From NCBI GenBank assembly GCA_963850905.1, contig CAWKMU010000003.1:2816001-2880000 (forward strand): a stretch of 64,000 nucleotides of DNA, read 5' to 3'. The notes beneath the pieces were generated by a model. The model was not told where the DNA came from and did not search any database. It was given only the letters and a program-made list of their open reading frames with translations. Shown here in pieces: positions 1-64,000 of the stretch. This DNA is from an uncultured Gemmatimonadales bacterium (GTDB lineage: Bacteria; Gemmatimonadota; Gemmatimonadetes; Gemmatimonadales; Gemmatimonadaceae). The position numbers and the translations under genes are program-made. Each line of letters starts with the position of its first letter. Position 1 is the stretch's first letter.

Positions 1-254
1 GTGAGTCCCAATTCGCGCATGAGCGCGATGTCTTCGCGCCATCAATGGTAGTGATTGCAGGCGACGTCTCCGGTATCGCCGTTGCGAGTCGTGCCTGGGG
101 TGTGTGCGAACCGATGCCAGATGCTCTGACCCGCCCCGTCCGCCAATGGGGCACCCTCGATCTGGTAGGCGGAAGTCGCGGCGCCCCAGACAAAACCAGC
201 GGGAAACCGGTGAGTGCTGGGTTGTGGAGTTCCTACCCGCGTGCGCTGTATCAT
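1..254 (-). pseudogene. GH1 beta-glucosidase, 5' part, running off the window edge; in-frame TGA at 42-44 (real lesion or sequencing error)
   Basis: N-terminus [19 protein letters not shown] is the GH1 signature. After the TGA the same frame continues WREDIALMRELGL, matching the GH1 consensus DHYHR(W/Y)xEDIxLMxELG. Confidence 0.85.
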
Positions 255-317
255 CGGGCGTGCTCCGGACGCGGGCCACGTTGGCGCGCGCGTTCACGCC
301 CACCAGGGATTTGAGTC

Positions 318-1445
318 ATGGCCCGTGTGACGCTCGAGCGTGTGCGGAAGGTGTATAGCGATTCTGGCTTCGTCGCTGTGCACGATCTCGATCTCGATGT
401 CGCGGACGGCGAATTCGTTGTTCTCGTCGGCCCATCGGGTTGCGGCAAATCCACGACGCTCCGGATGATCGCGGGTCTCGAGTCCATCACGTCCGGGCGA
501 CTGTCGATCGGCGGGCGCGTCGTCAACGCGCTGCCGCCCAAAGAGCGCGATGTCGCCATGGTGTTTCAGGGCTATGCGCTCTACCCGCATATGACCGTGT
601 TCGAGAATATGGCGTTCGCGTTGCAGCTCCGCAAACGACCGCGCGAGGAAATCGCGGCTCGCGTTGGTCGCGCGGCCCAGTTGCTCGCGTTGACGGATGT
701 GCTTGGTCGGCGCCCACGACAGCTATCCGGCGGCCAGCGGCAGCGAGTCGCGATTGGTCGCGCGATCGTACGCGAGCCGCAGGTGTTTTTGTTCGACGAG
801 CCGCTCTCCAACCTCGACGCGCAGTTACGGAGTGAAATGCGTCGCGAGATCGCCGCGCTTCACCGCACCCTGCGAGCGACGACGATTTATGTCACCCATG
901 ACCAGGTCGAGGCGATGACACTCGGGGACCGGATCGTCGTGCTCGACCGCGGCTTCGTCCAGCAGATCGATGCGCCGCTCCCACTGTATCAGTGGCCAGC
1001 CAATCGATTCGTCGCCTCATTCATCGGAAGTCCGCCGATGAATCTGATCGACGGCCGGCTGGAAGCCGACGCGGCGGACGGCGCCCCGGGGCGGAGTCGC
1101 TTCACGTCGCTCGACGGCGGGTTCCACCTTCCTTTGCCCTTTGCGCCGGTCTCCGGTGGCGGAGTGACGCTCGGCATTCGCCCGGAGCAGCTGACAGTGT
1201 GGCCGGCGACTGCGACCCACGACAAGACGGCGCCCGCTCCCACCATCGTCGGTCAACTCGAGGGCGCCGAGCTGCTGGGATACGAATCGGTCGTCCACGT
1301 TCGCGTGGGGAGCATTCGTCTCACCGCCCGCGCCGATCCGACCATCGTGCCGTCCGTTGGATCTTCCCTCGCGCTATCCGTTGATGTCGCGCATGTGCAT
1401 CTGTTTGATCAGGCAAGTGGGGTGGCGCTGGACGCTGGACGCTAG
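318..1445 (+). CDS. Carbohydrate ABC transporter ATP-binding subunit (MalK/UgpC/MsmX family)
   Basis: Walker A GPSGCGKST, signature LSGGQRQR, Walker B/D-loop FLFDEPLSNLD, H-loop YVTHDQ, C-terminal TOBE-like region (GIRPE). Confidence 0.95.
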   Translation: MARVTLERVRKVYSDSGFVAVHDLDLDVADGEFVVLVGPSGCGKSTTLRMIAGLESITSGRLSIGGRVVNALPPKERDVAMVFQGYALYPHMTVFENMAFALQLRKRPREEIAARVGRAAQLLALTDVLGRRPRQLSGGQRQRVAIGRAIVREPQVFLFDEPLSNLDAQLRSEMRREIAALHRTLRATTIYVTHDQVEAMTLGDRIVVLDRGFVQQIDAPLPLYQWPANRFVASFIGSPPMNLIDGRLEADAADGAPGRSRFTSLDGGFHLPLPFAPVSGGGVTLGIRPEQLTVWPATATHDKTAPAPTIVGQLEGAELLGYESVVHVRVGSIRLTARADPTIVPSVGSSLALSVDVAHVHLFDQASGVALDAGR

Positions 1446-1558
1446 ACGTTGGACGGTGGACGATTTGGTTGCTGAGCTAGGTGGGCACGGTCTGTCCTTG
1501 GACCGGTCCTGATGGCCCGCCCGTGGCATCGTATACGCGTCTAGCGTCCAGCGTCTAG
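1428..1558. repeat. Inverted heptamer-array element, copy 1: (YTRGACG)n ... (CGTCYAR)n
   Basis: Left arm CTGGACG CTGGACG CTAGACG TTGGACG GTGGACG (1428-1462); right arm CGTCTAG CGTCCAG CGTCTAG (1538-1558). Lies between convergent genes. Confidence 0.85.
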
Positions 1559-1562
1559 CCTC

Positions 1563-4445
1563 TCACGGCGTGACCCGCAACGCCACATACGCCCGCAGCT
1601 TGTACTTGTAGGGCGTGCTGATCGAGTAGGCAGCGCCCGCAACGCCTGAGAGGCCTGGCACCGCAAGGAATGGCACCGGCGATAGCCCGCCGCGAAACTC
1701 GCCCCCAAAGAGATCGTGTTTTTCGCTGTGATCGGCTGGCGTGATGAACCGGTCGTAGTAGATCGCCAACGGCCCAATCGCATCTTCCAGACGCTGCCCG
1801 ACGATCTGGGTGCCAGCCACGACGCCAACGGGGAGCGCGAGCTCGGGGAGCCGCTGCGACAGGAGCGCGGTATCGGTCAGCGGCGGCGTGCTCCCACCGA
1901 CGACGGGACGCTCGAACACCGGCGCGCCGGAATTGGACTGGGCGTATGTAATGGCATAGTGGATGAGAAAGCCGTCCCAGCCGACGGACGCCGATGCGCG
2001 AGCGAGCAGTCGCTGCCATCCCGTATTCTCGGTGTTGCCCGCGCTGACCAATGCGCCGACGCCACCAAACAGCGTAAGCATCCCTTGACTGAGGTCGGCT
2101 GCTCCGGTGTATCCGGCAAACGCGAGCCCACGCGCCCCGCTCGCGGCGGGTTGCGCGATGTGCGCGACTGAGACCCCGAGCCGCGCGGCGCTCGTTCCAA
2201 AACTGCCGTATCGGACGAGATTGGCCGACAGCACGCCGCCGACGAGCGACGCGTCGAGCGCCGGCGCGGCAAAGGTTCCGGCATCCTGACGGGAGGGATA
2301 GTCCGACACGCCAAACGCGCTCCCCGCCAGTGTGACGGGCAGTCCACGCCACGCCCCCGCGATCGCGCCGCCACGCCACGTCCCGGGATCACCAATCGCG
2401 CCCTGCAGCGTCCAGGCGAGTCGTCCGACGGGATCGCTGCTCGAAATGCCGAGCGTGACATACCAACCGGCCGGAGTGAAGGCTCCCGCGGGGAGGTAGA
2501 GGTACTGACGTGGTCCGAAACCATACGGGGTTGGAGCCGGCACCGGAGGCAACGCGCTCAGGTCCAGCGTTGGCGTCGCCCCGGGCACGGCAGCGGGAGC
2601 CAACGACACTGGCAACATTGGGGGGGTGGTGTCGCGCGCATCCCGGAGTGCGACGCGATGCAGATCGCGACCTCGCGCGGACACCGTCAGGAAGTACACC
2701 ATTGAGTCGATCGGCGAGGCGTCGGGTGCGCTGATGCCCCCGGTCGTTACGGCCAGCATCTTCACGGCGCCTGAGACCTTGTCGATCGTCTCCAAGTGCT
2801 CGATGCCACCCCAATCGGAGACGGTGACGATCGCAGAGCCGTTGGCGACGTACGCCGGGCCGTATCGGTTGGCGCCATCGTCGGGCCCGACGCGACGCGT
2901 GGCAGTCACGACGGTGTCACTCAGGTCGATTTCTTGGTCGTGCCATCCCGCGGTGTCGCGCACAGCAACGACCGCGGAGCGACCGTTGGGAGCAAATCGC
3001 GGATGATTGTACGCGAGCGTCGGCGACCCCTTGAGCAGCACATTGACGTGACCGTCCGAGAGTCGCACACGCACGAGATCGCAGATGCCGTTCAGACAGC
3101 GCACGCCGATCGCGCTCTGCCCGTCGGGCGCCGGATCCGCGTCGCGCACCGCCGCGCCGTGCGTAATACGCCGCACGCGACCGGAGCGCATGTTCCACTC
3201 GAAGAGCTCCGGCCGTATCGCACCGTCTGGCCGCGGCTCGGGATGACTGACCAGCAGGCGCGTGCTGTCGGCAAAAAATCGGGGCATGTCGTAGCCGGTC
3301 CCACGCGATGCGTCCAGGGTCGCCATTGGCGTTCGCGGCGCGGGAAATGGATGCACGGCAGGGACGTCGGCGGAATCACGGCTCAGCAGATACCGCCGAG
3401 CCTCGATGGTAGCCGAGTCGACTGGGGCGGGGGCCGTTGACCACACAACGATCCTCGTTGGTTCGCCTGGCACGCGAACTGGCACAGCGAGCCGGTGTCC
3501 GTCCACCGATACCGCTGGGTCGCCCGTATACCAGGTCAGATGTTGAAAAGTGTCTCCGCTGTCGAGTCCGGCGCCCGTGATGAGATCCGCGGCACGCAGC
3601 GCCTTGCCTGTGAGCTCGGCGGTGAATCGCCCGTACAGTGCGTTGGGCGAGTCGCCGTACACACCGATGAAGGCCATGTTGAAGTCGCGCGTGACGCGCG
3701 CCGACAGGCGCCGCCAGACATTCGGGAGACTTGGCTCACCATAGTGAGCTACAAGCCATTCCAGGAACGCGGACCCGACGAGGTATTCCATGTCGTCGCC
3801 GAGGAACCGCGGACTTCCATCGAGCTCCGCGTAGCTGGGCAGTCGCCCCTCAATGGCCCACTGACGAAGGATCGCAGCTCGACCTGCGCTGTGCGGGCGA
3901 CCACCCTCGAGCAGTCCTTCGACGTATACCGCGTACGCTTCCATTACCCAGCGCGGCGCGCGGCGCGCGACGGGGCCCAGCTCGATAGGTAAAACCCGCC
4001 ACAACGTGCGGTCGGTCGCGTTGCGAGACGGCCAGGTCAGTTGGGCGATGTGCGCGAATTCGTGTGCGGCGAGGAGTGCCGCCCAGTCAGGCGCCGTGCC
4101 GAGATCATCCGACGGACCGGGCGGCGTGGGCCACAGCACGATCGTTGGCCAGGTGAGGATCGGCAGCGCTGCTCCATTGCTAACGTTGTACGGATCGTCG
4201 ATGACCACAGTGACGCGCCGGGATGGCGCGTTGCCGACCAGGCGGACGATGGGGCCCTCCACCGCCTCGAGTCGCGTCGCAGCATCGAGCGCCCAGGCCT
4301 GCATCGAACGCGGGAAGTGCAACTCGAAGTGCGCGGTTTCCAACGTTTCCCAGCGCAGCTCGGGGCGCGTGAACACCTGCGCCGCGAGTGGCCGCGCACA
4401 CGCGGCGAGCACGACCAGCGGCCACGCCGCGCGGGGGACACGCAT
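1563..4445 (-). CDS. Exported multidomain protein: HExxH metallopeptidase-like domain, TolB/PD40-like beta-propeller, C-terminal beta-barrel-like region (~960 aa)
   Basis: Signal-peptide-like start MRVPRAAWPLVVLAACARPLAAQ. Motif AHEFAH plus downstream WVMEAYAVY. Repeated DPAVSVDG/DPAPDG/PRFAPNG/APDASP units. Alternating Gly/aromatic C-terminal strands. Start reassigned from 4883 to ATG 4445. Confidence 0.7.
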   Translation of the reverse strand: MRVPRAAWPLVVLAACARPLAAQVFTRPELRWETLETAHFELHFPRSMQAWALDAATRLEAVEGPIVRLVGNAPSRRVTVVIDDPYNVSNGAALPILTWPTIVLWPTPPGPSDDLGTAPDWAALLAAHEFAHIAQLTWPSRNATDRTLWRVLPIELGPVARRAPRWVMEAYAVYVEGLLEGGRPHSAGRAAILRQWAIEGRLPSYAELDGSPRFLGDDMEYLVGSAFLEWLVAHYGEPSLPNVWRRLSARVTRDFNMAFIGVYGDSPNALYGRFTAELTGKALRAADLITGAGLDSGDTFQHLTWYTGDPAVSVDGHRLAVPVRVPGEPTRIVVWSTAPAPVDSATIEARRYLLSRDSADVPAVHPFPAPRTPMATLDASRGTGYDMPRFFADSTRLLVSHPEPRPDGAIRPELFEWNMRSGRVRRITHGAAVRDADPAPDGQSAIGVRCLNGICDLVRVRLSDGHVNVLLKGSPTLAYNHPRFAPNGRSAVVAVRDTAGWHDQEIDLSDTVVTATRRVGPDDGANRYGPAYVANGSAIVTVSDWGGIEHLETIDKVSGAVKMLAVTTGGISAPDASPIDSMVYFLTVSARGRDLHRVALRDARDTTPPMLPVSLAPAAVPGATPTLDLSALPPVPAPTPYGFGPRQYLYLPAGAFTPAGWYVTLGISSSDPVGRLAWTLQGAIGDPGTWRGGAIAGAWRGLPVTLAGSAFGVSDYPSRQDAGTFAAPALDASLVGGVLSANLVRYGSFGTSAARLGVSVAHIAQPAASGARGLAFAGYTGAADLSQGMLTLFGGVGALVSAGNTENTGWQRLLARASASVGWDGFLIHYAITYAQSNSGAPVFERPVVGGSTPPLTDTALLSQRLPELALPVGVVAGTQIVGQRLEDAIGPLAIYYDRFITPADHSEKHDLFGGEFRGGLSPVPFLAVPGLSGVAGAAYSISTPYKYKLRAYVALRVTP

Positions 4446-4511
4446 CAAAGGAAAGTAGTTGTGGCCGCAGTTGGACGAGGGTGGTTCGCGTGCGGCCGCC
4501 CGACTTCGCAA

Positions 4512-4535
4512 GGCGACGCGATGCGTCGCCCCTAT
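4512..4535 (-). repeat. GTAG-family REP-like palindrome (degenerate), overlapping the htpX stop
   Basis: Minus strand reads ATAGGGGCGACGCATCGCGTCGCC, compared with GTAGGGGCGACGCATGCGTCGCCC at 20937. Confidence 0.7.
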
Positions 4536-5560
4536 GCCGGCACGAAGGTTCCTGCCGCCTTCTCTTCCTGATAACCCATGGCCTTGAGACGCGCGATCCG
4601 GACAGCCATCGGTGGATGCGTGCCAAGCAGGTCGGCGAGTCGCCCCTCGCGGCTCGACACCGTTCGGCCCAGCGGGTCCGCGATGCAGAGGTGAGCAGCG
4701 CCTCCCTTGATCACGCTCGACGGGGCCTCGTTCGCCTCGATCTTCTGGAGCGCCGACGCGAGCGCGAGTGGATTGCGCGTGAATTGCGCCGACATGGCGT
4801 CGGCAAGGTATTCCCGGTCGCGACTCACGCCGAGTGCCAGGAGCCGCGTGATGAGCGGCGCGATCAACCAGCTGAGCAGCCAAAACACCAGCACGACGAC
4901 GAATACACCTCCGAGCCCGCGTTCTGAGTCGCTGGACCGCGAGAAAGAGATGCGCCCGCCGCGCTGAAACAACAGGCGCCGGGCGCCATCCGACATGAGC
5001 GCAATCGCCCCCACCAGCCCTGCCAGGAGGGTCATGAGCCGCACATCGAGGTTCTTGACGTGCCCCATTTCATGGGCGATCACGGCCTCCAACTCATCGC
5101 GCGAGCACAGGGTCAACAGCGCCGACGTGACGGCAATCGACGCATTCGTCGCGTCACGCCCGGTCGCAAAGGCGTTGGGATCCGGGTCATCGACTATATA
5201 GATCCGCGGCGTTGGCAGGCCCGCGGCGACGGCCATCTCCTGGACCACATCGACCAGCTGGTGCTCTGCCTGGGTCGCCGGGGTGGTGATCTCACGCGCG
5301 CCAGTCGACCACAGCACCTTCTGCGCACCAGTGCGCCACGCGTACCACGCGATCGCTGCGCCCAGGCACGCCAGCACGACGCCAAACCACGGCACCGTGT
5401 GATGGTAGTGCCCGGGCACCGCCCCGCGCGTGGCTTCAATGGCGAGCCAGTCGCCGCCGAACCCGAGCCATGCAAAGAACGCGATGAAGGCGAGCACGAG
5501 CCAGAGCGACCGACGGCGGTTCGCCTCCTGCTGCGCGAAGAGATTCGTCGTGTCGCTCAT
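4532..5560 (-). CDS. htpX: M48 zinc metalloprotease, HtpX family
   Basis: PNAFATG, AVIAHEMGH (HExxH), SRDREYLAD, THPP motifs; transmembrane segments; downstream of lemA. Confidence 0.92.
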   Translation of the reverse strand: MSDTTNLFAQQEANRRRSLWLVLAFIAFFAWLGFGGDWLAIEATRGAVPGHYHHTVPWFGVVLACLGAAIAWYAWRTGAQKVLWSTGAREITTPATQAEHQLVDVVQEMAVAAGLPTPRIYIVDDPDPNAFATGRDATNASIAVTSALLTLCSRDELEAVIAHEMGHVKNLDVRLMTLLAGLVGAIALMSDGARRLLFQRGGRISFSRSSDSERGLGGVFVVVLVFWLLSWLIAPLITRLLALGVSRDREYLADAMSAQFTRNPLALASALQKIEANEAPSSVIKGGAAHLCIADPLGRTVSSREGRLADLLGTHPPMAVRIARLKAMGYQEEKAAGTFVPA

Positions 5561-5566
5561 AGGGTG

Positions 5567-5691
5567 CGAGACGTTAGACGTCGCACGTTGGACATTAGAC
5601 GCTTGACGATCGACAATGCCGGAATGGGAGCCACGGAGGTATCACGACGGGGTCGAGGTCTAACCTCCAACGTCCAACGTCTAACGTCCAA
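5567..5691. repeat. Inverted heptamer-array element, copy 2
   Basis: Left arm CGAGACG TTAGACG TCGCACG TTGGACA TTAGACG CTTGACG (5567-5608); right arm GGTCTAA CCTCCAA CGTCCAA CGTCTAA CGTCCAA (5657-5691). Fills the lemA-htpX gap. Confidence 0.85.
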
Positions 5692-5698
5692 TCGCCCT

Positions 5699-6316
5699 TC
5701 AGCTGGGTGCAGGTGTCGGGGGAGTGCTGGTCGAGGTGGGCGGCATTGAAAGGTCGACACGCACATTCTCTCGCTCGCTCGCGTCGGTGATCTCCCAGAG
5801 ATCGGCGTGCGTCGCTCCCGCCAGGCCCGCAACGAGCACGGTCGGGAATTGCTGCTGTCGCGTGTTGTACATCGTCGCCGTGTCATTGTACATTCGACGA
5901 GCGAACGCAATCTTGTTCTCGGTCGAGGTCAGCTCTTCCTGGAGCTGCGCTGCGTTCCCGATCGACTTGAGGTCAGGATAGGCCTCGACGACGGCCAACA
6001 GTCGCCCTAGCGCACCGGTCAAAGCGCCTTCGGCCGCGGCGGTCGCGGCGACATTCGCGCCCGCTCCGCTGCTGGCCTGCACCGCCACAGCGCGGCTCCG
6101 CGCACTGACCACCGCCTCCAGCGTGCCTTTCTCGAACTGCATAGCGCCTTTGACGGTCTCGACCAGATTGGGGATGAGGTCATGTCGGCGCTTGAGCTGC
6201 ACATCGATTTGCTTCCAGGCGTTCGCGACCTGGTTCTTCAGGCTCACCAGGCCGTTGTACGCACTGGCGACCCAGATCAGCAGCGCAACAAGAATGACCA
6301 CCAGGATGAGCAGCAT
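5699..6316 (-). CDS. lemA: LemA family protein
   Basis: N-terminal TM, YNGLV, QIDVQLKRRHDLIPNLVETVKG, EAYPDLKS, LQEELTSTENKIAFARRMYN. Confidence 0.95.
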   Translation of the reverse strand: MLLILVVILVALLIWVASAYNGLVSLKNQVANAWKQIDVQLKRRHDLIPNLVETVKGAMQFEKGTLEAVVSARSRAVAVQASSGAGANVAATAAAEGALTGALGRLLAVVEAYPDLKSIGNAAQLQEELTSTENKIAFARRMYNDTATMYNTRQQQFPTVLVAGLAGATHADLWEITDASERENVRVDLSMPPTSTSTPPTPAPS

Positions 6317-6399
6317 TTGATGTCTCGGCGTTGGGGTCTAGCGGGGCGGGAGCGTGGCTGTAACCCCGTACTCGGCTCAACGTGCTGGCGTTGGGCGCG

Positions 6400-6588
6400 T
6401 TACGGCTTTCCCCCGCCTTTCTCCGCTGGCGCTCCAATCCCGAAGCGCTCCAGCACCCACGTGAGCGGGATGACGAAAAGTGGCGTGAGGAACATTGGCA
6501 GGAGCGTATTGACCCAGATCAGCGCGACATAAAAGCAGCCCAGTCCAATGCCCATCCACACAAGTGCCAACGGCCCTTCGGTGTTCAC
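6400..6588 (-). CDS. Small hydrophobic membrane protein (62 aa)
   Basis: Two hydrophobic stretches; GAGAGAGG Shine-Dalgarno just upstream of the GTG; co-oriented with lemA. Confidence 0.55.
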   Translation of the reverse strand: MNTEGPLALVWMGIGLGCFYVALIWVNTLLPMFLTPLFVIPLTWVLERFGIGAPAEKGGGKP

Positions 6589-6673
6589 AAAACCTCTCTC
6601 GTCCGAGTTGTTGGAGTTCGTTCACCCCTGATCCCTAATCCCCAAACCGGCTGTCGTTAACGATATTCACCGC

Positions 6674-7726
6674 ATGACTCTGGCACCAGACGAGTCTGGC
6701 GGGGGATCGCAGACCCGGGACGACCCTGCGATCGCGGTGGGCGACGCCCTGCGCCGCGCCGGTCGGGTGGTCCTCGCGGTGTCTGGGGGCAGAGACTCGA
6801 TGGCCCTGCTGGATGCTGCCGCACGGGCCGCCCCGGCGTGTGTCGCCCTGGTCGCGACCTTCGATCACGGAACGGGTGCTGCCGCCACCGCGGGGGTCGA
6901 GTTGGTCGCACGCGAAGCGGCGCGGCATCGACTTCCCTGCCGCCAAGGGCGCGGCGCAATGGCCGACGTCCCGTCCGAGTCGGCCTGGCGCGAGCAACGC
7001 TGGTCCTTCCTGCGAAGCAGCGCGGCCGATGTGGATGCGCGGACCATTGTGACGGCCCATACGCGCGACGACCAGATCGAGACGGTCATCATTCGCATCC
7101 TGCGCCACGCGGGCGCGCGTGGTTTGGCAGCGCTCGACGTGGACGGAGACGTTGCGCGACCCTGGCTTCACACCAGCCGGACCGACGTCGCCCGATACGC
7201 CGCTCGCTGGGGCGTTCGTCATGTGGAGGACCCATCGAACCGCTCCAGAGCATTTCTCCGGAATCGTGTACGCCTCGACCTGTTGCCTGCGTTGCGCATT
7301 GCCAATCCACATATCGATGAGGACCTCCTCGCGTCTGCAGCCAAGGCAGCGTCATGGCGCCGACGACTCGATCGTCTGGTCGCAGCTGCCCACCCACTGC
7401 GGGTCGGGTCGGACGGCGTTGCCATTGATGCGCCGGGGCTGGCGAGCTACGACCTCGCCTCGCTGGCGGTCCTGTGGCAGGTGCTTGCAGCAGGTGCGGG
7501 GGTGACGCTCGACCGCCGCGGCACGGCGCACCTCGCCGCGTTCACGAAGACGGCGAGAGTCGGAGCGATCGCTCAAGTATCGGGGGGCTTCGAAGTGCAG
7601 CGTTCGCGATTTAGCCTGGTCGTCCGCAGGCCCGGGTATCGGCCATCCGCAGCGGGCTCATCGGACGTCCATCGTACGGCGACCGCGCCATCGGTCCAGT
7701 GGATCCCGGCAAAGGAGCCACGTTGA
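6674..7726 (+). CDS. tilS: tRNA(Ile)-lysidine synthetase
   Basis: PP-loop AVSGGRDS, TAHTRDDQIET, EDPSN, RNRVR; tilS-hpt-ftsH synteny. Confidence 0.9.
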   Translation: MTLAPDESGGGSQTRDDPAIAVGDALRRAGRVVLAVSGGRDSMALLDAAARAAPACVALVATFDHGTGAAATAGVELVAREAARHRLPCRQGRGAMADVPSESAWREQRWSFLRSSAADVDARTIVTAHTRDDQIETVIIRILRHAGARGLAALDVDGDVARPWLHTSRTDVARYAARWGVRHVEDPSNRSRAFLRNRVRLDLLPALRIANPHIDEDLLASAAKAASWRRRLDRLVAAAHPLRVGSDGVAIDAPGLASYDLASLAVLWQVLAAGAGVTLDRRGTAHLAAFTKTARVGAIAQVSGGFEVQRSRFSLVVRRPGYRPSAAGSSDVHRTATAPSVQWIPAKEPR

Positions 7727-8289
7727 GCCCGGTGGACCGTCCCGCTGCCTCGCCGTCCGATCCGCGCCTCGGCGGCCGCTCCCTCAAACGCGTGATCTAC
7801 GATGAGGCTGCGATCGCTCGACGCGTGGGCGAACTCGGCGCCGAGATCACGGATTCATACCCTGATGGCGATCTGCTCGTAGTCGGGTTACTCAAGGGCA
7901 GCGTCATCTTCGTGAGCGACCTCGTCCGTGCCATCCGTCGCCCGCTGCAGATCGATTTCCTCGCTGCGGCGAGTTACGGCGCAGGCACCTCGTCGAGCGG
8001 AACCGTTCGACTGGTGTATGATCCGGAGACTCATCTGGACGGCCGTCACATTTTGGTCGTCGAGGATATTGTCGACTCCGGACGAACGCTGTCGCGGTTG
8101 CTCGAAATCGTTCGGACGCGGGGACCGCGATCGCTTGCGGTCTGCGCATTGCTCCACAAACGCATTGCGAGTGCGTTGCAAGAGCCAGTCAGGTTCGTCG
8201 GCTTTGACGCGCCGAGCGAGTTCTTGGTTGGGTACGGATTGGACCACGCGGAGGACTACCGCCATCTGCCCTATATTGGTTCGATCTGA
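7699..8289 (+). CDS. hpt: Hypoxanthine phosphoribosyltransferase (start may be TTG 7723)
   Basis: GLLKGS, PRPP-binding VVEDIVDSGRTL, FLVGYGLD, YRHLPYI. Confidence 0.95.
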   Translation: MDPGKGATLSPVDRPAASPSDPRLGGRSLKRVIYDEAAIARRVGELGAEITDSYPDGDLLVVGLLKGSVIFVSDLVRAIRRPLQIDFLAAASYGAGTSSSGTVRLVYDPETHLDGRHILVVEDIVDSGRTLSRLLEIVRTRGPRSLAVCALLHKRIASALQEPVRFVGFDAPSEFLVGYGLDHAEDYRHLPYIGSI

Positions 8290-8422
8290 GGGGGCGCCAA
8301 CCGGCCGGTCCAGGGCCCGGGGCGCCGCGGCGCGAATCATATGTGTGGCGCTGCGCAGTCAGGCGTGGCAGGCGGTAGATTGCTGAGCGGGCGGCGAGGG
8401 CCGCCCGCGCCAGGCGAGGCTG

Positions 8423-8448
8423 GGAAACGGCTCGCCGTTGGACACGTA
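8423..8448 (+). promoter_or_regulatory. Possible ECF-sigma-type promoter upstream of ftsH
   Basis: GGAAAC-N16-CGTA resembles the SigW-type consensus TGAAAC-N16-CGTA. Motif match only. Confidence 0.25.
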
Positions 8449-8486
8449 AGGCGCCGGTTGTCAGGACCGGTGCCGTAGGGGTCGAA

Positions 8487-10477
<1,991 letters not shown>

Positions 10478-10509
10478 GGGCGGCATGAATCGCCGCTGAG
10501 TCCGCGCAC

Positions 10510-11394
10510 ATGATCTGGCGGATCAAAGGCGGCGCAATATCACTCGCGCGTCCCGTGATCCTTGGGATCGTAAATGTTACCCCCGACAGCTTCAGCGACG
10601 GGGGTAATTTTTTGTCGCTCTCCGCGGCCATTGAACACGCGCAACGACTTGTCGCCGACGGGGCGGATTTGATCGATATCGGAGGAGAGTCAACGCGCCC
10701 ACAGGGCGCCGTGCGAGTAAGCACCGACGAGGAGCGCATGCGCATCCTGCCGGTCATCGAAGCGGTCCACACACAATGCCCTGCCACCCCGATCTCCGTC
10801 GACACAGTCAAGGCGGATGTCGCTGCCGCCGCTCTCGACGCAGGGGCCGCCGTGGTCAATGACGTGTCCATGCTCCGCGAGGATCCGGCGCTGGCGTCGG
10901 TCGTCGCCGCCCGCGGAGCCGGCCTCGTTTTGATGCATTCGCGGGGCGATGTGCCCACGATGGCGACGTACGCGCTGGCGGATTACGGCATGGATGTGAT
11001 GGGCGAGGTCAGCACCGAATTGGAATCGCAGATTGCGAGGGCCCGAGCCGCGGGGGTCGACGCCGAGTCGATCGTTGTCGACCCCGGTATCGGCTTCTCG
11101 AAGCGAACGGCGCATTCCCTGATCGTGCTCGCCGAGCTGCCCCGGATCGCGGCGCTTGGTTATCCCGTGCTCGTGGGCGTTTCGCGGAAACGCTTCATTG
11201 GAGAGATTACCGGGGTGACCGTCGCCGCAAATCGAGTCTATGGAACGATCGGAGCCAACGTCGCCGCGCTCGCGCTCGGCGCCCGACTGTTCCGTGTGCA
11301 CGACGTGCGCGCCGCGCGGGAAGCCTTGGACACGGCCTGGGAGATTCTCCGCCGCCGGCCGGTGACTGCGCCGGCGCCGCTCGGGAGCCTGTAG
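10510..11394 (+). CDS. folP: Dihydropteroate synthase
   Basis: GIVNVTPDSFSDGG, DIGGESTRP, DPGIGF, GVSRKRF, FRVHDV. Confidence 0.96.
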   Translation: MIWRIKGGAISLARPVILGIVNVTPDSFSDGGNFLSLSAAIEHAQRLVADGADLIDIGGESTRPQGAVRVSTDEERMRILPVIEAVHTQCPATPISVDTVKADVAAAALDAGAAVVNDVSMLREDPALASVVAARGAGLVLMHSRGDVPTMATYALADYGMDVMGEVSTELESQIARARAAGVDAESIVVDPGIGFSKRTAHSLIVLAELPRIAALGYPVLVGVSRKRFIGEITGVTVAANRVYGTIGANVAALALGARLFRVHDVRAAREALDTAWEILRRRPVTAPAPLGSL

Positions 11395-12279
11395 ATGCCA
11401 CTACCTCCGGAGCTGCGCCACCTGACGTTCGGCGTTCGCGACGCACTGGAGATCGCGATTGTCGCGTATGTGCTGTACCGCGTGCTCCTCTTGATTCACG
11501 GCACGCGAGCGGTACAAATGCTGACCGGCATCGTCGTCCTGGTGGTCGTGTACGCCTTGGCGCTCGTCGGGCACCTGACGATGATCGCCTACCTGCTACG
11601 CGTCCTGTTCACGTATGGCGCGCTCGCCGGTGTCATCATCTTCCAACCCGAGCTCCGGCAGGCGCTCGCCCACCTCGGCCAGTCGCGCGTCACACGGTTC
11701 CTCCGGCGGATGGGTCCCAGCGAGGTCGCGGAGGAGGTGGTCGAGGCGTTGGAGCGACTGAGCCAGTCCGGAATGGGCGCAATCGTTGTGGTGGAGCGCG
11801 AGATGGGACTGGGCGAATACGTGGAGTCGGGATCGGCCTTGCAGGCCAAGGTCTCATCTGACTTGCTGGCCACCATCTTTACGCCTTACAGCCCACTCCA
11901 CGACGGAGCGGTAGTTATCCGCGCCGACACCGTGATCGGCGCCGCCTGCATTCTGCCCCTGTCGCAGGCCCAGATCAGCGACCGGTCCCTCGGCACTCGC
12001 CACCGAGCTGCGCTCGGCCTCGCCGAAGAGACTGACGCCATTGTCTTTGTCGTGTCCGAAGAGACCTCAACGATCTCCGTTGCCGTGGACGGCCGCCTCA
12101 TACGCTCGGTCTCCACGTCAGAGATCCGGAGCCTGCTCGAGGGGCATGGGACAACTCGCCTGGCCCAGTCCGACGCGTCGATGGTCCGCGGCGGGAACAG
12201 CGGGTCGAAGGCTGTGATCGAGAACGGCGGGGACGGGCGCTTTCGCGCCCGAGAAGGTAGAACCACGGAGAGAGAGTAA
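11395..12279 (+). CDS. cdaA: Membrane-bound diadenylate cyclase
   Basis: Three N-terminal TMs, IFQPELR, catalytic motifs LHDGA and GTRHRAA, VVSEET. Confidence 0.93.
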   Translation: MPLPPELRHLTFGVRDALEIAIVAYVLYRVLLLIHGTRAVQMLTGIVVLVVVYALALVGHLTMIAYLLRVLFTYGALAGVIIFQPELRQALAHLGQSRVTRFLRRMGPSEVAEEVVEALERLSQSGMGAIVVVEREMGLGEYVESGSALQAKVSSDLLATIFTPYSPLHDGAVVIRADTVIGAACILPLSQAQISDRSLGTRHRAALGLAEETDAIVFVVSEETSTISVAVDGRLIRSVSTSEIRSLLEGHGTTRLAQSDASMVRGGNSGSKAVIENGGDGRFRAREGRTTERE

Positions 12280-12310
12280 ACGACCAGGGTCCCCGCGCGT
12301 CATAAGAAAT

Positions 12311-12334
12311 GTAGGGGCGACGCATGCGTCACCC
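12311..12334 (+). repeat. GTAG-family REP-like palindrome
   Basis: GTAG followed by GGGCGACGCATGCGTCACCC (one mismatch from a perfect palindrome). Confidence 0.8.
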
Positions 12335-12385
12335 GTTGTTGCCGGCCACCCGACGACCAAGAGCGGAGCAAGGGTCCGTCGTCCC

Positions 12386-12414
12386 TTGCCTCGGCGTCTA
12401 ACCACCGGTACTTT
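12386..12414 (+). promoter_or_regulatory. Sigma70-type promoter for the yggS operon
   Basis: TTGCCT-N17-TACTTT, ending 8 nt before the yggS ATG. Confidence 0.55.
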
Positions 12415-12422
12415 CGCATGTT

Positions 12423-13130
12423 ATGCATTTTCCCGAGCTGCCAGAGCGGCTGGCGGAAGTGCAGGGTCGATTGGCGGCTGCGGTGCAACGCGGAGGACAC
12501 GGCCAGCGGGTGACGTTGATCGCCGTGACAAAAACGTTCGGAATCGAGGCCGTCGAGGCAGCGTGGGGCGCGGGCATCCACGACGTTGGCGAAAACCGGG
12601 TCCAGGAAGCGCTCTCCAAGATGGTAGACGTCAAGGTCCCCGTGCGATGGCACCTCATCGGTCACTTGCAACGGAACAAGGCAAAAGCGGCAGACGCCTT
12701 TTACTTGGTCCATTCGATGGATAGTGCACGGCTGGCAGAGGCACTGCATGCTCGCGGGCTGGCCCGGGCCCAGCCGATTGACGTTCTGGTGCAGGTGAAT
12801 GTTGCGGGCGAGGGGTCGAAGTCTGGATGGGCGCCAGAGGACGTGCCAGCCGAAGCCGAGCGACTTATCGACCTGCCTGGGGTACGCGTTCGTGGTGTGA
12901 TGGTCATGGCTCCGCTGGATGCACCGGAGGCGGTTCTCCGCGCAACTTTTGCGGGCGCGCGGACCGCACGGGCCGTGCTGGAGATGGCTGGGCACCCGGC
13001 GACGGAGTTGTCGATGGGAATGTCGAACGATTACGAAATTGCGGTCGAGGAAGGCGCCACCATGGTGCGCGTTGGGACGGCGCTCTTTGGCGAGCGCACT
13101 CACGTGGCCGCGGGACCAGCTGATGATTGA
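12423..13130 (+). CDS. yggS: PLP homeostasis protein, YggS family
   Basis: LIAVTK, GENRVQE, WHLIGHLQRNK, LSMGMSNDYEIAVEEGATMVRVGTALFG. Confidence 0.96.
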   Translation: MHFPELPERLAEVQGRLAAAVQRGGHGQRVTLIAVTKTFGIEAVEAAWGAGIHDVGENRVQEALSKMVDVKVPVRWHLIGHLQRNKAKAADAFYLVHSMDSARLAEALHARGLARAQPIDVLVQVNVAGEGSKSGWAPEDVPAEAERLIDLPGVRVRGVMVMAPLDAPEAVLRATFAGARTARAVLEMAGHPATELSMGMSNDYEIAVEEGATMVRVGTALFGERTHVAAGPADD

Positions 13131-13797
13131 CGAATCGTTCCATCTAACTCCGCTCGACGTTCGGCGCACCGAGTTCCCGGCTGCCCTGCGCGGCTATGAC
13201 AAGGCGCGGGTGGATGAATTCCGCGATCGGGTTGCCAATGAACTGGAGCGCCTGACGCGCATCAATCAGGAGCTCGAGTCGAAGGCGAAGGGCTTTCACG
13301 AGCAGCTGCGCGCCTTCCGCGAGCGGGACAAGGCGCTCAACGATGCGTTGGTGTCGGCGCAGCAGCTGCGTGCAGAAGTCCGGGAGCAGGCCGATCGAGA
13401 GGCGCAGCTCATCCGCCGGGAGGCGAGGGCCGAGGGCGAGCGCATCATCGACGACGCGCGCGTCGAATTGCGTGGCATCGCTACTGAGATCGAGGGTCTG
13501 GAGCGCGCCCGACGTGCGTACCTGGCCCAGTTTCGGTCCATGGTGGCCAGGCAGCTCGCGGAGCTCGACGCGATCCCCGACCTCTCCTCCGCGCGCCCGG
13601 TCAACCCAGCCACGTCCCCCGGCCCGTCCGCTCCGGCTCCCGGCTCGGCGCCGGCCGCCACCAACAACGTGGTCTCGCCCGCGCCGGTCGCGCCGCCACC
13701 GCCCCCACCGCCCGGAACCCCTCCTGCCAATGGAGCGGATGGGTTGCGCGCACCGGCTCCAACGCCGGCGTGGTTGAACAGCGTCCCCGGAGAATGA
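13123..13797 (+). CDS. divIVA: DivIVA-domain protein with coiled coil and Pro-rich tail
   Basis: [26 protein letters not shown] is the DivIVA N-domain; long coiled coil follows; yggS-divIVA-ileS synteny. Confidence 0.85.
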
Positions 13798-14687
13798 CGG
13801 TCTCGTCGTCGACTGCTGTCGGTGGTGGTGCGGTGGATCCGGGAGTCGGTGGCGTGGAGGACGTCTCGTTGCACACCGCAGCCCGCATCGCGGAAGCCGC
13901 CCGTGTGGTGCGCGCCCGCTTTGCAGACACACCACGCGTCGCGCTGGTGCTTGGCACGGGCCTAGGCGGATTGGCCGACTCGATCGACGTAGAAACCAGG
14001 ATCGAGTATGGAGACATACCCGGGTTTCCGCTGTCGACCGTCGAAAGCCATAAGGGTCGCCTGCTGTGCGGCACATTGCGCGGCCGAACGGTCATCGCCA
14101 TGCAGGGTCGCTTCCACCGCTACGAGGGCTATTCCCTGCAACAAGTGACGTTTCCAGTGCGCGTGCTGCGCGCCCTGGGAGCCGAAATCCTGATCGTGTC
14201 GAACGCGTGCGGCGGCATGCGCGCGGACTGGGCGCCCGGAGACCTGATGCTGATCGGCGACCACATCAACCTTCTCGGCGACAACCCGCTGGTCGGGCGC
14301 AACGACGACAGCTTGGGTCCTCGCTTTCCGGACATGTCGGCGCCCTATGACGCCGAACTGCGGAGCCTCGCGCGCCGGGTAGCGGCCGATCAAGGCATTA
14401 CCGTGCGGGAGGGCGTCTACGTCGCCGTGACCGGTCCGAACCTCGAGACACGCGCCGAGTATCGCTGGCTGCGCGGAATGGGCGCGGATGTGGTCGGCAT
14501 GTCCACGGTGCCGGAAGTCATCGTGGCCGTCCACGGTGGGCTGCGCGTCTTGGGGATTTCGGTCATCACGGATCAGTGCGTCCCCGAGACGCTCGAGCCG
14601 GCATCGCTTGGCCGCATTCTCGCGGTGGCGGCTGCCGCCGAGCCACGCCTCACGGCGGTCGTCGCCGGGGTCGTGGAGCAGCTCTGA
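13794..14687 (+). CDS. Purine-nucleoside phosphorylase (trimeric PNP/XapA family)
   Basis: [46 protein letters not shown]. Confidence 0.93.
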
Positions 14688-14706
14688 CGATAAGGGCGCC
14701 CACCTC

Positions 14707-17700
14707 GTGACTGCCGTGGCCCAGGAGACTCGCCGGTTTCGGTTGCTGCCTGCCGACTGGCCAAGCCTGGAGACGGAGATGCTCTCCCGGTGGGAGGCCG
14801 AGCATCTGTTCGTCAAGTCGCTCGAGGCGGCGGAGGGCCGCCCGCCTTTCGTCTTTTACGAGGGGCCGCCGACGGCCAATGGCCGCCCTGGCATCCATCA
14901 CGTGTTCTCGCGAACGCTCAAGGACCTCGTGTGTCGGCACCGCGCCATGCGGGGGTTCTACGTCCCGCGAAAGGCCGGGTGGGACACGCACGGGTTGCCC
15001 GTCGAGATCGAGGTCGAAAAGTCACTCGGGATCACTGCCAAAGCGCAAATCGAAGCCCTGGGCGTCGCGCGATTCAATGAGCTCTGCCGAGAGAACGTGT
15101 GGAAATACCGCTCGGACTGGGAGCAGTTGAGTGAGCGGATCGGATACTGGCTGGATTACAGCTCGCCGTACATCACCTACGCAGCCACCTACATCGAGAG
15201 CGTGTGGTGGGCCCTCGCGACCCTGTGGGGCCGCGGGTTGCTGTATCCCGGCCACAAGATTCTGCCCTACTGCCCGCGATGCGAGACGGCGCTCTCGAGC
15301 CACGAGCTCGCACTGGGGTATCGCGATGTCCAAGACCCGAGCATCTACGTGGCGCTCGATCTCATCGACGCGGGTCGCCGCATTCTAGTGTGGACGACGA
15401 CACCGTGGACTCTCGTATCGAATACGGCTTTGGCGGTCCATCCGGAGCTCGAGTACGTCGAGCTGCGACCCCGGACCGGCGCGGATCGCCGGACGCTGAT
15501 TCTGGCGGAGGCGCGCGTCGGAGCGGTGCTCGGGCCGGATCACGCCGACGCATGGGAGACGGTGCGACGGATGCACGGGTCGGAGCTTGTCGGCCTCCGC
15601 TATCATCGTCCCCTCGATTGGGTGCCGTATCCGCCGAATGGCGACCACGAGCTCATCGTCGGTGAGACGTTCGTCACCGCCGAAGACGGCAGCGGGGTCG
15701 TGCACATGTCACCGGCATTCGGTGCCGACGACTACGCCGCCGGTCAGCGACATGGCCTCGCGTTTGTTCAACCAGTCACCAACCGGGGTGCGTTCGCGAG
15801 GACAGTACCCGTGGTGGGTGACTTGTTCGTGAAGGAGGCGGACAAGGCTATCATCGCCGAACTGCGGAAGGCGGGCCTGCTTTGGAGAGCGGATCGCGTA
15901 GAGCACGCGTATCCCCATTGTTGGCGGTGCGGCACGCCGCTCCTGTACTACGCGAGGTCGTCCTGGTTCGTGCGCACGACCGCCTACCGCGACGCCATGC
16001 TCGCGCGCAACGCGCGGGTCGGATGGCACCCGCCGGAAACGGGAGCGGGCCGGTTCGGAGAATGGCTCGCCGGCAACATCGATTGGGCGATCTCGCGTGA
16101 TCGCTACTGGGGCACGCCGCTCCCCGTCTGGGTGTGCGATCGGGAGGCGACGCACGTGGAGGTGGTTGACAGCTTTGCCACACTGGCCGAGCGCATCGGC
16201 CGCCCGCTGCCCAACGACTTCGACCCGCACAAGCCGACGGTGGACGGATATCACTGGCCATGCCGGACGTGCGTCGCGAGCTCGGAGACGCCTGGCACGA
16301 TGCGCCGCGTCGGCGAAGTCATCGACGCGTGGTTCGATTCCGGTTCGATGTCATTCGCCCAGTGGCACTATCCGTTCGAAAATCAGGAGCGCGTCGCTCG
16401 CCAGTACCCCGCCGATTTCATCTGCGAAGGCGTCGATCAGACTCGCGGGTGGTTCTATTCGCTGCTCGCGATCGCCACAGGGCTCGGGAACGCACTGCCG
16501 CATAACGAGGATGGGGCGACCGCACCGTATCGGAATGTCATCGTCAATGACCTGGTGCTCGACGCGCAGGGTCAGAAGATGTCCAAGAGTCGCGGCAACG
16601 CCGTCGACCCCTGGAGTGTGATCCAGGAGCACGGCGCCGACGCGATCCGATTCTTTCTCATCGAGGCGAGCCAGGTGTGGGTCCCGCGGCGCTTCGACGA
16701 GCAGGGGATCCGTGATTCAGCCGGGCGCCTGTTGATCACGCTCAAAAACACGTACAATGGCATCTTTGCGCAATACGCCAACTTCGGCTGGTCGCCATCG
16801 GGGCAGGATCCAGCCATCGCGGATCGTCCCGCGCTCGACCGCTGGATCCTGTCTCGTCTCGCGCACGTGGAGCGCGAGGCGGATGACTACCTGGAACACT
16901 ACGAGCCGACGCTCGCGGCGCGCGTCGTCCGGCAATTCATCGACGACGACGTCTCGAAGTGGTACGTGCGCCTGTCGCGAGCAAGGTTCTACGATGTGGA
17001 ACCGGCGGATTCGCGCTCGGCATTTGCGACGCTCCACGAGGTTCTGACAGTCATGAGTCGGTTGCTGGCCCCTATCATGCCTTTCGTGACGGATTGGCTG
17101 CATCGAGAGCTGGTGGGCACGTCGGTCCATTTGGCGCCCTATGTCCGTGCGGACGCTGGCGCGGCAATCGACGACGCGCTGGAGAGTGCAATGGCCGACA
17201 TCCGGCGGCTGGCCACCCTGGGCCGCGCCGCGCGCGAGACCGCCAAGATCAAGACGCGACACCCCCTGTCCCGTCTGGTATGCGTTGTGCCGAGAGCGAC
17301 CGGGGCGCGTTTGGAGGGTCTGCAGGCTCTGGCGCCGCTCCTCCAAGCCGAGCTCAACGTCAAGCGGGTCGAATGGCTTTCGTCGGCTGACTCGTTGGTA
17401 CGCCTGAGCGGAAAGGCTAACTTTAGAGGTCTGGGCAAAAAATTCGGCAACCGCACTCCTGAGGCAGCACGGGCGGTCGCTCAGCTGACGAGTGATCAGC
17501 TCCGCGCTTTTGAGGAGGGCGGGCAGCTCGTGATTCGGGTTGGAACAGATGATCGGGCGTTGGATCGCGAGGACGTCATCATTACGCACGGGGCGGCGGG
17601 AGATCTCGTCGTGCAAGAGGGCGACGGGTATCTCGCGGCGATCGACCCGCGGGTAACTCCCGAGTTGGCCGCGGAGGGACTGGCCCGGGAGCTCGTCAGT

Positions 17701-17994
17701 TCTATTCAACGGCTGCGGAAGGATGCGGGGTTCGCCGTCAGTGACCGGATCCGGCTGCTCGTCGTCGGGGTGCCGGCTGTGGCCGCGGCGGCCACCACGC
17801 ACCGCGACTGGATCGCGCACGAGGTGCTGGCGCGCGAGGTGGTCATCAAGGAAGTGCCCCATCTCGATCCCGCGACCGGAACGGGGCCGAGCACGGGAAC
17901 GCAGGATCGGCTTCAGGGATTTGACGCGGTGCGCTCGCTCGACCTCGACGGACTGAGCGTGCGGATTGCCATCACCAGGGAAGTGGACTCATGA
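14707..17994 (+). CDS. ileS: Isoleucine--tRNA ligase, type 2
   Basis: FYEGPPTANGRPGIHH, GWDTHGLPVE, WTTTPWTL, DWAISRDRYWGTPLP, EGVDQTRGWFY, KMSKS. Type-2 C-terminus EGLARELVSSIQRLRK...VSDRI without a C-terminal Zn finger. Confidence 0.96.
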   Translation: MTAVAQETRRFRLLPADWPSLETEMLSRWEAEHLFVKSLEAAEGRPPFVFYEGPPTANGRPGIHHVFSRTLKDLVCRHRAMRGFYVPRKAGWDTHGLPVEIEVEKSLGITAKAQIEALGVARFNELCRENVWKYRSDWEQLSERIGYWLDYSSPYITYAATYIESVWWALATLWGRGLLYPGHKILPYCPRCETALSSHELALGYRDVQDPSIYVALDLIDAGRRILVWTTTPWTLVSNTALAVHPELEYVELRPRTGADRRTLILAEARVGAVLGPDHADAWETVRRMHGSELVGLRYHRPLDWVPYPPNGDHELIVGETFVTAEDGSGVVHMSPAFGADDYAAGQRHGLAFVQPVTNRGAFARTVPVVGDLFVKEADKAIIAELRKAGLLWRADRVEHAYPHCWRCGTPLLYYARSSWFVRTTAYRDAMLARNARVGWHPPETGAGRFGEWLAGNIDWAISRDRYWGTPLPVWVCDREATHVEVVDSFATLAERIGRPLPNDFDPHKPTVDGYHWPCRTCVASSETPGTMRRVGEVIDAWFDSGSMSFAQWHYPFENQERVARQYPADFICEGVDQTRGWFYSLLAIATGLGNALPHNEDGATAPYRNVIVNDLVLDAQGQKMSKSRGNAVDPWSVIQEHGADAIRFFLIEASQVWVPRRFDEQGIRDSAGRLLITLKNTYNGIFAQYANFGWSPSGQDPAIADRPALDRWILSRLAHVEREADDYLEHYEPTLAARVVRQFIDDDVSKWYVRLSRARFYDVEPADSRSAFATLHEVLTVMSRLLAPIMPFVTDWLHRELVGTSVHLAPYVRADAGAAIDDALESAMADIRRLATLGRAARETAKIKTRHPLSRLVCVVPRATGARLEGLQALAPLLQAELNVKRVEWLSSADSLVRLSGKANFRGLGKKFGNRTPEAARAVAQLTSDQLRAFEEGGQLVIRVGTDDRALDREDVIITHGAAGDLVVQEGDGYLAAIDPRVTPELAAEGLARELVSSIQRLRKDAGFAVSDRIRLLVVGVPAVAAAATTHRDWIAHEVLAREVVIKEVPHLDPATGTGPSTGTQDRLQGFDAVRSLDLDGLSVRIAITREVDS

Positions 17995-18416
17995 CGTCAC
18001 CGACTGACGTGACCACGAGCAAGAAATTCAAGCCGATGTCGAAGAAACTGCTGGCTCACTTCGAAAAACGGCTGCTCGAAGAGCGGAAACGCGTGCTCAA
18101 GGAGCTTGGCAACTACACCGAGACCTTCGGTGCCACTCCCCAAAGCGCTGATGGCGATCTCAGCTCGTATTCCTTCCACATGGCCGATCAGGGCACGGAC
18201 GCCATGGAACGGGAGAAAGCGTTTCTTTTCGCAAGCCAGGAAGGGCGCTTCCTGTGGCATATCGACGAGGCGCTGCGCAGGCTCTACAGGGCACCTGAGA
18301 CCTTCGGACGGTGTCATAACTGTGGTGAGGAGATTGCATTCGAGCGGCTCGACGCGCTGCCGCATGCGCGCTACTGTTTCGCCTGCAAACAGCGTGAGGA
18401 GGACGGGAAGCGGTGA
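17991..18416 (+). CDS. TraR/DksA C4-type zinc-finger protein
   Basis: Coiled coil with tip HMADQGTD; CHNC...RLDALP...CFAC. Confidence 0.9.
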   Translation: MTSPTDVTTSKKFKPMSKKLLAHFEKRLLEERKRVLKELGNYTETFGATPQSADGDLSSYSFHMADQGTDAMEREKAFLFASQEGRFLWHIDEALRRLYRAPETFGRCHNCGEEIAFERLDALPHARYCFACKQREEDGKR

Positions 18417-18438
18417 CCTGGATTTCTGACGAGAGACA

Positions 18439-18960
18439 ATGAACGAAGCGGCAGAGTCATCGAAGCGGCGATTGTTTTGGATTGTGGCGGCCGCCATCGT
18501 AGTGGCTGACCTCGTCACGAAGGCGCTCGCCGTATCATCGCTGACGATGGGATTCCCGCATGACGTCGTCGGCTCAGTGGTGCGCCTGAATCTGGTGTAC
18601 AATCCCGGCGCCGCGTTTGGTATCAACTTCGGTCCGTCGTCGCGGTGGATCTTCCTCGCGCTCACGCTCGCGGCTCTGGGGATCCTCGTGCGCCTCTACC
18701 GGGCGACTCGCGCCGGCGATGTGGCGCGCACGTTGGCGGTGGCGCTCGTGGCAGGCGGAGCGGTCGGGAACCTCGTCGACCGGATTCGATCGGCCGTGGG
18801 CGTCGTCGATTTCATCGACATCGGTGTCGGCTTCCACCGCTGGCCCACGTTCAACGTCGCGGATATGGCCGTGACGACCGGGGCATTCCTGCTCGCGTGG
18901 GTGCTGTGGATGGAGGACCGCACGCGCGAGCGACACGTCGCGCCCGTCCCCGAGATGTAG
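18439..18960 (+). CDS. lspA: Lipoprotein signal peptidase II
   Basis: DLVTK, NPGAAFG, GGAVGNLVDRI, VVDFID, FNVAD. Confidence 0.96.
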   Translation: MNEAAESSKRRLFWIVAAAIVVADLVTKALAVSSLTMGFPHDVVGSVVRLNLVYNPGAAFGINFGPSSRWIFLALTLAALGILVRLYRATRAGDVARTLAVALVAGGAVGNLVDRIRSAVGVVDFIDIGVGFHRWPTFNVADMAVTTGAFLLAWVLWMEDRTRERHVAPVPEM

Positions 18961-20000
18961 CTACGGGCGAACCGACGAGCGGACGCCAGATCGCATTCGA
19001 AGTTGCCCCAGACGCCAGCGACCGGCTCGACATGCTGGTGGCCGCCGCGGCGGGGATTTCCCGCACGCAGGCTGCTACGCTGATCGCAACCGACTGCGTT
19101 GCAGTCGAAGGGCGTCGCGAAAAGGCGAGCTACAGGCCCAAGCCAGGGGAGCACATCACGGTCGGCATCCCCGTTGCCCGCGAGCGCACGCTCGTCCCGG
19201 AATCGATTCCCCTCCGCATCGTGTACGAGGATGGCGATCTCCTGGTCGTCGACAAAGCGGCGGGCATGGTCGTGCACCCCGCTCCTGGCCATTGGAGCGG
19301 CACGCTGGTCAACGCGCTTCTGGGCCGGCAGGACGAAACGGCCAACTCCGACGCAATCGATCCGAACGAGCCGCCGAGTGGTTCGATCGCGCGCGCCGGC
19401 CTCATTCATCGGTTGGACAAGGACACCTCAGGTCTCTTACTCGTCGCGAAGACGGAACGAGCGCACCGGCGACTGAGCTCGGCCATGGCCGAGCGACAGA
19501 TCCGACGACGATACGCGGTACTGGTGTGCGGACACCTCCGCGACGACCGGCTCACCATCGAGCAGCCGATCGATCGGGATCCCCGAGACCGAAAGCGGAT
19601 GGCGATCGTCAGTACGGGACGGCCGGCACGGACGGATTTCGTGCGGCTGGCACGATTCGATTCGGTTGACTTGTTGCGCGCTCGGCTACTCACGGGCAGG
19701 ACGCACCAGATCCGTGTACACCTGGCGTCGGCGGGGCACCCGGTCGTGGGTGATGATACGTACGGTGGCGGCGGGGGACGGCGCTTCGTAGGGCTACCGC
19801 CGCGACGGCACTTCCTGCACGCGGCGTGGCTGCTGTTTCGTCACCCGTTGACGGGGGAGCCGATGGACCTGCGGTCGCCGCTGCCAAGTGACCTCGAGAC
19901 GTCGCTGGCTAGTGTCGCAGGGCAGCCTGGAGCGGACGACAGCCGGATTTGGAAGGGGGATGGTCTTGAGGAATGGGGCTTCTACCGAGCCGACGACTGA
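18957..20000 (+). CDS. rluD: RluA/RluD-family 23S rRNA pseudouridine synthase (start codon uncertain)
   Basis: S4-like RLD...SRTQ, DKAAGMVVHP, HRLDKDTSG, TGRTHQIRVH, GDDTYG, FLHA. Confidence 0.88.
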   Translation, partial: VATGEPTSGRQIAFEVAPDASDRLDMLVAAAAGISRTQAATLIATDCVAVEGRREKASYRPKPGEHITVGIPVARERTLVPESIPLRIVYEDGDLLVVDKAAGMVVHPAPGHWSGTLVNALLGRQDETANSDAIDPNEPPSGSIARAGLIHRLDKDTSGLLLVAKTERAHRRLSSAMAERQIRRRYAVLVCGHLRDDRLTIEQPIDRDPRDRKRMAIVSTGRPARTDFVRLARFDSVDLLRARLLTGRTHQIRVHLASAGHPVVGDDTYGGGGGRRFVGLPPRRHFLHAAWLLFRHPLTGEPMDLRSPLPSDLETSLASVAGQPGADDSRIWKGDGLEEWGFYRADD

Positions 20001-20541
20001 CGCGTCCCCGGACGCCGCGGGCGTCGCCGGAGATCAGGAAAATGCGGAGCAGGGTGGAGGAGCACTCCACGCCCTGGGCAACTCAGCCGATGCCCCGCGC
20101 TTGCTCGTGTTCACGGCTGCGGGTCGAACGTGCGCGTGCGAGTTGACCGCGGTTCGGGAGATCATCCCGCATCGGCGGGCGACGCGACTGCCTGGTGCGC
20201 CGTCGTTCGCCGTGGGGCTGATCAATCTCCGAGGATCCATCGTCACGGTACTGGATCTCGGTATTCGACTTGGTGGGCGCGCTGTGGATGTGGAGCGCGG
20301 CTCGATCGTCCTCGTGGACCACGGTTCGAGAGTGGTGGGTTTGGCCGTCGACGAATTGCGTGACGTCCAGCGCGTGTGGCGATCGTCGATCGAACCGGCC
20401 GACGCTGAGGCCGAGCAAGAGGGATTCGTGCGTGGGATGTTGAGGGCAGCGGGCGAGGTCGCCGCGCTGTTGGACGTGAGCCGCATCGTCGCTGATGCCC
20501 TGGGGTCGGCGACGTACCGCCAGCATAACAGCCTGGAGTGA
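19960..20541 (+). CDS. cheW: CheW-like adaptor 1
   Basis: VREII...TRLPGAPSFAVGLINLRGSIVTVLDL, VGLAVDEL, LLDV; overlaps rluD and cheY. Confidence 0.88.
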   Translation: MVLRNGASTEPTTDASPDAAGVAGDQENAEQGGGALHALGNSADAPRLLVFTAAGRTCACELTAVREIIPHRRATRLPGAPSFAVGLINLRGSIVTVLDLGIRLGGRAVDVERGSIVLVDHGSRVVGLAVDELRDVQRVWRSSIEPADAEAEQEGFVRGMLRAAGEVAALLDVSRIVADALGSATYRQHNSLE

Positions 20542-20906
20542 TCGTGAGCCATTCAGTCCTCATCTGTGACGATGCCATTTTCATGCGGACCATGGTGGGT
20601 GATATCCTGCAGCAGGCGGGATTCGACATCGTGGGCGAGGCCGAGACGGGTCTGCAGGCGGTCGAGAAGTACAAGCAGCTTCGCCCGGACCTCGTCACTA
20701 TGGACATCGTCATGCCCGACATGGGCGGGATCGATGCCGTCCGGGAGATCACGAAGTTCGATCCCCAAGCCAAGATCCTGATGTGCAGCGCGATGGGACA
20801 GCAGGCGCTCGTCGTCGAGGCCATCCAGGCGGGCGCGCGGGATTTTGTCGTGAAGCCCTTCCAGCCCAGTCGCGTGCTGGAAGCGGTTCAGCGCGTGCTC
20901 GGCTAG
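20538..20906 (+). CDS. cheY: Single-domain response regulator CheY
   Basis: CDDAIFMR, MDIVMPDMGG, CSAMGQQ, VKPFQ; Bacillus/Thermotoga/archaeal-like CheY pattern. Confidence 0.95.
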   Translation: MIVSHSVLICDDAIFMRTMVGDILQQAGFDIVGEAETGLQAVEKYKQLRPDLVTMDIVMPDMGGIDAVREITKFDPQAKILMCSAMGQQALVVEAIQAGARDFVVKPFQPSRVLEAVQRVLG

Positions 20907-20960
20907 GGTGACGATGCGTCGTCCCTGGTTGGTCGAGTAGGGGCGACGCATGCGTCGCCC
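20903..20960 (+). repeat. Two tandem GTAG-family REP-like palindromes between cheY and cheA
   Basis: Perfect GTAG GGGCGACGCATGCGTCGCCC at 20937-20960; degenerate CTAGGGTGACGATGCGTCGTCCC at 20903-20925 containing the cheY stop. Confidence 0.8.
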
Positions 20961-21003
20961 CCGTTCGGACGACTAGGCGTCCGGGTCGCCCGGCCTCGCA
21001 CGC

Positions 21004-23118
21004 ATGGACGCAGCGCAATACGCCGATCTCTTCCTGACCGAGAGTCGTGAGCACCTCTCGGCCATCAATCTCGCCCTACTCGATATCGAGCGTGGGCTGA
21101 CTGCCAACCCGCCCGCCGGTGACGCGGTCGCGGCGGGCTCCGGGTCCGAAGGCGGTGGAAGCAGCGAGGGCATCGCCGCCGCCGTGGCATCGCTGTTCCG
21201 GGCCGTTCACACCATCAAGGGAATGAGCGCGACGCTGCGCTACGACGCAGTGGCTGCTCTGTCGCACGAGCTCGAAGCCCTTCTCGACCGGCTGCGGCGT
21301 GGAGAGCTCGCGCCCGACGCGAACCTGATGAATATCCTGTTCGCTGCCGCGGATCTGCTCGAAGCATCGATCGAGCGAGCCGTGGCGGGCCAGCCAGATG
21401 ACGCGCGTCTCGAAGAAGTTGTTGGTCGCATTCGACGGGCGGCGGCCGCGCGGCACGAACCAGTGAACGGTCGCGCCGCGCCTGGGCGCAAGACGTCTCG
21501 TGCGAAGCGCGCGCCGCCCGCTCGTCGATCACGAGCGGGCGCCAGAGGTGCCTCGCGAGGAAAGGCCACGAGGCAGCGGGTGCGCCCCGCCGTGCCGCGA
21601 GACGATGCCGCAGGCGGAGCCGAGACGATCGTACGGGTCCACCTGGCCGCCGCAGCGACGTTCCGCGCGGCGCGGGCTGCCGTGGCCGTGCAACGCGCGC
21701 GGGCGCTGGGGGACGTGCTCGGCGTGAGCCCCGTGCTGGAGACCGTGCCAGCGGATGGTCCTGGGCCGGAGGTGATCGAGATCCGTCTGCGCACGCAGGC
21801 GAAGACGGCGGCCATCGTCGGGCAGATCGAGGGGGCAGGGGACGTCGCGCGCGTCGAGGTGCGTCGCGATCGAGTCCGCGGGGGTACGCGACCCGGCCGC
21901 CATTCCGGAGCCGCCCGGCACTCTGCCAACGGCAACGGCGACAGCGGCGCCGATGGCATCGCGCGAACGCGACACGTGCGAATCGATCTGCGACGGTTGG
22001 ACGCGCTCATGGACTTGATCGGCGAGTTGGTCATCGCACGTGGCCGCCTCGTCGAGCTCACGAGCACCGAGGAAGAGTCCGCGCTGAGCGAGGCGGTCGC
22101 CGATGCCAGTCGGTTGATCGGAGACCTGCAGCAGGAGATCATGACCTGCCGGATGGTGCCCGTCTGGCAGGTCTTCGATCGATTCCCTCGCCTGGTACGC
22201 GACACCGCCCAGGTGCTCGGGAAGCAGGTCAGTTTCGAAGTCGAGGGCAAGGACATCGAGCTCGATCGGTCGATGCTCGACGAGATCGGGGATCCGATAG
22301 TCCACCTGCTGCGGAATGCGTTGGATCATGGAATCGAGCTGCCGGACACGCGGGTTGCCGCCGGTAAGCCGCCTCAGGGCCACTTGACGCTGAGCGCTGC
22401 ACGCGACCGATCTGCCGTGCTGATCCGGGTCACGGACGATGGGCGTGGGATCGACCGAAACAAGGTGCTCGTACGTGCGCTCGAGTCTGGGCTCGTGGAC
22501 CCTGGGACGACCGCACTCAGTGACGACGAAGTGATCCGGCTGATCGCGCGCCCGGGCTTCACGACGGCCGAAGAGGTGACAGATGTGTCGGGTCGGGGCG
22601 TCGGCATTGACGCGGTCCAGGCCAGGGTTCGGGCGTTGGGTGGCTCCATCGACATCAAGAGTGCGGCCGGTGAGGGGACCACGGTGACCGCGCGGCTGCC
22701 GCTCACCCTTGCCATCATGCGGGCGCTGCTCGCCCGGGTCGGACGAGAGGCTTATGCCTTTCCCATGGCCCACGTCGACGAAACGGTTGGTACGGAAGGG
22801 GCAAACTATGCGGCCGTGCGCGGTCGCCCAGTGATCGTGATCCGAGGGGAGGCAATCCCCTTCGTGAGGTTGCGTGATCTGGTCGGACTCGAGCCGGCCT
22901 CGAGCCCGGTGCCGACCCCCGATCCCGAGCAGCATGTCATTGTCGTCGAGTCGGGTGGCCATCGGGCCGCAGTCGCGGTCGACGAGCTGATGGGGCAGGC
23001 CGACATCGTCGTGAAGCAGTACGACCATGTGCGCGGCGGTGCGGCGTTGTTCAGCGGAGCCACAGTCCTCGGGGACGGAGCACCCGCCTTGATCGTCAAT
23101 GTGAGCAGCCTTTTCTAG
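21004..23118 (+). CDS. cheA: Chemotaxis histidine kinase CheA
   Basis: HPt FRAVHTIKGMS, dimerisation VRIDLRRLDALMDLIGELVI, N-box HLLRNALDHGIE, DDGRGID, SGRGVG, LPLTLAI, P5 FSGATVLGDG. Confidence 0.96.
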   Translation: MDAAQYADLFLTESREHLSAINLALLDIERGLTANPPAGDAVAAGSGSEGGGSSEGIAAAVASLFRAVHTIKGMSATLRYDAVAALSHELEALLDRLRRGELAPDANLMNILFAAADLLEASIERAVAGQPDDARLEEVVGRIRRAAAARHEPVNGRAAPGRKTSRAKRAPPARRSRAGARGASRGKATRQRVRPAVPRDDAAGGAETIVRVHLAAAATFRAARAAVAVQRARALGDVLGVSPVLETVPADGPGPEVIEIRLRTQAKTAAIVGQIEGAGDVARVEVRRDRVRGGTRPGRHSGAARHSANGNGDSGADGIARTRHVRIDLRRLDALMDLIGELVIARGRLVELTSTEEESALSEAVADASRLIGDLQQEIMTCRMVPVWQVFDRFPRLVRDTAQVLGKQVSFEVEGKDIELDRSMLDEIGDPIVHLLRNALDHGIELPDTRVAAGKPPQGHLTLSAARDRSAVLIRVTDDGRGIDRNKVLVRALESGLVDPGTTALSDDEVIRLIARPGFTTAEEVTDVSGRGVGIDAVQARVRALGGSIDIKSAAGEGTTVTARLPLTLAIMRALLARVGREAYAFPMAHVDETVGTEGANYAAVRGRPVIVIRGEAIPFVRLRDLVGLEPASSPVPTPDPEQHVIVVESGGHRAAVAVDELMGQADIVVKQYDHVRGGAALFSGATVLGDGAPALIVNVSSLF

Positions 23119-23142
23119 GCCGACCCGCGGGAGCCGCTACGC

Positions 23143-23763
23143 ATGGATGACATTCGATCGCTGAAGGCGCACCAACTCGATGCCCTCCGGGAAGTTGCTA
23201 ACATCGGCGCGGGTCACGCGGCGACCGCCCTGTCGCAGATGACCGGCGGCACGATCATGATCAGCGTGCCGACGATCAACATCGCGCGCCTCGAGGACGT
23301 GCCGCCCCAGATCTCGGGCCCCGAAGAGCCGGTCGCGGCCGTGCTGATGAACATGCTCGGTGACCTGACCGGACGGACGTTGCTGGTATTCCCGCACCCG
23401 ACCGCGGTGCGACTGTCGGAGATCATGCTGAGCCGGCCGCGCGGGGGAGATTTCGAGCTGGGCGAGATCGAGCAGTCGGCGATCAAAGAGGCGGGCAACA
23501 TCCTGAGCGGCGCCTACCTCAACGCGCTCAGTGAGTTCATGGGCCTGATGCTCCTCCCGTCACCCCCGAGTCTCGCCGTGGATATGTCGAGCGCGGTGTT
23601 GACGACGGCGTACCTGCAGTTTGGGACGGATCGCGACTACGTGTTTTGCGTCGAGACGGAGTTCTTCATGCAGGAGCTGAAGGAGCGCTTGCGCGGCTTC
23701 TTCCTGCTGCTGCCTGACGTCGCCTCGCTCCACGCGATCCTGCGCGCCGTCCGCGTCGCCTGA
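23143..23763 (+). CDS. cheC: CheC-family CheY-P phosphatase
   Basis: Two ExxN motifs (LREVANIGAGHAATALS; IKEAGNIL), PSPP, FFLLLPD. Confidence 0.93.
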   Translation: MDDIRSLKAHQLDALREVANIGAGHAATALSQMTGGTIMISVPTINIARLEDVPPQISGPEEPVAAVLMNMLGDLTGRTLLVFPHPTAVRLSEIMLSRPRGGDFELGEIEQSAIKEAGNILSGAYLNALSEFMGLMLLPSPPSLAVDMSSAVLTTAYLQFGTDRDYVFCVETEFFMQELKERLRGFFLLLPDVASLHAILRAVRVA

Positions 23764-23784
23764 CGCGAGCGCGGGGGCGGTGGC

Positions 23785-26556
23785 GTGACCGCAACGCGTC
23801 CGAACAACCTGCTCTCTGAACGGGACCGCGAGGTCCTGCGGTCGTTCGCACGGCGCATCGATCCCTCGGACGCCGGCGCGCACAACAACCTCGGAGTCCT
23901 CTACTACCACAAGGGTCTGTACGAGGAGGCCGTCGCCGCGTTCACGCGAGCGCTCGAGCTGGACTCCAAGATGCGCGTGGCGCAGCGCAATCTGGAGATC
24001 GCGTACTTCAGCACCGGCTACTACGATCGTCGCGTCGCGACGCTGCGCGACCGTCTGCGTGCCGCGCCGGAGGACCGGGACGCCCGGTGGGAGTTGGGCC
24101 GCGCGTACAGCCTCCTTGGCCGGTTCGCCGAATCCACCGCTGAATTCGTCGAGCTACTCAAGCACCATCCCAACGATCTCGGCGCCCTCGTCCAGTTGGG
24201 CCTGGCCGAAAAATCGTCGGGTGACCTCGAGCAAGCCCAGACCTGGTTCGAGCGGGCACTCGCGTTGGATCCCGAAAGTCCCGTCATTCTCTTTTACATC
24301 GGCGAGGTCCTGTACAATCGTGGGTTGAACGACGAGGCGTTGGTCGCACTCGAACGCGCCATTGCGGCGCATCCTGACAACCCCGATGCGCACTACCTGA
24401 TGGGCTTCGTGCTGGGCGACATGGGTCGTCACGAGGACGCTCGTCAGGCAACCAAGCGCGCCGTGCAGCTCAACCCGGCGTTGTCGAGAGCGCAGACCAA
24501 TCTGTCGCTCGACGAGTCGGCCCTCGCCAAACCGGCACCCGCGTCCGAAGCGACGAATCGGCTGGCAGAAGCCGCGATGACCGTGGCCGACGAGGGCGCG
24601 CTCGCGCATTTCAACCTCGGACTCGCCTTTCGGCAAAAGGGCTATTACGCCGAAGCGTTGCATGAATACGAGCTCGCGCTCACACGCGGGGAGGAGCGGG
24701 GCCTCGTCCAACAGGCAATCGCCGAAGTGCACCTGCTCCGACGGGATGTCACCGGCGCCGTGGCGGGGTACGACCTGCTCCTCGTCGACCATCCGACGAG
24801 TCCGAAACTGTGGAACGAGCGCGGTGTGGCCCTCCACCAGGATGGCCGCTACGAAGAGGCCGCACACAGCTACCGGCGCGCCATCGACTGCGACGCGCAC
24901 TACGCGATCGCCCACAACAATCTCGGTGTGGCGCGCTATCACGCGGGTGAGCCGGATGCCGCGGCGGAATCATTCGGCGCTGCCTTGCAACTGGTGCCCG
25001 GGTTCGCGCACGCGCGGTTGAACCTCGCACTCCTGCACTTCAAGGCAAAAAGGCTCCCGGCGAGCTTGGAGTCGTACCGCCGGGTGCTGGCCGACGAGCC
25101 CGAAAATGCCGCGGGATGGAATGGAGTCGGGCTGGTCCTGACGGAGCTGCGTCGGTTCGACGAGGCGCGCAATGCTTTTGCGCGTGCGGTACAGAGCAAA
25201 CCCGGGTACGCGGAGGCCCGCTACAACCTGAGTTTTGCGCTGTCGAACCTCGGCGAGTTCGATGCGGCCCTTCGCGAGACGAAACGCGCGATTGAGCTCG
25301 ATCCCTACTACGTGCCGCAAAAATTCGAGCTGGCGATCGACTTCCAGTATGAGCATCCCGAGCTCTCGATCGTGCCGGATCTGGGGGGCGCCGCCCGCGC
25401 CGACGAGCATGCCATCGCCGATTTCGCGTTCGATCCGTCGCTCCTCGACTCGCTCTTCACCACGCTGACCCCGGCGGCTGGCGTCGAAGCGGTGCAGCCC
25501 CTCGGTCCCGACCCGTACGGCATTGCGCTCGACTACCTGTCGAAAGGGATGTACGAGCGGGCGACAGCCGAGGTCAGTCGCGCGCTGCTCCGCGGAGCCG
25601 ATCGCGCGAGCGGCATGACGATCCTCGGGGACTTGTTCCAGCGCCAGGGCCTCCATGGCGAGGCGTTGGATCGATACCGCGACGCGCGGCGGACGAATCC
25701 GGGTGCCGCTCGAGCGCTGGCCGGCGAAATTCGCGCGCTCGTCGCGCTCGGACGTGGCGCGGACGCTCGATCCGCCGCCGATGAGCTCCTGCACGTGGCC
25801 CCGAACGATACCGATGCACTGCTGGCCGTCGCGGCCGCACGGGCGAGTGGCGGAGATCCCACCGGCGCCCTCGCGTTGCTCGAGACCGCGAAGGGCCTCG
25901 CCCCAGAGCGGGCCGACGTGCTGCACGCTGTCGGTGATGTGAGCCGGGACGCCGGCGACACGGGGAACGCCGTCGCCGCTTATCGTGCCGCACTGGTCCT
26001 CGACCCCGAACGCGCGGTCATCCGTTACGAGTTGGCACGGCTGCTCGCCGCGACCGCCAACGTGGCTGAGGCGGAAGCAGAGCTCCTCGCGGCACTGGAA
26101 CAGGTCCCCACGTACGCACATGCCACGCTGGCACTGGCCGATCTGTGGCGCACCTCCGGTCGCACCGCCGAGGCGATCGACCTGCTGGTCGGGCTGCTCG
26201 AGCGCGACCGGTCGCACGTCGATGGGCTGTTGGTCTTGGGAGAACTGCTGTTCGATGCCGGGCGCCGGCGCGACGCCGCCCGCGTGTTTGCCAGGCTCCT
26301 CGTGGTCGATCCAGCGCATCCCGGCGCGCTGTATTACGGCGGCGCGCTCCTCGCGGATCAGCACCGCTATCGAGAGGCGATTGAGCGCTGGGATGCCGTG
26401 ATCGCCACGCAGCCGGACGGGCTGTTTGGCCAACGCGCGCGCCGGGATCGACGAACCGCGAGAGACCTCGCACACATCTTCGTGCGCCGCCAAGAGACGC
26501 AGGGCGGTGGGCTGGGCGCGGTGCAGGCGGAACTCGCGTTCGGGAGGGCCAGCTAG
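23785..26556 (+). CDS. Large cytoplasmic multi-TPR protein (923 aa)
   Basis: Many TPR units (AHNNLG..., AHFNLG..., ARYNLS...); no signal peptide; acidic non-TPR insert centrally. Confidence 0.9.
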   Translation: MTATRPNNLLSERDREVLRSFARRIDPSDAGAHNNLGVLYYHKGLYEEAVAAFTRALELDSKMRVAQRNLEIAYFSTGYYDRRVATLRDRLRAAPEDRDARWELGRAYSLLGRFAESTAEFVELLKHHPNDLGALVQLGLAEKSSGDLEQAQTWFERALALDPESPVILFYIGEVLYNRGLNDEALVALERAIAAHPDNPDAHYLMGFVLGDMGRHEDARQATKRAVQLNPALSRAQTNLSLDESALAKPAPASEATNRLAEAAMTVADEGALAHFNLGLAFRQKGYYAEALHEYELALTRGEERGLVQQAIAEVHLLRRDVTGAVAGYDLLLVDHPTSPKLWNERGVALHQDGRYEEAAHSYRRAIDCDAHYAIAHNNLGVARYHAGEPDAAAESFGAALQLVPGFAHARLNLALLHFKAKRLPASLESYRRVLADEPENAAGWNGVGLVLTELRRFDEARNAFARAVQSKPGYAEARYNLSFALSNLGEFDAALRETKRAIELDPYYVPQKFELAIDFQYEHPELSIVPDLGGAARADEHAIADFAFDPSLLDSLFTTLTPAAGVEAVQPLGPDPYGIALDYLSKGMYERATAEVSRALLRGADRASGMTILGDLFQRQGLHGEALDRYRDARRTNPGAARALAGEIRALVALGRGADARSAADELLHVAPNDTDALLAVAAARASGGDPTGALALLETAKGLAPERADVLHAVGDVSRDAGDTGNAVAAYRAALVLDPERAVIRYELARLLAATANVAEAEAELLAALEQVPTYAHATLALADLWRTSGRTAEAIDLLVGLLERDRSHVDGLLVLGELLFDAGRRRDAARVFARLLVVDPAHPGALYYGGALLADQHRYREAIERWDAVIATQPDGLFGQRARRDRRTARDLAHIFVRRQETQGGGLGAVQAELAFGRAS

Positions 26557-27710
26557 TGCCGATTGAAGGCGCCCTTCGCGAGCTGAGTATCCATGATGTG
26601 TTCCAGCTGCTGGACCTGAGCCGGAAGACGGGTGCGCTGCGGGTGACGTCGGAGCTGCGTGACAACGAGGGCATCGTGCTCTTCGATCGCGGGCGGATCG
26701 TCTCGGCGACGGTGCGCAGCAGCCCGCACCCGCTCGGCTCCATGCTCGTGCGGGCAGGCCGGATCAGTGAAGCAGAGCTCGCGCACGCGCACCAGCTGCA
26801 AGCGGAGGGCGACCCCCGGCGCCTCGGCGAGATCCTCTTGGCGATGGGCGCGATCGGCGCCCGAGAGCTGGAGCGCCAGGTGCGGCTTCAGATGGAGACC
26901 GTCGTCTTCGAGCTCATGTCGTGGCGGGACGGGTTCTTCTCCTTCGAGGAACGCGACGTCAGCGACGCCGTGGTGGAAGCCCCCGTCCATGTCTCGACGG
27001 AATCGCTCCTGATGGAAGGAGCTCGGCGCATTGACGAGTGGTCGCGCATGGCCGACCGCATCCCGACGCTCGATGTGGTGCCCGTCCTCGCCGCCGTACA
27101 GGAGGACCACGCCACGTTACTGGACTTGCTCCCCAGCGAATGGGAAGTGCTGGCGGCGATCGATGGGACGAGCGACCTCCGGGGAATCGCGGGCTCGCTC
27201 GGACGCAGCGAATTCAATGTGGCGAGAGTCGTCTACGGCTTGCTGTCGACCGGCGTGGTTGCGCTCGATCCTCGCGCCATGAACGGGCGGACCCCGACCG
27301 GCGTGCCGCTCGCGGCCGACCCGGAGTCCACGCTGGCAGCTGCGCGTCACGCACTGGCCGCAGGCGTTCCGGAGGAGGCGCTCCATGGCGCTCGTCAGAT
27401 CATTGGTCTCGATCCTTCCCGGGTCGAGGCCCGCCTTCTGGCGGCCCGTGCGCTGCGGCGACTCAGACGATTCGGGGATGCAGCGGAGGAGATCCGACGC
27501 GCGTTGGAGTTGGCTCCCGACCATCCTGGCCTGTGTCTCGAGCAAGGCTTCGCTGCATTGAGCCGCGGTGACTTCCACGGTGCCGCGACAAGCTGGGAGC
27601 GCTACCTCCGGCTCACGCCGGCCAGTGCGCCTGACGCGGACGGGGTGCGCGAGGCGGTGGCATCGGCATCCTACCTGCGCGGCTTCCTGGAGGCATATAC
27701 CGGTGGCTGA
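26556..27710 (+). CDS. DUF4388 (PATAN-like) protein with MshEN-like insert, probable wHTH-like segment and C-terminal TPRs
   Basis: IEGALRELSIHDVFQLL...KTGAL...GIVLFDRGRI; WRDGFFSFE; LLMEGARRIDEW; RLGEILLAMGAI. Confidence 0.85.
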   Translation: MPIEGALRELSIHDVFQLLDLSRKTGALRVTSELRDNEGIVLFDRGRIVSATVRSSPHPLGSMLVRAGRISEAELAHAHQLQAEGDPRRLGEILLAMGAIGARELERQVRLQMETVVFELMSWRDGFFSFEERDVSDAVVEAPVHVSTESLLMEGARRIDEWSRMADRIPTLDVVPVLAAVQEDHATLLDLLPSEWEVLAAIDGTSDLRGIAGSLGRSEFNVARVVYGLLSTGVVALDPRAMNGRTPTGVPLAADPESTLAAARHALAAGVPEEALHGARQIIGLDPSRVEARLLAARALRRLRRFGDAAEEIRRALELAPDHPGLCLEQGFAALSRGDFHGAATSWERYLRLTPASAPDADGVREAVASASYLRGFLEAYTGG

Positions 27711-28662
27711 CGACATCGAGCGTTGGAGCGAGGAGCTCGCCCGAGACCCGGGCAGCGGTGTGTTCATTCCTCTCGCGGATGCGCTGCGCCGTCGCGGGCA
27801 ACTCGATCTGGCCTTTCGCGTCGCGACCCGCGGATTGGCGCGACGGCCCTATGACGGAGATGCACACGACCTGCTCGCTCGCATCTGGGCGGATCGCGGC
27901 GATGGCGAACGCGCCATGGATGAGTGGGGCATCGCCCTGCAGTGTGCGCCGGCCCATGCCGGTGCGCTCAAGGGCATGGGCTTCGCGTGCTATCAAGCGG
28001 GTCGACTGGCCGATGCTGAGCGCTATCTCGTGGAGGCAGCCGCGATCGACCCCGACGACGTCAGCATTCGCACGGCACTCGCTCGCGTCCGTCACCTAGC
28101 ACCGCGGGTACAGCCGGCGGGAGCGGAGGGCGAGGTTCGCCGCAATGGCGCGGATCATCCTGTCCCGATCGCGTCGACCGAAGTCGCGCCCATGGCGCGG
28201 ATTGAGAAAGCAGCCAGCACGCTGGAGCGTCGCGCGCCCGGCCGCCGCATCGATCCCCGACTCGTTTTCGCGGAACAGCTCGATCCGGCTGATCAAGCGG
28301 CACTCCTGGTCGACGCGGACGGTCTCGTGCTGGCGGGGAGCTACGTCGTGGCCGATGGTCGGGATGTCGCGCAGGAGGTAGGTGCGGCGTTGAGCGGCGT
28401 GAGCGATGAGGCGCGGCGCGCGATGCGCCACCTCGGGCTCGGAGCGTGGAGCTCCCTGGTCTTCGAGGCGGAGGCCGCGACGGTCGGCATGGCCCCGGTC
28501 GCGGTTGGCGCCGCCGAGGCATCCGGTGATGCAACGGACGGTGTGGCATTCGTGGCGGCGGGCCCGTCGGTACCGCTTGGGCTGGTACGCCGGCTGTTGG
28601 CGCGCGTCGGTACGTGCGCCCAGGAATGGCTCAGACACGACGGCGCGGGAGCGGATCGATGA
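27703..28662 (+). CDS. TPR + Roadblock/LC7 domain protein
   Basis: N-terminal ARDPGSGVFIPLADALRRRG TPRs; C-terminal ALLVDADGLVLAG...GAALSG...LGLG...FEAE...VPLGLVR roadblock pattern. Confidence 0.8.
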   Translation: MADDIERWSEELARDPGSGVFIPLADALRRRGQLDLAFRVATRGLARRPYDGDAHDLLARIWADRGDGERAMDEWGIALQCAPAHAGALKGMGFACYQAGRLADAERYLVEAAAIDPDDVSIRTALARVRHLAPRVQPAGAEGEVRRNGADHPVPIASTEVAPMARIEKAASTLERRAPGRRIDPRLVFAEQLDPADQAALLVDADGLVLAGSYVVADGRDVAQEVGAALSGVSDEARRAMRHLGLGAWSSLVFEAEAATVGMAPVAVGAAEASGDATDGVAFVAAGPSVPLGLVRRLLARVGTCAQEWLRHDGAGADR

Positions 28663-29006
28663 GCTCTCCCTTCATCGATCTGCTGCTCGGGCTTGCGAGG
28701 CATCGGGGCGTGCAGGGCGGCCTAATCGTCAGCGAACGCGATGGAATTGTGGTGGACGCCCACGTCCAGATTGGCGTGCGCACGAGCGTCGTCGCGGCGC
28801 TGGCGGCGTCGATCTATCGCAGGGCACGACAGTCCGCTGGCGCCGCGGGGCTCGGCGCGGTGACGTACCTCGAGCTCGTCGCGGCGAGTGGGAGACTCTG
28901 TATGGCCGGGCGCGACGATCTGGTGATCGTCGTGATCACCGACGCTCGGGCAACGGCCGGTCTCCTGCGGACGGCTGTCCTTCGCGCCTGCGAGACGCTG
29001 GCGTGA
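28659..29006 (+). CDS. Stand-alone Roadblock/LC7 protein (MglB/MglC superfamily)
   Basis: GVQGGLIVSERDGIVV, VAALAAS, AGLG, TAGLLR; ATGA overlap with the upstream gene. Confidence 0.82.
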   Translation: MSSPFIDLLLGLARHRGVQGGLIVSERDGIVVDAHVQIGVRTSVVAALAASIYRRARQSAGAAGLGAVTYLELVAASGRLCMAGRDDLVIVVITDARATAGLLRTAVLRACETLA

Positions 29007-29473
29007 CGACGGCCGTCGTCGAGAAGTGGATTGAAGGCCCGCTGCGGCAATTCGTCGAGGATGCGCATGTGTTGCTCGCCCTCATCCTGACGCCAAGTGG
29101 CCAGGTCCTGGCGCAACACGGGTTCTCCCGGGCCGTCGACGTCATGTCGGCCTGCGCGCTCGCCGCGGCGATTCATGCGTCGGGCGGCGAGCTGGGTCGT
29201 CAATTACAGGGGCGGCCGTTTGGCGGGTTGCACCATTCCGGTACGGCGCGGCAGTTGTTCCTCGCGGCAGCCGAGACGCGGCGGGGTCTCTTGCTGTGCC
29301 TCACGGTGTTTGACGAGGCGACGTCGTTTGGCCTCGTGCAGCTGTACTTCGATGAGTTGCGGATGCACCTGGCTGACGCCGCGCCCGTATCAGAGACGCT
29401 GCCACCCGCCGTCCTGGCCGAGACCTTCGAGCAGGATCTCGACCGCAATCTCGCTCTCCTCTTTCGCCGATAA
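29003..29473 (+). CDS. mglB: MglB-like roadblock protein with C-terminal helix
   Basis: SGQVLAQHG, ALAAA...LGRQL...FGGLHHSG, VFDEATSFGLV (cf. MglB FDNRTSLGLV), acidic C-terminal helix FEQDLDRNLALLF; directly upstream of mglA. Confidence 0.78.
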   Translation: MTTAVVEKWIEGPLRQFVEDAHVLLALILTPSGQVLAQHGFSRAVDVMSACALAAAIHASGGELGRQLQGRPFGGLHHSGTARQLFLAAAETRRGLLLCLTVFDEATSFGLVQLYFDELRMHLADAAPVSETLPPAVLAETFEQDLDRNLALLFRR

Positions 29474-29477
29474 GCCC

Positions 29478-30125
29478 GTGCCGCTCGTCAACTACGCCAC
29501 GCGCGAGATCACGTGCAAGATCGTCTACTACGGCCCGGGGCGGTCGGGGAAGACGACCAACTTGCACTACATCTACGGCCAGGTTCCGACCGATCGCAAA
29601 GGGCGCATGGTATCGCTCGCGACCCAGACGGACCGCACGTTGTTCTTCGATTTTCTCCCCCTCGATCTCGGCACGATCTCTGGTTTCACGACCAAGATCC
29701 AACTCTATACTGTCCCGGGCCAGGTGTACTACCAGACGACACGCAAGCTCGTGCTCCAGGGCGCGGACGGCGTGGTGTTCGTGGCGGACAGTCAGGCGCG
29801 CCAGCTCGAGGAGAACATCGAAAGCCTGCAGGACTTGCACGCGAACCTGGCGGAGCACGGCATGGACGCGCGGGTCGTGCCGCTGGTGCTGCAGTACAAC
29901 AAGCAGAATCTCCCCGCTGACCTCATCCTCGACGTCGCGGCACTCGACGATGCGCTCAACTTTCGGAACGTGCCGTCGTTCCCGGCCGATGCGCTGCACG
30001 GACCGGGCGTATTCGAGACGCTGCGCGGCATTTCCGAGCTCGTCCTGAAACGATTGAGTGGTCCGGGCCGGCCCGTCGGAGCCGGTAGAAGCTCGTCACC
30101 GGCGGCCGCCGGCACGCGGCGCTAG
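29478..30125 (+). CDS. mglA: Small Ras-like GTPase MglA
   Basis: VNYATREITCKIVYYGPGRSGKTTNL, TDRTLFFDFLPL, LYTVPGQVYY, RKLVLQGADGVVFVADSQ. Confidence 0.95.
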   Translation: MPLVNYATREITCKIVYYGPGRSGKTTNLHYIYGQVPTDRKGRMVSLATQTDRTLFFDFLPLDLGTISGFTTKIQLYTVPGQVYYQTTRKLVLQGADGVVFVADSQARQLEENIESLQDLHANLAEHGMDARVVPLVLQYNKQNLPADLILDVAALDDALNFRNVPSFPADALHGPGVFETLRGISELVLKRLSGPGRPVGAGRSSSPAAAGTRR

Positions 30126-30138
30126 CGGAGGGACGTCG

Positions 30139-32112
30139 GTGCAGCTGGACGAGCGATATCGCTTCGACAACTTCGTCGTTGGCTCTGCCAACCGGCTGGC
30201 GGCAGCTGCCGCTCGAGCTGTGGCCGAAGCCCCGGGCACGACCTACAACCCGCTCGTGATCTACGGGGCGACGGGCCTCGGGAAGACGCACCTGCTAGGC
30301 GCCATCGGCAGCCACGCCGCCAGCCTCCAGCCCGGCTTGCATGTGGACGCACTCGCGCTGGACGAGTTTGTGCGTCAGCTCCACGCGGCCGTATCGGTGG
30401 GCGAGGTCGATGCTTTTCGACAGCGGTATGCGCACGCCGACATGCTCCTGATCGACGATATCCAGTTCCTCACGGGCCGGCGGGAGACACAGACGGAGTT
30501 GCTGCGGTTGTGCCAGTCGCTGCAAGACAGCGGACGCCAGATCGTATTGACCAGCGACCGCCCGCCCACCGAGATCACGGATGTGGACGATCGCCTCGTC
30601 GCACGGCTGGCGGGTGGTCTGGTCGTCGACATCGGAGTCCCGGACTATGAGACGCGGGCTGCAATGCTCGCGACCTGGTGCCAGGAGCGGAGCGTGCAAT
30701 GCGGGCCCGGTGTCATCGAGGAGTTGGCGCGCCTCGATCTGCGCAACATTCGTGAGCTGCAGGGCGCGCTGACTCGCGTTGTCGCATACCAGACTCTCGG
30801 GCCCAATGGACGAACGATCGAGGTCAGTGACGTGCGTCGGTTGTTCGCGGCCCAGTCCGAGCGGCGTCGCACGGACACACGAGGGACCGGTGAGCCGCGC
30901 ACGCCATCCGCCAATGGTGCCGCGCCGGAAGCGGGTGAATACCTGAATTTCCTGTCCGACATGGCCAGCGCGGTCGCCCAGCATGTCGAGCCGTGGCGCA
31001 TGCAGCTCGCCGAGGCAGCGGCGTACTGGGCGGGCGAGGGGTATCGACCGGCAATCCTCGAGCGCGCGCTGCACGCGAGTGTGGACCCTGGAAGCGAAAG
31101 CGTGCTCAATGCCTACGTCGCGACGATTGAGCGCCTGCGCGCGCTCGAGACGGAGGTCCTGCAGATCGACCCGTCCGTGGCGGGCACTGACGTCTTCCGG
31201 GATCCGGAGCGTGTCGCCGAAGCCGAGGGATTGTTGACCCGTGTGCGCGCCGGCACCACTCCGCCTTCGGGGCCATCGACCGAGTTCACCCGTCGTGGCT
31301 TTGCGGTGGGCAACTCCAATGAGCTGGCGGTGCGTGCCGCGGATGCGGTCGTGTCGGAACCGGGCCGCCGGTTCAATCCGCTCTTCGTCCACGGACCGAG
31401 TGGCGTCGGCAAAACGCATCTCCTCAATGCGATCGGCAACGGGCTCGTGGCCGCACGACAGGGTCGCAGTGTCGTGGCGTGCGTGGGCGCCCAATTACTC
31501 ATCGATGAGCTGATCGATGCGCTGCGAGAGGGACAGGTAGAACGGTGGCGGCGCCGCTACCGGGCCACGGATGCACTGCTCATCGACGACGTCCATTTCC
31601 TGGCAGGGAAGGAGCGGACGCAAGAGGAGTTCTTTCACGTCTTCAATGACCTGTACGCCGCCGGCAAGCAGATCGTGCTGACGAGCGATCGCCCGCCGCA
31701 AGCGCTGGCGGAGCTCGAGGGACGACTCCAGTCACGGTTCGCGGGAGGTCTCGTGGCGGAAATCCAACCGCCGGACCACGACCTGAGAGAGAAGCTCTTT
31801 ACCCACTACCTCAGGACCACGACCGCCGGCCGTGACACTGCACTGGCCGAGTACCTCGCCGCGCAACCCGTTGCGAATGCGCGTGAGATCCTCGGAGTGG
31901 TCAATCGCCTGGCCGCCGCCGCGGAGATGGCGGCCGTGTCGCTCACCCTCGATTTCGCTCGGACCCAGCTGGAAGCCGGAGGAACCGCGGACCCGACGCC
32001 CCCTCAGGCACTCGTGACGTCCCCGGGCCTGGATCCGTACTTCCTGGACGCCGAGCGTGTCATCTGGGAATGGCCCGAGCCGGCGGGGCGTGTCATTGAG
32101 GAGTGGCGCTGA
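30139..32112 (+). CDS. Tandem DnaA-like AAA+ protein (two domain-III copies, no domain I/II or IV), 657 aa
   Basis: Copy 1: YRFDNFVVGSANRLA, YNPLVIYGATGLGKTHLL, LLIDDIQFL, TSDRPP, RLVARL, NIRELQGAL. Copy 2: FAVGNSNELA, FNPLFVHGPSGVGKTHLLNAIGN, LLIDDVHFLAGKERTQEEFFHVFN, TSDRPP, RLQSRF, NAREILG. SD GGAGGG before the GTG. Confidence 0.92.
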   Translation: MQLDERYRFDNFVVGSANRLAAAAARAVAEAPGTTYNPLVIYGATGLGKTHLLGAIGSHAASLQPGLHVDALALDEFVRQLHAAVSVGEVDAFRQRYAHADMLLIDDIQFLTGRRETQTELLRLCQSLQDSGRQIVLTSDRPPTEITDVDDRLVARLAGGLVVDIGVPDYETRAAMLATWCQERSVQCGPGVIEELARLDLRNIRELQGALTRVVAYQTLGPNGRTIEVSDVRRLFAAQSERRRTDTRGTGEPRTPSANGAAPEAGEYLNFLSDMASAVAQHVEPWRMQLAEAAAYWAGEGYRPAILERALHASVDPGSESVLNAYVATIERLRALETEVLQIDPSVAGTDVFRDPERVAEAEGLLTRVRAGTTPPSGPSTEFTRRGFAVGNSNELAVRAADAVVSEPGRRFNPLFVHGPSGVGKTHLLNAIGNGLVAARQGRSVVACVGAQLLIDELIDALREGQVERWRRRYRATDALLIDDVHFLAGKERTQEEFFHVFNDLYAAGKQIVLTSDRPPQALAELEGRLQSRFAGGLVAEIQPPDHDLREKLFTHYLRTTTAGRDTALAEYLAAQPVANAREILGVVNRLAAAAEMAAVSLTLDFARTQLEAGGTADPTPPQALVTSPGLDPYFLDAERVIWEWPEPAGRVIEEWR

Positions 32113-33743
32113 TGGCGATCCGCGGTAGCCTCCGCGAGGCGAGCTTGCCCGATGTGCTCCAGTTGCTTGCCATGGGCAAGAAGACGGGCTGCTTGAGCGT
32201 CACCCATCGCGACAACTTCGGCTACGTCTACTTCGACCGTGGTCGCATCGCCTTTGCATCGATCGTGAACCGCAGAGACCGACTTGGCGACCTCCTCGTC
32301 CAGGCCGGGTTGTTGACCCACGAGCAGCTCGATGTGGCGATTGAAACGCAGCACGAACAGCCTGACCGGCGTCTGGGAGAGATCCTCATCGGCCTCGGGT
32401 ACGTCACGCGTGAGGCGCTCCACGACCAGGTGCGCACGCAGATCGAGGAGGCGGTGTACTTCCTGTTCACGTGGTCGCACGGCACGTTCAGCTTCGAGCC
32501 CGACGTCCGCCCTGACGAACACGGCTTTGTCGTGTCGATCAATCCTGAGTCGCTACTCCTCGAGGGCGCGCGGCGTGTCGACGAATGGGGGTTGATCGAG
32601 AAGAAGATCCCGAGCTTCGACCTGGTGTTTCATGCCGATCGCGTGCGCCTGCACGAGAGCGAAGCCACGCTGACGCCAGCGCAGCGCACCGTCGTGAACC
32701 TGCTCGATGGCGAGCGCGACGTGCGCGCCATCATCGAGGACTCCGGGCTCAGCGAGTTCGAGATCGCCAAAGCGCTGTACGGGTTGGTGTCGGCCAGCTT
32801 CGTGCGGCGAGTCGGGCGGACCCGCGCGGCAGAGCCAGCGGTATCGGATGCGCGGGTGGACGAGCATCGCAATCTCGGCATTGCGTTCTACAAGACCGGC
32901 ATGCTCGATGAGGCGATGCGGGAGTTTCGTCGCGTCGCGGAGCTTCGGCCGGCCGATGCCGCGGCAGCGTTCTACATCGGTCTCGTCCACATGCGGCAGG
33001 GCAACTGGCCCGCGGCGGTCGACGCCTGCCGGGAGGCGAGCGCGCCACCGTCACCAGGAGCGGCTGCGCTACACAACCTGGCGTACGCGTTGGAACGCCT
33101 CGGGCAATACGACGCGGCGGAAACGGCGCTCGAGCAGGCGGTGGCGCGGGGAGGCGGTGACGACCCGCGCGTTCGTACATCGCTGGCGGTGCTGGCACTT
33201 CGGCGCGGCGACCTGGCCGATGCCGAGGCGTTGCTGGCGGGCGCACGGGCTGCGTGGGGCACGCGTCGGCCGCCTGCCGCCTGGTACCATTACGCCGGAT
33301 TGACCAGCGCCCTGGCCGGCCAACTCGATCAGGCCGTGGCGCTCCTGGAAGAGGGCCTCGGACACTATCCGCACGCAGGGGTGCTGTACAGCAACCTGGC
33401 CGCCGTCCAGGAGCGTCGCGAGGCGTTGGCCGAGGCGGCCGTCGCGGTGGAGCGCGGATTGCAAGAAGACGCGGCGATCGCGCAGCTCCACAAGATCGCG
33501 GGTGATCAGGCCTATCGAGCGACGCACTACGACGAAGCGCTCGACGCATATCAGCGCGCGGCGCGCATCAATCCCTCGCTCGGCAGTGACCTCTATCTGA
33601 GGATGGGGAACATTCGGTATCGGCGCGGGGAGATCGACGCAGCACTCGAGGCGTGGGGACGGGCGCTGGAGATCGATCCCGGCAACGCCATTGCGCGCAA
33701 TAACATCGAGGCGGTGCACCGGACGGCTGGTGCGCCCGCGTGA
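32112..33743 (+). CDS. DUF4388 protein with tandem MshEN motif and C-terminal TPRs
   Basis: MAIRGSLREASLPDVLQLL...KTGCL; RLGDLLVQAGLL...Q...RLGEILIGLGYV...Q; LLLEGARRVDEW; multiple TPRs; TGATG overlap with the DnaA-like gene. Confidence 0.88.
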   Translation: MAIRGSLREASLPDVLQLLAMGKKTGCLSVTHRDNFGYVYFDRGRIAFASIVNRRDRLGDLLVQAGLLTHEQLDVAIETQHEQPDRRLGEILIGLGYVTREALHDQVRTQIEEAVYFLFTWSHGTFSFEPDVRPDEHGFVVSINPESLLLEGARRVDEWGLIEKKIPSFDLVFHADRVRLHESEATLTPAQRTVVNLLDGERDVRAIIEDSGLSEFEIAKALYGLVSASFVRRVGRTRAAEPAVSDARVDEHRNLGIAFYKTGMLDEAMREFRRVAELRPADAAAAFYIGLVHMRQGNWPAAVDACREASAPPSPGAAALHNLAYALERLGQYDAAETALEQAVARGGGDDPRVRTSLAVLALRRGDLADAEALLAGARAAWGTRRPPAAWYHYAGLTSALAGQLDQAVALLEEGLGHYPHAGVLYSNLAAVQERREALAEAAVAVERGLQEDAAIAQLHKIAGDQAYRATHYDEALDAYQRAARINPSLGSDLYLRMGNIRYRRGEIDAALEAWGRALEIDPGNAIARNNIEAVHRTAGAPA

Positions 33744-33753
33744 GGACCGCGCG

Positions 33754-34575
33754 GTGATCGGTCAGGACGCCGAGAGCGACGAGTCGTTCGACGCGCTGCT
33801 CGCGAAGATTGCGCGCGATCGTGAGTTCGAGTGTGGCAGCTACAAGGTGCGCTGTCTGCGTCGTCGCATCGCGGTCCGACTCCGTGCGCGCAACGTGGCC
33901 ACGTACGAAGAGTACGCCGCGCTGCTCGATGCGGACCAGCGTGAATACGAGAAACTGCTTGACGCACTGACTATCAACGTCACGAAGCTCTTTCGTAACT
34001 GGGAGACCTACGCCGCGCTCGAGCGCCACGTCGTACCCGCTCTCTGGTCGGCGTCGGACGAGGCCCTGCGCGTGTGGAGCGCCGGGTGTGCGTCCGGAGA
34101 AGAGGCGTACTCGCTGGCCATTCTGTTCCACCGGCATGCGGCAGCCGCAGGCCAGGAACGCCACCTGGATCGCCTGGGCGTGACCGGGACCGACATCGAT
34201 CGGGACAGTCTGCAGGCAGCAGCGCGGGCCGCGTACGTCGAGTCGGCCTTTGCCGACACCCCTGCCGAGATCCGGCGCGCCTATTTCAGCGGTGGCTCGC
34301 CGGCGGTGGTCGATCCGCGCATTCGGGCGCTCGTCCACTTCTCGTCCCACGACCTGATCCGGCACCCGATGCCCAGCGACCAGCATCTCATCGCATGCCG
34401 CAACGTCGTCATCTACTTCGATCGCCCCGCGCAAGAACGGCTTTTCCAGCGCTTTCACGCCGCGCTCGCCCCCGGGGGATTTCTCGTCCTCGGTAAGGTC
34501 GAGACGCTGCTCGGCCCGACGCGGAGCCTCTTCACGGCGATCGACGCGCGCGAGCGGATCTTTCGGCGTGCCTGA
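33754..34575 (+). CDS. cheR: Protein-glutamate O-methyltransferase CheR
   Basis: LTINVTKLFRN, RVWSAGCASGEEAYSLA, GTDID, CRNVVIYFD, GFLVLGKVE. Confidence 0.95.
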   Translation: MIGQDAESDESFDALLAKIARDREFECGSYKVRCLRRRIAVRLRARNVATYEEYAALLDADQREYEKLLDALTINVTKLFRNWETYAALERHVVPALWSASDEALRVWSAGCASGEEAYSLAILFHRHAAAAGQERHLDRLGVTGTDIDRDSLQAAARAAYVESAFADTPAEIRRAYFSGGSPAVVDPRIRALVHFSSHDLIRHPMPSDQHLIACRNVVIYFDRPAQERLFQRFHAALAPGGFLVLGKVETLLGPTRSLFTAIDARERIFRRA

Positions 34576-35107
34576 CTCGCGTGCGGCCGCTCGCTTGGGT
34601 CAGCGCCTCGTTGCGGGCCCTGGCGCCGTGGAGGCCATCCGGGTGCGGGTGGCCGATTACGCGGTCGCATCGGGTGACGCGATCATCGCGACGCTCGGAC
34701 TCGGCTCGTGCGTGGCGATTGCCATCCACGATGCGCGCGCACGCGTCGGCGGGCTCGCCCACGTGTTGTTGCCCAACGAGAGCATGTCCCGGGATCGCAG
34801 CAACGGCGCGAAGTTTCCCGCGACCGCCGTCCCGCTTCTGCTGAAGGAAATGCGCGCGCTCGGTGCACGCGGCCCTTTCACCGGCCGACTGGTTGGCGGG
34901 GCCAGCATGTTCGCCGCGCTGCTCCCGATCGGCGGCGTGAACATGGGGCAGCGCAATGTCGACGCGGCGCGCCGGGCGTTGGTGGATGCGGGAGTCGCAA
35001 TTGTGGCCGAGGATACTGGCGGAGGATACGGCCGCAGCGTCTACCTCCACGTCGGCGACGGGAAGATGGTCGTCAAGTCGCTGGTCAATGGCGACCGTGA
35101 GCTCTAG
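34568..35107 (+). CDS. cheD: Chemoreceptor glutamine deamidase CheD (start may be further downstream)
   Basis: TLGLGSCVAI, GGLAHVLLP, GGASMF, GQRN, EDTGGGYGRSV. Confidence 0.95.
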   Translation: MPDSRAAARLGQRLVAGPGAVEAIRVRVADYAVASGDAIIATLGLGSCVAIAIHDARARVGGLAHVLLPNESMSRDRSNGAKFPATAVPLLLKEMRALGARGPFTGRLVGGASMFAALLPIGGVNMGQRNVDAARRALVDAGVAIVAEDTGGGYGRSVYLHVGDGKMVVKSLVNGDREL

Positions 35108-36240
35108 CGCCGGAGTCAACCACGCGACGGAGGCGACGAGCGGTGAGCGCGTGCGCCCCCGCACCGTGTTGGTCGTGGATGACAGTGCGTTCATGCGGCG
35201 CGTGATCAGCGACATGATCGGCTCTGCTGCCCCCGAGTTCCGCGTCGTCGGCACGGCGCGCGATGGCGCGGACGCGCTGAGGCAGATTCACGGGCTCGAG
35301 CCCGACATTGTGACCCTCGACATCGAGATGCCGGTGCTGGACGGCCTCCGGGCCCTGGCGCAGATCATGGCCGACGCTCCACGGCCGGTGGTGATGCTGA
35401 GTGCAGCAGCGGGGGGCAACAACGCCGAGCTGACACTCAAAGCGCTCGAGCTCGGAGCGGTTGACTTCGTACGCAAGCCGTCAGGCCCGGCGCGACTGGA
35501 CCTCTCGACCGTCCGCGAGCGGTTGTTGAGCGCCCTTCGTGCGGCGGCGATCGTGAATCTCGGCGGGGTCAAGCCGCTCACGGACGGCGCGGATGTCGTC
35601 GCCTCCGGGGCTGCGCGCTCCAGCAGCGCCGATTGGGTGGTCGTCGTCGCAGCGTCCACGGGCGGCCCACGCGCCCTAGCGGAGATGATCCCCGCAATGC
35701 CACCCGCCATTGGGGCGGCGGTGCTCGTCGTGCAACACATGCCCGGTGGGTTCACACAAAGCCTGGCGCACCGGCTGGACCGCGCGAGTCGCCTCCGGGT
35801 TGGCGAAGCCACGGCCGATGAGCTCATCGTCAACGACCGGGTCTATCTCGCCCCGGGGGGATTTCACATGCGCATCGGGCGGCGCGACGGGCAGCCCGTT
35901 GTGGCGCTCGACACGAGCCCCCCGATGTGGGGCGTCCGGCCCGCGGCCGATCTGCTGTTCAGCAGTGCGGCGGAGGCATTCGGCCCGCGCGTCATCGGTG
36001 TCGTGCTGACCGGCATGGGTCGCGACGGTGCGCAAGGGCTCCGTGCGATCCGAGACGCGGGTGGGCAGGGCGTCGTCCAAGATCAGAATGACATCGATCG
36101 TGTTCGGCATGCCGCAGGCTGCGCTCTCGGTCGCTGGAGCCGACCGCGTCGTCCCACTCTCGGACGCAGCGAGCGCAATCCTCGACCTCATGCGAACGGC
36201 ACGCGGGTTGGTCGCCGGTGACCGAGGCATGGGATCATGA
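35088..36240 (+). CDS. cheB: Receiver + methylesterase CheB; +1 frameshift at ~36087
   Basis: VVDDSAFMR, LDIEMP, catalytic ASTGGP, QHMP, LTGMGRDG; C-terminal TSIVFGMP lies in the +1 frame. Confidence 0.93.
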
Positions 36241-36771
36241 CCGCGGGCCATCGGGGTGCTCGCCCCTCGGCGGAGACGAGGGCCGTCGGTGCCGGCGCAT
36301 CGCGGGCCCCGCTGCCGGAAGCGAGTTGTTGATCTTCCGGGCAGGTGACGAGCGGTTTGCCATGGCGGTCAGCCCTCTCGAGGCAGTCATCCGAGATGCC
36401 CAGGTTGCAGCCGCTGCCCGGCATGCCCGCCGGCATGATCGGCGTCGCGGAGCTCCGCGGCAGTTTGATACCGGTCTATTCGCCCGCTCGCGTGCTGAAT
36501 GTCAGCGTGGACCAGCCGGCCGCCGCGATTATCGTCCGGCTGGGGCGGGGTGGAACGTCGGGTGCGGGGCGTCGAGCCGCCATCGCGGTGACCGCAGCGG
36601 AGGGTGTCACCGTTTACGAGCCAGATGCTTGGAGTGGCGTGGGCGGGCCGACTCCGACAGCAGGCCTCGTGCGCGGGGTGACGACGGTCGAGGGACAGCT
36701 GACAACCCTCGTGGACGCGATGGCATTTCGTTGCCGCCTGCATGGACGGGTCATTTCGGGAGGACGCATGA
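36218..36771 (+). CDS. cheW: CheW-like adaptor 2 (degenerate); +1 frameshifts at ~36391 and ~36727; start uncertain
   Basis: LLIFRAGDERFA...EAVI / EMPRLQPLPGMPAGMIGVAELRGSLIPV; the corrected end AFVAACMDGSFREDA* overlaps the next ATG. Confidence 0.7.
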
Positions 36772-37319
36772 CGACGAGTGCCGCTCGTGGCGCGAGACCG
36801 CTGGCGACCGAGCACATGCCGTCGGGTCACGACGCGATGCAGATCGTCACCTTCCGCATCGGGGCCGACCTCTTCGCAGCCGACGTCAGAGCCGTCGAGC
36901 GCGTGCTCCGATACCAACCTGCGACCCCCCTCCCTGAGGTGCCGCCGTGGGTCGCCGGCGTGCTCGAATACCAGCAGCGCGTCGTGCCAGTGATCGATCT
37001 GCGGGTGCGATTCGAGGTGGCTGGGGCGAGTCCCTCGCCCGACACCCGGATCATCGTCTTCAATACGAATGGTGCGTGGACAGCCGGAGTGGTGGATGCG
37101 GTGTTGGACGTGAGCGCGATCGAACGGAACCGTCTTGAAGCGCCACCGCCGCTGCTGAATGGGCTCTCCGCCGAGTACCTGCACGGCATTGTCCGCCGCG
37201 AGGGGCAGCTCGTGTTGTTGCTCAACGCCAATCGCGTGTTGTCATCGACCGACGAGCGACTCCTCGCGACGCGCATCGCCGAAATGACGCCGAGTAAGCG
37301 GGGAACGCGGCGTGTCTGA
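36768..37319 (+). CDS. cheW: CheW-like adaptor 3
   Basis: QIVTFRIG, TPLPEVPPWVAGVLEYQQRVVPVIDLR, GVVDAV, YLHGIV; own SD GGAGG. Confidence 0.85.
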   Translation: MTTSAARGARPLATEHMPSGHDAMQIVTFRIGADLFAADVRAVERVLRYQPATPLPEVPPWVAGVLEYQQRVVPVIDLRVRFEVAGASPSPDTRIIVFNTNGAWTAGVVDAVLDVSAIERNRLEAPPPLLNGLSAEYLHGIVRREGQLVLLLNANRVLSSTDERLLATRIAEMTPSKRGTRRV

Positions 37320-38204
37320 CAACGCCGTAGCACCTCCCGCTCGCCAGAGCGAGCTCCGAAGACGGTATGCGGCGATTGAAGCGCGGCTCGACACTGGGGA
37401 TGCAAAGGACGGCGACCTCCGGGCCCAGCTGAAGGCTGAGATCGTCGCCCTCTACCGCACGGTCGATCAGCAGCTCACCGAGCTCGGGGCCCTCAAGGAC
37501 GAAATCCGCCGGCTCGTCGACAAGTGGAAGGCCGCGGCAGCCGGAAGTGGCCACCAACGCGCCGCAATTCAACGGCGAGCGACCGGTCGCGGTGCACGTC
37601 GATCACATCGGCGCCTCGACATTCATCGAGAAGGGTTGGAGCCGGATTTCCCTCGGCGATTACGAGGGGGCCGAAGCCGCGTTGAAGAAGGCGCTCGAGC
37701 TCTCGCCCAACGACCCGCAGTCCGAGTCGTTGCTGGGGTGGGCGCAGATGCTGCAAGACAAGTACGACGATGCGCTCCTGAACTTCCAGCGGGTGCTTGA
37801 TGCGCCAGCCTGCGAATGCACTCGCGCGCATCAATGTCGGCTATATCTGCCTCAAGAAGCGCATTTTCGGCGAGGCGATCGAGCATCTGTCCAAGGCGAT
37901 CCGTCTCGACAATGACCGGAAAGCCACGCTTTACGCACACTTCTATCTCGGGCTCGTGTATCTGGAGCGCGAGATGTTCGAGGACGCGCAGACTTTCTTT
38001 CAGAAGACGCTCGCCCTTGGGCCTAATCTGATCGAGGCGCATTACGAGCTCGGCCGGGCGCGCTGGTTCGCGGGCGACCGCGACGGCGCCATGGAGACTT
38101 GGCGCGCCGGCTACGCGGCGAACAAGTTCAATCCATGGGGCAAGCGGTGCGCGGAAGTGCTCGAGGCGGTGGCGGCCGGAGGCGAACCACCCCGCACGTC
38201 CTGA
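37312..38204 (+). CDS. Coiled-coil + TPR protein; two +1 frameshifts (~37543, ~37797)
   Basis: Three consecutive ORF pieces (37312, 37547, 37797 frames) join into an N-terminal helical region plus ~5 TPRs. Confidence 0.75.
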
Positions 38205-39278
38205 GCATCGGCGGAGGTGTCCTGAGGGGGCGGACACCGAGGCCGCGCCGCCTGCGGCGCACATCATGGCTCCTCTGCCTCGCGATGGTCCTCGCCGGGC
38301 CTCGCCTCGCAGATGGCGCTCTTGCGGGACAGACGCCGACTCGTCCAGCAACAATTGATACAGTTCCGGTACGCTTGGACGGGGGTCGCTTTTCCGTAGT
38401 CACTGAGCCCAAGGACATGCGGCTGGCAAAGTCGCTCCTGGGGTCGGCGCTCGCGCACGATACCTTCCCCGGGCTCCCGCGACCGCGCGCCCACGTCGTC
38501 ATCGCGATCGCGCCCGACGCGCACCACTTTCGAGCCTGGTCGGGTCCAGCTGCGCCCGAATGGGGCGCGGCGGTGGCATTTCCCGACGCGCAGCGCGTGG
38601 TCGTGCAAGGCGGCTCGGCGACGTCGGCGGCGGGCGATCCGATTCCGACGCTTCGCCACGAGCTCGCCCACCTCGCGCTCCACGAATACCTGGGCGACTT
38701 GGCCCCTCGGTGGTTCGACGAAGGCTACGCCATGTACGCGGAGGGCGGGCCCGGCCGCGATGACATTCTGGGGACCAACGTCGCACTCGCCCTGCGCGGC
38801 GTGCCGACGCTCGCCTCGCTCGACACCGGACTGGTGGGGGCCGAAGGCCAGGCCGCCGTCAGTTACGCATTGGCCTATCGTGCGGTCGCCGACCTCGCGC
38901 ATCTCGGATCCTGATCGCGGGCTGACGCTCCTGTTTCGTTACTGGCGGGAGTCCGGCTCGCTCGACGTCGCAGTTCGGAGAGCGTACGGCGAGCCGCTGG
39001 ACACGTTCGAGTCAGCCTGGCGCGCCCACACGCGACACCGGTATGGCGCACTCGCCCTGGTCTCAGACCTCTCATTTGCGACCGCAGTGTTTCTCGGGCT
39101 TCTGACACCGCTGTATCTCGCGCGGCGCCGGCGTGACCGGGTGCGGCTCGAGGCGCTCCGCGAAGCCGAGGCGGCGGCCGACCGGGTCCGGCTCGCGGTA
39201 GCGCTCTCGGGGAATGGCCAGCAGCCGGACGGCGGCCCGGATAGCCCCCGAGGCGGCCGGTCGGAGGTGGCCAGCTAG
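38201..39278 (+). CDS. Peptidase MA-like (gluzincin) exported/membrane protein; +1 frameshift at ~38906; start uncertain
   Basis: LRHELAHLAL, PRWFDEGYA, N-terminal hydrophobic signal, C-terminal TM followed by RRRRDR. Confidence 0.75.
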
Positions 39279-39366
39279 CACGTGTCGGCCGGGCCTGTGA
39301 GGTCGTGCGCGCGCGCCACGGAGAGGTGCGCCGACGCAACGTTCGAAAGGCGCCGCACCCCTAATA

Positions 39367-39401
39367 AAATCGGCGTGAAAAAAATGAAATCCGCGTGAAA
39401 A
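39367..39401. repeat. 15-bp direct repeat with 20-bp period, in an AT-rich tract
   Basis: AAATCGGCGTGAAAA (39367-39381) and AAATCCGCGTGAAAA (39387-39401). Confidence 0.7.
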
Positions 39402-39437
39402 TCCAAACGCGCTGCGGGCGTCCTGGGAGATGCTCGC

Positions 39438-39466
39438 TTGACATGTTTTTGTGACAGGCCTACTCT
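39438..39466 (+). promoter_or_regulatory. Sigma70 promoter for the small ORF and tRNA-Val
   Basis: TTGACA-N17-TACTCT. Confidence 0.75.
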
Positions 39467-39471
39467 AATGC

Positions 39472-39672
39472 GTGCCAGATCGAGACACCGAAGTAGCATC
39501 CCGAAAGGCGCCCGCCGCGCCGCGCCGTTGGCGCGCGTTAGTGTGGTGGGCGGTGGCTTTTGTGGTGATCGTTTTCGGGTACATCGATTTGGCGATGGGC
39601 GGCGAAACGTTGGCGCCTATTCTGCTCATTGCGGGGTATTGCATCTTCGTACCCGTCGCGATTCTGCGGTAA
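39472..39672 (+). CDS. Small two-TM membrane protein (66 aa)
   Basis: Two hydrophobic helices (WWAVAFVVIVFGYI; TLAPILLIAGYCIFVPVAIL); starts right after the promoter. Confidence 0.7.
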   Translation: MPDRDTEVASRKAPAAPRRWRALVWWAVAFVVIVFGYIDLAMGGETLAPILLIAGYCIFVPVAILR

Positions 39673-39750
39673 CACCCAAGACATGGACGGCCCCCACGCG
39701 TCACAGTGACGCGGTAGTCGCGGCGGCGGTGCGTACGGGCAGGATTGCGA

Positions 39751-39824
39751 GGGCGAATAGCTCAGTTGGTTAGAGCGCCTGCCTTACACGCAGGAAGTCG
39801 GGGGTTCGAGTCCCTCTTCGCCCA
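39751..39824 (+). tRNA. tRNA-Val (anticodon TAC), CCA not encoded
   Basis: Acceptor GGGCGAA/TTCGCCC, D arm GCTC..GAGC, anticodon arm CCTGC-CTTACAC-GCAGG, T loop TTCGAGT. Confidence 0.97.
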
Positions 39825-39937
39825 TGGTGGCCTGGCGGTGTAGGGAATGGCGCGCGAGTCTTGAGTATTGAAAAAGCAGCACCGAATGCACTCTCAGCTC
39901 TGGGGAACCGTGTTCACACCTTGCGGAGGTTCGATCA

Positions 39938-41684
39938 GTGAAGGGTAGTTCTCGGGTCGCCGGCTTCGGCGCCGTGGCGGCGCTTGGTGTCACGCTGCTC
40001 GGCGGAGCCGCCGCGGTCCACGCACAAGCTCCCGGCGCCAGAGCGCGGTCCTGGACCCAACGCCCTGAAGTTGCTGGTCGTGCCAGCGTTTGTAAGCAGT
40101 GACAAGACTCTTGGGTGCAGCGCGGCCAACGAAGTCCGCGATCGGCTCGACGGCGACGTCGACACCAAGAAGCTCTGGGTCATCCAGCAAAACAACATCG
40201 ACGAAACGCTCAAGGCGTCCGGGTTCCCGCCGTGTCAGCCGATTTCGTCGACCGATGAGAAGCAGCTGACGCAGCAACTGCGGGGCGACGCGTACATCGA
40301 AGGGCAGGTGACCAAGACCGCGACCGGCGTTCGCGTGGAGCCCAAGCTCGTGCTCGCACGCGACATCGCCGCCGCGCAACCGCTCCCGGCTGTCGAGGCC
40401 CTCAAGATTGGTGACGCCGCGAAGCTGGTGTCGAAGGAAGTGCTAGCGGCGATGAAGCAGTACGACGGCGAAGAGAAGTGCTACAATTCGGCCCGCCAGG
40501 GACAGTACCCCCAGGCGATTGCTGCGGCCCGGGAAGCGATCGTGGCGTATCCGCAGGCAGCGCTCGCGCGACTCTGTATCGCCAGCACGCTCGTCCTCAT
40601 GAAGGCACCGCCCGACTCGATCATCGCGGTGTCTCAGGACATTCTCAAAGACGACCCGCATAATACCCGCGCCCTCACGATGGCCGCCCAGGCGTACTAC
40701 GACAAGAAAGACATCGACAACGCCGTGAAGGCTTGGGGTGCCCTGTTGGCGGCGGATCCCTCGAACACCGCGATGGTCGAGGACATCGTCACCAAGATCG
40801 TCCAGAGCGGTAAGGCAGACGCCGCCGTCCCGATCGTCGCTGACGCGCTGAAGGACAATCCCGACGATCCGAAGCTGACGGTCCTCTATTGCCGCATTCT
40901 GCTCGCCGCGAAGCACAAGGAAGCACTGGACGCGTGCCCCGCGGCGGTGAAGGTCGATACAGCGTTTGCAGATACGCTGTTCTACGCCCGCATGGCAACC
41001 GCGGCACTCGCTGATACACAGCCGCAAAAGGCCGCGCAGTTCGCTGCCGAGGGTATGAAGAAATTCCCCACCAACGTGACACTGATGCAGGTGGGAGCCC
41101 AGGCCAACCTGGCGGCCGGGCAGACGCAAGCGGGGATCGATTTGCTCAAGAAAGTGCTCCAGGCGAACCCGAAGAACCCGGGCGTGTGGGAGGCGCTCTA
41201 CTCAGCCTACATGGGCCTCAGCCAATACGACAGCGCCATGGCGGCGGCCCATAGCGCCGTCGCGAACGGTGAGGACCCGGGGCAAATGGCGAAGTTCACG
41301 CTGCCGCAGGGCAACGCCTTCTACAAGAAAGGCAATGCGAGCAAGAACGTCGACACATTGCTCATGGCCGTTCGGTGGACGAAGTACTCCGATTCGTTGG
41401 CCGCGAGCCCCCAGGCGAAATTCATTGCCGGGGTCTCCGAGTTTACGGTTGGCTTGCAGTACGATCAGGACGGCTACAAGAACAAAGACTGCGCGACGAT
41501 CAAGAAGGCAGAGCAGATATGGCAGGACGCGCAAATTGACGTCCACGGTGGCGCGGCGACTGCACCAGACGCTGCCGCAACGATTCTCACCAACATTCAG
41601 AAGTACCTGCCTGCATTCCAGCAGCAAGAGAAAATCGTATGCAAGACAGGCGGTGCGGGCGGCGGCGCGACCAAAAAACAGTGA
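39938..41684 (+). CDS. Secreted TPR-repeat protein; +1 frameshift at ~40033 just after the signal peptide
   Basis: SD GGAGG + GTG 39938; signal peptide VKGSSRVAGFGAVAALGVTLLGGAAAVHA/Q in one frame; body (alpha/beta N-domain, TPRs, several Cys) in the +1 frame. Confidence 0.8.
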
Positions 41685-41694
41685 GGTAGGTCGG

Positions 41695-42666
41695 TTGACT
41701 GACTTCGCCGGGGCGTGGGACAGTACGTACCACGCCCCGGCGCTCGTTCGGGAAGTGGTGGATTCGCTTGGTGGCACCGGCACGGTGCTCGACGGGACGC
41801 TGGGGGGCGGAGGACACGCAGGCGCCTTGTTGGCGGCCGGAGTGCGGGTCGACGGTATCGACCGCGATCCCGACGCCGTAGCTGCCGCACTCGCACGACT
41901 CGCGGACGCGGCCCGCTCTGGACGATTTCGCGCTTTCGTCGCCAACTTTGCCGCGCTGGATCAGGTGCCGGCGCTCGAAGGCCTGCGGTACACTGGAGTG
42001 TTGCTGGATCTTGGCGTGTCATCCCACCAACTCGATGATCCCGCCCGCGGGTTCTCGTTCCGACGCGGCGAACCGCTCGACATGAGAATGAGTGGCTCCC
42101 GCACCACTGAAGCCCAAGGCGAAGGGCCAGGGGCCCCGGGAACCATGGCGGCTGACTTGCTCAACACGGCCGGCGAAGGCGAACTGGCCACGATGTTTCG
42201 CGAATTCGCGGACGAACCCAAAGCGGCGAGGCTCGCCCGGACGATCGTCCACCGTCGCGCGAGGCAGCCGCTCGCGACTAGCGACGATCTGGTCGATGCC
42301 ATCCGCGCTGCGTTGGGGGCCCGGAGTGGGCCACCCGATTTCGCGCGGTTGTTTCAGGCGGTCCGAATGGCGGTCAATGACGAACGCCACGCGCTGGAGA
42401 CGGCGCTGCCGGCGATCCGGGATCGATTGTTCCCAGGTGGCCGGCTGGCCGTGATCGCCTACCACTCGGGCGAGGACCGCATCGTCAAGCATGCGTTCCG
42501 TGAGTGGAGCGCCTGTCGCTGCCCGCCTCGCCAACCGATGTGCACCTGTGGCGGCCCGCTGGGGCACGTGTTGACCCGCCGCCCCCTGGTCGCGAACGCT
42601 GGCGAGATCGAGCAAAACCCGCGCGCGCGGAGTGCGAAGCTCCGCATCTGGGAGCGCGCGGCATGA
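41695..42666 (+). CDS. rsmH: 16S rRNA m4C1402 methyltransferase
   Basis: DGTLGGGGH, DLGVSSHQLD, RGFSF, PLDMRM, FQAVRMAVN, YHSGEDRIVK, NPRARSAKLR. Confidence 0.96.
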   Translation: MTDFAGAWDSTYHAPALVREVVDSLGGTGTVLDGTLGGGGHAGALLAAGVRVDGIDRDPDAVAAALARLADAARSGRFRAFVANFAALDQVPALEGLRYTGVLLDLGVSSHQLDDPARGFSFRRGEPLDMRMSGSRTTEAQGEGPGAPGTMAADLLNTAGEGELATMFREFADEPKAARLARTIVHRRARQPLATSDDLVDAIRAALGARSGPPDFARLFQAVRMAVNDERHALETALPAIRDRLFPGGRLAVIAYHSGEDRIVKHAFREWSACRCPPRQPMCTCGGPLGHVLTRRPLVANAGEIEQNPRARSAKLRIWERAA

Positions 42667-42968
42667 CGCCGTCCGTCAGGGCAAAGTCGCGCGCGCGCGG
42701 TCGGTCGATCGTCGCCGCGGTGCTCGTCGGATTCGTCATTGTCGCGACCGCCGTCATCTGGCGACGCGGCTACGGCGTTACCCGGGCGGAGGACATGCGC
42801 GCAATGATGCGCCAACGGGACCAGTTGAAGGCCGAGCGGACCTCACTCGAGCGACGGATTGGTCAACTGACCGGGCGCGCGGAGTTGGGAGGCGTCGCCG
42901 AGCAGCGGCTCGAGATGCACGTGCCGGCGGATAGCCAGGTCGTGGTGCTTCCAAGGGCTGGACGTTAG
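42663..42968 (+). CDS. ftsL: FtsL-like cell division protein
   Basis: Short basic N-terminus, single TM, coiled coil, AEQRLEMHVP; located between rsmH and ftsI. Confidence 0.7.
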   Translation: MTPSVRAKSRARGRSIVAAVLVGFVIVATAVIWRRGYGVTRAEDMRAMMRQRDQLKAERTSLERRIGQLTGRAELGGVAEQRLEMHVPADSQVVVLPRAGR

Positions 42969-43108
42969 ACGTCATATGTTAGACGTTGGACGCTAGAGCC
43001 GGACGCTGGAAGGAAACTTCCGGGCCAGCCGCGGTGCATTTTGCTGACCCCGAGGTTTGCGTTCTAGCGTCTAGCGTCCAGCGTCTAACCTCCAACGTCT
43101 AACGTCGA
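42958..43108. repeat. Inverted heptamer-array element, copy 3
   Basis: Left arm CTGGACG TTAGACG TCATATG TTAGACG TTGGACG CTAGAGC (42958-42999); right arm GTTCTAG CGTCTAG CGTCCAG CGTCTAA CCTCCAA CGTCTAA (43061-43102). Confidence 0.85.
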
Positions 43109-43112
43109 TTTG

Positions 43113-45083
43113 GTGCTTCGCCCCACTCGTATCTCTCTCGTTCATGCAGCGCTGCTGGCCTTTGCCGGCGCGCTGATCGCGCGGGCGGCGTACGTGCAGC
43201 TGTGGCAAGGCAGCATGTGGGCGGCGAAGGCAGCGCACGAGCACGTGATGCCGGTTCCTGTCGGCGCGCCCCGAGGACCGATTCTCGACGCGGAGGGGGC
43301 GCCCCTCGCGTTGACACGCGACGTCGTGCAGCTCGGCATTGCGCCGGGGGAAGTGCGGGACCGCACGGCGCTGGCACGCGCGCTGGTGCGCGCGGGCGTC
43401 TCCCTGCCGTGGGTCCGCCGGGCGGTGGATGTCCGTTCGGGATGGTTCGTCGTCCCGACCCGTCTGCTGCCTGGACAGGCCGCGGCCGCGATCGCGATGC
43501 GGGGGGTCCATGCGACGCAGGTGCCCGAACGCGTGCTGCTTGGCCCGCCAGGGGTCGCCGCGGTCGTCGGACATGTGAGCGCCGAGGGCGTGGGGACCGA
43601 CGGCATCGAGGCTGCCCTGGATAGCGTGCTGCGAGGCGACGCTGGCCGCGCCGTGGTTCTGCGTGATGCCCTGGGCCGCACGCTGGAATCCCCGGCCGCC
43701 CAGGCGGCGCCCCTGCAAACAGGCGATGCGGTCGAGCTGACGCTGAACCGCAATCTCCAGGAGATCTGCGAGCGCGCCCTGGACGACGCGGTCGCACGAA
43801 TGGGCGCCACCGGGGGTGACATCGTCGTGCTCGATCCCCAGGACGGATCGATCCTCGCACTCGCCAGCCGGCGACCAGTGGTCGGAGCGGCCGCGGCGAC
43901 GACACTCACCGAGCCGTTCGAGCCGGGATCGACGTTGAAGCCGTTCATCGCGGCGGCCCTCCTGGAGCGCGGACGCGTCTCACCGACGGATGTCGTCGAT
44001 ACGCACGCCGGCCGACTTGTCATCAACGGGCGGACGCTAACCGACACGCACTTCGCGCCGACGATGACGCTCCGCGACGTCATCCGATGGTCGAGCAACG
44101 TCGGGATTGCACAGTTCGCGCAGCGGCTCACCCGGACAGAGGAGTACGAGGCCCTGCGGGACGTCGGGTTCGGCTCGACGACCGGGATTCCCTTTCCGGG
44201 CGAGTCGCCCGGGACCCTTCGCGACCCGACCCATTGGTCGAGCCAGTCGCCGGCATCGTTGGCGATCGGGTACGAGCTCGCGGTGACCCCGCTGCAACTG
44301 GCGTTGGCCTACGGCGCAATCGCAAACGGCGGCGAGCTGCTGGAGCCAGCACTGGTGAACGAGATTCGGTCGCCAGACGGGTTGCTGCTCTACGAGCGCC
44401 ATCGGCGAGTCGCGCGCCGCGTAATGGGCGCCGAGGTTGCGCGGCAACTCCGCGATATTCTGATCGAGACCGTGGCGCACGGCACCGCCACTGGGGCCGG
44501 TCTCCCGTCGTTCGCGGTCGCCGGCAAGACGGGCACGGCACGCCGGGTACAATACGGTGCGGGCTATGGGCGCAACGAATACACGGCCTCGTTCGTCGGT
44601 CTTTTCCCGGGGCGCGATCCTCAATACGTGATTCTCGTGAAGCTGGACAATCCCAAAAGCAGCTATTTCGGCGGGGCGACGGCCGCACCTGTGTCGCGGG
44701 CCATCCTCCAGGCCGCGATCGCCGCGCACGACGCCGCGCTCGACTGGAAGGCGCTCGCCAACAGCCGCCGCGTGTCACTCGTGGACGCGCCCGCTGCCGC
44801 GGCAGCCGCCGGGGATACCGAGACCACTGGACTCGATAGCGCGCTCGCCTCGACCTCGACGCTGGTCACGCTGGGCAGCAAGATGGCGCCGCTGCCCTCA
44901 GCCGCCTCCGCACCCGTGCCGATACCGGACGTGCGTGGCTGGACCCTTCGGTCCGCGGTGCGTGCACTGCACCATGCGGGGTTGCGTGTGGAGATCGTCT
45001 CAGGCGCGCTGGGCTCGACGATTCCGGTCGCCGGTACCGTCGTGAATCCTCACACGCTCGTGCGACTCGGAGACGGGTCGTGA
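43113..45083 (+). CDS. ftsI: Class B penicillin-binding protein (FtsI) with C-terminal PASTA-like domain
   Basis: RGPILD, EPGSTLK (SxxK), SSN, KTGTA, IPDVRGWTLRSAVRAL. Confidence 0.92.
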   Translation: MLRPTRISLVHAALLAFAGALIARAAYVQLWQGSMWAAKAAHEHVMPVPVGAPRGPILDAEGAPLALTRDVVQLGIAPGEVRDRTALARALVRAGVSLPWVRRAVDVRSGWFVVPTRLLPGQAAAAIAMRGVHATQVPERVLLGPPGVAAVVGHVSAEGVGTDGIEAALDSVLRGDAGRAVVLRDALGRTLESPAAQAAPLQTGDAVELTLNRNLQEICERALDDAVARMGATGGDIVVLDPQDGSILALASRRPVVGAAAATTLTEPFEPGSTLKPFIAAALLERGRVSPTDVVDTHAGRLVINGRTLTDTHFAPTMTLRDVIRWSSNVGIAQFAQRLTRTEEYEALRDVGFGSTTGIPFPGESPGTLRDPTHWSSQSPASLAIGYELAVTPLQLALAYGAIANGGELLEPALVNEIRSPDGLLLYERHRRVARRVMGAEVARQLRDILIETVAHGTATGAGLPSFAVAGKTGTARRVQYGAGYGRNEYTASFVGLFPGRDPQYVILVKLDNPKSSYFGGATAAPVSRAILQAAIAAHDAALDWKALANSRRVSLVDAPAAAAAAGDTETTGLDSALASTSTLVTLGSKMAPLPSAASAPVPIPDVRGWTLRSAVRALHHAGLRVEIVSGALGSTIPVAGTVVNPHTLVRLGDGS

Positions 45084-46588
45084 TCGATGGAATGCAGTCG
45101 CCTGGTGGCGCTTCTACCACTCGGGCGCTATCAGCTGAGGCGATCGGCCGCGCCCTGGCCGATGCAGGCCTGCTCGTCGCGCAGCACGGGCAGCTGCCCG
45201 AGCGCTTTTCCAGCGTGAGTGACGACAGTCGGACGGTGCAGCCAGGTGCCCTATTCATCGCTGTACACGGATCGGCTCGCGATGGGCATGACTTTCTCGG
45301 GCCTGCGGAAGTGGCCGGAGCGACGGCCGCTGTCCTCGAGGATCCGCACCGTACGCGGCTTCCGTCGCTCGTCGTGCGCGAAGGGCGGGCGGCCGCCGCG
45401 CTGGTGGCAGCAGCCGCCTATCGGTTCCCGGCCACGGTGCTCCGTCGTGCGATCGGGGTGACAGGTACGAACGGGAAGAGCACGACGGTCAGCCTGCTCC
45501 GACACCTCTTCGATGCGCCGGAGGCGCCCGCGGCGTCTATCGGGACGGTCGGGGTATTCGTCGGGTCGGCGGGTCGAGCCCTCGACGGCGGCGGCGGGCT
45601 GACCACGCCCGGACCGATCGAGCTCCAGCGCATCATCCGCGAGCTGGTCGATCAGGGCGTGCGGACGCTTGCGCTGGAGGCGTCCTCCCATAGTCTCGAC
45701 CAGCAGCGCATCGGAAGCATCGCGTTCGACGCCGCGATTTTCACCAACCTGACACGCGACCATTTGGACTACCACCGCACGATGGAGGCGTACCTCGCCG
45801 CGAAGGCCCAGCTCTTGACGTATTTACGTCCCGGGGGCGTCGCGGTGGTCAACGTGGACGATCCGGCATGGCGGGCATTGCCCGCAACGGCGCAAACGGT
45901 GCGATTTTCCGCGCTGAGTCAGGATGCCGATGTACGCGCGCTCGACGTGCACTTCGGTCCGCGCGGCAGCACGTGGCAACTGGCAATCGGAGCGGGACCG
46001 TGCTACCCTGTGCGCCTTCCGCTCATCGGAGACTTCAACGTGGCAAATGCGCTGGGCGCGGCGGCGGCGGCGTGGGCACTCGGACTCTCACCGGAGCAGA
46101 TTGCCCTGCGTTTGTCTGACGTTCCCCAGGTGCCGGGCCGACTGGAGGTGCTGCACGAGCATCCGATGGTGCTGCGGGACTATGCACACACGCCGGATGC
46201 GCTCGAACGCGCGCTCGAAGCGGTCGGGCCGTTCGTGCAGGGCCGCGTGATCGTGGTATTCGGTGCAGGAGGGGACCGAGACCGGGGCAAACGGCCACAG
46301 ATGGGCGCCATCGCCGACAGGCTTGCCGACATCGTCATCTTGACCAGCGACAATCCGCGCACCGAAGATCCAGAGCGCATTCTCGATGACATCGAAGAGG
46401 GCATGTCGGGACCGCGCGAACGCATCGAGGATCGAGAGCGGGCAGTCTTGCGCGCGTTGGAGCTGGCGAAGCCGGCTGACCTCGTGTTGTTGGCGGGGAA
46501 GGGGCACGAGACGTATCAGGTGCGAGGCACGACGAACGTCCCGTTCGACGAGCAGTCGATCGTGCGCACCGCGTTCGCGTCCAGGTGA
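45080..46588 (+). CDS. murE: UDP-MurNAc-tripeptide synthetase (mDAP-type)
   Basis: GVTGTNGKST, EASSH, NLTRDHLDYH, DYAHTPD, DNPR, GKGHE. Confidence 0.96.
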   Translation: MIDGMQSPGGASTTRALSAEAIGRALADAGLLVAQHGQLPERFSSVSDDSRTVQPGALFIAVHGSARDGHDFLGPAEVAGATAAVLEDPHRTRLPSLVVREGRAAAALVAAAAYRFPATVLRRAIGVTGTNGKSTTVSLLRHLFDAPEAPAASIGTVGVFVGSAGRALDGGGGLTTPGPIELQRIIRELVDQGVRTLALEASSHSLDQQRIGSIAFDAAIFTNLTRDHLDYHRTMEAYLAAKAQLLTYLRPGGVAVVNVDDPAWRALPATAQTVRFSALSQDADVRALDVHFGPRGSTWQLAIGAGPCYPVRLPLIGDFNVANALGAAAAAWALGLSPEQIALRLSDVPQVPGRLEVLHEHPMVLRDYAHTPDALERALEAVGPFVQGRVIVVFGAGGDRDRGKRPQMGAIADRLADIVILTSDNPRTEDPERILDDIEEGMSGPRERIEDRERAVLRALELAKPADLVLLAGKGHETYQVRGTTNVPFDEQSIVRTAFASR

Positions 46589-48042
46589 GCGACGAGTTGC
46601 TGCGCCCGGCTGGTGCGCCGGGCTTCTGGACACTGAGCCGGGTGGCGGCCGCGCTCGACGGCGGCGCGGCCGGCGCACATGGCAACGGGACCGCACGCAC
46701 TGGTGTCCGCAATCGATGGGTCGGTGCCGATCGCGCCGTCCGGGCCGTGGCGACGGACAGCCGAACCGTGGAAAACGGTGATGTGTTCGTCGCGCTGACC
46801 GGCGATCGCTTCGATGGGCATGATTTCCTCGTCGCCGCAGTCGCGCGCGGCGCGGCCGCTGTCGTCGTCAGCCGGCCGGAACGCGCGGCTGGGCTTGGCG
46901 TGCCGGTCTTCGCCGTCGACGACACGACCAGCGCGCTCGCGGATTTGGCGCGTTTTCGACGCCGTGCGTGGGGGAAGCCCGTCGTGGCGATCGCCGGGTC
47001 GAATGGCAAAACGAGCACGAAGGAGCTGCTGCGGGCCGCCCTGGGCTCCGTCCTCGAGGTCCACGCTACATCGGGGAACTACAACAACCAGGTCGGCGTC
47101 CCGCTCACACTGCTGGCCATTCCTGACGCCGCCGACGTCGCCATAGTGGAGCTGGGGACGAACGCGCCGGGAGAAGTCGCCAGCCTCACGGCCATCGCCG
47201 AGCCGGATATTGCGGTCGTCACCTCCATCGGCGAAGAGCATCTCGAAGGATTCGGCGACATCGCCGGGGTGCTGGCCGAGGAATCCTCCGTATTTCACGG
47301 TGTCGGTCTGGCAGTGGTGCCGGCCGACGAGACGGACCTGACCGCCCTGGCCCGGGTGCGAAGCGTGCAAGTCGTGACGGCTGGGCTGGGCGCAGGCGAC
47401 GTCCGGGCGACGACTTGGCGCGTCGACCCGGCAGGATGTGGCGAGCTCGAGATCGATGGCGTGCAGGTGCGCGTGCCGCTCCGCGGACTTCACAATCTTC
47501 GCAACGCGATGCTGGCGCTCGCAGTTGCGCGAGCCTGTGGCATCGACCTCGCCACGTCCGGGCGCGGACTGGCGGAAACCGCACAGCCTGCGATGCGCTC
47601 GTCCTGGGAGTCGTTGGGAGAGGTCACGCTGATCAATGACGCGTACAACGCGAATCCGCCGTCCGTTCGCGCTGCACTGGCCTTGCTCGACGCCGTTGGC
47701 CCGGGGCGCCAGCGAGTCCTCGTCCTCGGCACGATGCGCGAGCTTGGTGCCGCGTCCGACCGGCTCCACGGGGACATTGCCCGCCTCGCACTCCAATCGT
47801 CGTTCGAGGTAGTGGCCGGCGTCGGGGCGTTTGCGGATGCTCTGGGCGCCATCGGCGCGGCGGACCCGCGTGTCATCACGGCTCGCGACGTCGACGACCT
47901 CTGGCCTGCGCTTCAACCTCGGCTTGCACCAAACGCCATCATTCTCCTCAAAGCCTCGCGAGGCGTTCGACTCGAACGCCTCGTTCCACCCCTGACCGAC
48001 TGGATTAACTCGTCGTGCTCTACCACTTCCTCGTCCCGCTGA
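46585..48042 (+). CDS. murF: UDP-MurNAc-tripeptide--D-Ala-D-Ala ligase
   Basis: GSNGKTSTK, NYNNQVGVP, NDAYNANP, LGTMRELG, KASRG. Confidence 0.95.
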   Translation: MSDELLRPAGAPGFWTLSRVAAALDGGAAGAHGNGTARTGVRNRWVGADRAVRAVATDSRTVENGDVFVALTGDRFDGHDFLVAAVARGAAAVVVSRPERAAGLGVPVFAVDDTTSALADLARFRRRAWGKPVVAIAGSNGKTSTKELLRAALGSVLEVHATSGNYNNQVGVPLTLLAIPDAADVAIVELGTNAPGEVASLTAIAEPDIAVVTSIGEEHLEGFGDIAGVLAEESSVFHGVGLAVVPADETDLTALARVRSVQVVTAGLGAGDVRATTWRVDPAGCGELEIDGVQVRVPLRGLHNLRNAMLALAVARACGIDLATSGRGLAETAQPAMRSSWESLGEVTLINDAYNANPPSVRAALALLDAVGPGRQRVLVLGTMRELGAASDRLHGDIARLALQSSFEVVAGVGAFADALGAIGAADPRVITARDVDDLWPALQPRLAPNAIILLKASRGVRLERLVPPLTDWINSSCSTTSSSR

Positions 48043-49157
48043 CGAGATCGATCAGGGTCTTCAATCTCTTCAACTACATCACGTTCAGGGCGGCAGGCGC
48101 GTTCGTCACATCGCTGCTCGTCGCATTCACGCTGGGGCCCGCGATCGTCCGGCGACTCCGCGACATGTCCGTCAACCAGGTCGTGCGGGAAGGCACACCC
48201 GACACGCACCAGCGGAAGCAGAACACGCCCACCATGGGCGGTCTCATCATCCTGGCCGCGACGCTCGTGCCGACGCTGCTGTGGACCCGACTCGACAATC
48301 GCTACGTTTCGCTCGCGCTCGCGGTCATGGTGTGGATGGGGGCCATCGGATTTCTGGATGACTATCTCAAGCTTCGCCAGCGACGGAACGGCGAGAAGAA
48401 TCGCGGCCTCGTCGAGCGATACAAGCTCGCCGGCCAGATCACGATCGGCGTCGCCCTCGGTTGGTATCTGTGGCGCTTCCCGATCTCGACGCTGCCGGGG
48501 GCCTCGACCACGCTGCCGTTCTTCAAGTACGTCCTCGTGGTGCCTGCTGCGGCCTGGCTGGCGTGGATCTACGTGCCCTTCGTCACGTTCGTGCTGACCG
48601 GCGTGAGCAATGCCGTGAACCTGACCGACGGCCTCGACGGCCTCGCAGCGGGGTTGACGGCGATCGCCGCGCTCACCTTTGCCGTGTTCGCATACGTCAT
48701 CGGCCGCGTGGACACGAGCACGTACCTCGAGATCTATTATCTGCGTGGGGCGGGCGAGCTCGCCGTCTTTTGCGCCGCCATGTTCGGGGCCACCCTCGGG
48801 TTTCTGTGGTTCAACGCACACCCGGCGGAAGTGTTCATGGGAGACACCGGATCGCTGGCGCTGGGCGGGGCCCTCGGCGCCATCGCGATCCTGCTCAAGT
48901 CCGAGTTCCTCCTGCTGCTCATCGGCGGGGTCTTCGTGGCAGAAACGATCTCGGTCATCCTGCAGCGGAGCGTCTTCAAGTTTCGTCGGCGTCGGCATGG
49001 TCTCGAGTACGCGCAGACGCATCGTGTGTTTCTCCGTGCGCCGCTGCACCACCACTTCGAGCTGCTCGGGTGGCCCGAAACCCAGGTCGTCGTCCGCTTC
49101 TGGATCTTGGGCATCCTGTTCGCAACGCTCGCCCTCAGCACGCTCAAGCTGAGGTAA
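48015..49157 (+). CDS. mraY: Phospho-MurNAc-pentapeptide transferase
   Basis: TPTMGG, GFLDDYLK, NAVNLTDGLDGL, FMGDTGS, APLHHHFE. Confidence 0.97.
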   Translation: MLYHFLVPLTRSIRVFNLFNYITFRAAGAFVTSLLVAFTLGPAIVRRLRDMSVNQVVREGTPDTHQRKQNTPTMGGLIILAATLVPTLLWTRLDNRYVSLALAVMVWMGAIGFLDDYLKLRQRRNGEKNRGLVERYKLAGQITIGVALGWYLWRFPISTLPGASTTLPFFKYVLVVPAAAWLAWIYVPFVTFVLTGVSNAVNLTDGLDGLAAGLTAIAALTFAVFAYVIGRVDTSTYLEIYYLRGAGELAVFCAAMFGATLGFLWFNAHPAEVFMGDTGSLALGGALGAIAILLKSEFLLLLIGGVFVAETISVILQRSVFKFRRRRHGLEYAQTHRVFLRAPLHHHFELLGWPETQVVVRFWILGILFATLALSTLKLR

Positions 49158-49159
49158 CC

Positions 49160-50518
49160 GTGACGCTCGGCGCCGACGTCGCCGTCATCGGGCTCGGTGT
49201 GAGTGGCCACGCTGTGGCCACACTGCTCGCCCGCGAGGGGATGCGGGTCTACGCGTCGGACGCGCTCGACAGTGAGTCGATCCGAGGCACTGCGGCCGCC
49301 TTGCAGCGTACAGGCGTCGAGGTCGACGTCGGCCGCCACGATCTCGCACGCATCCGCAACGCGGCGCGGGTCGTCGTAAGCCCGGGCGTCCCACCGGACG
49401 CGCCGGCGATGGCCGCCGCCCGGGCGGCCGGCGTGCCGGTCGTGTCCGAGATCGAGGTTGCGCTCGCGCATCTTCCAGGGGTGCGCTACATCGCCGTGAC
49501 GGGCACCAACGGGAAAACGACGACGACGGCGCTGGTGGGACACCTCCTCCGCGCGCTTGGGCGCGACGCCGTTGATGCCGGCAATATCGGACTTCCGCTA
49601 TCGGCAGTCGCGCTGCGCGACCAGCGTCCGGAGTGGGTCGCGCTGGAACTCTCGTCCTTTCAGCTTCATGATACTCCGAGTATTGATCCGACCGTTGGTG
49701 TGCTGACGAACCTGAGCCCGGATCACCTCGATCGCTATGCGAGCACGGAGGCCTACTACGCGGACAAGGCGCTGCTGTTCGCCAACGCCGGGCAGAGATC
49801 CGTCACGGTGACCAACGCCGACGATGCTGCCGCGCGAGCCATGGGCGTGCGCGCTCCGGGTCGCCATTACCTGTTCTCGGTCGACGGGAACGACGCTGAC
49901 GCCGGGTACGTGCGTGCATCGCGCGAACTGAACCTGCTGGCGCAGCCGCTGCTGTCGCGCTCCACATTCCCGTTGCTGGGCGACCACAACGTCGCGAACG
50001 CGCTGGCGGCCGCCCTCGCGGTCACGGTCGCGGATGAGTCGCACCGGCAGCCAAGCGCCCGCGTGCGCATCGCGAGCGCGCTGGAGACATTCCGCGCGTT
50101 GCCCCATCGGCTGCAGCTGATCGGGGAGTACGCTGGCGTACAATGGATCGATGACTCCAAAGCGACAAACGTGAGCTCGGCGCGGGTCGCGCTCGAGAGC
50201 ATGAGCCGGCCGACAATCGCCCTGTTGGGCGGACGCCATAAGGGCGAGCCGTATACGGCGCTCGCGGAGCCTCTCCAACGGACCGGCAAGCTCGTCCTGG
50301 CGTACGGGGAAGCGGGCCCGATCATCCAGAAGGACCTCGGTGGCTTGGTGCCACTGGAGCGGTTGGGATTCGATTTCGCCGCGGTCGTTGCCCGGGCTCG
50401 CGCGGTGGCGGCCCCCGGGGATGTCGTGCTCCTGGCGCCAGCGTGCTCGAGCTTCGACATGTTCCGCAACTACGGGGAACGCGGAGACACGTTCTCGCGG
50501 CTGGCGGCGCTCGCTTGA
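49160..50518 (+). CDS. murD: UDP-MurNAc-L-Ala--D-Glu ligase
   Basis: GLGVSG, VVSPGVP, GTNGKTTT, ELSSFQL, DHLDRY, DDSKATN, PACSSFDMF. Confidence 0.96.
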   Translation: MTLGADVAVIGLGVSGHAVATLLAREGMRVYASDALDSESIRGTAAALQRTGVEVDVGRHDLARIRNAARVVVSPGVPPDAPAMAAARAAGVPVVSEIEVALAHLPGVRYIAVTGTNGKTTTTALVGHLLRALGRDAVDAGNIGLPLSAVALRDQRPEWVALELSSFQLHDTPSIDPTVGVLTNLSPDHLDRYASTEAYYADKALLFANAGQRSVTVTNADDAAARAMGVRAPGRHYLFSVDGNDADAGYVRASRELNLLAQPLLSRSTFPLLGDHNVANALAAALAVTVADESHRQPSARVRIASALETFRALPHRLQLIGEYAGVQWIDDSKATNVSSARVALESMSRPTIALLGGRHKGEPYTALAEPLQRTGKLVLAYGEAGPIIQKDLGGLVPLERLGFDFAAVVARARAVAAPGDVVLLAPACSSFDMFRNYGERGDTFSRLAALA

Positions 50519-51705
50519 TGCGGGGCCGCAAGACGGATTACCGCCCTGCGCACATTCGCGAGCGATGGCGCATGAGCGTCGAGGCACGCGCCCTCGTGTT
50601 GGTGACCGCGGCCCTGTTGGCGTTTGGCCTGGCGGTGATGTATAGCGCGAGCGCAATCGTGGCAGTCGATACGGGCCACAGCAGCGCCTATTACTTCGTG
50701 CGGCAGCTCGCCGGAATCGCCGCGGGGATCGTTGCCTTCGCGGTCGCGGCAAAGATGGACGCCGAGCGCTGGTCGCGCTGGGCATGGCCGCTCATGGGCG
50801 TCAGTCTGGCGCTGATGCTGATTGTAGTGCTGCCCTTCACGCAATCAATCGCCCCGCGAATTCACGGGTCGAGGCGGTTCCTGTTTGGTGCATCGGTGCA
50901 GCCCTCCGAGCTCGCGAAGCTGGCCGTTGTGGTGTGGACGGCCATGCTCGTCGTCCGGAAAGGCGATGCCCTTCGCGGCCTGACGAAAGGCGTCCTGCCG
51001 TTCATCGTCGTCGTGGGTGCGCTCGATATTCTGGCGGCGCTCGAACCGGACCTTTCGACAGCCATGCTCTATACGCTGCTCATGGCGATCGTTCTCTTCT
51101 CGGGTGGCGTCCGGATCGGTCACTTTCTCCTGCTCGGCGTCTTGTCCATCCCGGTGCTGTGGCATGAGGCGGAACGGCTCCACTATGTGCTGTTGCGCAC
51201 GATCTCGTTCTTCGATCCCGGTCGAGCACCAGCCGAGGTGGGGTACCAGCTCCGCCAATCGCTCATTGCAGTGGGATCGGGCCGTCTCATCGGCGTCGGG
51301 TTCGGTCAGGGGCGACAGCAATACGGCTTTCTCCCGTTCCCTTTCAACGACTTCGTCGCGAGCAACATCGGCGAGGAGTGGGGATTCGTCGGGCTCCTGA
51401 CGCTCGTGTTGACCTTCGCGGCCTACGGGTGGCTGGGGTTTCGTATCGCCCGCGAGGCGCGATCGCCCTTCCAGCAGCTGTTGGCGATCGGCTTGACGGT
51501 CACCACGCTCATTACCGCATACCTGCACGTGGGGGTGGTGATCGGACTGCTCCCGACCACCGGGCTGACCCTGCCATTTATCTCGTATGGGCGATCGAAC
51601 CTCGTGCTCTCACTGCTCATGACGGGCATTCTGATCAACATCGGCAGTGTGCGTGAACGCGTGGTGGGAGCGCACGCCACCGATCCTCACGCGATCGCCC
51701 GCTGA
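50518..51705 (+). CDS. ftsW: SEDS peptidoglycan polymerase FtsW
   Basis: MYSAS, QPSELAK, EPDLST, YQLRQSLIA, GEEWG, TGLTLPFISYG. Confidence 0.93.
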   Translation: MRGRKTDYRPAHIRERWRMSVEARALVLVTAALLAFGLAVMYSASAIVAVDTGHSSAYYFVRQLAGIAAGIVAFAVAAKMDAERWSRWAWPLMGVSLALMLIVVLPFTQSIAPRIHGSRRFLFGASVQPSELAKLAVVVWTAMLVVRKGDALRGLTKGVLPFIVVVGALDILAALEPDLSTAMLYTLLMAIVLFSGGVRIGHFLLLGVLSIPVLWHEAERLHYVLLRTISFFDPGRAPAEVGYQLRQSLIAVGSGRLIGVGFGQGRQQYGFLPFPFNDFVASNIGEEWGFVGLLTLVLTFAAYGWLGFRIAREARSPFQQLLAIGLTVTTLITAYLHVGVVIGLLPTTGLTLPFISYGRSNLVLSLLMTGILINIGSVRERVVGAHATDPHAIAR

Positions 51706-51715
51706 CCGATCGCCC

Positions 51716-52888
51716 GTGGCCGACGGCTCGAGCCTGATCTCGTCGCCTGACTCGACGTCAGCCCCGGTCGCTCCGCGGCGTGTAGGACGGCCGACCATCG
51801 TGGTCGCGGGCGGAGGGACCGGGGGCCATCTCTACCCGGGACTCGCCATCGCGCGGGCACTGACGAAACTGTCTCCCGGTCTCGACATCCTGTTCATCGG
51901 TGCGCGACGCGGCATCGAGCGCACGATCCTTCCGCAGCAGCCCTTCGCTTACGAGCTGCTCGATCTTCATCCACTCTATCGGCCAGCTGTCTGGCGCAAC
52001 TGGCGTACAGTGTGGGGCGCGGCGAACGCATGGCGCCACCTCGGCAAGCTCTTTGCCCCAGGCCCGCCACAGCTCGTTCTCGGCACCGGCGGGTATGCGT
52101 CGGCCGTGACTTTGGCGTACGCGGCCGCGCACGGTACCCCGATTGTTCAACAGATCGCCGATAGCTATCCGGGATTGACCGCGCGGTGGTTCGTCCGTTT
52201 TTGCCGCGAGGCCTATCTCGGATACCCCGAGGCGGTCGAGCACCTCGGGCACAGTGGACGCACGGTGCTGCTCGACACCGGGAACCCGATCGATCCGCCG
52301 CCGGACCCTCATCCCGACCGCGCGACAGCGCGACAGACATGGCAGCTGCCGCCGCACGTCGATACGGTATTGCTCGTCTTTGGCGGCAGTCAGGGGGCGC
52401 GTGCGCTCAACGAAGCGGTCGACGCATGGCTGGACCGTCCGCTCCCCGACCGGTTGGGCGTGATTTGGGCGACGGGCGCGTCCGCGTTCGAGAAATACTC
52501 GCGCCGGGAAGCGGCCACCGTTCGGGTGCGCCCGTATCTCTCGCCGATCGCTGAGGCGTACGCGGCGAGCGATCTCGTACTCGCCAGGGCGGGGGCGATG
52601 ACGACCGCCGAATTGTGCGCGTGGGGGCTCCCCATGGTGCTCGTGCCGCTGCCGACCGCCGCTGCGGATCATCAGAGCGCTAATGCACGGGCGCTCGCTG
52701 CTGCGGGCGCCGCCGTCCATCTCCCGCAGCGCGAACTGACCGTTGATCGCCTCGATACCTGCCTCCGCGATCTCCTGGGCAACCCGGAGCGCCGGCAAGG
52801 ACTGGCCACGGCCGCGCTCGCGCGCGGCCGGCCTGGTGCGTCGGAGACTATTGCTCGTCGGATACTTAGCTTGATTCAGCTCAGGTGA
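51716..52888 (+). CDS. murG: Lipid II GlcNAc transferase
   Basis: GGGTGGHLYPG, GTGGYAS, TGNP, GGSQGA, RAGAMT, HQSANA. Confidence 0.96.
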   Translation: MADGSSLISSPDSTSAPVAPRRVGRPTIVVAGGGTGGHLYPGLAIARALTKLSPGLDILFIGARRGIERTILPQQPFAYELLDLHPLYRPAVWRNWRTVWGAANAWRHLGKLFAPGPPQLVLGTGGYASAVTLAYAAAHGTPIVQQIADSYPGLTARWFVRFCREAYLGYPEAVEHLGHSGRTVLLDTGNPIDPPPDPHPDRATARQTWQLPPHVDTVLLVFGGSQGARALNEAVDAWLDRPLPDRLGVIWATGASAFEKYSRREAATVRVRPYLSPIAEAYAASDLVLARAGAMTTAELCAWGLPMVLVPLPTAAADHQSANARALAAAGAAVHLPQRELTVDRLDTCLRDLLGNPERRQGLATAALARGRPGASETIARRILSLIQLR

Positions 52889-52896
52889 TTTCAGGC

Positions 52897-52925
52897 TTGA
52901 GCGTGCGCTGCGGCGATCCTATATT
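52897..52925 (+). promoter_or_regulatory. Internal sigma70-type promoter before murC
   Basis: TTGAGC-N17-TATATT in the 51-bp murG-murC gap. Confidence 0.5.
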
Positions 52926-52939
52926 CACCCCGCCGACTC

Positions 52940-54364
52940 ATGCCGCTCATTGACCCCGCCGACGATCGCCCGATCCACTTCGTGGGGATTGCCGGCGCCG
53001 GCATGAGCGCACTCGCCGAGTTGCTCGTTCGCCGGGGTGCCCGCGTCACCGGGTGTGATGCACACGGGGACACGACGGGGGATCTCGAACGGCTCGGTCT
53101 CTCCGTCGCGGCAGGTCACGACCCAGCGCACGTGGACGGCGCGCGTGCAGTCGTCGTGACATCGGCTGTGCCGCGTGATCACCCGGAGTTGGAGCGTGCC
53201 CGCCTGCTGGGCATCCCAGTGATTCGCCGGGCGGAGGCGCTGGCCGAAGCGGTTTCCGGTGGTACGGTCGTCGCAATCGCCGGAACACACGGGAAGACCA
53301 CGACAACCGTCATGACCACGGAGGCTCTCGCGGCAGCTGCCCTGGACCCGACGGGCGTGGTGGGGGGACGGGTGGCGGCGTGGGGCGGCAATTTGCGCCT
53401 TGGTCGCCCCGCTCTGGCTGTTGTGGAGGCCGACGAGTACGATCGATCCTTTCTCGCGTTGGCGCCGACGGTCGCCGTCGTCACGAATATGGAGGCGGAT
53501 CACCTCGATATCTATTCGGATATGGCCGACATCCGAACGGCGTTCGCGACCTTTGTCCGACCCGCTTCGCAGATCGTCATCGGGGCCGACGACGCTGGCG
53601 CCGCAAGCCTGTCGCTCCCGCGGAGTGCGCGCGTGGTCCGGTTCGGGATCACGGCGGCCGATGCCGATCTCGCCGCCCACCAGGTCCGGGTGACGACGAG
53701 CGGCTCCACGTTTGATGTGGTGTCGAACGGCGATCGCCTGGGGCGGGTGACCCTGCGCGTGCCCGGGCTGCACAACGTCAGGAACGCACTCGCAGCGATT
53801 GGTGCGAGTCTCGCTGTTGGAGCGTCGTTCGACGCTCTCGTGCCGGGCCTCGAGCGTTTCACGGGCGTGGAACGCAGGTTTCAGCGGCTTGGTGAAATTG
53901 GCGAGGTGGCCGTCATCGACGACTACGCGCACCACCCGACTGAAATCAGCGCCACATTGGCCGCGGCACGCGACGCATTCCCGCGCCGCCGCATCATCGT
54001 CGCGTTTCAGCCCCACTTGTTTACGCGGACCCGGGACTTCGCGCAGGAATTCGGGGTCGCGCTGAGCGCCGCTGACCTCGTGTTCCTGGCGGATATCTAC
54101 CCGGCACGCGAGCGTCCGCTCCCCGGGGTCTCCTCGGATCTCATTGCTCGCGCGATCACCGACCGTGGGGGGACCGTTGCCTGGCGTGGCGACCGCCCGA
54201 CGCTGGCGAGCGCCCTCGGGCGGATGGTCCGGCCTGGCGACGTCGTGCTGACCGTTGGCGCGGGCGATATCACTCGGACGGGGCCGGAGCTACTGGCCTT
54301 GCTCGCGGGCCCAACGACGCCGGGCGAGCACGCGGCGCCGGCCACAAAGCGGCGCTCCGCCTGA
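52940..54364 (+). CDS. murC: UDP-MurNAc--L-Ala ligase
   Basis: HFVGIAGAGMSALA, GTHGKTTTT, EADEYD, DHLD, DDYAHHPTEI, FQPH, GAGDI. Confidence 0.97.
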   Translation: MPLIDPADDRPIHFVGIAGAGMSALAELLVRRGARVTGCDAHGDTTGDLERLGLSVAAGHDPAHVDGARAVVVTSAVPRDHPELERARLLGIPVIRRAEALAEAVSGGTVVAIAGTHGKTTTTVMTTEALAAAALDPTGVVGGRVAAWGGNLRLGRPALAVVEADEYDRSFLALAPTVAVVTNMEADHLDIYSDMADIRTAFATFVRPASQIVIGADDAGAASLSLPRSARVVRFGITAADADLAAHQVRVTTSGSTFDVVSNGDRLGRVTLRVPGLHNVRNALAAIGASLAVGASFDALVPGLERFTGVERRFQRLGEIGEVAVIDDYAHHPTEISATLAAARDAFPRRRIIVAFQPHLFTRTRDFAQEFGVALSAADLVFLADIYPARERPLPGVSSDLIARAITDRGGTVAWRGDRPTLASALGRMVRPGDVVLTVGAGDITRTGPELLALLAGPTTPGEHAAPATKRRSA

Positions 54365-54366
54365 TC

Positions 54367-55062
54367 ATGCCGTCTGCCATGCATGCGCCGCTCCGCCGGT
54401 CGGCACTTGTCGCTGGCCTCGTCGCCATCGGTGGCTCGGCACCCTGGTGGGGGACGCACGCGCTCGGGACACTCGCTTTCTTCCGGGTGCGCGCCGTCGA
54501 GGTCCAGGGTGCACATTATGTCTCACCTCAGGCGGTGGTCGAGCGGCTCCGTGTCGATACACTGATGTCGGTGTGGAATGATCTTCGCCCGCTCGCCGGG
54601 CGCGTACGAGCCATGGCCGGGATCCGGGACGTCGCCATTGGACGCTCGCTTCCGAGCACGATCGTCGTCCACGTTACCGAGCGTACCCCCGTGGCATTCG
54701 CACCAACGGTTGCTGGTCTCCGCGTGTTCGACGGGACCGGTGCGCCGCTCCCGATTGATCCGACGCGGGAGGATCTCGACTTGCCGGTCGTCCAGCACAG
54801 CGATGTCGGGACCCTCAAGCTGCTCGCGAGCCTGCGGGAGCACGTACCGGTTTTCTACGCTCAGATCAGCCAGGTTCGGCGAACCCCGACGGGTGACCTC
54901 GTGTTTCAACTGCCCGGTCTGCGCGTGCTTGCGCTGAGCGACGCCGATCCGCAACGCTTTGCGACGGTGCCGCTGGTGACGGCTGATCTCGTGCGGCGCA
55001 GGGTGCACGCGCAGGAGATCGATCTGCGTTTCCGCGATCAAGTCGTTGCGAGGTGGCAATGA
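54367..55062 (+). CDS. ftsQ: FtsQ/DivIB POTRA protein
   Basis: N-terminal TM, FRVRAVEVQG, RSLPSTIVVHVTERTPVA, IDLRF; located before ftsA. Confidence 0.85.
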   Translation: MPSAMHAPLRRSALVAGLVAIGGSAPWWGTHALGTLAFFRVRAVEVQGAHYVSPQAVVERLRVDTLMSVWNDLRPLAGRVRAMAGIRDVAIGRSLPSTIVVHVTERTPVAFAPTVAGLRVFDGTGAPLPIDPTREDLDLPVVQHSDVGTLKLLASLREHVPVFYAQISQVRRTPTGDLVFQLPGLRVLALSDADPQRFATVPLVTADLVRRRVHAQEIDLRFRDQVVARWQ

Positions 55063-55072
55063 GGTGTTGCCG

Positions 55073-56348
55073 ATGACCGCGCGGGGAAGCGTCTCTGACA
55101 AGCTCGTCGCCGCCCTCGACATCGGCTCGGCCAAGACGACAGCGGTCATCGCGGATGTCGTCGGCGATCTGCCGCGCAGTCCGCGCATCAAGATCCTCGG
55201 AGTCGGGCAGGCGCGGACGACGGGCCTCCGTCGGGGCGTCGTCGCTGACATCGAGGAGACGACTCGGTCGATCCGCAAATCGCTCGAGGACGCCGAGCGC
55301 ATGGCGGGTGCGCGCGTGGCGGAAGTGTTTGCAGGCATCGCCGGAGCACACGTGCAAGCGATGACGAGCACGGGCGTGGTTGCCGTCAACGGAGAGGAGA
55401 TCACGCGCGCGGACGTCGAGCGTGCCAACGATGTCGCGCGCGCGCAGGCGATCCCGGCGGATCGCGAGCTGTTGCATGCGATCCCCCAGGAGTACACGGT
55501 CGATCGAAATCGAGGCATCCGCGATCCCATCGGCATGATCGGCACGCGGCTCGAGACGGAGATGTACCTCGTGACGATCGGTGGGTCACCCGCTGTCAAT
55601 CTGCGCAAGGCGGTCGAACGCGCAGGCTACCGCGTCCGCGAACTTGTTCTCGAGCCATTGGCGAGCGCGCTGAGCGTCCTCACTGACGATGAGAAGGAGC
55701 TCGGGGTGGGTCTGGTCGAGCTTGGCGCCGGCACCACGGATCTCGCCATCTTTCATGAAGGGAAAATTCGGCACCTCGCCAGCGTGAACTTCGGCGGGAA
55801 CAGCGTCACCAACGACATCGTGCTTGGCCTCAAAGTGACGCCAGACGATGCCGACCGCCTGAAAGAGCGCTACGGCTGCGCGTACGAGGCACTGGCAGAC
55901 CCGGACCTGGTCATTCCGCTGCCCAGCACCGCCGCACAGGGGGAACGGATGCTCGACCAGCGCATCCCTCGTTCACATCATCCATCAGCGCATGGATGAG
56001 GTGTTCGAGCTGGTGCAGCGCGAGATTACGGACGCCGGGTACGCGAGACGCCTCAGTGCCGGGATCGTGCTGACGGGTGGTGGCGCGGGCATGCGCGGGA
56101 TGCGCGACCTCGCGACCGACGTGTTCGGCATCGGCGTGCGCGTCGGATCGCCGGCCGATAACACGAGCGGGCTGAGCGATGCGGTCGAGGCGCCCCGCTT
56201 CGCGACCGCCGTAGGCCTGGCGGAGTACGGCGCACAGCGCGTCGCGCTCGGGGGCGCGGCCAGTGGTGTGCGGCGCACCCCGGCGAGTAGCCCCGGGGTC
56301 GCGCGGTGGATCGAGCGAGTGCGTGTGTGGCTGCAGGACTTTTTTTGA
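55073..56348 (+). CDS. ftsA: Cell division protein FtsA; +1 frameshift at ~55966
   Basis: LDIGSAK, GLRRGVV, PIGMIG.RLE, ELGAGTT; then VLTGGG, RVGSP, FATAVGL and amphipathic WIERVRVWLQDFF in the +1 frame. Confidence 0.94.
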
Positions 56349-56404
56349 GCTTGCTCGCGTCTGTCCTTCTGAGTTCTCATAAAGATGATGTCAGCTCGCG
56401 CGAC

Positions 56405-56413
56405 TGTGGATAA
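56405..56413 (-). promoter_or_regulatory. Consensus DnaA box upstream of ftsZ
   Basis: TGTGGATAA on +, i.e. TTATCCACA on -, in the ftsA-ftsZ intergenic region. Confidence 0.55.
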
Positions 56414-56556
56414 GTTCGCGCGCGCGACCGGTTTCTGTTTTGCATGTGGGTCGTCGGCAAGTGTGGTCGCGGGAGGGAAAAACGTTATATTGCCGCGTCC
56501 AAAACACGGTCGGTTCGGACGGTCCGTCATTCACTCGTAGTGGAGTTCCGCTCGCC

Positions 56557-57751
56557 ATGATCTTCGAACTCGAGGAGAGCGCGTCGCAGAATGCCCGGAT
56601 GAAGGTGGTGGGCATTGGCGGTGGCGGCGGCAACGCGGTGAACCGGATGATCGAGGAGCATCTCGAGGGCGTCGAGTTCATCTCGGTCAACACCGACGCG
56701 CAGGCTCTGCTGAATTCGAAGTCGGACGTCAAGATCCAGATCGGGAAGAAGCTGACCCGAGGACTCGGCGCGGGTGCCCGCCCGGAGATCGGACGTCAGG
56801 CCATCGAGGAGAATCGGGAGGAAGTGGCGCGCTCCCTGGCCGGGGCCGATCTGGTGTTTATCACCTGCGGCATGGGTGGAGGTACTGGAACCGGGGCAGC
56901 CCCGATTGCGTGTGAGCTGGCGCGGGAAGTGGGTGCCCTCACGGTCGGGATCGTGACCAAGCCCTTCCTCTTCGAGGGGCGAAAGCGAATGCGCCAGGCT
57001 GAGATCGGCATCGCCGAGATGCGCAAGAACGTGGACACCATGATCGTGGTGCCCAACGAACGATTGCTCGCGGTCGTCGGGAAGGGGATCCCCTTCCAGG
57101 ACGCACTCAAGAAGGCGGACGAGGTGTTGCTGCACGCTACGCAGGGCATCTCGAGCCTGATCAGCGTCACGGGATTGGTCAACGTCGATTTTGCGGATGT
57201 GCGGACGGTCATGCAGGCGGGCGGGAGCGCACTGATGGGCACCGGTATCGGCCGCGGCGAGAACCGGGCGATGGAAGGCGCGCAGCAGGCAATCTCCTCA
57301 CCGCTGCTCGACAACATCTCGATCTCGGGCGCGACGGGCGTCCTCGTCAACATCACGGGCGGGGCCGATCTGACGCTGGGTGAGGTGCACCAGATCAACG
57401 AGATCATTCACGACGCCGTGGGCGACGACGCAGAGATCATTTTCGGCGCCGTGCATGAGCCCGCGATGCAGGGCGAGATCCGCGTAACCGTGATCGCAAC
57501 GGGATTCGATCGGCCCACGGTGGGTGCGTCGGGCGCGGTTGCAGCTGCAAGCGACTCTGGCAAGGGTCCGCCGGTCCTCCCGTTTCCCGCCCAGCGACAG
57601 CAGCGGCCGACGGTCGGCGCCACCCGCGTCGGAAACACAACCGATCTCCGCCGAGTGCCCAACACGTCGATCCCCCGCGAAGAGCGAACGGCTGCGCAGG
57701 ATCTCAGCGACATGGAGATCCCGACGTTCATTCGGAGACAGAATGGATTGA
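56557..57751 (+). CDS. ftsZ: Cell division protein FtsZ; +1 frameshift at ~57742 in the last codons
   Basis: [36 protein letters not shown]; removing one A gives the terminal peptide [11 protein letters not shown]. Confidence 0.97.
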
Positions 57752-58821
57752 CCTGGGCGGGCGCACGCCCCATTGCGTTCGCGGTGGCGGCGTCGCTCGC
57801 GGCGCTCACGGTCACGGCGCGGCCCGCAGTGGCCCGCGCGGCGCGCGCTCGGGCCCCCGGTGCCCAGGCCAAGGCGCCGGCCAGCGATACGAATGGGCGG
57901 GTCGTTGCGGCACACTTACCGCGGCTTCCGCCACTCGTCGTCGAGGCGAAAGCGGTCACGGACACAGTGCTGGTCGCCGGGCGTATCGCCACCAACCTGT
58001 ACGCCGCGCTGGACTCCTGCGCCGCGGCGACGTTCCCGCTCCATGCCCGATGGAAGTTGGCATGGTCAGTCGCGGACATCCTCGAGTACCGCGTCGACAT
58101 GAGCCGTGACCTCCGGGTTGGCGACGGATTCCGGGTTTTGGTCGAACGAGAGTTCGATCCGGCTGATGGGTTCCACACCGGACCCGTACTCGCGCTCATA
58201 TTCGTCGAATCCCGAGATACGCTCACTGCGATTCGTTTCCGTGCGACGACGTCGCTGAACGAGTCAGTCGCGAGCCAATACTTCGATGTGCGCGGACGAT
58301 CGCTGCGAGCGGCGTTCCTGCGAGCCCCGGTGGAATTCCGGCGGATCTCGAGCGGATTCGGAATGCGCCTCCACCCGATTCTCAAGGTTTGGCGCGCGCA
58401 CAAGGGCACGGACTATGTAGCCCCTGCCGGCACACCTGTCCGTGCGATCGGCGATGGCACGGTGATTTTCGCCGGTCAGAAAGGCGGCTACGGGAATGTG
58501 ATCGATCTCCGCCATCCCAATGGATACGTGACGCGCTACGGGCACCTATCACGCTTCGCGACGGGCATCCATCGCGGCGCGCGGGTGACGATCGGGAAGA
58601 CAATCGCTTATGTAGGGATGACGGGGTTGGCAACCGCCCCGCACTTGCACTTCGAAGTCCTTGTCAACGGCGTGCAGCACGATCCGCGCGTCGCGCTTCG
58701 GGATCGTGGTTCGGGCGAGCCGGTACCGTCCGCGCAACGTCCGGAGTTCGACGCGTTGGCGCTGCGCGCGATGGCTGCGTTGCATGGGGGACCGCCAATG
58801 GGGGCAGTCGCGGCTAACTGA
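57748..58821 (+). CDS. M23 family peptidoglycan endopeptidase (MepM-like)
   Basis: Own signal/TM after TTG 57748, RISSGFG, HKGTD (HxxxD), GYGN, YGHL, PHLHFE (HxH). Confidence 0.9.
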
Positions 58822-58928
58822 GACTGTCGACTACGGCGTCCGTCGCTGCCAGTCGTGGTCTACTTTCTACTTTTTTCTGCCCTGCTACTTTCTCCGGCGC
58901 ATTTTGCGCCCGCGCTACATTTCCCGGC

Positions 58929-60746
58929 ATGGCGCTCTGGGTCACTGCGGTCTGCATCGGCTTGGTGGCTGCGCTCGTGCAATACGGTCGTCCATCGGGC
59001 GGCGGATGGATCGCGGCTGTGTTGCGAATCATCGCCATCGCGGGCCTCGTGGGCTTGTGGCTCGACGCCCCAGTCGGTCGTAGCCCTCGTATCCGACCGT
59101 TTGCGGCGCTCGATGTATCGAGGAGTTGGCTCCGCGGCGGTGACACGGCGGCGTATCGAACGGCCGAGGGCGACGTCGCCGCGGTTGGCGCGGACTCGGT
59201 GTTCCTCTTTGGCGATTCGATTCGCACCGACGCGCCGCCCGCCGTGCCCAATGACGTGCGCAGCCGCGTGCGCCCCGCGGTCGAGCGCGCGTTGGCTGCG
59301 GGTCGGCCCCTGGTCCTGGTCACCGATGGGGAGCTCGATGACCCGGAGGCGGTAGCCGAGTTGCCGGCGGGCTCGAGTGTGATCGTCGTGCCTCACACGA
59401 AACGGCCGGACGCAGCCCTTGCGACCCTGGACGCTCCACGTGCGGCTGTCGCCGGTGATACCATCGAGATTCACGCGACGGTTGCCGCCGGAGCAGGTGG
59501 TTCGCCCGCCGGCGCCGTGGCGATCAGCGTGGCTGACCGTCCCGCGACGCCATCCACGACCGTATCGGTCGAGGCCCTCGCGCCGCGAGTCGAGCGTACG
59601 ATCAGCGTCCGAACAGTCGTCCCGCGTGGTGACGGTCCGCAGGCCGTACGAGCCGTGTGGACAGGGGCCGGCGACGCCGACAGTCACAACGACACGTTGA
59701 CCGTGCCAATCGATGTGTCGCCGGCTGCCGGAGCCGTCTTCATTAGTACGTCGCCAGACGAAGACGCGCGCTACGCGTTAGCGGTTCTCCGTGGAGCGCT
59801 TGCCCTCCCGACCCGCGGCTATTTTCGGGTGGCCGCTGGGCAGTGGCGGGTCGACGGGACGCTGGCGCCGATCAGTGAGTCCGACGTGCGGCGGGCCGTC
59901 GCCGCGGCGCCGCTGGTGGTGCTGCACGGTGACACGAGCGTGTTTGGCCCGCCCCTGGCCGCGACCCGTGGTGCCCTAGCGCTCGTGGTCGCTCCCATCG
60001 CCCGATCGTCCGATGAATGGTTCGCGACGGGCGCACCCCCTTCACCGATCGCCTCCGCACTGACGGGCGTCGCTTGGGATAGCCTGCCACCGATCGACAT
60101 TGGCGCGCCTACGGCCTCGACCGCGCCAGGCGACTGGCAGGCGCTCGAGGTCAAGCGAGGCCGACGTTTCGACGCCCGCGTCATGGTCAGCGGCGGCGCT
60201 GTCAGCGGTCGGCGACGCGTCGTCATCCCGGTCAACGGGCTGTGGCGCTGGCGATTCCGGGGTGGCGTAAGCGCGGACGCGTTCGCTGCCCTGTGGGGCG
60301 CCCTCTTCGACTGGCTGGCCGCGGAGCGTCGCGACCTTCGGCCAGCGGTGCCAGCTGACGCCCTGGTGCGAGAGGGCGATCCGATCCGCTGGCGCCGCGG
60401 CAGCGGAGGCGACAGCACGACACTCGTCGTGCTGACGCGTCGGGTTGCGGGCGCAAGACCGGACACGCTGCGGATGTCGTTCGCCTCGGGAGCCCAAATG
60501 ACCGAGACCCAGGCGCTCGAGGCGGGATCCTACGATGTGCGGACGGCCGCAGGCCCGGCGCTGCTTGTGGTGAACCCATCGCGGGAATGGTTGCCGCGTG
60601 ACCCCACGGTCACGACTGGCGAGATCCAGGGGGTCACACTCGCCGGGCCCTCACCGCGCCTGCGTGCGCTCCCGTGGATTTACGTACTGCTCGTCGCGCT
60701 GCTGTGCGGCGAGTGGCTCCTTCGCCGACGCATCGGGATGCGCTGA
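58929..60746 (+). CDS. Hypothetical membrane protein (N- and C-terminal TMs, degenerate vWA-like and Ig-like regions)
   Basis: LDVSRS and VLVTDG vWA-like remnants, DSHND, LWRWRF, C-terminal EWLLRRRIG. Confidence 0.7.
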   Translation: MALWVTAVCIGLVAALVQYGRPSGGGWIAAVLRIIAIAGLVGLWLDAPVGRSPRIRPFAALDVSRSWLRGGDTAAYRTAEGDVAAVGADSVFLFGDSIRTDAPPAVPNDVRSRVRPAVERALAAGRPLVLVTDGELDDPEAVAELPAGSSVIVVPHTKRPDAALATLDAPRAAVAGDTIEIHATVAAGAGGSPAGAVAISVADRPATPSTTVSVEALAPRVERTISVRTVVPRGDGPQAVRAVWTGAGDADSHNDTLTVPIDVSPAAGAVFISTSPDEDARYALAVLRGALALPTRGYFRVAAGQWRVDGTLAPISESDVRRAVAAAPLVVLHGDTSVFGPPLAATRGALALVVAPIARSSDEWFATGAPPSPIASALTGVAWDSLPPIDIGAPTASTAPGDWQALEVKRGRRFDARVMVSGGAVSGRRRVVIPVNGLWRWRFRGGVSADAFAALWGALFDWLAAERRDLRPAVPADALVREGDPIRWRRGSGGDSTTLVVLTRRVAGARPDTLRMSFASGAQMTETQALEAGSYDVRTAAGPALLVVNPSREWLPRDPTVTTGEIQGVTLAGPSPRLRALPWIYVLLVALLCGEWLLRRRIGMR

Positions 60747-60747
60747 C

Positions 60748-61680
60748 ATGGCACCCCTCCTTCACCGGTCCACGGACGCGCCTCGGCGGTCGCTTTGGGA
60801 GCGCATCAAGGACCTGGCACTCACCGATGTCGGCGTGGTCATGCGGGGAGGCGTCAGCGAGGGCTCGCTCGAGAAACTCGAGGAAGTGCTACTCGAGGCG
60901 GATTTCGGTGTGCCGACCACGGCTCGGCTGATTGCGGACGTGGATCGGGAGGCGCGAGAGGGCGCGATTCGCACGCAATTGGAATTTCTCGAGACGCTGC
61001 GCTCCGGCATCGAGACGGCGCTGCGTGCGGGGCAGAGCGGCGCCACGTTGCACATGGCGCCTGAGCCACCGACCGTGATGCTCGTGATCGGGGTCAACGG
61101 AGCGGGGAAAACGACCTTCATCGGCAAGTTGGCCGCGCAGCTTCGTGCAGAGGGCAAGCGGGTGCTGGTCGCGGCAGGCGACACGTTTCGCGCTGGCGCG
61201 GTCGATCAGTTGCGCGCGTGGGCCGACCGCGCCGGGGCGGCGTTCGTCGGCGGCGCCACGGGCCGCGACCCCGCCGCCGTCGCGGTGGATGCGATCGAAG
61301 CGGGCGTGGCGTCCAGAGTCGACGTGATCATCATCGACACGGCCGGCCGGCTCCATACCAGCGGCGCCTTGATGGAGGAACTGCGAAAGGTCGCTCGCGT
61401 CGTCGCCAAGCGGCGCGCCGGCGCGCCGCACGAAACGCTGCTCGTACTGGACGCCACCATCGGTCAGAACGCGATCGCGCAGGGCAAGACGTTCGCGGCG
61501 GCCGTGCCGGTCACAGGTCTGGTGCTTACCAAGGTGGATGGCACGGCCAAGGGCGGGGTGGTGGTTGCGGTTCACGAAGCCCTCGACGTCCCGATCAAAT
61601 TCCTCGGAACGGGCGAGAGCGTCGAGGACCTGGCGCCATTCGACGCGGCAGCCTTCTCCCGTCAGCTGCTCGACGCGTGA
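60748..61680 (+). CDS. ftsY: SRP receptor GTPase FtsY
   Basis: GVNGAGKTT, DTFRAGA, DTAGR, DATIGQN, TKVDGTAKGG, GTGE. Confidence 0.97.
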   Translation: MAPLLHRSTDAPRRSLWERIKDLALTDVGVVMRGGVSEGSLEKLEEVLLEADFGVPTTARLIADVDREAREGAIRTQLEFLETLRSGIETALRAGQSGATLHMAPEPPTVMLVIGVNGAGKTTFIGKLAAQLRAEGKRVLVAAGDTFRAGAVDQLRAWADRAGAAFVGGATGRDPAAVAVDAIEAGVASRVDVIIIDTAGRLHTSGALMEELRKVARVVAKRRAGAPHETLLVLDATIGQNAIAQGKTFAAAVPVTGLVLTKVDGTAKGGVVVAVHEALDVPIKFLGTGESVEDLAPFDAAAFSRQLLDA

Positions 61681-63816
61681 TCTCGCGGAGTGACGCGGGT
61701 GTGAGCCATCCGCCGGTGGAGCGGCAGTCCCGCCCCACCGCGAGTCGTGTCTCTCTCGACACACCGGTCACCTATCTCAAGGGCGTTGGCGAGCGCCGTG
61801 CGGCACTGCTCGCGCGGCTTGGTATCGCGACGGCCGGGGATCTCCTCCGGCACATCCCGCACCGGTACGAGGACGCGAGCACCGTCTCGCCCATCGGGAC
61901 GCTCGCCACCGGTGACGGACGCGACGGTCATTGGTACCGTGATCTCCAAAGGCGTGCTGCCGACACGACGTGGTCTCAGGATTTTCCAGGTCGTGCTGCG
62001 AGACGGCTCCGGGATGATCGAGGTATCGTGGCCCGGGCAGGCATATCTGGACCGCGTCATCGACAAGCACGATGTGCTGCTCGTGACCGGCACCGTGCGC
62101 TTCTTTCAGGGTCGACAACTGCAGGCCCGCGAGTTCGTGAATCTGGGCGCGGAAGCCGCCGACACCTCACAAGGTCGCGTGCTGGCCGTCTACCCGACCA
62201 CCGAAGGACTGTCGGTCAAGGTGCTGCGCAGCCTCATCGACAACCACCTCGACACGTTGTTGCCGCTGGCCGCCGAGTCGTTGTCGAGCGACATCCTTGC
62301 AGCCGGTGGCGTGCCGCCGCTCCCGGAAGCGCTCCGGATGGTGCATCGCCCGGCATCGCTCGCGGAGGCGGAGGCCGGCCGTTCACGGCTCGCTTTCGAG
62401 GAGCTCCTGTTCGTTCAGCTGCTGTATCGCCGCGCGTATGCGCTGGCTCGTGCGCACCGGAGTGGCATTGCGTATCAGAATCTCCGATCACTGACGACCG
62501 CGCTCAAGCAGGTGTTGCCATACGAGCTCACGAACGCGCAGACACGGGCCGTGCGCGAGATCGTCGCGGACATGTGCAGCGCGGCGCGGATGCACCGCTT
62601 GCTGCAGGGTGACGTCGGCAGCGGAAAGACCGTCGTCGCGCTCTTCGCGGCACTCCTGGCGATGGAGAATGGCTATCAGGCCGCGGTCATGGCTCCGACG
62701 GAGCTCCTGGCCGAGCAGCACTGGCACACGATTTCTTCGTTGCTCCGGCCGCTGAATGTCAGTCCGGTCCTGCTCACAGGGAGTCTCTCGGCCGCGGAAC
62801 GCCGGGCGGCGGCCGATCGCATCGCGCGCCCCGAGCCGGCGCTCGTCGTCGGAACGCACGCGCTCGTGCAGGAGGCGACGACGTTCGCTCGCCTCGGTCT
62901 CGCAGTCATCGACGAGCAGCACCGGTTCGGAGTCGAGCAGCGCAAGGCCCTGGGAGCGAAGGGTGACAAGCCGGACGTACTCCTCCTGAGCGCGACGCCG
63001 ATTCCACGGTCGCTGGCGTTGACGGCGTACGGCGATCTCGATGTCAGCGTGCTCGATGAGCGGCCGCCCGGCCGTCGTCCCGTGACCACCGCCTGGCGGC
63101 CCGAGTCCGCGCGGGCCCGAGTGCTCTCCTTCCTGTCAGGCCAACTCGAGCAGGGGCGGCAGGGCTACATCGTCTACCCTGTGATCGGCGAGTCGGAGCG
63201 CACCGACCTCAAGTCGGCCACGGCGATGTTCCTGGAGTTGACGGCTGAGGGCGGCGCACTCGCGAATCGTCGCGTCGCGCTCCTGCACGGGCGCTTGCCG
63301 CCCGATGAGCGCGATGCGGCCATGCGCGCGTTTCGCGACGGGAACCTCGACGTGCTGATCGCGACCACGGTCATCGAGGTCGGGATCGATGTCGCGAACG
63401 CGACGATCATGGTGATCGAGCACCCGGAGCGATTCGGCCTCTCGCAGCTTCACCAGCTGCGTGGGCGTGTGGGGCGGGGGGCGGACGAATCCTTCTGCAT
63501 CCTCCTGGGTGACGTCAGTCCGGAGGCGGCGACGCGGCTCGGCATCTTCATCGGCACCGAGGATGGATTCGAGATCGCGCGCGCGGATCTGCGCCTCCGC
63601 GGGATGGGCGACTTGTTCGGCGAACAACAGAGCGGCTCCGCCATGTTCCGCGTGGCCGACCCGTTGCGTGACGAAGCGCTCAACGAACGCGCCCGCTCCG
63701 TCGCCGATCGGATCCTGGCTGATGACCCCGAGCTGACCTCGCCAGTGCACGGCGCGCTACGCCGCACGATGGCGGCACGGTATGCGCGAGCGGTGGAGTT
63801 GTTTCGGGTGGGGTGA
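61677..63816 (+). CDS. recG: ATP-dependent DNA helicase RecG; +1 frameshift at ~61914; start GTG 61677 or 61701
   Basis: LKGVG...DLLRHIPHRYED, RLAFEE, QGDVGSGKT, DEQHRFG, SATPIPR, QLHQLRGRVGRG, DGFEIARADL. Confidence 0.96.
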
Positions 63817-63823
63817 CCACGAC

Positions 63824-63884
63824 GGTCAGTGGTCAGGGGTCAGGGGGTCAGTGGTGAGGGAACCACAACAACGACGACAACAAC
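63824..63884 (+). repeat. GGTCAG(G/T) heptamer run followed by an (ACA/ACG)n trinucleotide tract
   Basis: GGTCAGT GGTCAGG GGTCAGG g GGTCAGT GGTGAGG, then ACCACAACAACGACGACAACAAC. Confidence 0.6.
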
Positions 63885-63908
63885 GGGCGGGCTAAAGCCC
63901 GCCCCTAC
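63885..63908 (-). repeat. GTAG-family REP-like hairpin (second sequence type)
   Basis: Minus strand GTAG GGGCGGGC TTTA GCCCGCCC. Confidence 0.75.
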
Positions 63909-64000
63909 ATGTCAGTGCGGGCGGTGAGGATCCGGAGCGCCCAACCGGTGACTACAGTTGCCGGTCGACGAATTCGAGACCGACACCGTCCGCAGCAACA

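Follow-up and report, generated by a model that had tools for sequence, protein, structure and literature searches.

A chemosensory core, MglA and MglB, PATAN/MshEN/TPR scaffold proteins and a DnaA-clade ATPase are encoded together in a conserved and apparently undescribed gene block of an uncultured Gemmatimonadales bacterium. The source is a soil bacterium, and its phylum, Gemmatimonadota, has been little studied. Pfam matches and reading frames in the window (the whole 64,000-nt stretch of DNA analysed here) define 19 co-oriented genes on the + strand, at 19960..39278, and our literature search found no description of this gene composition. The block suggests a means of steering pili or the cell pole that has yet to be described.

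Layout and conservation of the block

The first half of the block reads cheW, cheY, cheA, cheC, a gene for a 923-aa TPR protein, DUF4388-TPR (protein A), TPR-roadblock, roadblock, mglB and mglA. The second half reads tandem Bac_DnaA ATPase, DUF4388-MshEN-TPR (protein B), cheR, cheD, cheB, cheW, cheW, coiled-coil-TPR and peptidase-MA-like. This is the order given in an earlier, sequence-only reading, which had also described most of the genes as overlapping or nearly abutting. The 13 junctions from the first cheW to cheD bear this out: seven are overlaps of 1–8 nt, five are gaps of 7–24 nt, and the widest, cheY-cheA, is a gap of 97 nt (the cheW-cheY value was computed with the upstream GTG start). 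Five terminator-like sites were found in the block, all within genes, versus 7.8 ± 3.3 expected. The one promoter-like site lies at 39343, beyond the last gene.

Single extra bases interrupt cheB (36087), the second cheW (36393, 36726), the last TPR gene (37539, 37795) and the peptidase gene (38905). Because near-identical contigs of independent runs leave out each extra base (the support at each site being one or two contigs of low depth), we read these six frameshifts as assembly errors. In a close relative (L063), the coiled-coil-TPR gene (37312..38204) is a single 304-codon frame, and the gene for the peptidase-MA-like HEXXH protein (38240..39278, start approximate; PF13485) is also one frame. 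The latter protein has one C-terminal hydrophobic segment. A rough hydropathy scan of the 14 proteins from CheW1 to CheD gave no clear membrane segment.

The chromosomal site of the block is fixed, with ileS-lspA-rluD on one side and, on the other, a TPR gene and rsmH-ftsI-murE, the start of the cell-wall/division cluster. A tRNA-Val gene and the promoter-like site stand between the block and that cluster. Gene order is kept across Gemmatimonadales and some sister orders, which supports the proposal of one conserved block joining these parts. Of 50 bracketed loci, 37 retain all eight core genes, whose arrangement is shared by several orders; protein B is the constant gene (50/50), and cheY is 78–100% identical in most relatives. 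Whole families of the phylum lack the block.

The same comparison weakens the earlier claim that the Che-Mgl circuit is hard-wired, as the two halves are lost separately in relatives. Mgl is kept without Che at loci L170–L173, Che is kept without mglBA at L051 and L164–L166, and neither is present at L147 and L148. Such independent losses would fit two or three separate modules (Che, Mgl with PATAN protein A, and the ATPase with PATAN protein B) that share a transcript for regulatory convenience and have no common pathway, as would the fact that the block reads on without a gap from the upstream housekeeping genes ileS-dksA-lspA-rluD. We consider this very unlikely, given that the non-Che genes are nested within the split Che set, that the core genes stay together at most bracketed loci, and that CheY is without a flagellar target in most genomes.

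The supplement of Wuichet and Sogaard-Andersen (2014) lists Gemmatimonas aurantiaca GAU_1409 as PATAN>MglA>-PATAN>, plus a separate MglB>MglA> locus. This neighbourhood is consistent with a reduced form of the block. The entry, for a Group 1 MglA with PATAN, is one table row; text passages of the paper make no mention of the Che, DnaA and TPR genes of the locus, and there is no functional work.

Chemosensory and polarity genes

CheW1 (19960..20541; PF01584, E 2e-32) has an inferred ATG start at 19960, and its gene overlaps the end of rluD. It is followed by CheY (20538..20906; PF00072), a stand-alone receiver with phosphoacceptor motifs; by CheA (21004..23118), with Hpt, dimerisation, HATPase and CheW domains in Pfam and with His, N and G boxes; and by the phosphatase CheC (23143..23763; PF04509), with both ExxN sites. 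The second Che group comprises, by Pfam, the methyltransferase CheR (33751..34575), the deamidase CheD (34568..35107; Cys and His motifs), CheB (35110..36240, start approximate), with receiver and methylesterase domains, CheW2 (36218..36770, limits approximate) and CheW3 (36765..37319, start approximate). A tblastn search of the genome identified the block cheA as its only one. Of the traits considered for an F1-class chemosensory system, CheC and CheD are both encoded in the block; the best NCBIfam matches, a halophile CheA and a Thermotogales CheC, fall below cut-off. The set may resemble the F1 class.

The pathway had been called receptor-less. This holds for the block itself but fails for the genome, which has four MCP genes elsewhere. 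Across the phylum, MCPs track the block CheC and are present in 131 of 133 CheC-positive genomes; one genome (G064) seems to have a variant that truly lacks receptors. No FliM/FliN or flagellin was found in this 82%-complete genome. FliM/FliN occurs in 7 of the 41 relatives searched, and the block is near-universal among those relatives. Eight frames in the genome carry a GGDEF-type motif.

The 923-aa TPR protein (23785..26556; Pfam) is soluble by hydropathy scan and SgmX-like by architecture only. Beyond protein A come the TPR-roadblock fusion (27703..28662; PF03259 and TPR matches), the stand-alone roadblock protein (28659..29006; PF03259, E 9e-7), an MglB-like roadblock protein (29003..29473; phmmer to MglB chains 6h5b/6izw, E ~1e-6) and an MglA-family small GTPase (29481..30125; phmmer to MglA 5ymx, E 6e-71). 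A motif survey found the P-loop, intrinsic Arg finger and catalytic Gln motifs of this MglA intact, as in Group 1 MglA; its G4 motif ends in Asn, not Asp, in the window and in three same-genus loci. The pair expected for the proposed MglA/MglB switch is thus present and matches solved MglA/MglB, but both genes are second copies: the canonical pair, linked to dnaX-ybaB-recR, is on another contig (C4). The synteny dnaX-ybaB-recR-mglB-mglA has been described for deltaproteobacteria (PMC3983030), and since it belongs to the C4 pair, we rejected the block mglBA as the orthologue of that locus. At least one MglA is found in all 140 genomes of the order. Seven sampled genomes (G068, G108, G112, G114, G223, G096 and G098) have a single MglA match and no match to the ATPase linker described below; G096 and G098 keep a reduced block.

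The block resembles the Frz-MglA/MglB system of Myxococcus xanthus (with RomR/RomX, MglC, RomY and SgmX) in its Che core, Group 1 MglA, MglB, extra roadblock proteins and large TPR protein. It differs in that its genes form a single block (M. xanthus mglA is described as lying apart from the genes of its partners, PMC4316618), in having CheC and CheD, two PATAN proteins and a DnaA-derived ATPase, and in that its MglA is paralogous to the dnaX-recR-linked copy.

A DnaA-derived ATPase and its predicted partner

The DnaA-derived protein (30139..32112) has the layout AAA1-helical linker-AAA2-tail. It contains two PF00308 stretches, and its structure model matches Bacillus subtilis DnaA domain III with a Foldseek target TM of 0.94 and an rmsd of 1.5 Å. 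Sequence identity to the DnaA of this genome is 44% for AAA1 and 41% for AAA2. The protein begins at the AAA+ domain and has no domain I. PF08299, the HTH domain IV, is likewise absent: the only match in the genome is the true dnaA, and there is none among the 120 homologues listed. A role as replication initiator was rejected, as domain I and the DNA-binding domain IV are missing and a complete dnaA is present elsewhere. The description 'initiator-clade' tandem ATPase stands for the two DnaA-type domain III units and not for initiation. Hda was also rejected (TIGR03420, 156.6 bits versus a cut-off of 194.8; two domains, not one), and the DnaA NCBIfam model is passed only by summing both domains. 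The protein shares the domain III fold and catalytic motifs with DnaA and Hda and, like Hda, is HTH-less; it differs in its tandem domains, novel linker and predicted docking tail, together with the missing domains I and IV.

In the window, AAA1 and AAA2 each carry all six catalytic residues (the Walker A/B, sensor I, arginine finger and sensor II set). Among relatives, all six are present in 37 of 51 AAA1 rows (a set in which one row, L062, is mislabelled AAA2) and 11 of 45 AAA2 rows, versus 77 of 78 canonical DnaA rows. The arginine finger (43/45) and the box VII Arg (44/45) of AAA2 are largely retained, with the sensor I Asp in only 18/45 rows; the domain itself is kept in 38 of 50 loci and missing from several lineages. 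At positions presumed, by correspondence to E. coli DnaA, to contact ssDNA, AAA2 has Arg in 36/45 rows and Ile, Val or Leu in 37/45, and AAA1 has Glu at the basic position in 40/51.

Identity to DnaA, the six catalytic positions kept in the window and the retained AAA2 arginines could be explained by coupling to the cell cycle, as proposed earlier, with the DnaA-derived domains co-polymerising with true DnaA, or donating an arginine finger as Hda does, and so tying pole state to replication initiation. We find this improbable. Domains I and IV are absent, Glu takes the place of the basic ssDNA contact in most AAA1 rows, several lineages have dropped AAA2, and one clade has lost both AAA domains and keeps only the predicted docking peptide; the linker repeat also accompanies a DnaA-type ATPase outside Bacteria, as described next. 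Least probable of all is that the ATPase senses ssDNA, imported for example through a pilus or competence machine, and reports to a polar hub. AAA2 does keep two ssDNA-contact positions while often losing sensor I, but it is the most dispensable part of the block, these residues may be simple inheritance, and no competence genes were identified in the block.

The linker (30937..31269) matches no Pfam family. In alignments it consists of an acidic-aromatic amphipathic helix and, after it, a single copy of a helical repeat that has no name. Thermoplasmata proteins also carry this repeat next to a DnaA-type ATPase. Thermoplasmata are not expected to use DnaA for initiation. The N-terminus of these proteins gave atlas leads to DUF2226 (0.88) and PatA_N (0.85), both <0.9, and an HHalign E of 0.024 against PF14332/PF09987, equalled by 1 of 60 column shuffles; there was no DUF4388 or DUF2226 among the matches listed in the Pfam scan.

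MshEN had been assigned to both DUF4388 proteins, and protein B (32112..33743; Pfam, NCBIfam) carries it. Its 53-residue motif (32280..32438; NF053729, 55.5 bits, cut-off 38) consists of two 24-residue motifs and a 5-residue spacer, as in the tandem c-di-GMP-binding motif of PMC5013675, making protein B a candidate c-di-GMP receptor. The insert is present in 42 of 48 rows. The assignment was not confirmed for protein A (26556..27710; PF14332, E 2e-30), in which the first Arg of an MshEN-like insert is replaced by Pro and no NCBIfam match is seen at E 1e-8.

The C-terminal tail of the ATPase (32020..32112) contains an invariant Glu, Trp, Arg and Glu. In the window its stop codon overlaps the start of the protein B gene, and by pattern the tail adjoins the protein B start in 50 of 58 loci. 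In one clade, the ATPase gene has shrunk to a conserved ~60-residue helix-plus-tail protein, with both AAA domains deleted and helix and tail kept in 6/6 loci. Here, L164 and L165 differ by 7 synonymous and 0 non-synonymous codon changes, and L164 and L166 by 16/14/43 changes by codon position. The clade also lacks MshEN, and this represents a single event (one clade, support 100).

A complex model was built on the reduced pair of L164 rather than the full proteins of the window, using alignments made in this analysis. The tail was placed in the TPR groove with a score of 0.80, compared to 0.03 for the best of three controls; runs agreed in at least 89% of contacts, with partner pLDDT of at least 74. 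Of 157 solved complexes, 116 pass the mark applied, as do 2 of 215 mismatched pairs. Based on this model, the ATPase tail appears to clip onto the TPR groove of protein B. One caveat is that solved structures include many TPR-peptide complexes, so likeness to these may account for part of the pass. Conservation does not set the modelled interface apart from the remainder of the TPR region (0.61 versus 0.57; permutation p = 0.18). The Glu-Glu at the tail end may double as the ribosome-binding site of the next gene.

A possible role in pilus control

We favour, at slightly better than even confidence, a cytoplasmic, pole-associated hub of chemosensory, c-di-GMP and GTPase signalling that determines the site and timing of type IVa pilus activity. 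Judging from family membership, scattered MCPs would signal through CheW-CheA to CheY, with CheC/CheD resetting and CheR/CheB adapting the pathway. There being no flagellar switch, the targets of CheY-P would be the TPR and roadblock proteins by which the dedicated second MglA/MglB is regulated, by analogy with Frz-Mgl. The tail of the DnaA-derived protein would clip into the groove of protein B, and the two chains together would rebuild the MshEN-plus-ATPase layout of pilus motors. MshEN would read c-di-GMP, and the ATP/ADP state of AAA1 would act as a switch or as a scaffold for oligomerisation, with the arginine finger retained in AAA2 as a possible trigger. PATAN would be the output, contacting PilB/PilC as a Synechocystis PATAN is reported to bind PilB1 and PilC (10.1101/2021.06.11.447907). 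The tail-TPR pair would form the core, and the Che, Mgl and ATPase domains would be inputs that lineages can drop.

A broader proposal, which we offer tentatively and with less than even confidence, is that the DnaA catalytic core was recruited, apparently twice (Gemmatimonadota and Thermoplasmata), as a DNA-box-independent signalling switch accompanied by a PATAN-type domain and one helical repeat. The Gemmatimonadota version would be tail-docked on a c-di-GMP-binding PATAN-TPR protein, forming an ATP/ADP switch beside the GTP/GDP switch of MglA, downstream of a chemosensory kinase. If true, the proposal would add a new class of chemosensory output as well as a new AAA+ signalling family.

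Parts of the favoured hub have counterparts elsewhere. MglA of M. xanthus is described as recruiting the TPR protein SgmX, promoting pili, and two PATAN proteins are among the candidates in the same study (PMC11580455). Cyanobacterial PatA-type (PATAN-REC) regulators of Tax/Pix also encode PATAN/DUF4388 with a Che system, but in the block PATAN is fused to MshEN and TPRs rather than to a receiver, and CheY is separate. As in MshE/PilB extension ATPases with N-terminal MshEN, a 53-residue tandem c-di-GMP motif is associated with a P-loop ATPase; here, however, MshEN and the ATPase belong to different chains, and the ATPase comes from the DnaA initiator clade instead of being a secretion ATPase.

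The genome has PilM and five T2SSE/pilus-family ATPases above cut-off, and no pilus genes were identified inside the block at any locus. PilM is present in 188 of 201 genomes of the phylum, including families that lack the block, so pilus co-occurrence is not discriminating. It is therefore conceivable, if unlikely, that the same internal wiring serves a polar or developmental process not involving pili, for instance pole identity, asymmetric division, adhesion or secretion. Pili occur with or without the block, the block has its fixed site beside the start of the cell-wall/division cluster, and canonical mglBA is already available for motility, MglA being universal in the order. On the other hand, published work links PATAN and MshEN each to pilus/T2SS motors, and between the block and the division cluster lie the promoter-like site and tRNA-Val. 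The seven linker-less genomes with one MglA match, together with the block-less families, argue against an essential role in division.

Gene order and conservation of the block

The sequence-only reading had described 19 co-oriented genes on the + strand at 19960-39278, and gene and frame analysis bore out their number and order: a split Che set surrounds genes for TPR and roadblock proteins, MglB and MglA, a two-domain ATPase and PATAN (DUF4388) proteins. The genes are tightly packed, as had been proposed, with 7 of the 13 junctions from cheW to cheD overlapping and 5 showing gaps of 7-24 nt. In a search for internal terminators, terminator-like sites were not commoner than in shuffled sequence (5 versus 7.8), and each lies inside a gene. 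Four genes look broken, owing to six extra bases at 36087, 36393, 36726, 37539, 37795 and 38905. Because near-identical contigs (four public runs, one study) omit each of these bases, and the related locus L063 has a single intact frame for two of the four genes, the extra bases are read as assembly errors. The same one-base insertion in cheB is found at 36087 and in the related loci L060, L062 and L063, all long-contig assemblies of different genomes, and not in short-read contigs; its recurrence suggests that sequencing errs systematically at this position. A real cheB frameshift, common to the four long-contig assemblies, was rejected, since neither short-read contigs nor other loci of the genus carry it.

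The neighbourhood survey that had been called for found the gene order conserved in the 20 loci initially fetched (three families), and it was also seen in loci of other orders within the class. Matches to a 120-residue segment of the ATPase linker occur in 136 of 201 phylum genomes (126/140 in the order, 9/45 in other orders, 0/15 in other classes), and matches to the block CheC in 133. All tallies over the 201 genomes take in one unpublished genome, G016, on which alone no claim is based. A scan of genome contigs with the whole ATPase was uninformative on range outside the phylum: of the 80 loci retained, 77 were canonical-dnaA-like and from other lineages.

We examined 58 loci, 50 of which have both flanks visible. 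In these 50, where counts over-represent losses because deviant loci were fetched deliberately, the PATAN-MshEN-TPR gene is always present, followed by cheY (46), AAA1 (45), mglA (44) and cheA (43), with AAA2 (38), cheB (37), cheR (34) and cheD (34) the least kept; all eight core genes are kept in 37. The modules of the block are separable. The smallest versions, L147 and L148, retain the ATPase together with its partner gene and have no Che or Mgl gene. That the block merely houses independent modules seems to us quite improbable. It is a real and conserved variant of a chemosensory-MglA system, and apparently an undescribed one: in line with the initial suspicion that no system of this composition had been characterised, no description of it was found in the full-text literature searched, which covers few subscription papers.

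Several variants were seen in passing. L175 and L176 (genomes G063 and G130) have a strongly diverged block MglA (37-42% identity), a truncated large TPR protein and no cheR, cheD or cheB matches. L153-L155 (genus g31) have mglA and no match to the block mglB, roadblock, TPR-roadblock or cheR genes. In most loci the block is preceded by ileS-dksA-lspA-rluD (14488-20000 in the window), with a tandem pair of lspA-like genes 5' of rluD in L044, L056, L058, L153-L155, L158 and L160. Downstream (39751-46588) lie tRNA-Val, a TPR protein, rsmH, ftsI and murE, the start of a cell-wall and division cluster.

A DnaA-derived ATPase and its predicted PATAN partner

The ATPase (30139-32112) comprises AAA1, a helical linker (helix plus repeat), AAA2 and a C-terminal tail. 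Both AAA domains are DnaA domain III units: AAA1 shares 44% and AAA2 41% identity with the DnaA encoded in this genome, and they are 35% identical to each other. The predicted fold matches DnaA domain III (model and structure search); the two-domain model, with a pTM of 0.47, does not fix the mutual orientation of AAA1 and AAA2. The full set of six catalytic residues is present in 77 of 78 canonical DnaA rows, compared with 37 of 51 for AAA1 and 11 of 45 for AAA2, counts in which one AAA1 row was mislabelled AAA2. At DnaA's basic ssDNA-contact position, AAA1 mostly has Glu; AAA2 has Arg there, keeps the arginine finger and has often lost sensor I, these positions presumably having the roles they have in E. 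coli DnaA. We regard ssDNA sensing by the ATPase as very improbable. In a domain tree, AAA1 and AAA2 fall into separate groups with good support, and the ATPases probably constitute a new, DnaA-derived family. The window's protein scores 504 bits against the NCBIfam DnaA equivalog cut-off of 344, a value reached by two domains summed, and many homologues carry the label 'chromosomal replication initiator DnaA'; the ATPase is therefore being mis-annotated. In the genome, the DNA-binding domain IV is found only at the true dnaA and not in the ATPase. Given this absence, the cell-cycle coupling put forward from sequence was demoted, and we hold a coupling of the ATPase to replication to be improbable.

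Across several lineages AAA2 is shortened or absent. Six loci from two genera have lost both AAA domains and the repeat. What remains is a frame of some 60-80 codons in which the first linker helix is joined to the tail; this mini-protein still abuts the start of the PATAN-MshEN-TPR gene. The tree speaks against two origins of the mini-protein, as the six loci form one clade in it (support 100). A 53-residue MshEN insert is missing from the PATAN proteins of the same six loci only, among 48 rows, and this co-loss counts once because the loci are a single clade. Mini-protein codons differ by 7 synonymous and 0 non-synonymous changes between L164 and L165, and changes between L164 and L166 fall 16/14/43 by codon position; more distant pairs show a weaker bias. 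The frames look to be under selection. In 50 of the 58 loci the tail pattern lies directly against the partner gene (32112-33743 in the window), and the eight misses include a variant tail in L044, L144 and L151 and a tblastn match to the tail in L153. Apparent in-frame ATPase-PATAN fusions (P0203, P0085, P0035) were excluded as probable artefacts of a deletion or frameshift.

The pair modelled was a relative's reduced one, the L164 mini-protein and the PATAN-TPR protein encoded next to it. The docking score was 0.80, compared to 0.03 for the best control, with at least 89% of contacts shared between runs and partner pLDDT of at least 74. Solved complexes reach the mark applied in 116 of 157 cases and mismatched pairs in 2 of 215, counts that are a rough guide for the alignments used here. 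In the model, the tail occupies the TPR groove and the helix lies outside the confident interface, which supports, at the level of a model, binding of the tail to the TPR region of the PATAN protein. Two points temper this result: solved structures include many TPR-peptide complexes, and conservation was not significantly higher at the interface than elsewhere in the TPR region (P = 0.18).

Receptors, a second MglA and the putative output

The pathway had been called receptor-less, a claim that did not hold. Four MCP genes lie elsewhere in the window's genome, the input regions of three being of Cache-HAMP, GAF or HAMP type, and the block CheA is that genome's only CheA. MCPs were found in 143 of 201 phylum genomes; comparison of the CheC and MCP lists places one in 131 of 133 CheC-positive genomes, and 9 of the order's 14 CheC-negative genomes have none. 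The pathway therefore has receptors, encoded in trans. One exception is G064 (99% complete), with no MCP match, a block without cheW, cheR, cheB and cheD, and a CheA that stops before the CheW-like domain and keeps its His and kinase boxes; this looks like a truly receptor-less variant. Its locus L177 (G064:C4:70000-89999) carries CheY, CheC and the shortened CheA at about 3000-5600 on the reversed strand. In L182 (5297-8917 and 9084-10109), a CheB-CheR-PAS-histidine kinase fusion lies outside the block, beside an IS30-like transposase.

The block MglA matches a solved MglA (E 6e-71) with catalytic motifs intact, and the gene 5' of it matches MglB weakly. Another mglB-mglA pair in the same genome lies 3' of dnaX-ybaB-recR, a synteny described for deltaproteobacteria (PMC3983030), and at least one MglA match was found in all 140 genomes of the order; the block pair is therefore the additional, dispensable copy. 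PATAN genes adjoin some Group 1 MglA (PMC4316618), and the supplement to that paper gives the GAU_1409 neighbourhood as PATAN>MglA>-PATAN>; a reduced form of the block thus appears to exist in a cultured species.

No FliM/FliN or flagellin was found in the window's 82%-complete genome, and FliM/FliN was found in 7 of 41 relatives searched. The literature searched holds no account of Che output in non-flagellated Gemmatimonadota. The window's genome has PilM, along with five pilus/T2SS-family ATPases that score above cut-off. With PilM in 188 of 201 phylum genomes, this near-universal profile is uninformative on a block-pilus link, and the pilus genes therefore show availability, not linkage. 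That the hub serves some other polar process is unlikely, to our minds, yet deserves a hearing.

Beyond the established gene content, family membership, conservation and lack of a DNA-binding domain, we slightly favor a pilus-directed scheme as a whole. CheY-P would act on the second MglA by way of the TPR and roadblock proteins, c-di-GMP and ATP state would act on the PATAN-MshEN-TPR complex, and PATAN would contact the pilus motor, a contact demonstrated for PatA-type proteins of Synechocystis (10.1101/2021.06.11.447907). In L008 (3812-5338), a GAF-GGDEF diguanylate cyclase gene lies immediately 5' of the Cache-HAMP MCP gene and could supply the MshEN protein with c-di-GMP. The Che-to-MglA link is indirect even in Myxococcus; here, candidate linkers share one block, the natural deletion series ranks them, and the tail-TPR interface offers a specific contact. 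If the scheme is true, a DnaA ATPase fold is at work outside replication.

The linker repeat beyond the phylum

The linker repeat is covered by no Pfam family, and the linker found no usable match in an Atlas search. The linker profile matched 389 cluster representatives. The best 150 of these include proteins of 850-3090 aa with up to 20 matched stretches each, several of which terminate with a DnaA-type ATPase plus zinc ribbons and have cluster members that NCBI names Thermoplasmata or Euryarchaeota archaeon. Archaeal ATPase domains keep all six catalytic residues in 7 of 8 cases. In a midpoint-rooted tree using 67 of 182 domains, with a canonical sample mostly of Patescibacteria, they branch within canonical DnaA, away from AAA1 and AAA2, leaving a shared origin of the archaeal and Gemmatimonadota ATPases unsupported. 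The archaeal N-terminal domain resembles DUF2226/PATAN at lead-level scores only (Atlas, HHalign), and two metagenome scans gave no match to the Thermoplasmata repeat proteins.

A Gemmatimonadota paralogue outside the block (L152:11000-12757, P0135) carries the linker and a tail-like end after another domain, itself a weak match to the Fe-hydrogenase large subunit (E 0.014). Because both elements occur there on another domain, the linker-tail unit is suggested to be a portable module.

Among the archaeal proteins, P0076, P0123, P0131, P0165-P0168 and P0170 (cluster members named Thermoplasmata archaeon) are 1250-1360 aa long. They combine a DUF2226/PATAN-like N-terminus, at lead level, with some 8 helical repeats, an AAA+ domain of DnaA type that shares roughly 50% identity with bacterial DnaA and lacks domain IV, and usually zinc ribbons. 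Long arrays of the linker repeat without an ATPase occur in P0050, P0021, P0036, P0127, P0141 and P0146, one of them fused to DUF835.

Follow-up and report, generated by a model that had tools for sequence, protein, structure and literature searches.

AAA+ proteins of the DnaA type join head to tail via Arg fingers into open helical filaments, and the initiator AAA+ clade is generally regarded as DNA-bound machinery; to our knowledge its characterised members all act or assemble on DNA. Hda (HdaA) is a DnaA-related AAA+ protein with a single module, no DNA-binding domain and an N-terminal clamp-binding motif of the QL[SP]LPL type. In Myxococcus, MglA together with TPR effectors places pili. 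Within the window analysed here, a 64,000-nucleotide stretch of a Gemmatimonadales genome, a gene that we name dDnaA encodes a 657-residue protein with two DnaA domain-III modules in tandem, embedded in a cluster of mglA, PATAN, TPR and chemotaxis genes (Table 1).

The GTG start codon of dDnaA at 30139 has the sequence GGAGGG 8 nt upstream. The open reading frame can be extended back to a start at 30058, but this longer form was rejected: it would run into the 3' end of mglA, and the residue that corresponds to 30139 is where homologues start. Only two residues lie ahead of domain III (N-terminal sequence MQLDERYRFDNF), and the AF2 model of the full-length protein has a pTM of 0.54. The sequence-only reading described two complete DnaA domain-III modules without a DNA-binding domain, and this is borne out both by the structural match of the modules and by a Pfam scan, which finds Bac_DnaA twice (E 9.7e-110) and gives no match to DnaA_N or Bac_DnaA_C (E<=0.01 for Bac_DnaA_C). 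A canonical dnaA (DnaA_N, Bac_DnaA and Bac_DnaA_C), expected elsewhere in the genome, is indeed present as a separate gene on contig C3 at about 1.0 Mb. A whole-genome PF00308 search recovers this gene and both dDnaA modules only, with no Hda-like third gene, in a genome estimated to be 82% complete. Because the protein is without domains I and IV and the canonical dnaA gene lies elsewhere in the genome, dDnaA is not an initiator, as had been proposed from the sequence.

Table 1. Features of the dDnaA locus, in window coordinates (res, residues of dDnaA)
Feature	Coordinates	Strand	Basis
CheW, CheY, CheA, CheC/X, 923-aa TPR protein (upstream part of cluster)	19888..26556	+	Pfam, synteny
PATAN-TPR, TPR-Roadblock and Roadblock genes	26556..29006	+	Pfam; order kept in 18/20 loci
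mglB-like Roadblock gene, start approximate	29030..29473	+	GC3 0.79 in frame, PDB 6h5b_B
mglA (215 aa)	29478..30125	+	PDB matches, frame analysis
dDnaA, tandem DnaA-domain-III gene	30139..32112	+	ORF, GTG start, RBS, two Bac_DnaA matches, no HTH
Module 1 (M1, res 1-245), complete DnaA-type AAA+ with lid	30139..30873	+	8bv3 E 1e-53, Foldseek rmsd 1.4 Å
Connector (res 251-282), disordered, poorly conserved	30889..30984	+	pLDDT <50, gappy alignment columns
Middle helical domain (res 283-372), family-specific	30985..31254	+	conservation, pLDDT >90
Module 2 (M2, res 381-613), DnaA-type AAA+ with lid	31279..31977	+	PDB 2z4r E 2.4e-45, residue mapping
C-terminal peptide motif (res 630-657)	32026..32109	+	conservation in 73 sequences; predicted TPR interface
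PATAN(DUF4388)x2-TPR protein (546 aa), predicted docking partner	32103..33743	+	Pfam DUF4388 and TPR
CheR, CheD, CheB, CheW-CheW, small TPR proteins, MA-family peptidase (downstream part)	33691..38914	+	Pfam, synteny

M1 and M2 each superimpose closely on domain III of B. subtilis DnaA (8bv3_A; rmsd of 1.4 Å for 234 columns, TM 0.94 of the target, Foldseek), and the alignment of M1 with the same protein is free of gaps over 218 residues. Identity to domain III of the genome's own DnaA is 44% and 42% for the two modules. All the nucleotide motifs quoted in the sequence-only reading are found in both: Walker A (GATGLGKT at 43-50 in M1, GPSGVGKT at 419-426 in M2), Walker B (LLIDD at 103-107 and 480-484), sensor I (TSDRPP at 138-143 and 515-520), the Arg-finger segment (RLVARL at 152-157, RLQSRF at 529-534) and sensor II (NIRE at 203-206, NARE at 580-583). 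The key residues are K49, D106/D107, R156 (finger) and R205 (sensor II) in M1, and K425, D483/D484, R533 (finger) and R582 in M2. The helical insertion of the initiator clade between Walker A and Walker B (ISM) is present, the M1-DnaA alignment being ungapped through this region; its helices span residues 74-87 and 90-98 of M1 and 451-463 and 467-475 of M2 in the predicted model, and the region is shorter in some distant members (P0194, P0228, P0230 and P0238).

The two ATP sites differ in their conservation over 73 family sequences. K49 and D106 of M1 are retained in 73/73, whereas 12/73 have a degenerate M2 site. The Arg finger of M1 is lost in 19/73 and that of M2 in 9/73, with both missing from five sequences (5/73), while the combination of M1 site and M2 finger is kept in 64/73 and that of M2 site and M1 finger in 40/73. 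An attempt to derive a composite active site from these patterns, that is, which finger serves which site, was abandoned because forms with a dead M2 site still carry both fingers (12/12 and 11/12), so that no assignment follows. Both fingers (R156 and R533) are present in dDnaA, which may assemble head to tail in an ATP-dependent manner through the Arg finger. M2 additionally carries I459, K491 and T494, which correspond to the ssDNA-contact residues I190, K222 and T225 of B. subtilis DnaA. In the window's own clade the M2 triad is found in 20/21 sequences and the M2 Arg finger in 21/21, and DnaA controls retain the ssDNA-contact residues in 13/14, whereas only 18-28 of 52 distant members have the triad residues in M2. 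The M1 equivalents are H82, R114 and T117, and position 82 is His instead of Ile/Val in 31/73.

Comparison with described proteins places dDnaA near DnaA in fold and apart from it in architecture. Both modules share the fold and all nucleotide motifs of DnaA domain III, but dDnaA has two modules per chain, lacks domains I, II and IV, has gained a middle domain and a predicted docking peptide, and sits in a Che/MglA/PATAN operon with the canonical dnaA separate from it. Its score against TIGR00362 (DnaA) of 504.4 bits, above the cut-off of 343.9, is misleading, as it adds up two matches to domain III, both confined to profile positions 103-330. Like Hda, dDnaA is without a DNA-binding domain, but it has two modules where Hda has one, and a regex search over the whole protein finds no clamp-binding motif of the QL[SP]LPL type, in line with the sequence-only reading. 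The TIGR03420 (Hda) score of 156.6 bits over two stretches lies below the cut-off of 194.8, and PDB matches to Hda reach only E 2e-4 versus 1e-53 and 2.4e-45 for DnaA. Judged by its sequence, dDnaA is not Hda. A single chain with two AAA+ modules, one of them frequently degenerate at its site, is also seen in p97/Cdc48, Rix7 and ClpB, but these are of another AAA+ clade and assemble into stacked hexameric rings, unlike the open helical filaments of the DnaA type, and Foldseek comparisons of dDnaA with the classical tandem AAA+ proteins give TM values of only 0.24-0.28 at 14-17% identity.

The segment between the modules, read earlier as a largely helical linker of ~140 residues, separates into two parts of different character. 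The helical description stands for residues 283-372, which are conserved and confidently folded, but not for residues 251-282, which are disordered. The middle domain contains the motifs EF..FL, W..EGYRT and FRDPD..A, with F271, L272, G301, L307, L333, D355, P356 and A362 given as its near-invariant residues. A word-based search with residues 258-385 recovers 15 relatives, all of them tandem proteins of the dDnaA family. Foldseek with the isolated domain gives no match at E<=0.001, a wide VIA search gives generic helical matches only (best Z 6.1), and a search of the ESM Atlas gives no usable match. Neither Pfam, applied to the middle domain and the tail, nor Foldseek and VIA, applied to the middle domain, detects an HTH or a dsDNA-binding domain, although fold searches cannot show that a helical bundle does not bind DNA.

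The C-terminus had been described as a short aromatic tail in place of the domain IV HTH. It is aromatic and takes that place, but the chain does not stop at WEWP: it runs on with EPAGRVIEEWR, and the whole of residues 630-657 forms a single conserved motif with the consensus ..FLD.E[KR]..W.WP....R[LV][IV]EE..-COOH. In the 73 sequences E639 is conserved in 65, K/R640 in 68, W645 in 68, P646 in 60, R651 in 55 and E654 in 61. The motif is also present in 16/18 of the short forms, in which the M2 lid is missing, and in one family member a REC domain replaces the tail. By this pattern of conservation the tail is the most persistent motif of the family. In the model of dDnaA these 28 residues have a pLDDT of only ~60.

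Structure prediction suggests a partner for the tail. The gene of the adjacent PATAN-PATAN-TPR protein begins within dDnaA, its start overlapping the dDnaA stop by 10 nt, and when the two products are modelled together, as the sequence-only reading had envisaged for this DUF4388 protein, the C-terminal peptide of dDnaA is predicted to sit in the TPR groove of its neighbour. The complex has an ipSAE of 0.82 in 3/3 runs with 0.00 for the best of three controls, a mark reached by 116/157 solved complexes versus 2/215 mismatched pairs; contact agreement is >=73% and the partner pLDDT >=75. This score is a measure of model confidence set against three controls, in a cluster that encodes at least five other TPR proteins, and part of it may come from likeness, as peptide-in-TPR-groove complexes are common among solved structures. 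In the predicted interface residues 624-657 form the entire dDnaA side and pack against TPR residues 263-497, with W645, I642 and the terminal R-V-I-E-E placed within the concave groove of the TPR superhelix. The residues lining the groove are conserved above the rest of the TPR (0.67 vs 0.58, permutation p 0.009). The predicted arrangement resembles the binding of C-terminal peptides by PEX5- or Hop-type TPRs. The neighbour itself has PDB matches to the N-domains of PilF (6f8l) and MshE (5htl), and its PATAN insertion (residues 60-112) scores 55.5 bits against NF053729 (cut-off 38). From this match the insertion is assigned an MshE-type c-di-GMP-binding motif, and c-di-GMP sensing by the adaptor is predicted.

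The gene neighbourhood is conserved in the loci compared. The mglA stop codon lies 13 nt ahead of the dDnaA start, and the mglA product matches MglA of M. xanthus (5ymx, E 2.9e-71) and T. thermophilus (3t12, E 2.3e-64). The mglB-like gene is concealed beneath a longer spurious open reading frame; its product matches PDB MglB (6h5b_B, E 9.1e-7) and reaches E 7e-4 against NF052242, under the cut-off of that model. Further upstream are the genes for PATAN-TPR (26556-27710), TPR-Roadblock (27568-28662, real start probably later) and Roadblock (28614-29006). Over 20 loci from 20 genomes dDnaA adjoins the PATAN2-TPR gene in 20/20 and directly follows mglB-mglA inside the Che operon in 18/20, the order CheY-CheA-CheC-TPR-PATAN_TPR-TPR_Robl-Robl-MglA-dDnaA-PATAN2_TPR-CheR/D/B being retained in 18/20. 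Two genomes of family f7 keep the pair of dDnaA and PATAN2-TPR intact with mglA elsewhere in the genome. The context is one of signalling and polarity in 20/20 loci, with no replication genes near dDnaA. No MCP gene is found in cis to the Che cluster and no pil genes within the 64-kb window; the genome itself carries PilB- and PilT-like genes. A conserved MA-family peptidase gene trails the cluster, and at the window locus dcw genes (PBP, murE, murF and mraY) begin ~5 kb downstream.

More than 120 full-length homologues of dDnaA are found, and by our own presence threshold (a match stronger than E 1e-60) the protein occurs in 131 of 200 sampled Gemmatimonadota genomes. Positive genomes are concentrated in some families (f1 26/38, f2 94/96, f3 3/3, f4 4/4, f5 1/1) and are few or absent in others (f7 2/23, f8 1/3, f6 and f9-f12 0/32); this distribution rests on named homologue clusters and the 200-genome phylum sample, and the named members bearing homologues are Gemmatimonadales or Longimicrobiales. 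Quick IQ-TREE runs with SH-aLRT support alone, on a set that contains no Hda or taxon-labelled DnaA sequences, separate M1 from M2 as two clades (support 99 and 100) whose sub-clades match. The congruence of the clades, together with the many full-length homologues, points to one old and genuine fusion, not an artefact. At two loci, L032 (G127) and L033 (G198), dDnaA is in two pieces. The break at L032 is a frame change within the connector and the adjoining PATAN-TPR gene is broken as well, and the splits are read as indels or pseudogenes and not as separate genes, tentatively so at L033. A search of open-access papers and bioRxiv found no paper on a dDnaA-type protein.

Taken together, we favour the view, as on balance the probable one, that dDnaA is a tandem AAA+ ATPase descended from DnaA but not itself an initiator, and that it is a subunit dedicated to the conserved MglA/MglB-PATAN-TPR-Che signalling module of Gemmatimonadota. 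This accords with the second proposal of the sequence-only reading, a repurposed polar ATPase switch working with MglA, Che and the DUF4388 protein, which fits both the conserved synteny and the predicted contact between tail and TPR. M1, its ATP site being invariant, would be the obligatory nucleotide switch, and M2 an auxiliary or regulatory site that has decayed in some lineages. ATP binding or hydrolysis would shift the conformation or oligomeric state of dDnaA, and this shift would in turn change the state of the TPR-PATAN adaptor, where c-di-GMP may also be sensed through the MshE-type motif, the likely output being regulation of cell polarity and of the activity of type IV pili. That the module probably controls type IV pili is argued by analogy with cyanobacteria and myxobacteria. 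Points that count against the favoured view are the ssDNA triad and Arg finger retained by M2 in the window's clade, the action on DNA common to the characterised relatives in the initiator clade as far as is known, the finger pattern that fits no single pairing with the sites, the missing MCP gene in cis and the lack of pil genes in the window. The cluster shares MglA, an MglB-like GAP, TPR proteins, PATAN and a Che-type pathway with the Myxococcus MglA-SgmX/FrzS system and the cyanobacterial PATAN pilus regulators, but the papers found on those systems describe no DnaA-like ATPase, whereas dDnaA is a fixed component here. One preprint reports that PATAN binds the N-terminal domain of PilB1 in Synechocystis and that MglA/MglB genes often neighbour PATAN genes (bioRxiv 10.1101/2021.06.11.447907).

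A role at oriC, in which a face of dDnaA would join the end of an ATP-DnaA filament to cap it, seed it or stimulate its hydrolysis and so couple initiation to MglA, Che and c-di-GMP, has the closeness of the modules to DnaA in its favour (44% and 42% identical to domain III of the genome's canonical DnaA; PDB matches at 1e-53 and 2.4e-45, with Hda at 2e-4). The window protein also has both Arg fingers, I459, K491, T494 and R533 of M2 are kept in 20-21 of 21 close relatives, and PF00308 reveals no Hda-like third gene in the 82%-complete genome. Filament capping or inactivation was the leading idea of the sequence-only reading, a place it does not keep, and we regard it as unlikely: replication genes are missing from a context of signalling and polarity in all 20 loci, and the features needed to join a filament decay over the family: 19/73 sequences are without the M1 finger, 9/73 without the M2 finger and 12/73 without an intact M2 ATP site, only 18-28/52 of the distant members keep the ssDNA triad residues in M2, and M1 position 82 is His in 31/73. 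The foremost family-specific features, the middle domain and the tail, moreover lack a counterpart in DnaA biology. The same loss of ssDNA residues outside the window's clade weighs on the proposal of a DNA-anchored positioning ATPase, in which ATP-bound dDnaA would sit on (ss)DNA or the nucleoid via M2 as a scaffold that places or segregates the Che/MglA/TPR complex, its tail tethering the cargo. The ParA-type ATPases PpfA and ParC, encoded in che operons, offer an analogy for such a role; the characterised members of the initiator AAA+ clade all assemble on DNA as far as is known, the M2 of the window's clade has the ssDNA-contact triad, and dDnaA lies inside a Che operon without an MCP in cis. 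But with no HTH or dsDNA-binding domain detected in the middle domain or tail, and with short forms whose M2 is degenerate or lidless still retaining both tail and context, this proposal appears quite improbable.

The tethered complex of ATPase and adaptor could also be as we propose and its output lie outside motility, either in cell division or envelope growth or in a STAND-like, ATP-gated oligomeric hub with another effector. The dcw genes downstream in the window genome and the conserved peptidase after the cluster would suit such an output, as would the interaction of PatA with the divisome in Anabaena reported by one article (PMC7380572), and TPR+Bac_DnaA fusions (below) resemble the NTPase-plus-TPR layout of STAND proteins. 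We consider it very unlikely, given that the systems studied so far connect MglA, MglB, PATAN and the MshE-type motif with pili or polarity, and that a parallel from Fermentibacteria is located in a pilus cluster.

This parallel consists of proteins with MshEN and Bac_DnaA domains whose genes, in a Fermentibacteria MAG, are flanked by pilD on one side and pilB/pilT on the other, and is accompanied by TPR+Bac_DnaA fusions without an HTH in Sumerlaeia MAGs; no published description of either was found. Together with the family member that has a REC domain for a tail, they count as independent parallels in favour of the preferred reading. As in dDnaA, a DnaA domain III devoid of HTH is associated with c-di-GMP-binding MshEN or with TPR arrays, but the link is by fusion and there is no middle domain, whereas in dDnaA the link is by a predicted docking peptide. 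In a quick IQ-TREE run, again with SH-aLRT support alone, their modules form a clade of their own among DnaAs (support 89) and do not group with M1 or M2. Extending the preferred reading of dDnaA as a signalling subunit, it is possible, and we put it forward tentatively, that signalling ATPases for the control of polarity and type IV pili have arisen from the DnaA AAA+ core on more than one occasion. The Gemmatimonadota version of this core would be a covalent two-module unit whose C-terminal peptide plugs into a PATAN-TPR adaptor that senses c-di-GMP and acts downstream of MglA/Che, and would provide polarity switching with a timer or an assembly step driven by ATP; in Fermentibacteria and Sumerlaeia the core would be fused to MshEN or TPR. 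The whole would represent a novel functional class within the initiator AAA+ clade, acting on proteins and not on DNA.

One consequence concerns annotation. Homologues carry the database name 'chromosomal replication initiator' (DnaA) in JGI annotation, and as the TIGR00362 model is passed by summing two modules, these genomes appear to hold a second initiator that is none. Gemmatimonadota has cultivable members, and the predicted contact between peptide and TPR can be tested precisely. If the proposed role is true, a conserved initiator-clade AAA+ protein within an MglA/PATAN/Che/c-di-GMP module would represent the use of this fold as a protein-signalling switch, and would add an ATPase to the GTPase-centred MglA paradigm of cell polarity.

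dDnaA, a 657-aa protein with two DnaA domain-III AAA+ modules (M1, residues 1-245; M2, residues 381-613), carries every motif that the sequence-only reading had quoted for them, each at the place where it was quoted. Pfam returns the two Bac_DnaA domains expected from that reading (E 9.7e-110), with DnaA_N and Bac_DnaA_C both absent as it had foreseen. The NCBIfam DnaA model is passed (504 bits, cut-off 344), a score that is the sum of two matches, both to profile positions 103-330 only; the score with the NCBIfam Hda model falls below its cut-off. Among solved structures M1 matches B. subtilis DnaA in an ungapped alignment (E 1e-53) and M2 matches T. maritima DnaA (E 2.4e-45), with Hda structures reaching no better than E 2e-4. 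The modules share 39% identity with each other and 44% (M1) and 42% (M2) with domain III of the DnaA that this genome encodes. The same contig carries the gene for this canonical DnaA (DnaA_N, Bac_DnaA and Bac_DnaA_C) at a distance of ~1.8 Mb, and no third PF00308 gene is found in the genome (estimated 82% complete). With this domain content and a separate canonical DnaA, dDnaA is, as the sequence-only reading had proposed, not an initiator, nor is it an Hda.

The gene sits in a cluster read entirely from the forward strand in the order CheW, CheY, CheA, CheC/X, 923-aa TPR protein, PATAN(DUF4388)-TPR, TPR-Roadblock, Roadblock, MglB-like Roadblock, MglA, dDnaA, PATAN-PATAN-TPR, CheR, CheD, CheB, CheW-CheW, small TPR proteins and MA-family peptidase. 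The dDnaA stop overlaps the PATAN-PATAN-TPR start by 10 nt, and the two genes are adjacent in 20/20 loci from 20 genomes; the entire order is kept in 18/20, and the two exceptional loci retain the pair with mglA elsewhere in the genome. Two longer spurious ORFs mask the mglB-like gene, one of three Roadblock-domain genes, and the real layout is the classic mglB-mglA order. Two genomes, G067 and G097 (the latter flagged unpublished), each have two mglA paralogues, the one adjoining dDnaA being 62-70% identical to that of the window and the other, located elsewhere, 57-62%. The genome's four MCPsignal genes (G000:C3 2306671, 2679241, 3277704, 3548137) and its PilB- and PilT-like genes all lie outside the window. 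After a further ~5 kb downstream, the signalling cluster is followed by a division/cell-wall cluster.

Coordinates of dDnaA and surrounding features in the window
Feature	Position	Strand	Remarks
Che cluster	19888-37319	+	no MCP gene in cis
PATAN-TPR gene	26556-27710	+	
Roadblock-domain gene	27568-28662	+	
Roadblock-domain gene	28614-29006	+	
Spurious ORF	28406-29473		masks mglB-like gene
mglB-like Roadblock gene	29030-29473	+	GC3 by frame; MglB 6h5b_B E 9.1e-7
Spurious ORF	29097-30125		masks mglB-like gene
mglA	29478-30125	+	GC3 by frame; true MglA, M. xanthus 5ymx E 2.9e-71
dDnaA	30139-32112	+	GTG start, preceded by GGAGGG; 13 nt past upstream gene's stop; 657 aa
PATAN-PATAN-TPR gene	32103-33743	+	546 aa
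Division/cell-wall cluster	43110-49157	+	PBP transpeptidase with PASTA, murE, murF, mraY

More than 120 protein clusters span 100% of the dDnaA query at 55-94% identity; those named are from Gemmatimonadaceae MAGs and are labelled 'DnaA/Hda family protein' or 'DnaA ATPase domain-containing protein', the JGI label for relatives being 'chromosomal replication initiator'. An exhaustive representative search extends full-length relatives down to 28-31% identity, the named members of the distant clusters being Gemmatimonadales or Longimicrobiales. In the phylum sample 131/200 genomes have a match stronger than E 1e-60, a threshold that we set ourselves, single-module matches to ordinary DnaA having fallen at 1e-48 to 1e-60; omitting four genomes flagged unpublished (G157, G182, G057, G097) gives 127/196. 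These matches occur in 26/38 genomes of the window's family, in 94/96, 3/3, 4/4 and 1/1 of four related families, in 2/23 and 1/3 of two further families and in 0/32 genomes of the remaining five sampled families. A short form without the M2 lid occurs within the window's family in a single genus, and also in several further families.

In a quick tree without outgroup, M1 and M2 form separate clades (SH-aLRT 99 and 100) with identical internal groupings, and because these groupings match, the fusion appears to be single and old, its modules unshuffled. No natural split into two genes was found, and together with the full-length clusters and the congruent module trees this argues against the fusion artefact that had been considered. 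Two-piece forms (L032 and L033) are read as indels or pseudogenes and not as true split genes; in L032 the frame change falls within the connector (251-282) and the adjoining gene is broken too. In the fetched loci L032 (G127, 7770-11013), L033 (G198, 8971-10940) and L030 (7421-9055) frame changes or an internal stop disrupt dDnaA and/or the PATAN-TPR gene, through indels in the assemblies or through decay of the gene pair. Two metagenomic proteins are built differently. P0178 (673 aa) has two Bac_DnaA modules, mutual closest relatives (support 96), followed by a Bac_DnaA_C helix-turn-helix, and looks like a recent internal duplication within an otherwise DnaA-like protein. P0226 (738 aa), a dDnaA family member of the M1 clade with a degenerate M2, has lost the tail motif and ends instead in a response-regulator receiver domain, so that it is fused directly to a component of two-component/Che-type signalling.

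Across 73 aligned family members the M1 Walker A Lys (K49) and first Walker B Asp (D106) are each kept in 73/73, and the M2 nucleotide site is degenerate in 12/73. The Arg finger is lost from M1 (R156) in 19/73, from M2 (R533) in 9/73 and from both in 5/73, while the M1 site and M2 finger are jointly kept in 64/73 and the M2 site and M1 finger in 40/73. Members with a dead M2 retain both fingers (12/12 and 11/12), thus no composite active site is assigned. The residues reported as needed for ssDNA binding by B. subtilis DnaA (I190, K222, T225) and its finger R264 (bioRxiv 10.1101/2022.03.18.484894) correspond to H82, R114, T117 and R156 in M1 and to I459, K491, T494 and R533 in M2. The triad is kept in 13/14 ordinary DnaAs. 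In M2 it is retained by 20/21 relatives with at least 50% identity, and of 52 distant ones 28 have I/V, 18 K/R and 18 T/S at the M2 positions. M1 position 82 is His in 31/73 and never mainly Ile/Val. Apart from the AAA+ cores, the best conserved regions are the middle domain (residues 283-372), with F271, L272, G301, L307, L333, D355, P356 and A362 near-invariant, and the extreme C-terminus (of 73: E639 65, K/R640 68, W645 68, P646 60, R651 55, E654 61, E655 57), the tail motif being kept in 16/18 short forms despite loss of the M2 lid.

The AlphaFold2 model (73-sequence alignment; mean pLDDT 89.1, pTM 0.54) is confident for the single domains and not for their relative placement. Both modules superimpose on DnaA domain III (8bv3_A, RMSD 1.4 Å over 234 columns; 2z4r_A, 1.8 Å), residues 251-282 and 616-629 are predicted to be disordered, and no helix-turn-helix is detected in connector or tail. 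The middle domain is helical with pLDDT >90 (82.8 when folded in isolation); for the domain folded alone, Foldseek gives nothing at E<=0.001 and VIA-align returns only generic helical matches (best Z 6.1, far under the meaningful level for helical bundles).

In the PATAN-PATAN-TPR protein, residues 60-112 match the NCBIfam MshE-related c-di-GMP-binding motif NF053729 (55.5 bits, cut-off 38), and residues 59-107 of the other PATAN-TPR protein score slightly under the cut-off (34.8 bits). Both stretches belong to the helical insertion of the PATAN domains, and the one in the PATAN-PATAN-TPR protein has further PDB matches to the N-domains of PilF and MshE. By these motif matches the cluster's PATAN-TPR proteins may be c-di-GMP receptors. 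The acidic ...R-L-I-E-E motif that closes the tail, and the many TPR proteins of the operon, prompted a controlled complex prediction with the PATAN-PATAN-TPR protein (19-row alignment) and dDnaA 258-657 (73-row alignment). An ipSAE of 0.82 was obtained in 3/3 runs (best of three controls 0.00), a level reached by 116/157 solved complexes and 2/215 mismatched pairs in a calibration that is rough owing to the use of our own alignments. At least 73% of the contacts recur between runs, with partner pLDDT of at least 75, and the confident interface comprises exactly dDnaA 624-657 (I642, W645, 651-653), set in the concave face of TPR residues 263-497, a groove more conserved than the remaining TPR (0.67 vs 0.58, permutation p 0.009). 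Solved structures include many peptide-in-TPR complexes and this TPR is PEX5- and Hop-like by sequence, thus the pass may be partly due to likeness to known peptide-TPR structures. The models support binding of the tail in the groove.

In other phyla DnaA modules are fused to MshEN or TPR. A 1,990-aa protein (P0159) lies in a Candidatus Fermentibacteria MAG, in a type IV pilus locus (L036, 3050-20058) with the gene order pilD, four MshEN proteins, a TonB_C protein, pilB, one unassigned gene and pilT, three of the four consecutive MshEN proteins carrying Bac_DnaA modules (983, 409 and 1,993 aa; the 1,993-aa protein has two). This MshEN and Bac_DnaA composition recurs in eight clusters of 1,867-1,999 aa. 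Precomputed Pfam lists show TPR combined with Bac_DnaA in ~40 clusters, with lengths near 1,360 or of 2,150-2,480 aa; the two scanned (P0363 and P0356, Sumerlaeia) have a long TPR array, then a C-terminal Bac_DnaA without helix-turn-helix. The TPR part of the giant Candidatus Sumerlaeia proteins covers about 1,100-1,900 aa, and P0328 and P0325 combine zinc-ribbon domains with Bac_DnaA. The modules fused to MshEN group in a clade of their own among DnaAs (support 89), apart from M1 and M2; they and dDnaA are separate recruitments of the DnaA core.

A role as regulator of DnaA filaments, one of the two functions first suggested, draws on the complete ssDNA triad and finger of M2 in the window's own clade and on the failure to find an Hda in this genome; however, the features of DnaA's DNA-melting filament are retained in only part of the dDnaA family, and we consider this role unlikely. 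A DNA-anchored positioning ATPase is unlikelier still, and the least probable alternative keeps the same tethered dDnaA/PATAN-TPR complex with an output other than motility; a small share of the probability goes to none of the readings given here. The other initial suggestion, a repurposed polar ATPase switch, fits the conserved synteny with MglA, Che and DUF4388 genes (18-20/20 loci) and the predicted tail-TPR contact.

In Synechocystis, PATAN is described as the output domain binding to PilB, and genes for MglA/MglB often adjoin PATAN genes (bioRxiv 10.1101/2021.06.11.447907). MglA with a TPR effector is reported to activate pili in Myxococcus. These relationships, with the Fermentibacteria pilus locus, point to pili and polarity. 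Searches of open-access papers and bioRxiv turned up no account of a DnaA-like tandem protein with a link to MglA, PATAN or pili; the fold and motifs of the modules are already known, and the architecture, putative docking peptide and context are new. Selection has everywhere preserved the nucleotide site of M1, the middle domain, the C-terminal peptide and the position next to the PATAN-PATAN-TPR gene. We give somewhat better than even odds to a reading in which the tail peptide tethers dDnaA to the PATAN-PATAN-TPR adaptor, which would sense c-di-GMP within the MglA/Che polarity module, and dDnaA would act there either as an ATP switch or in assembly.
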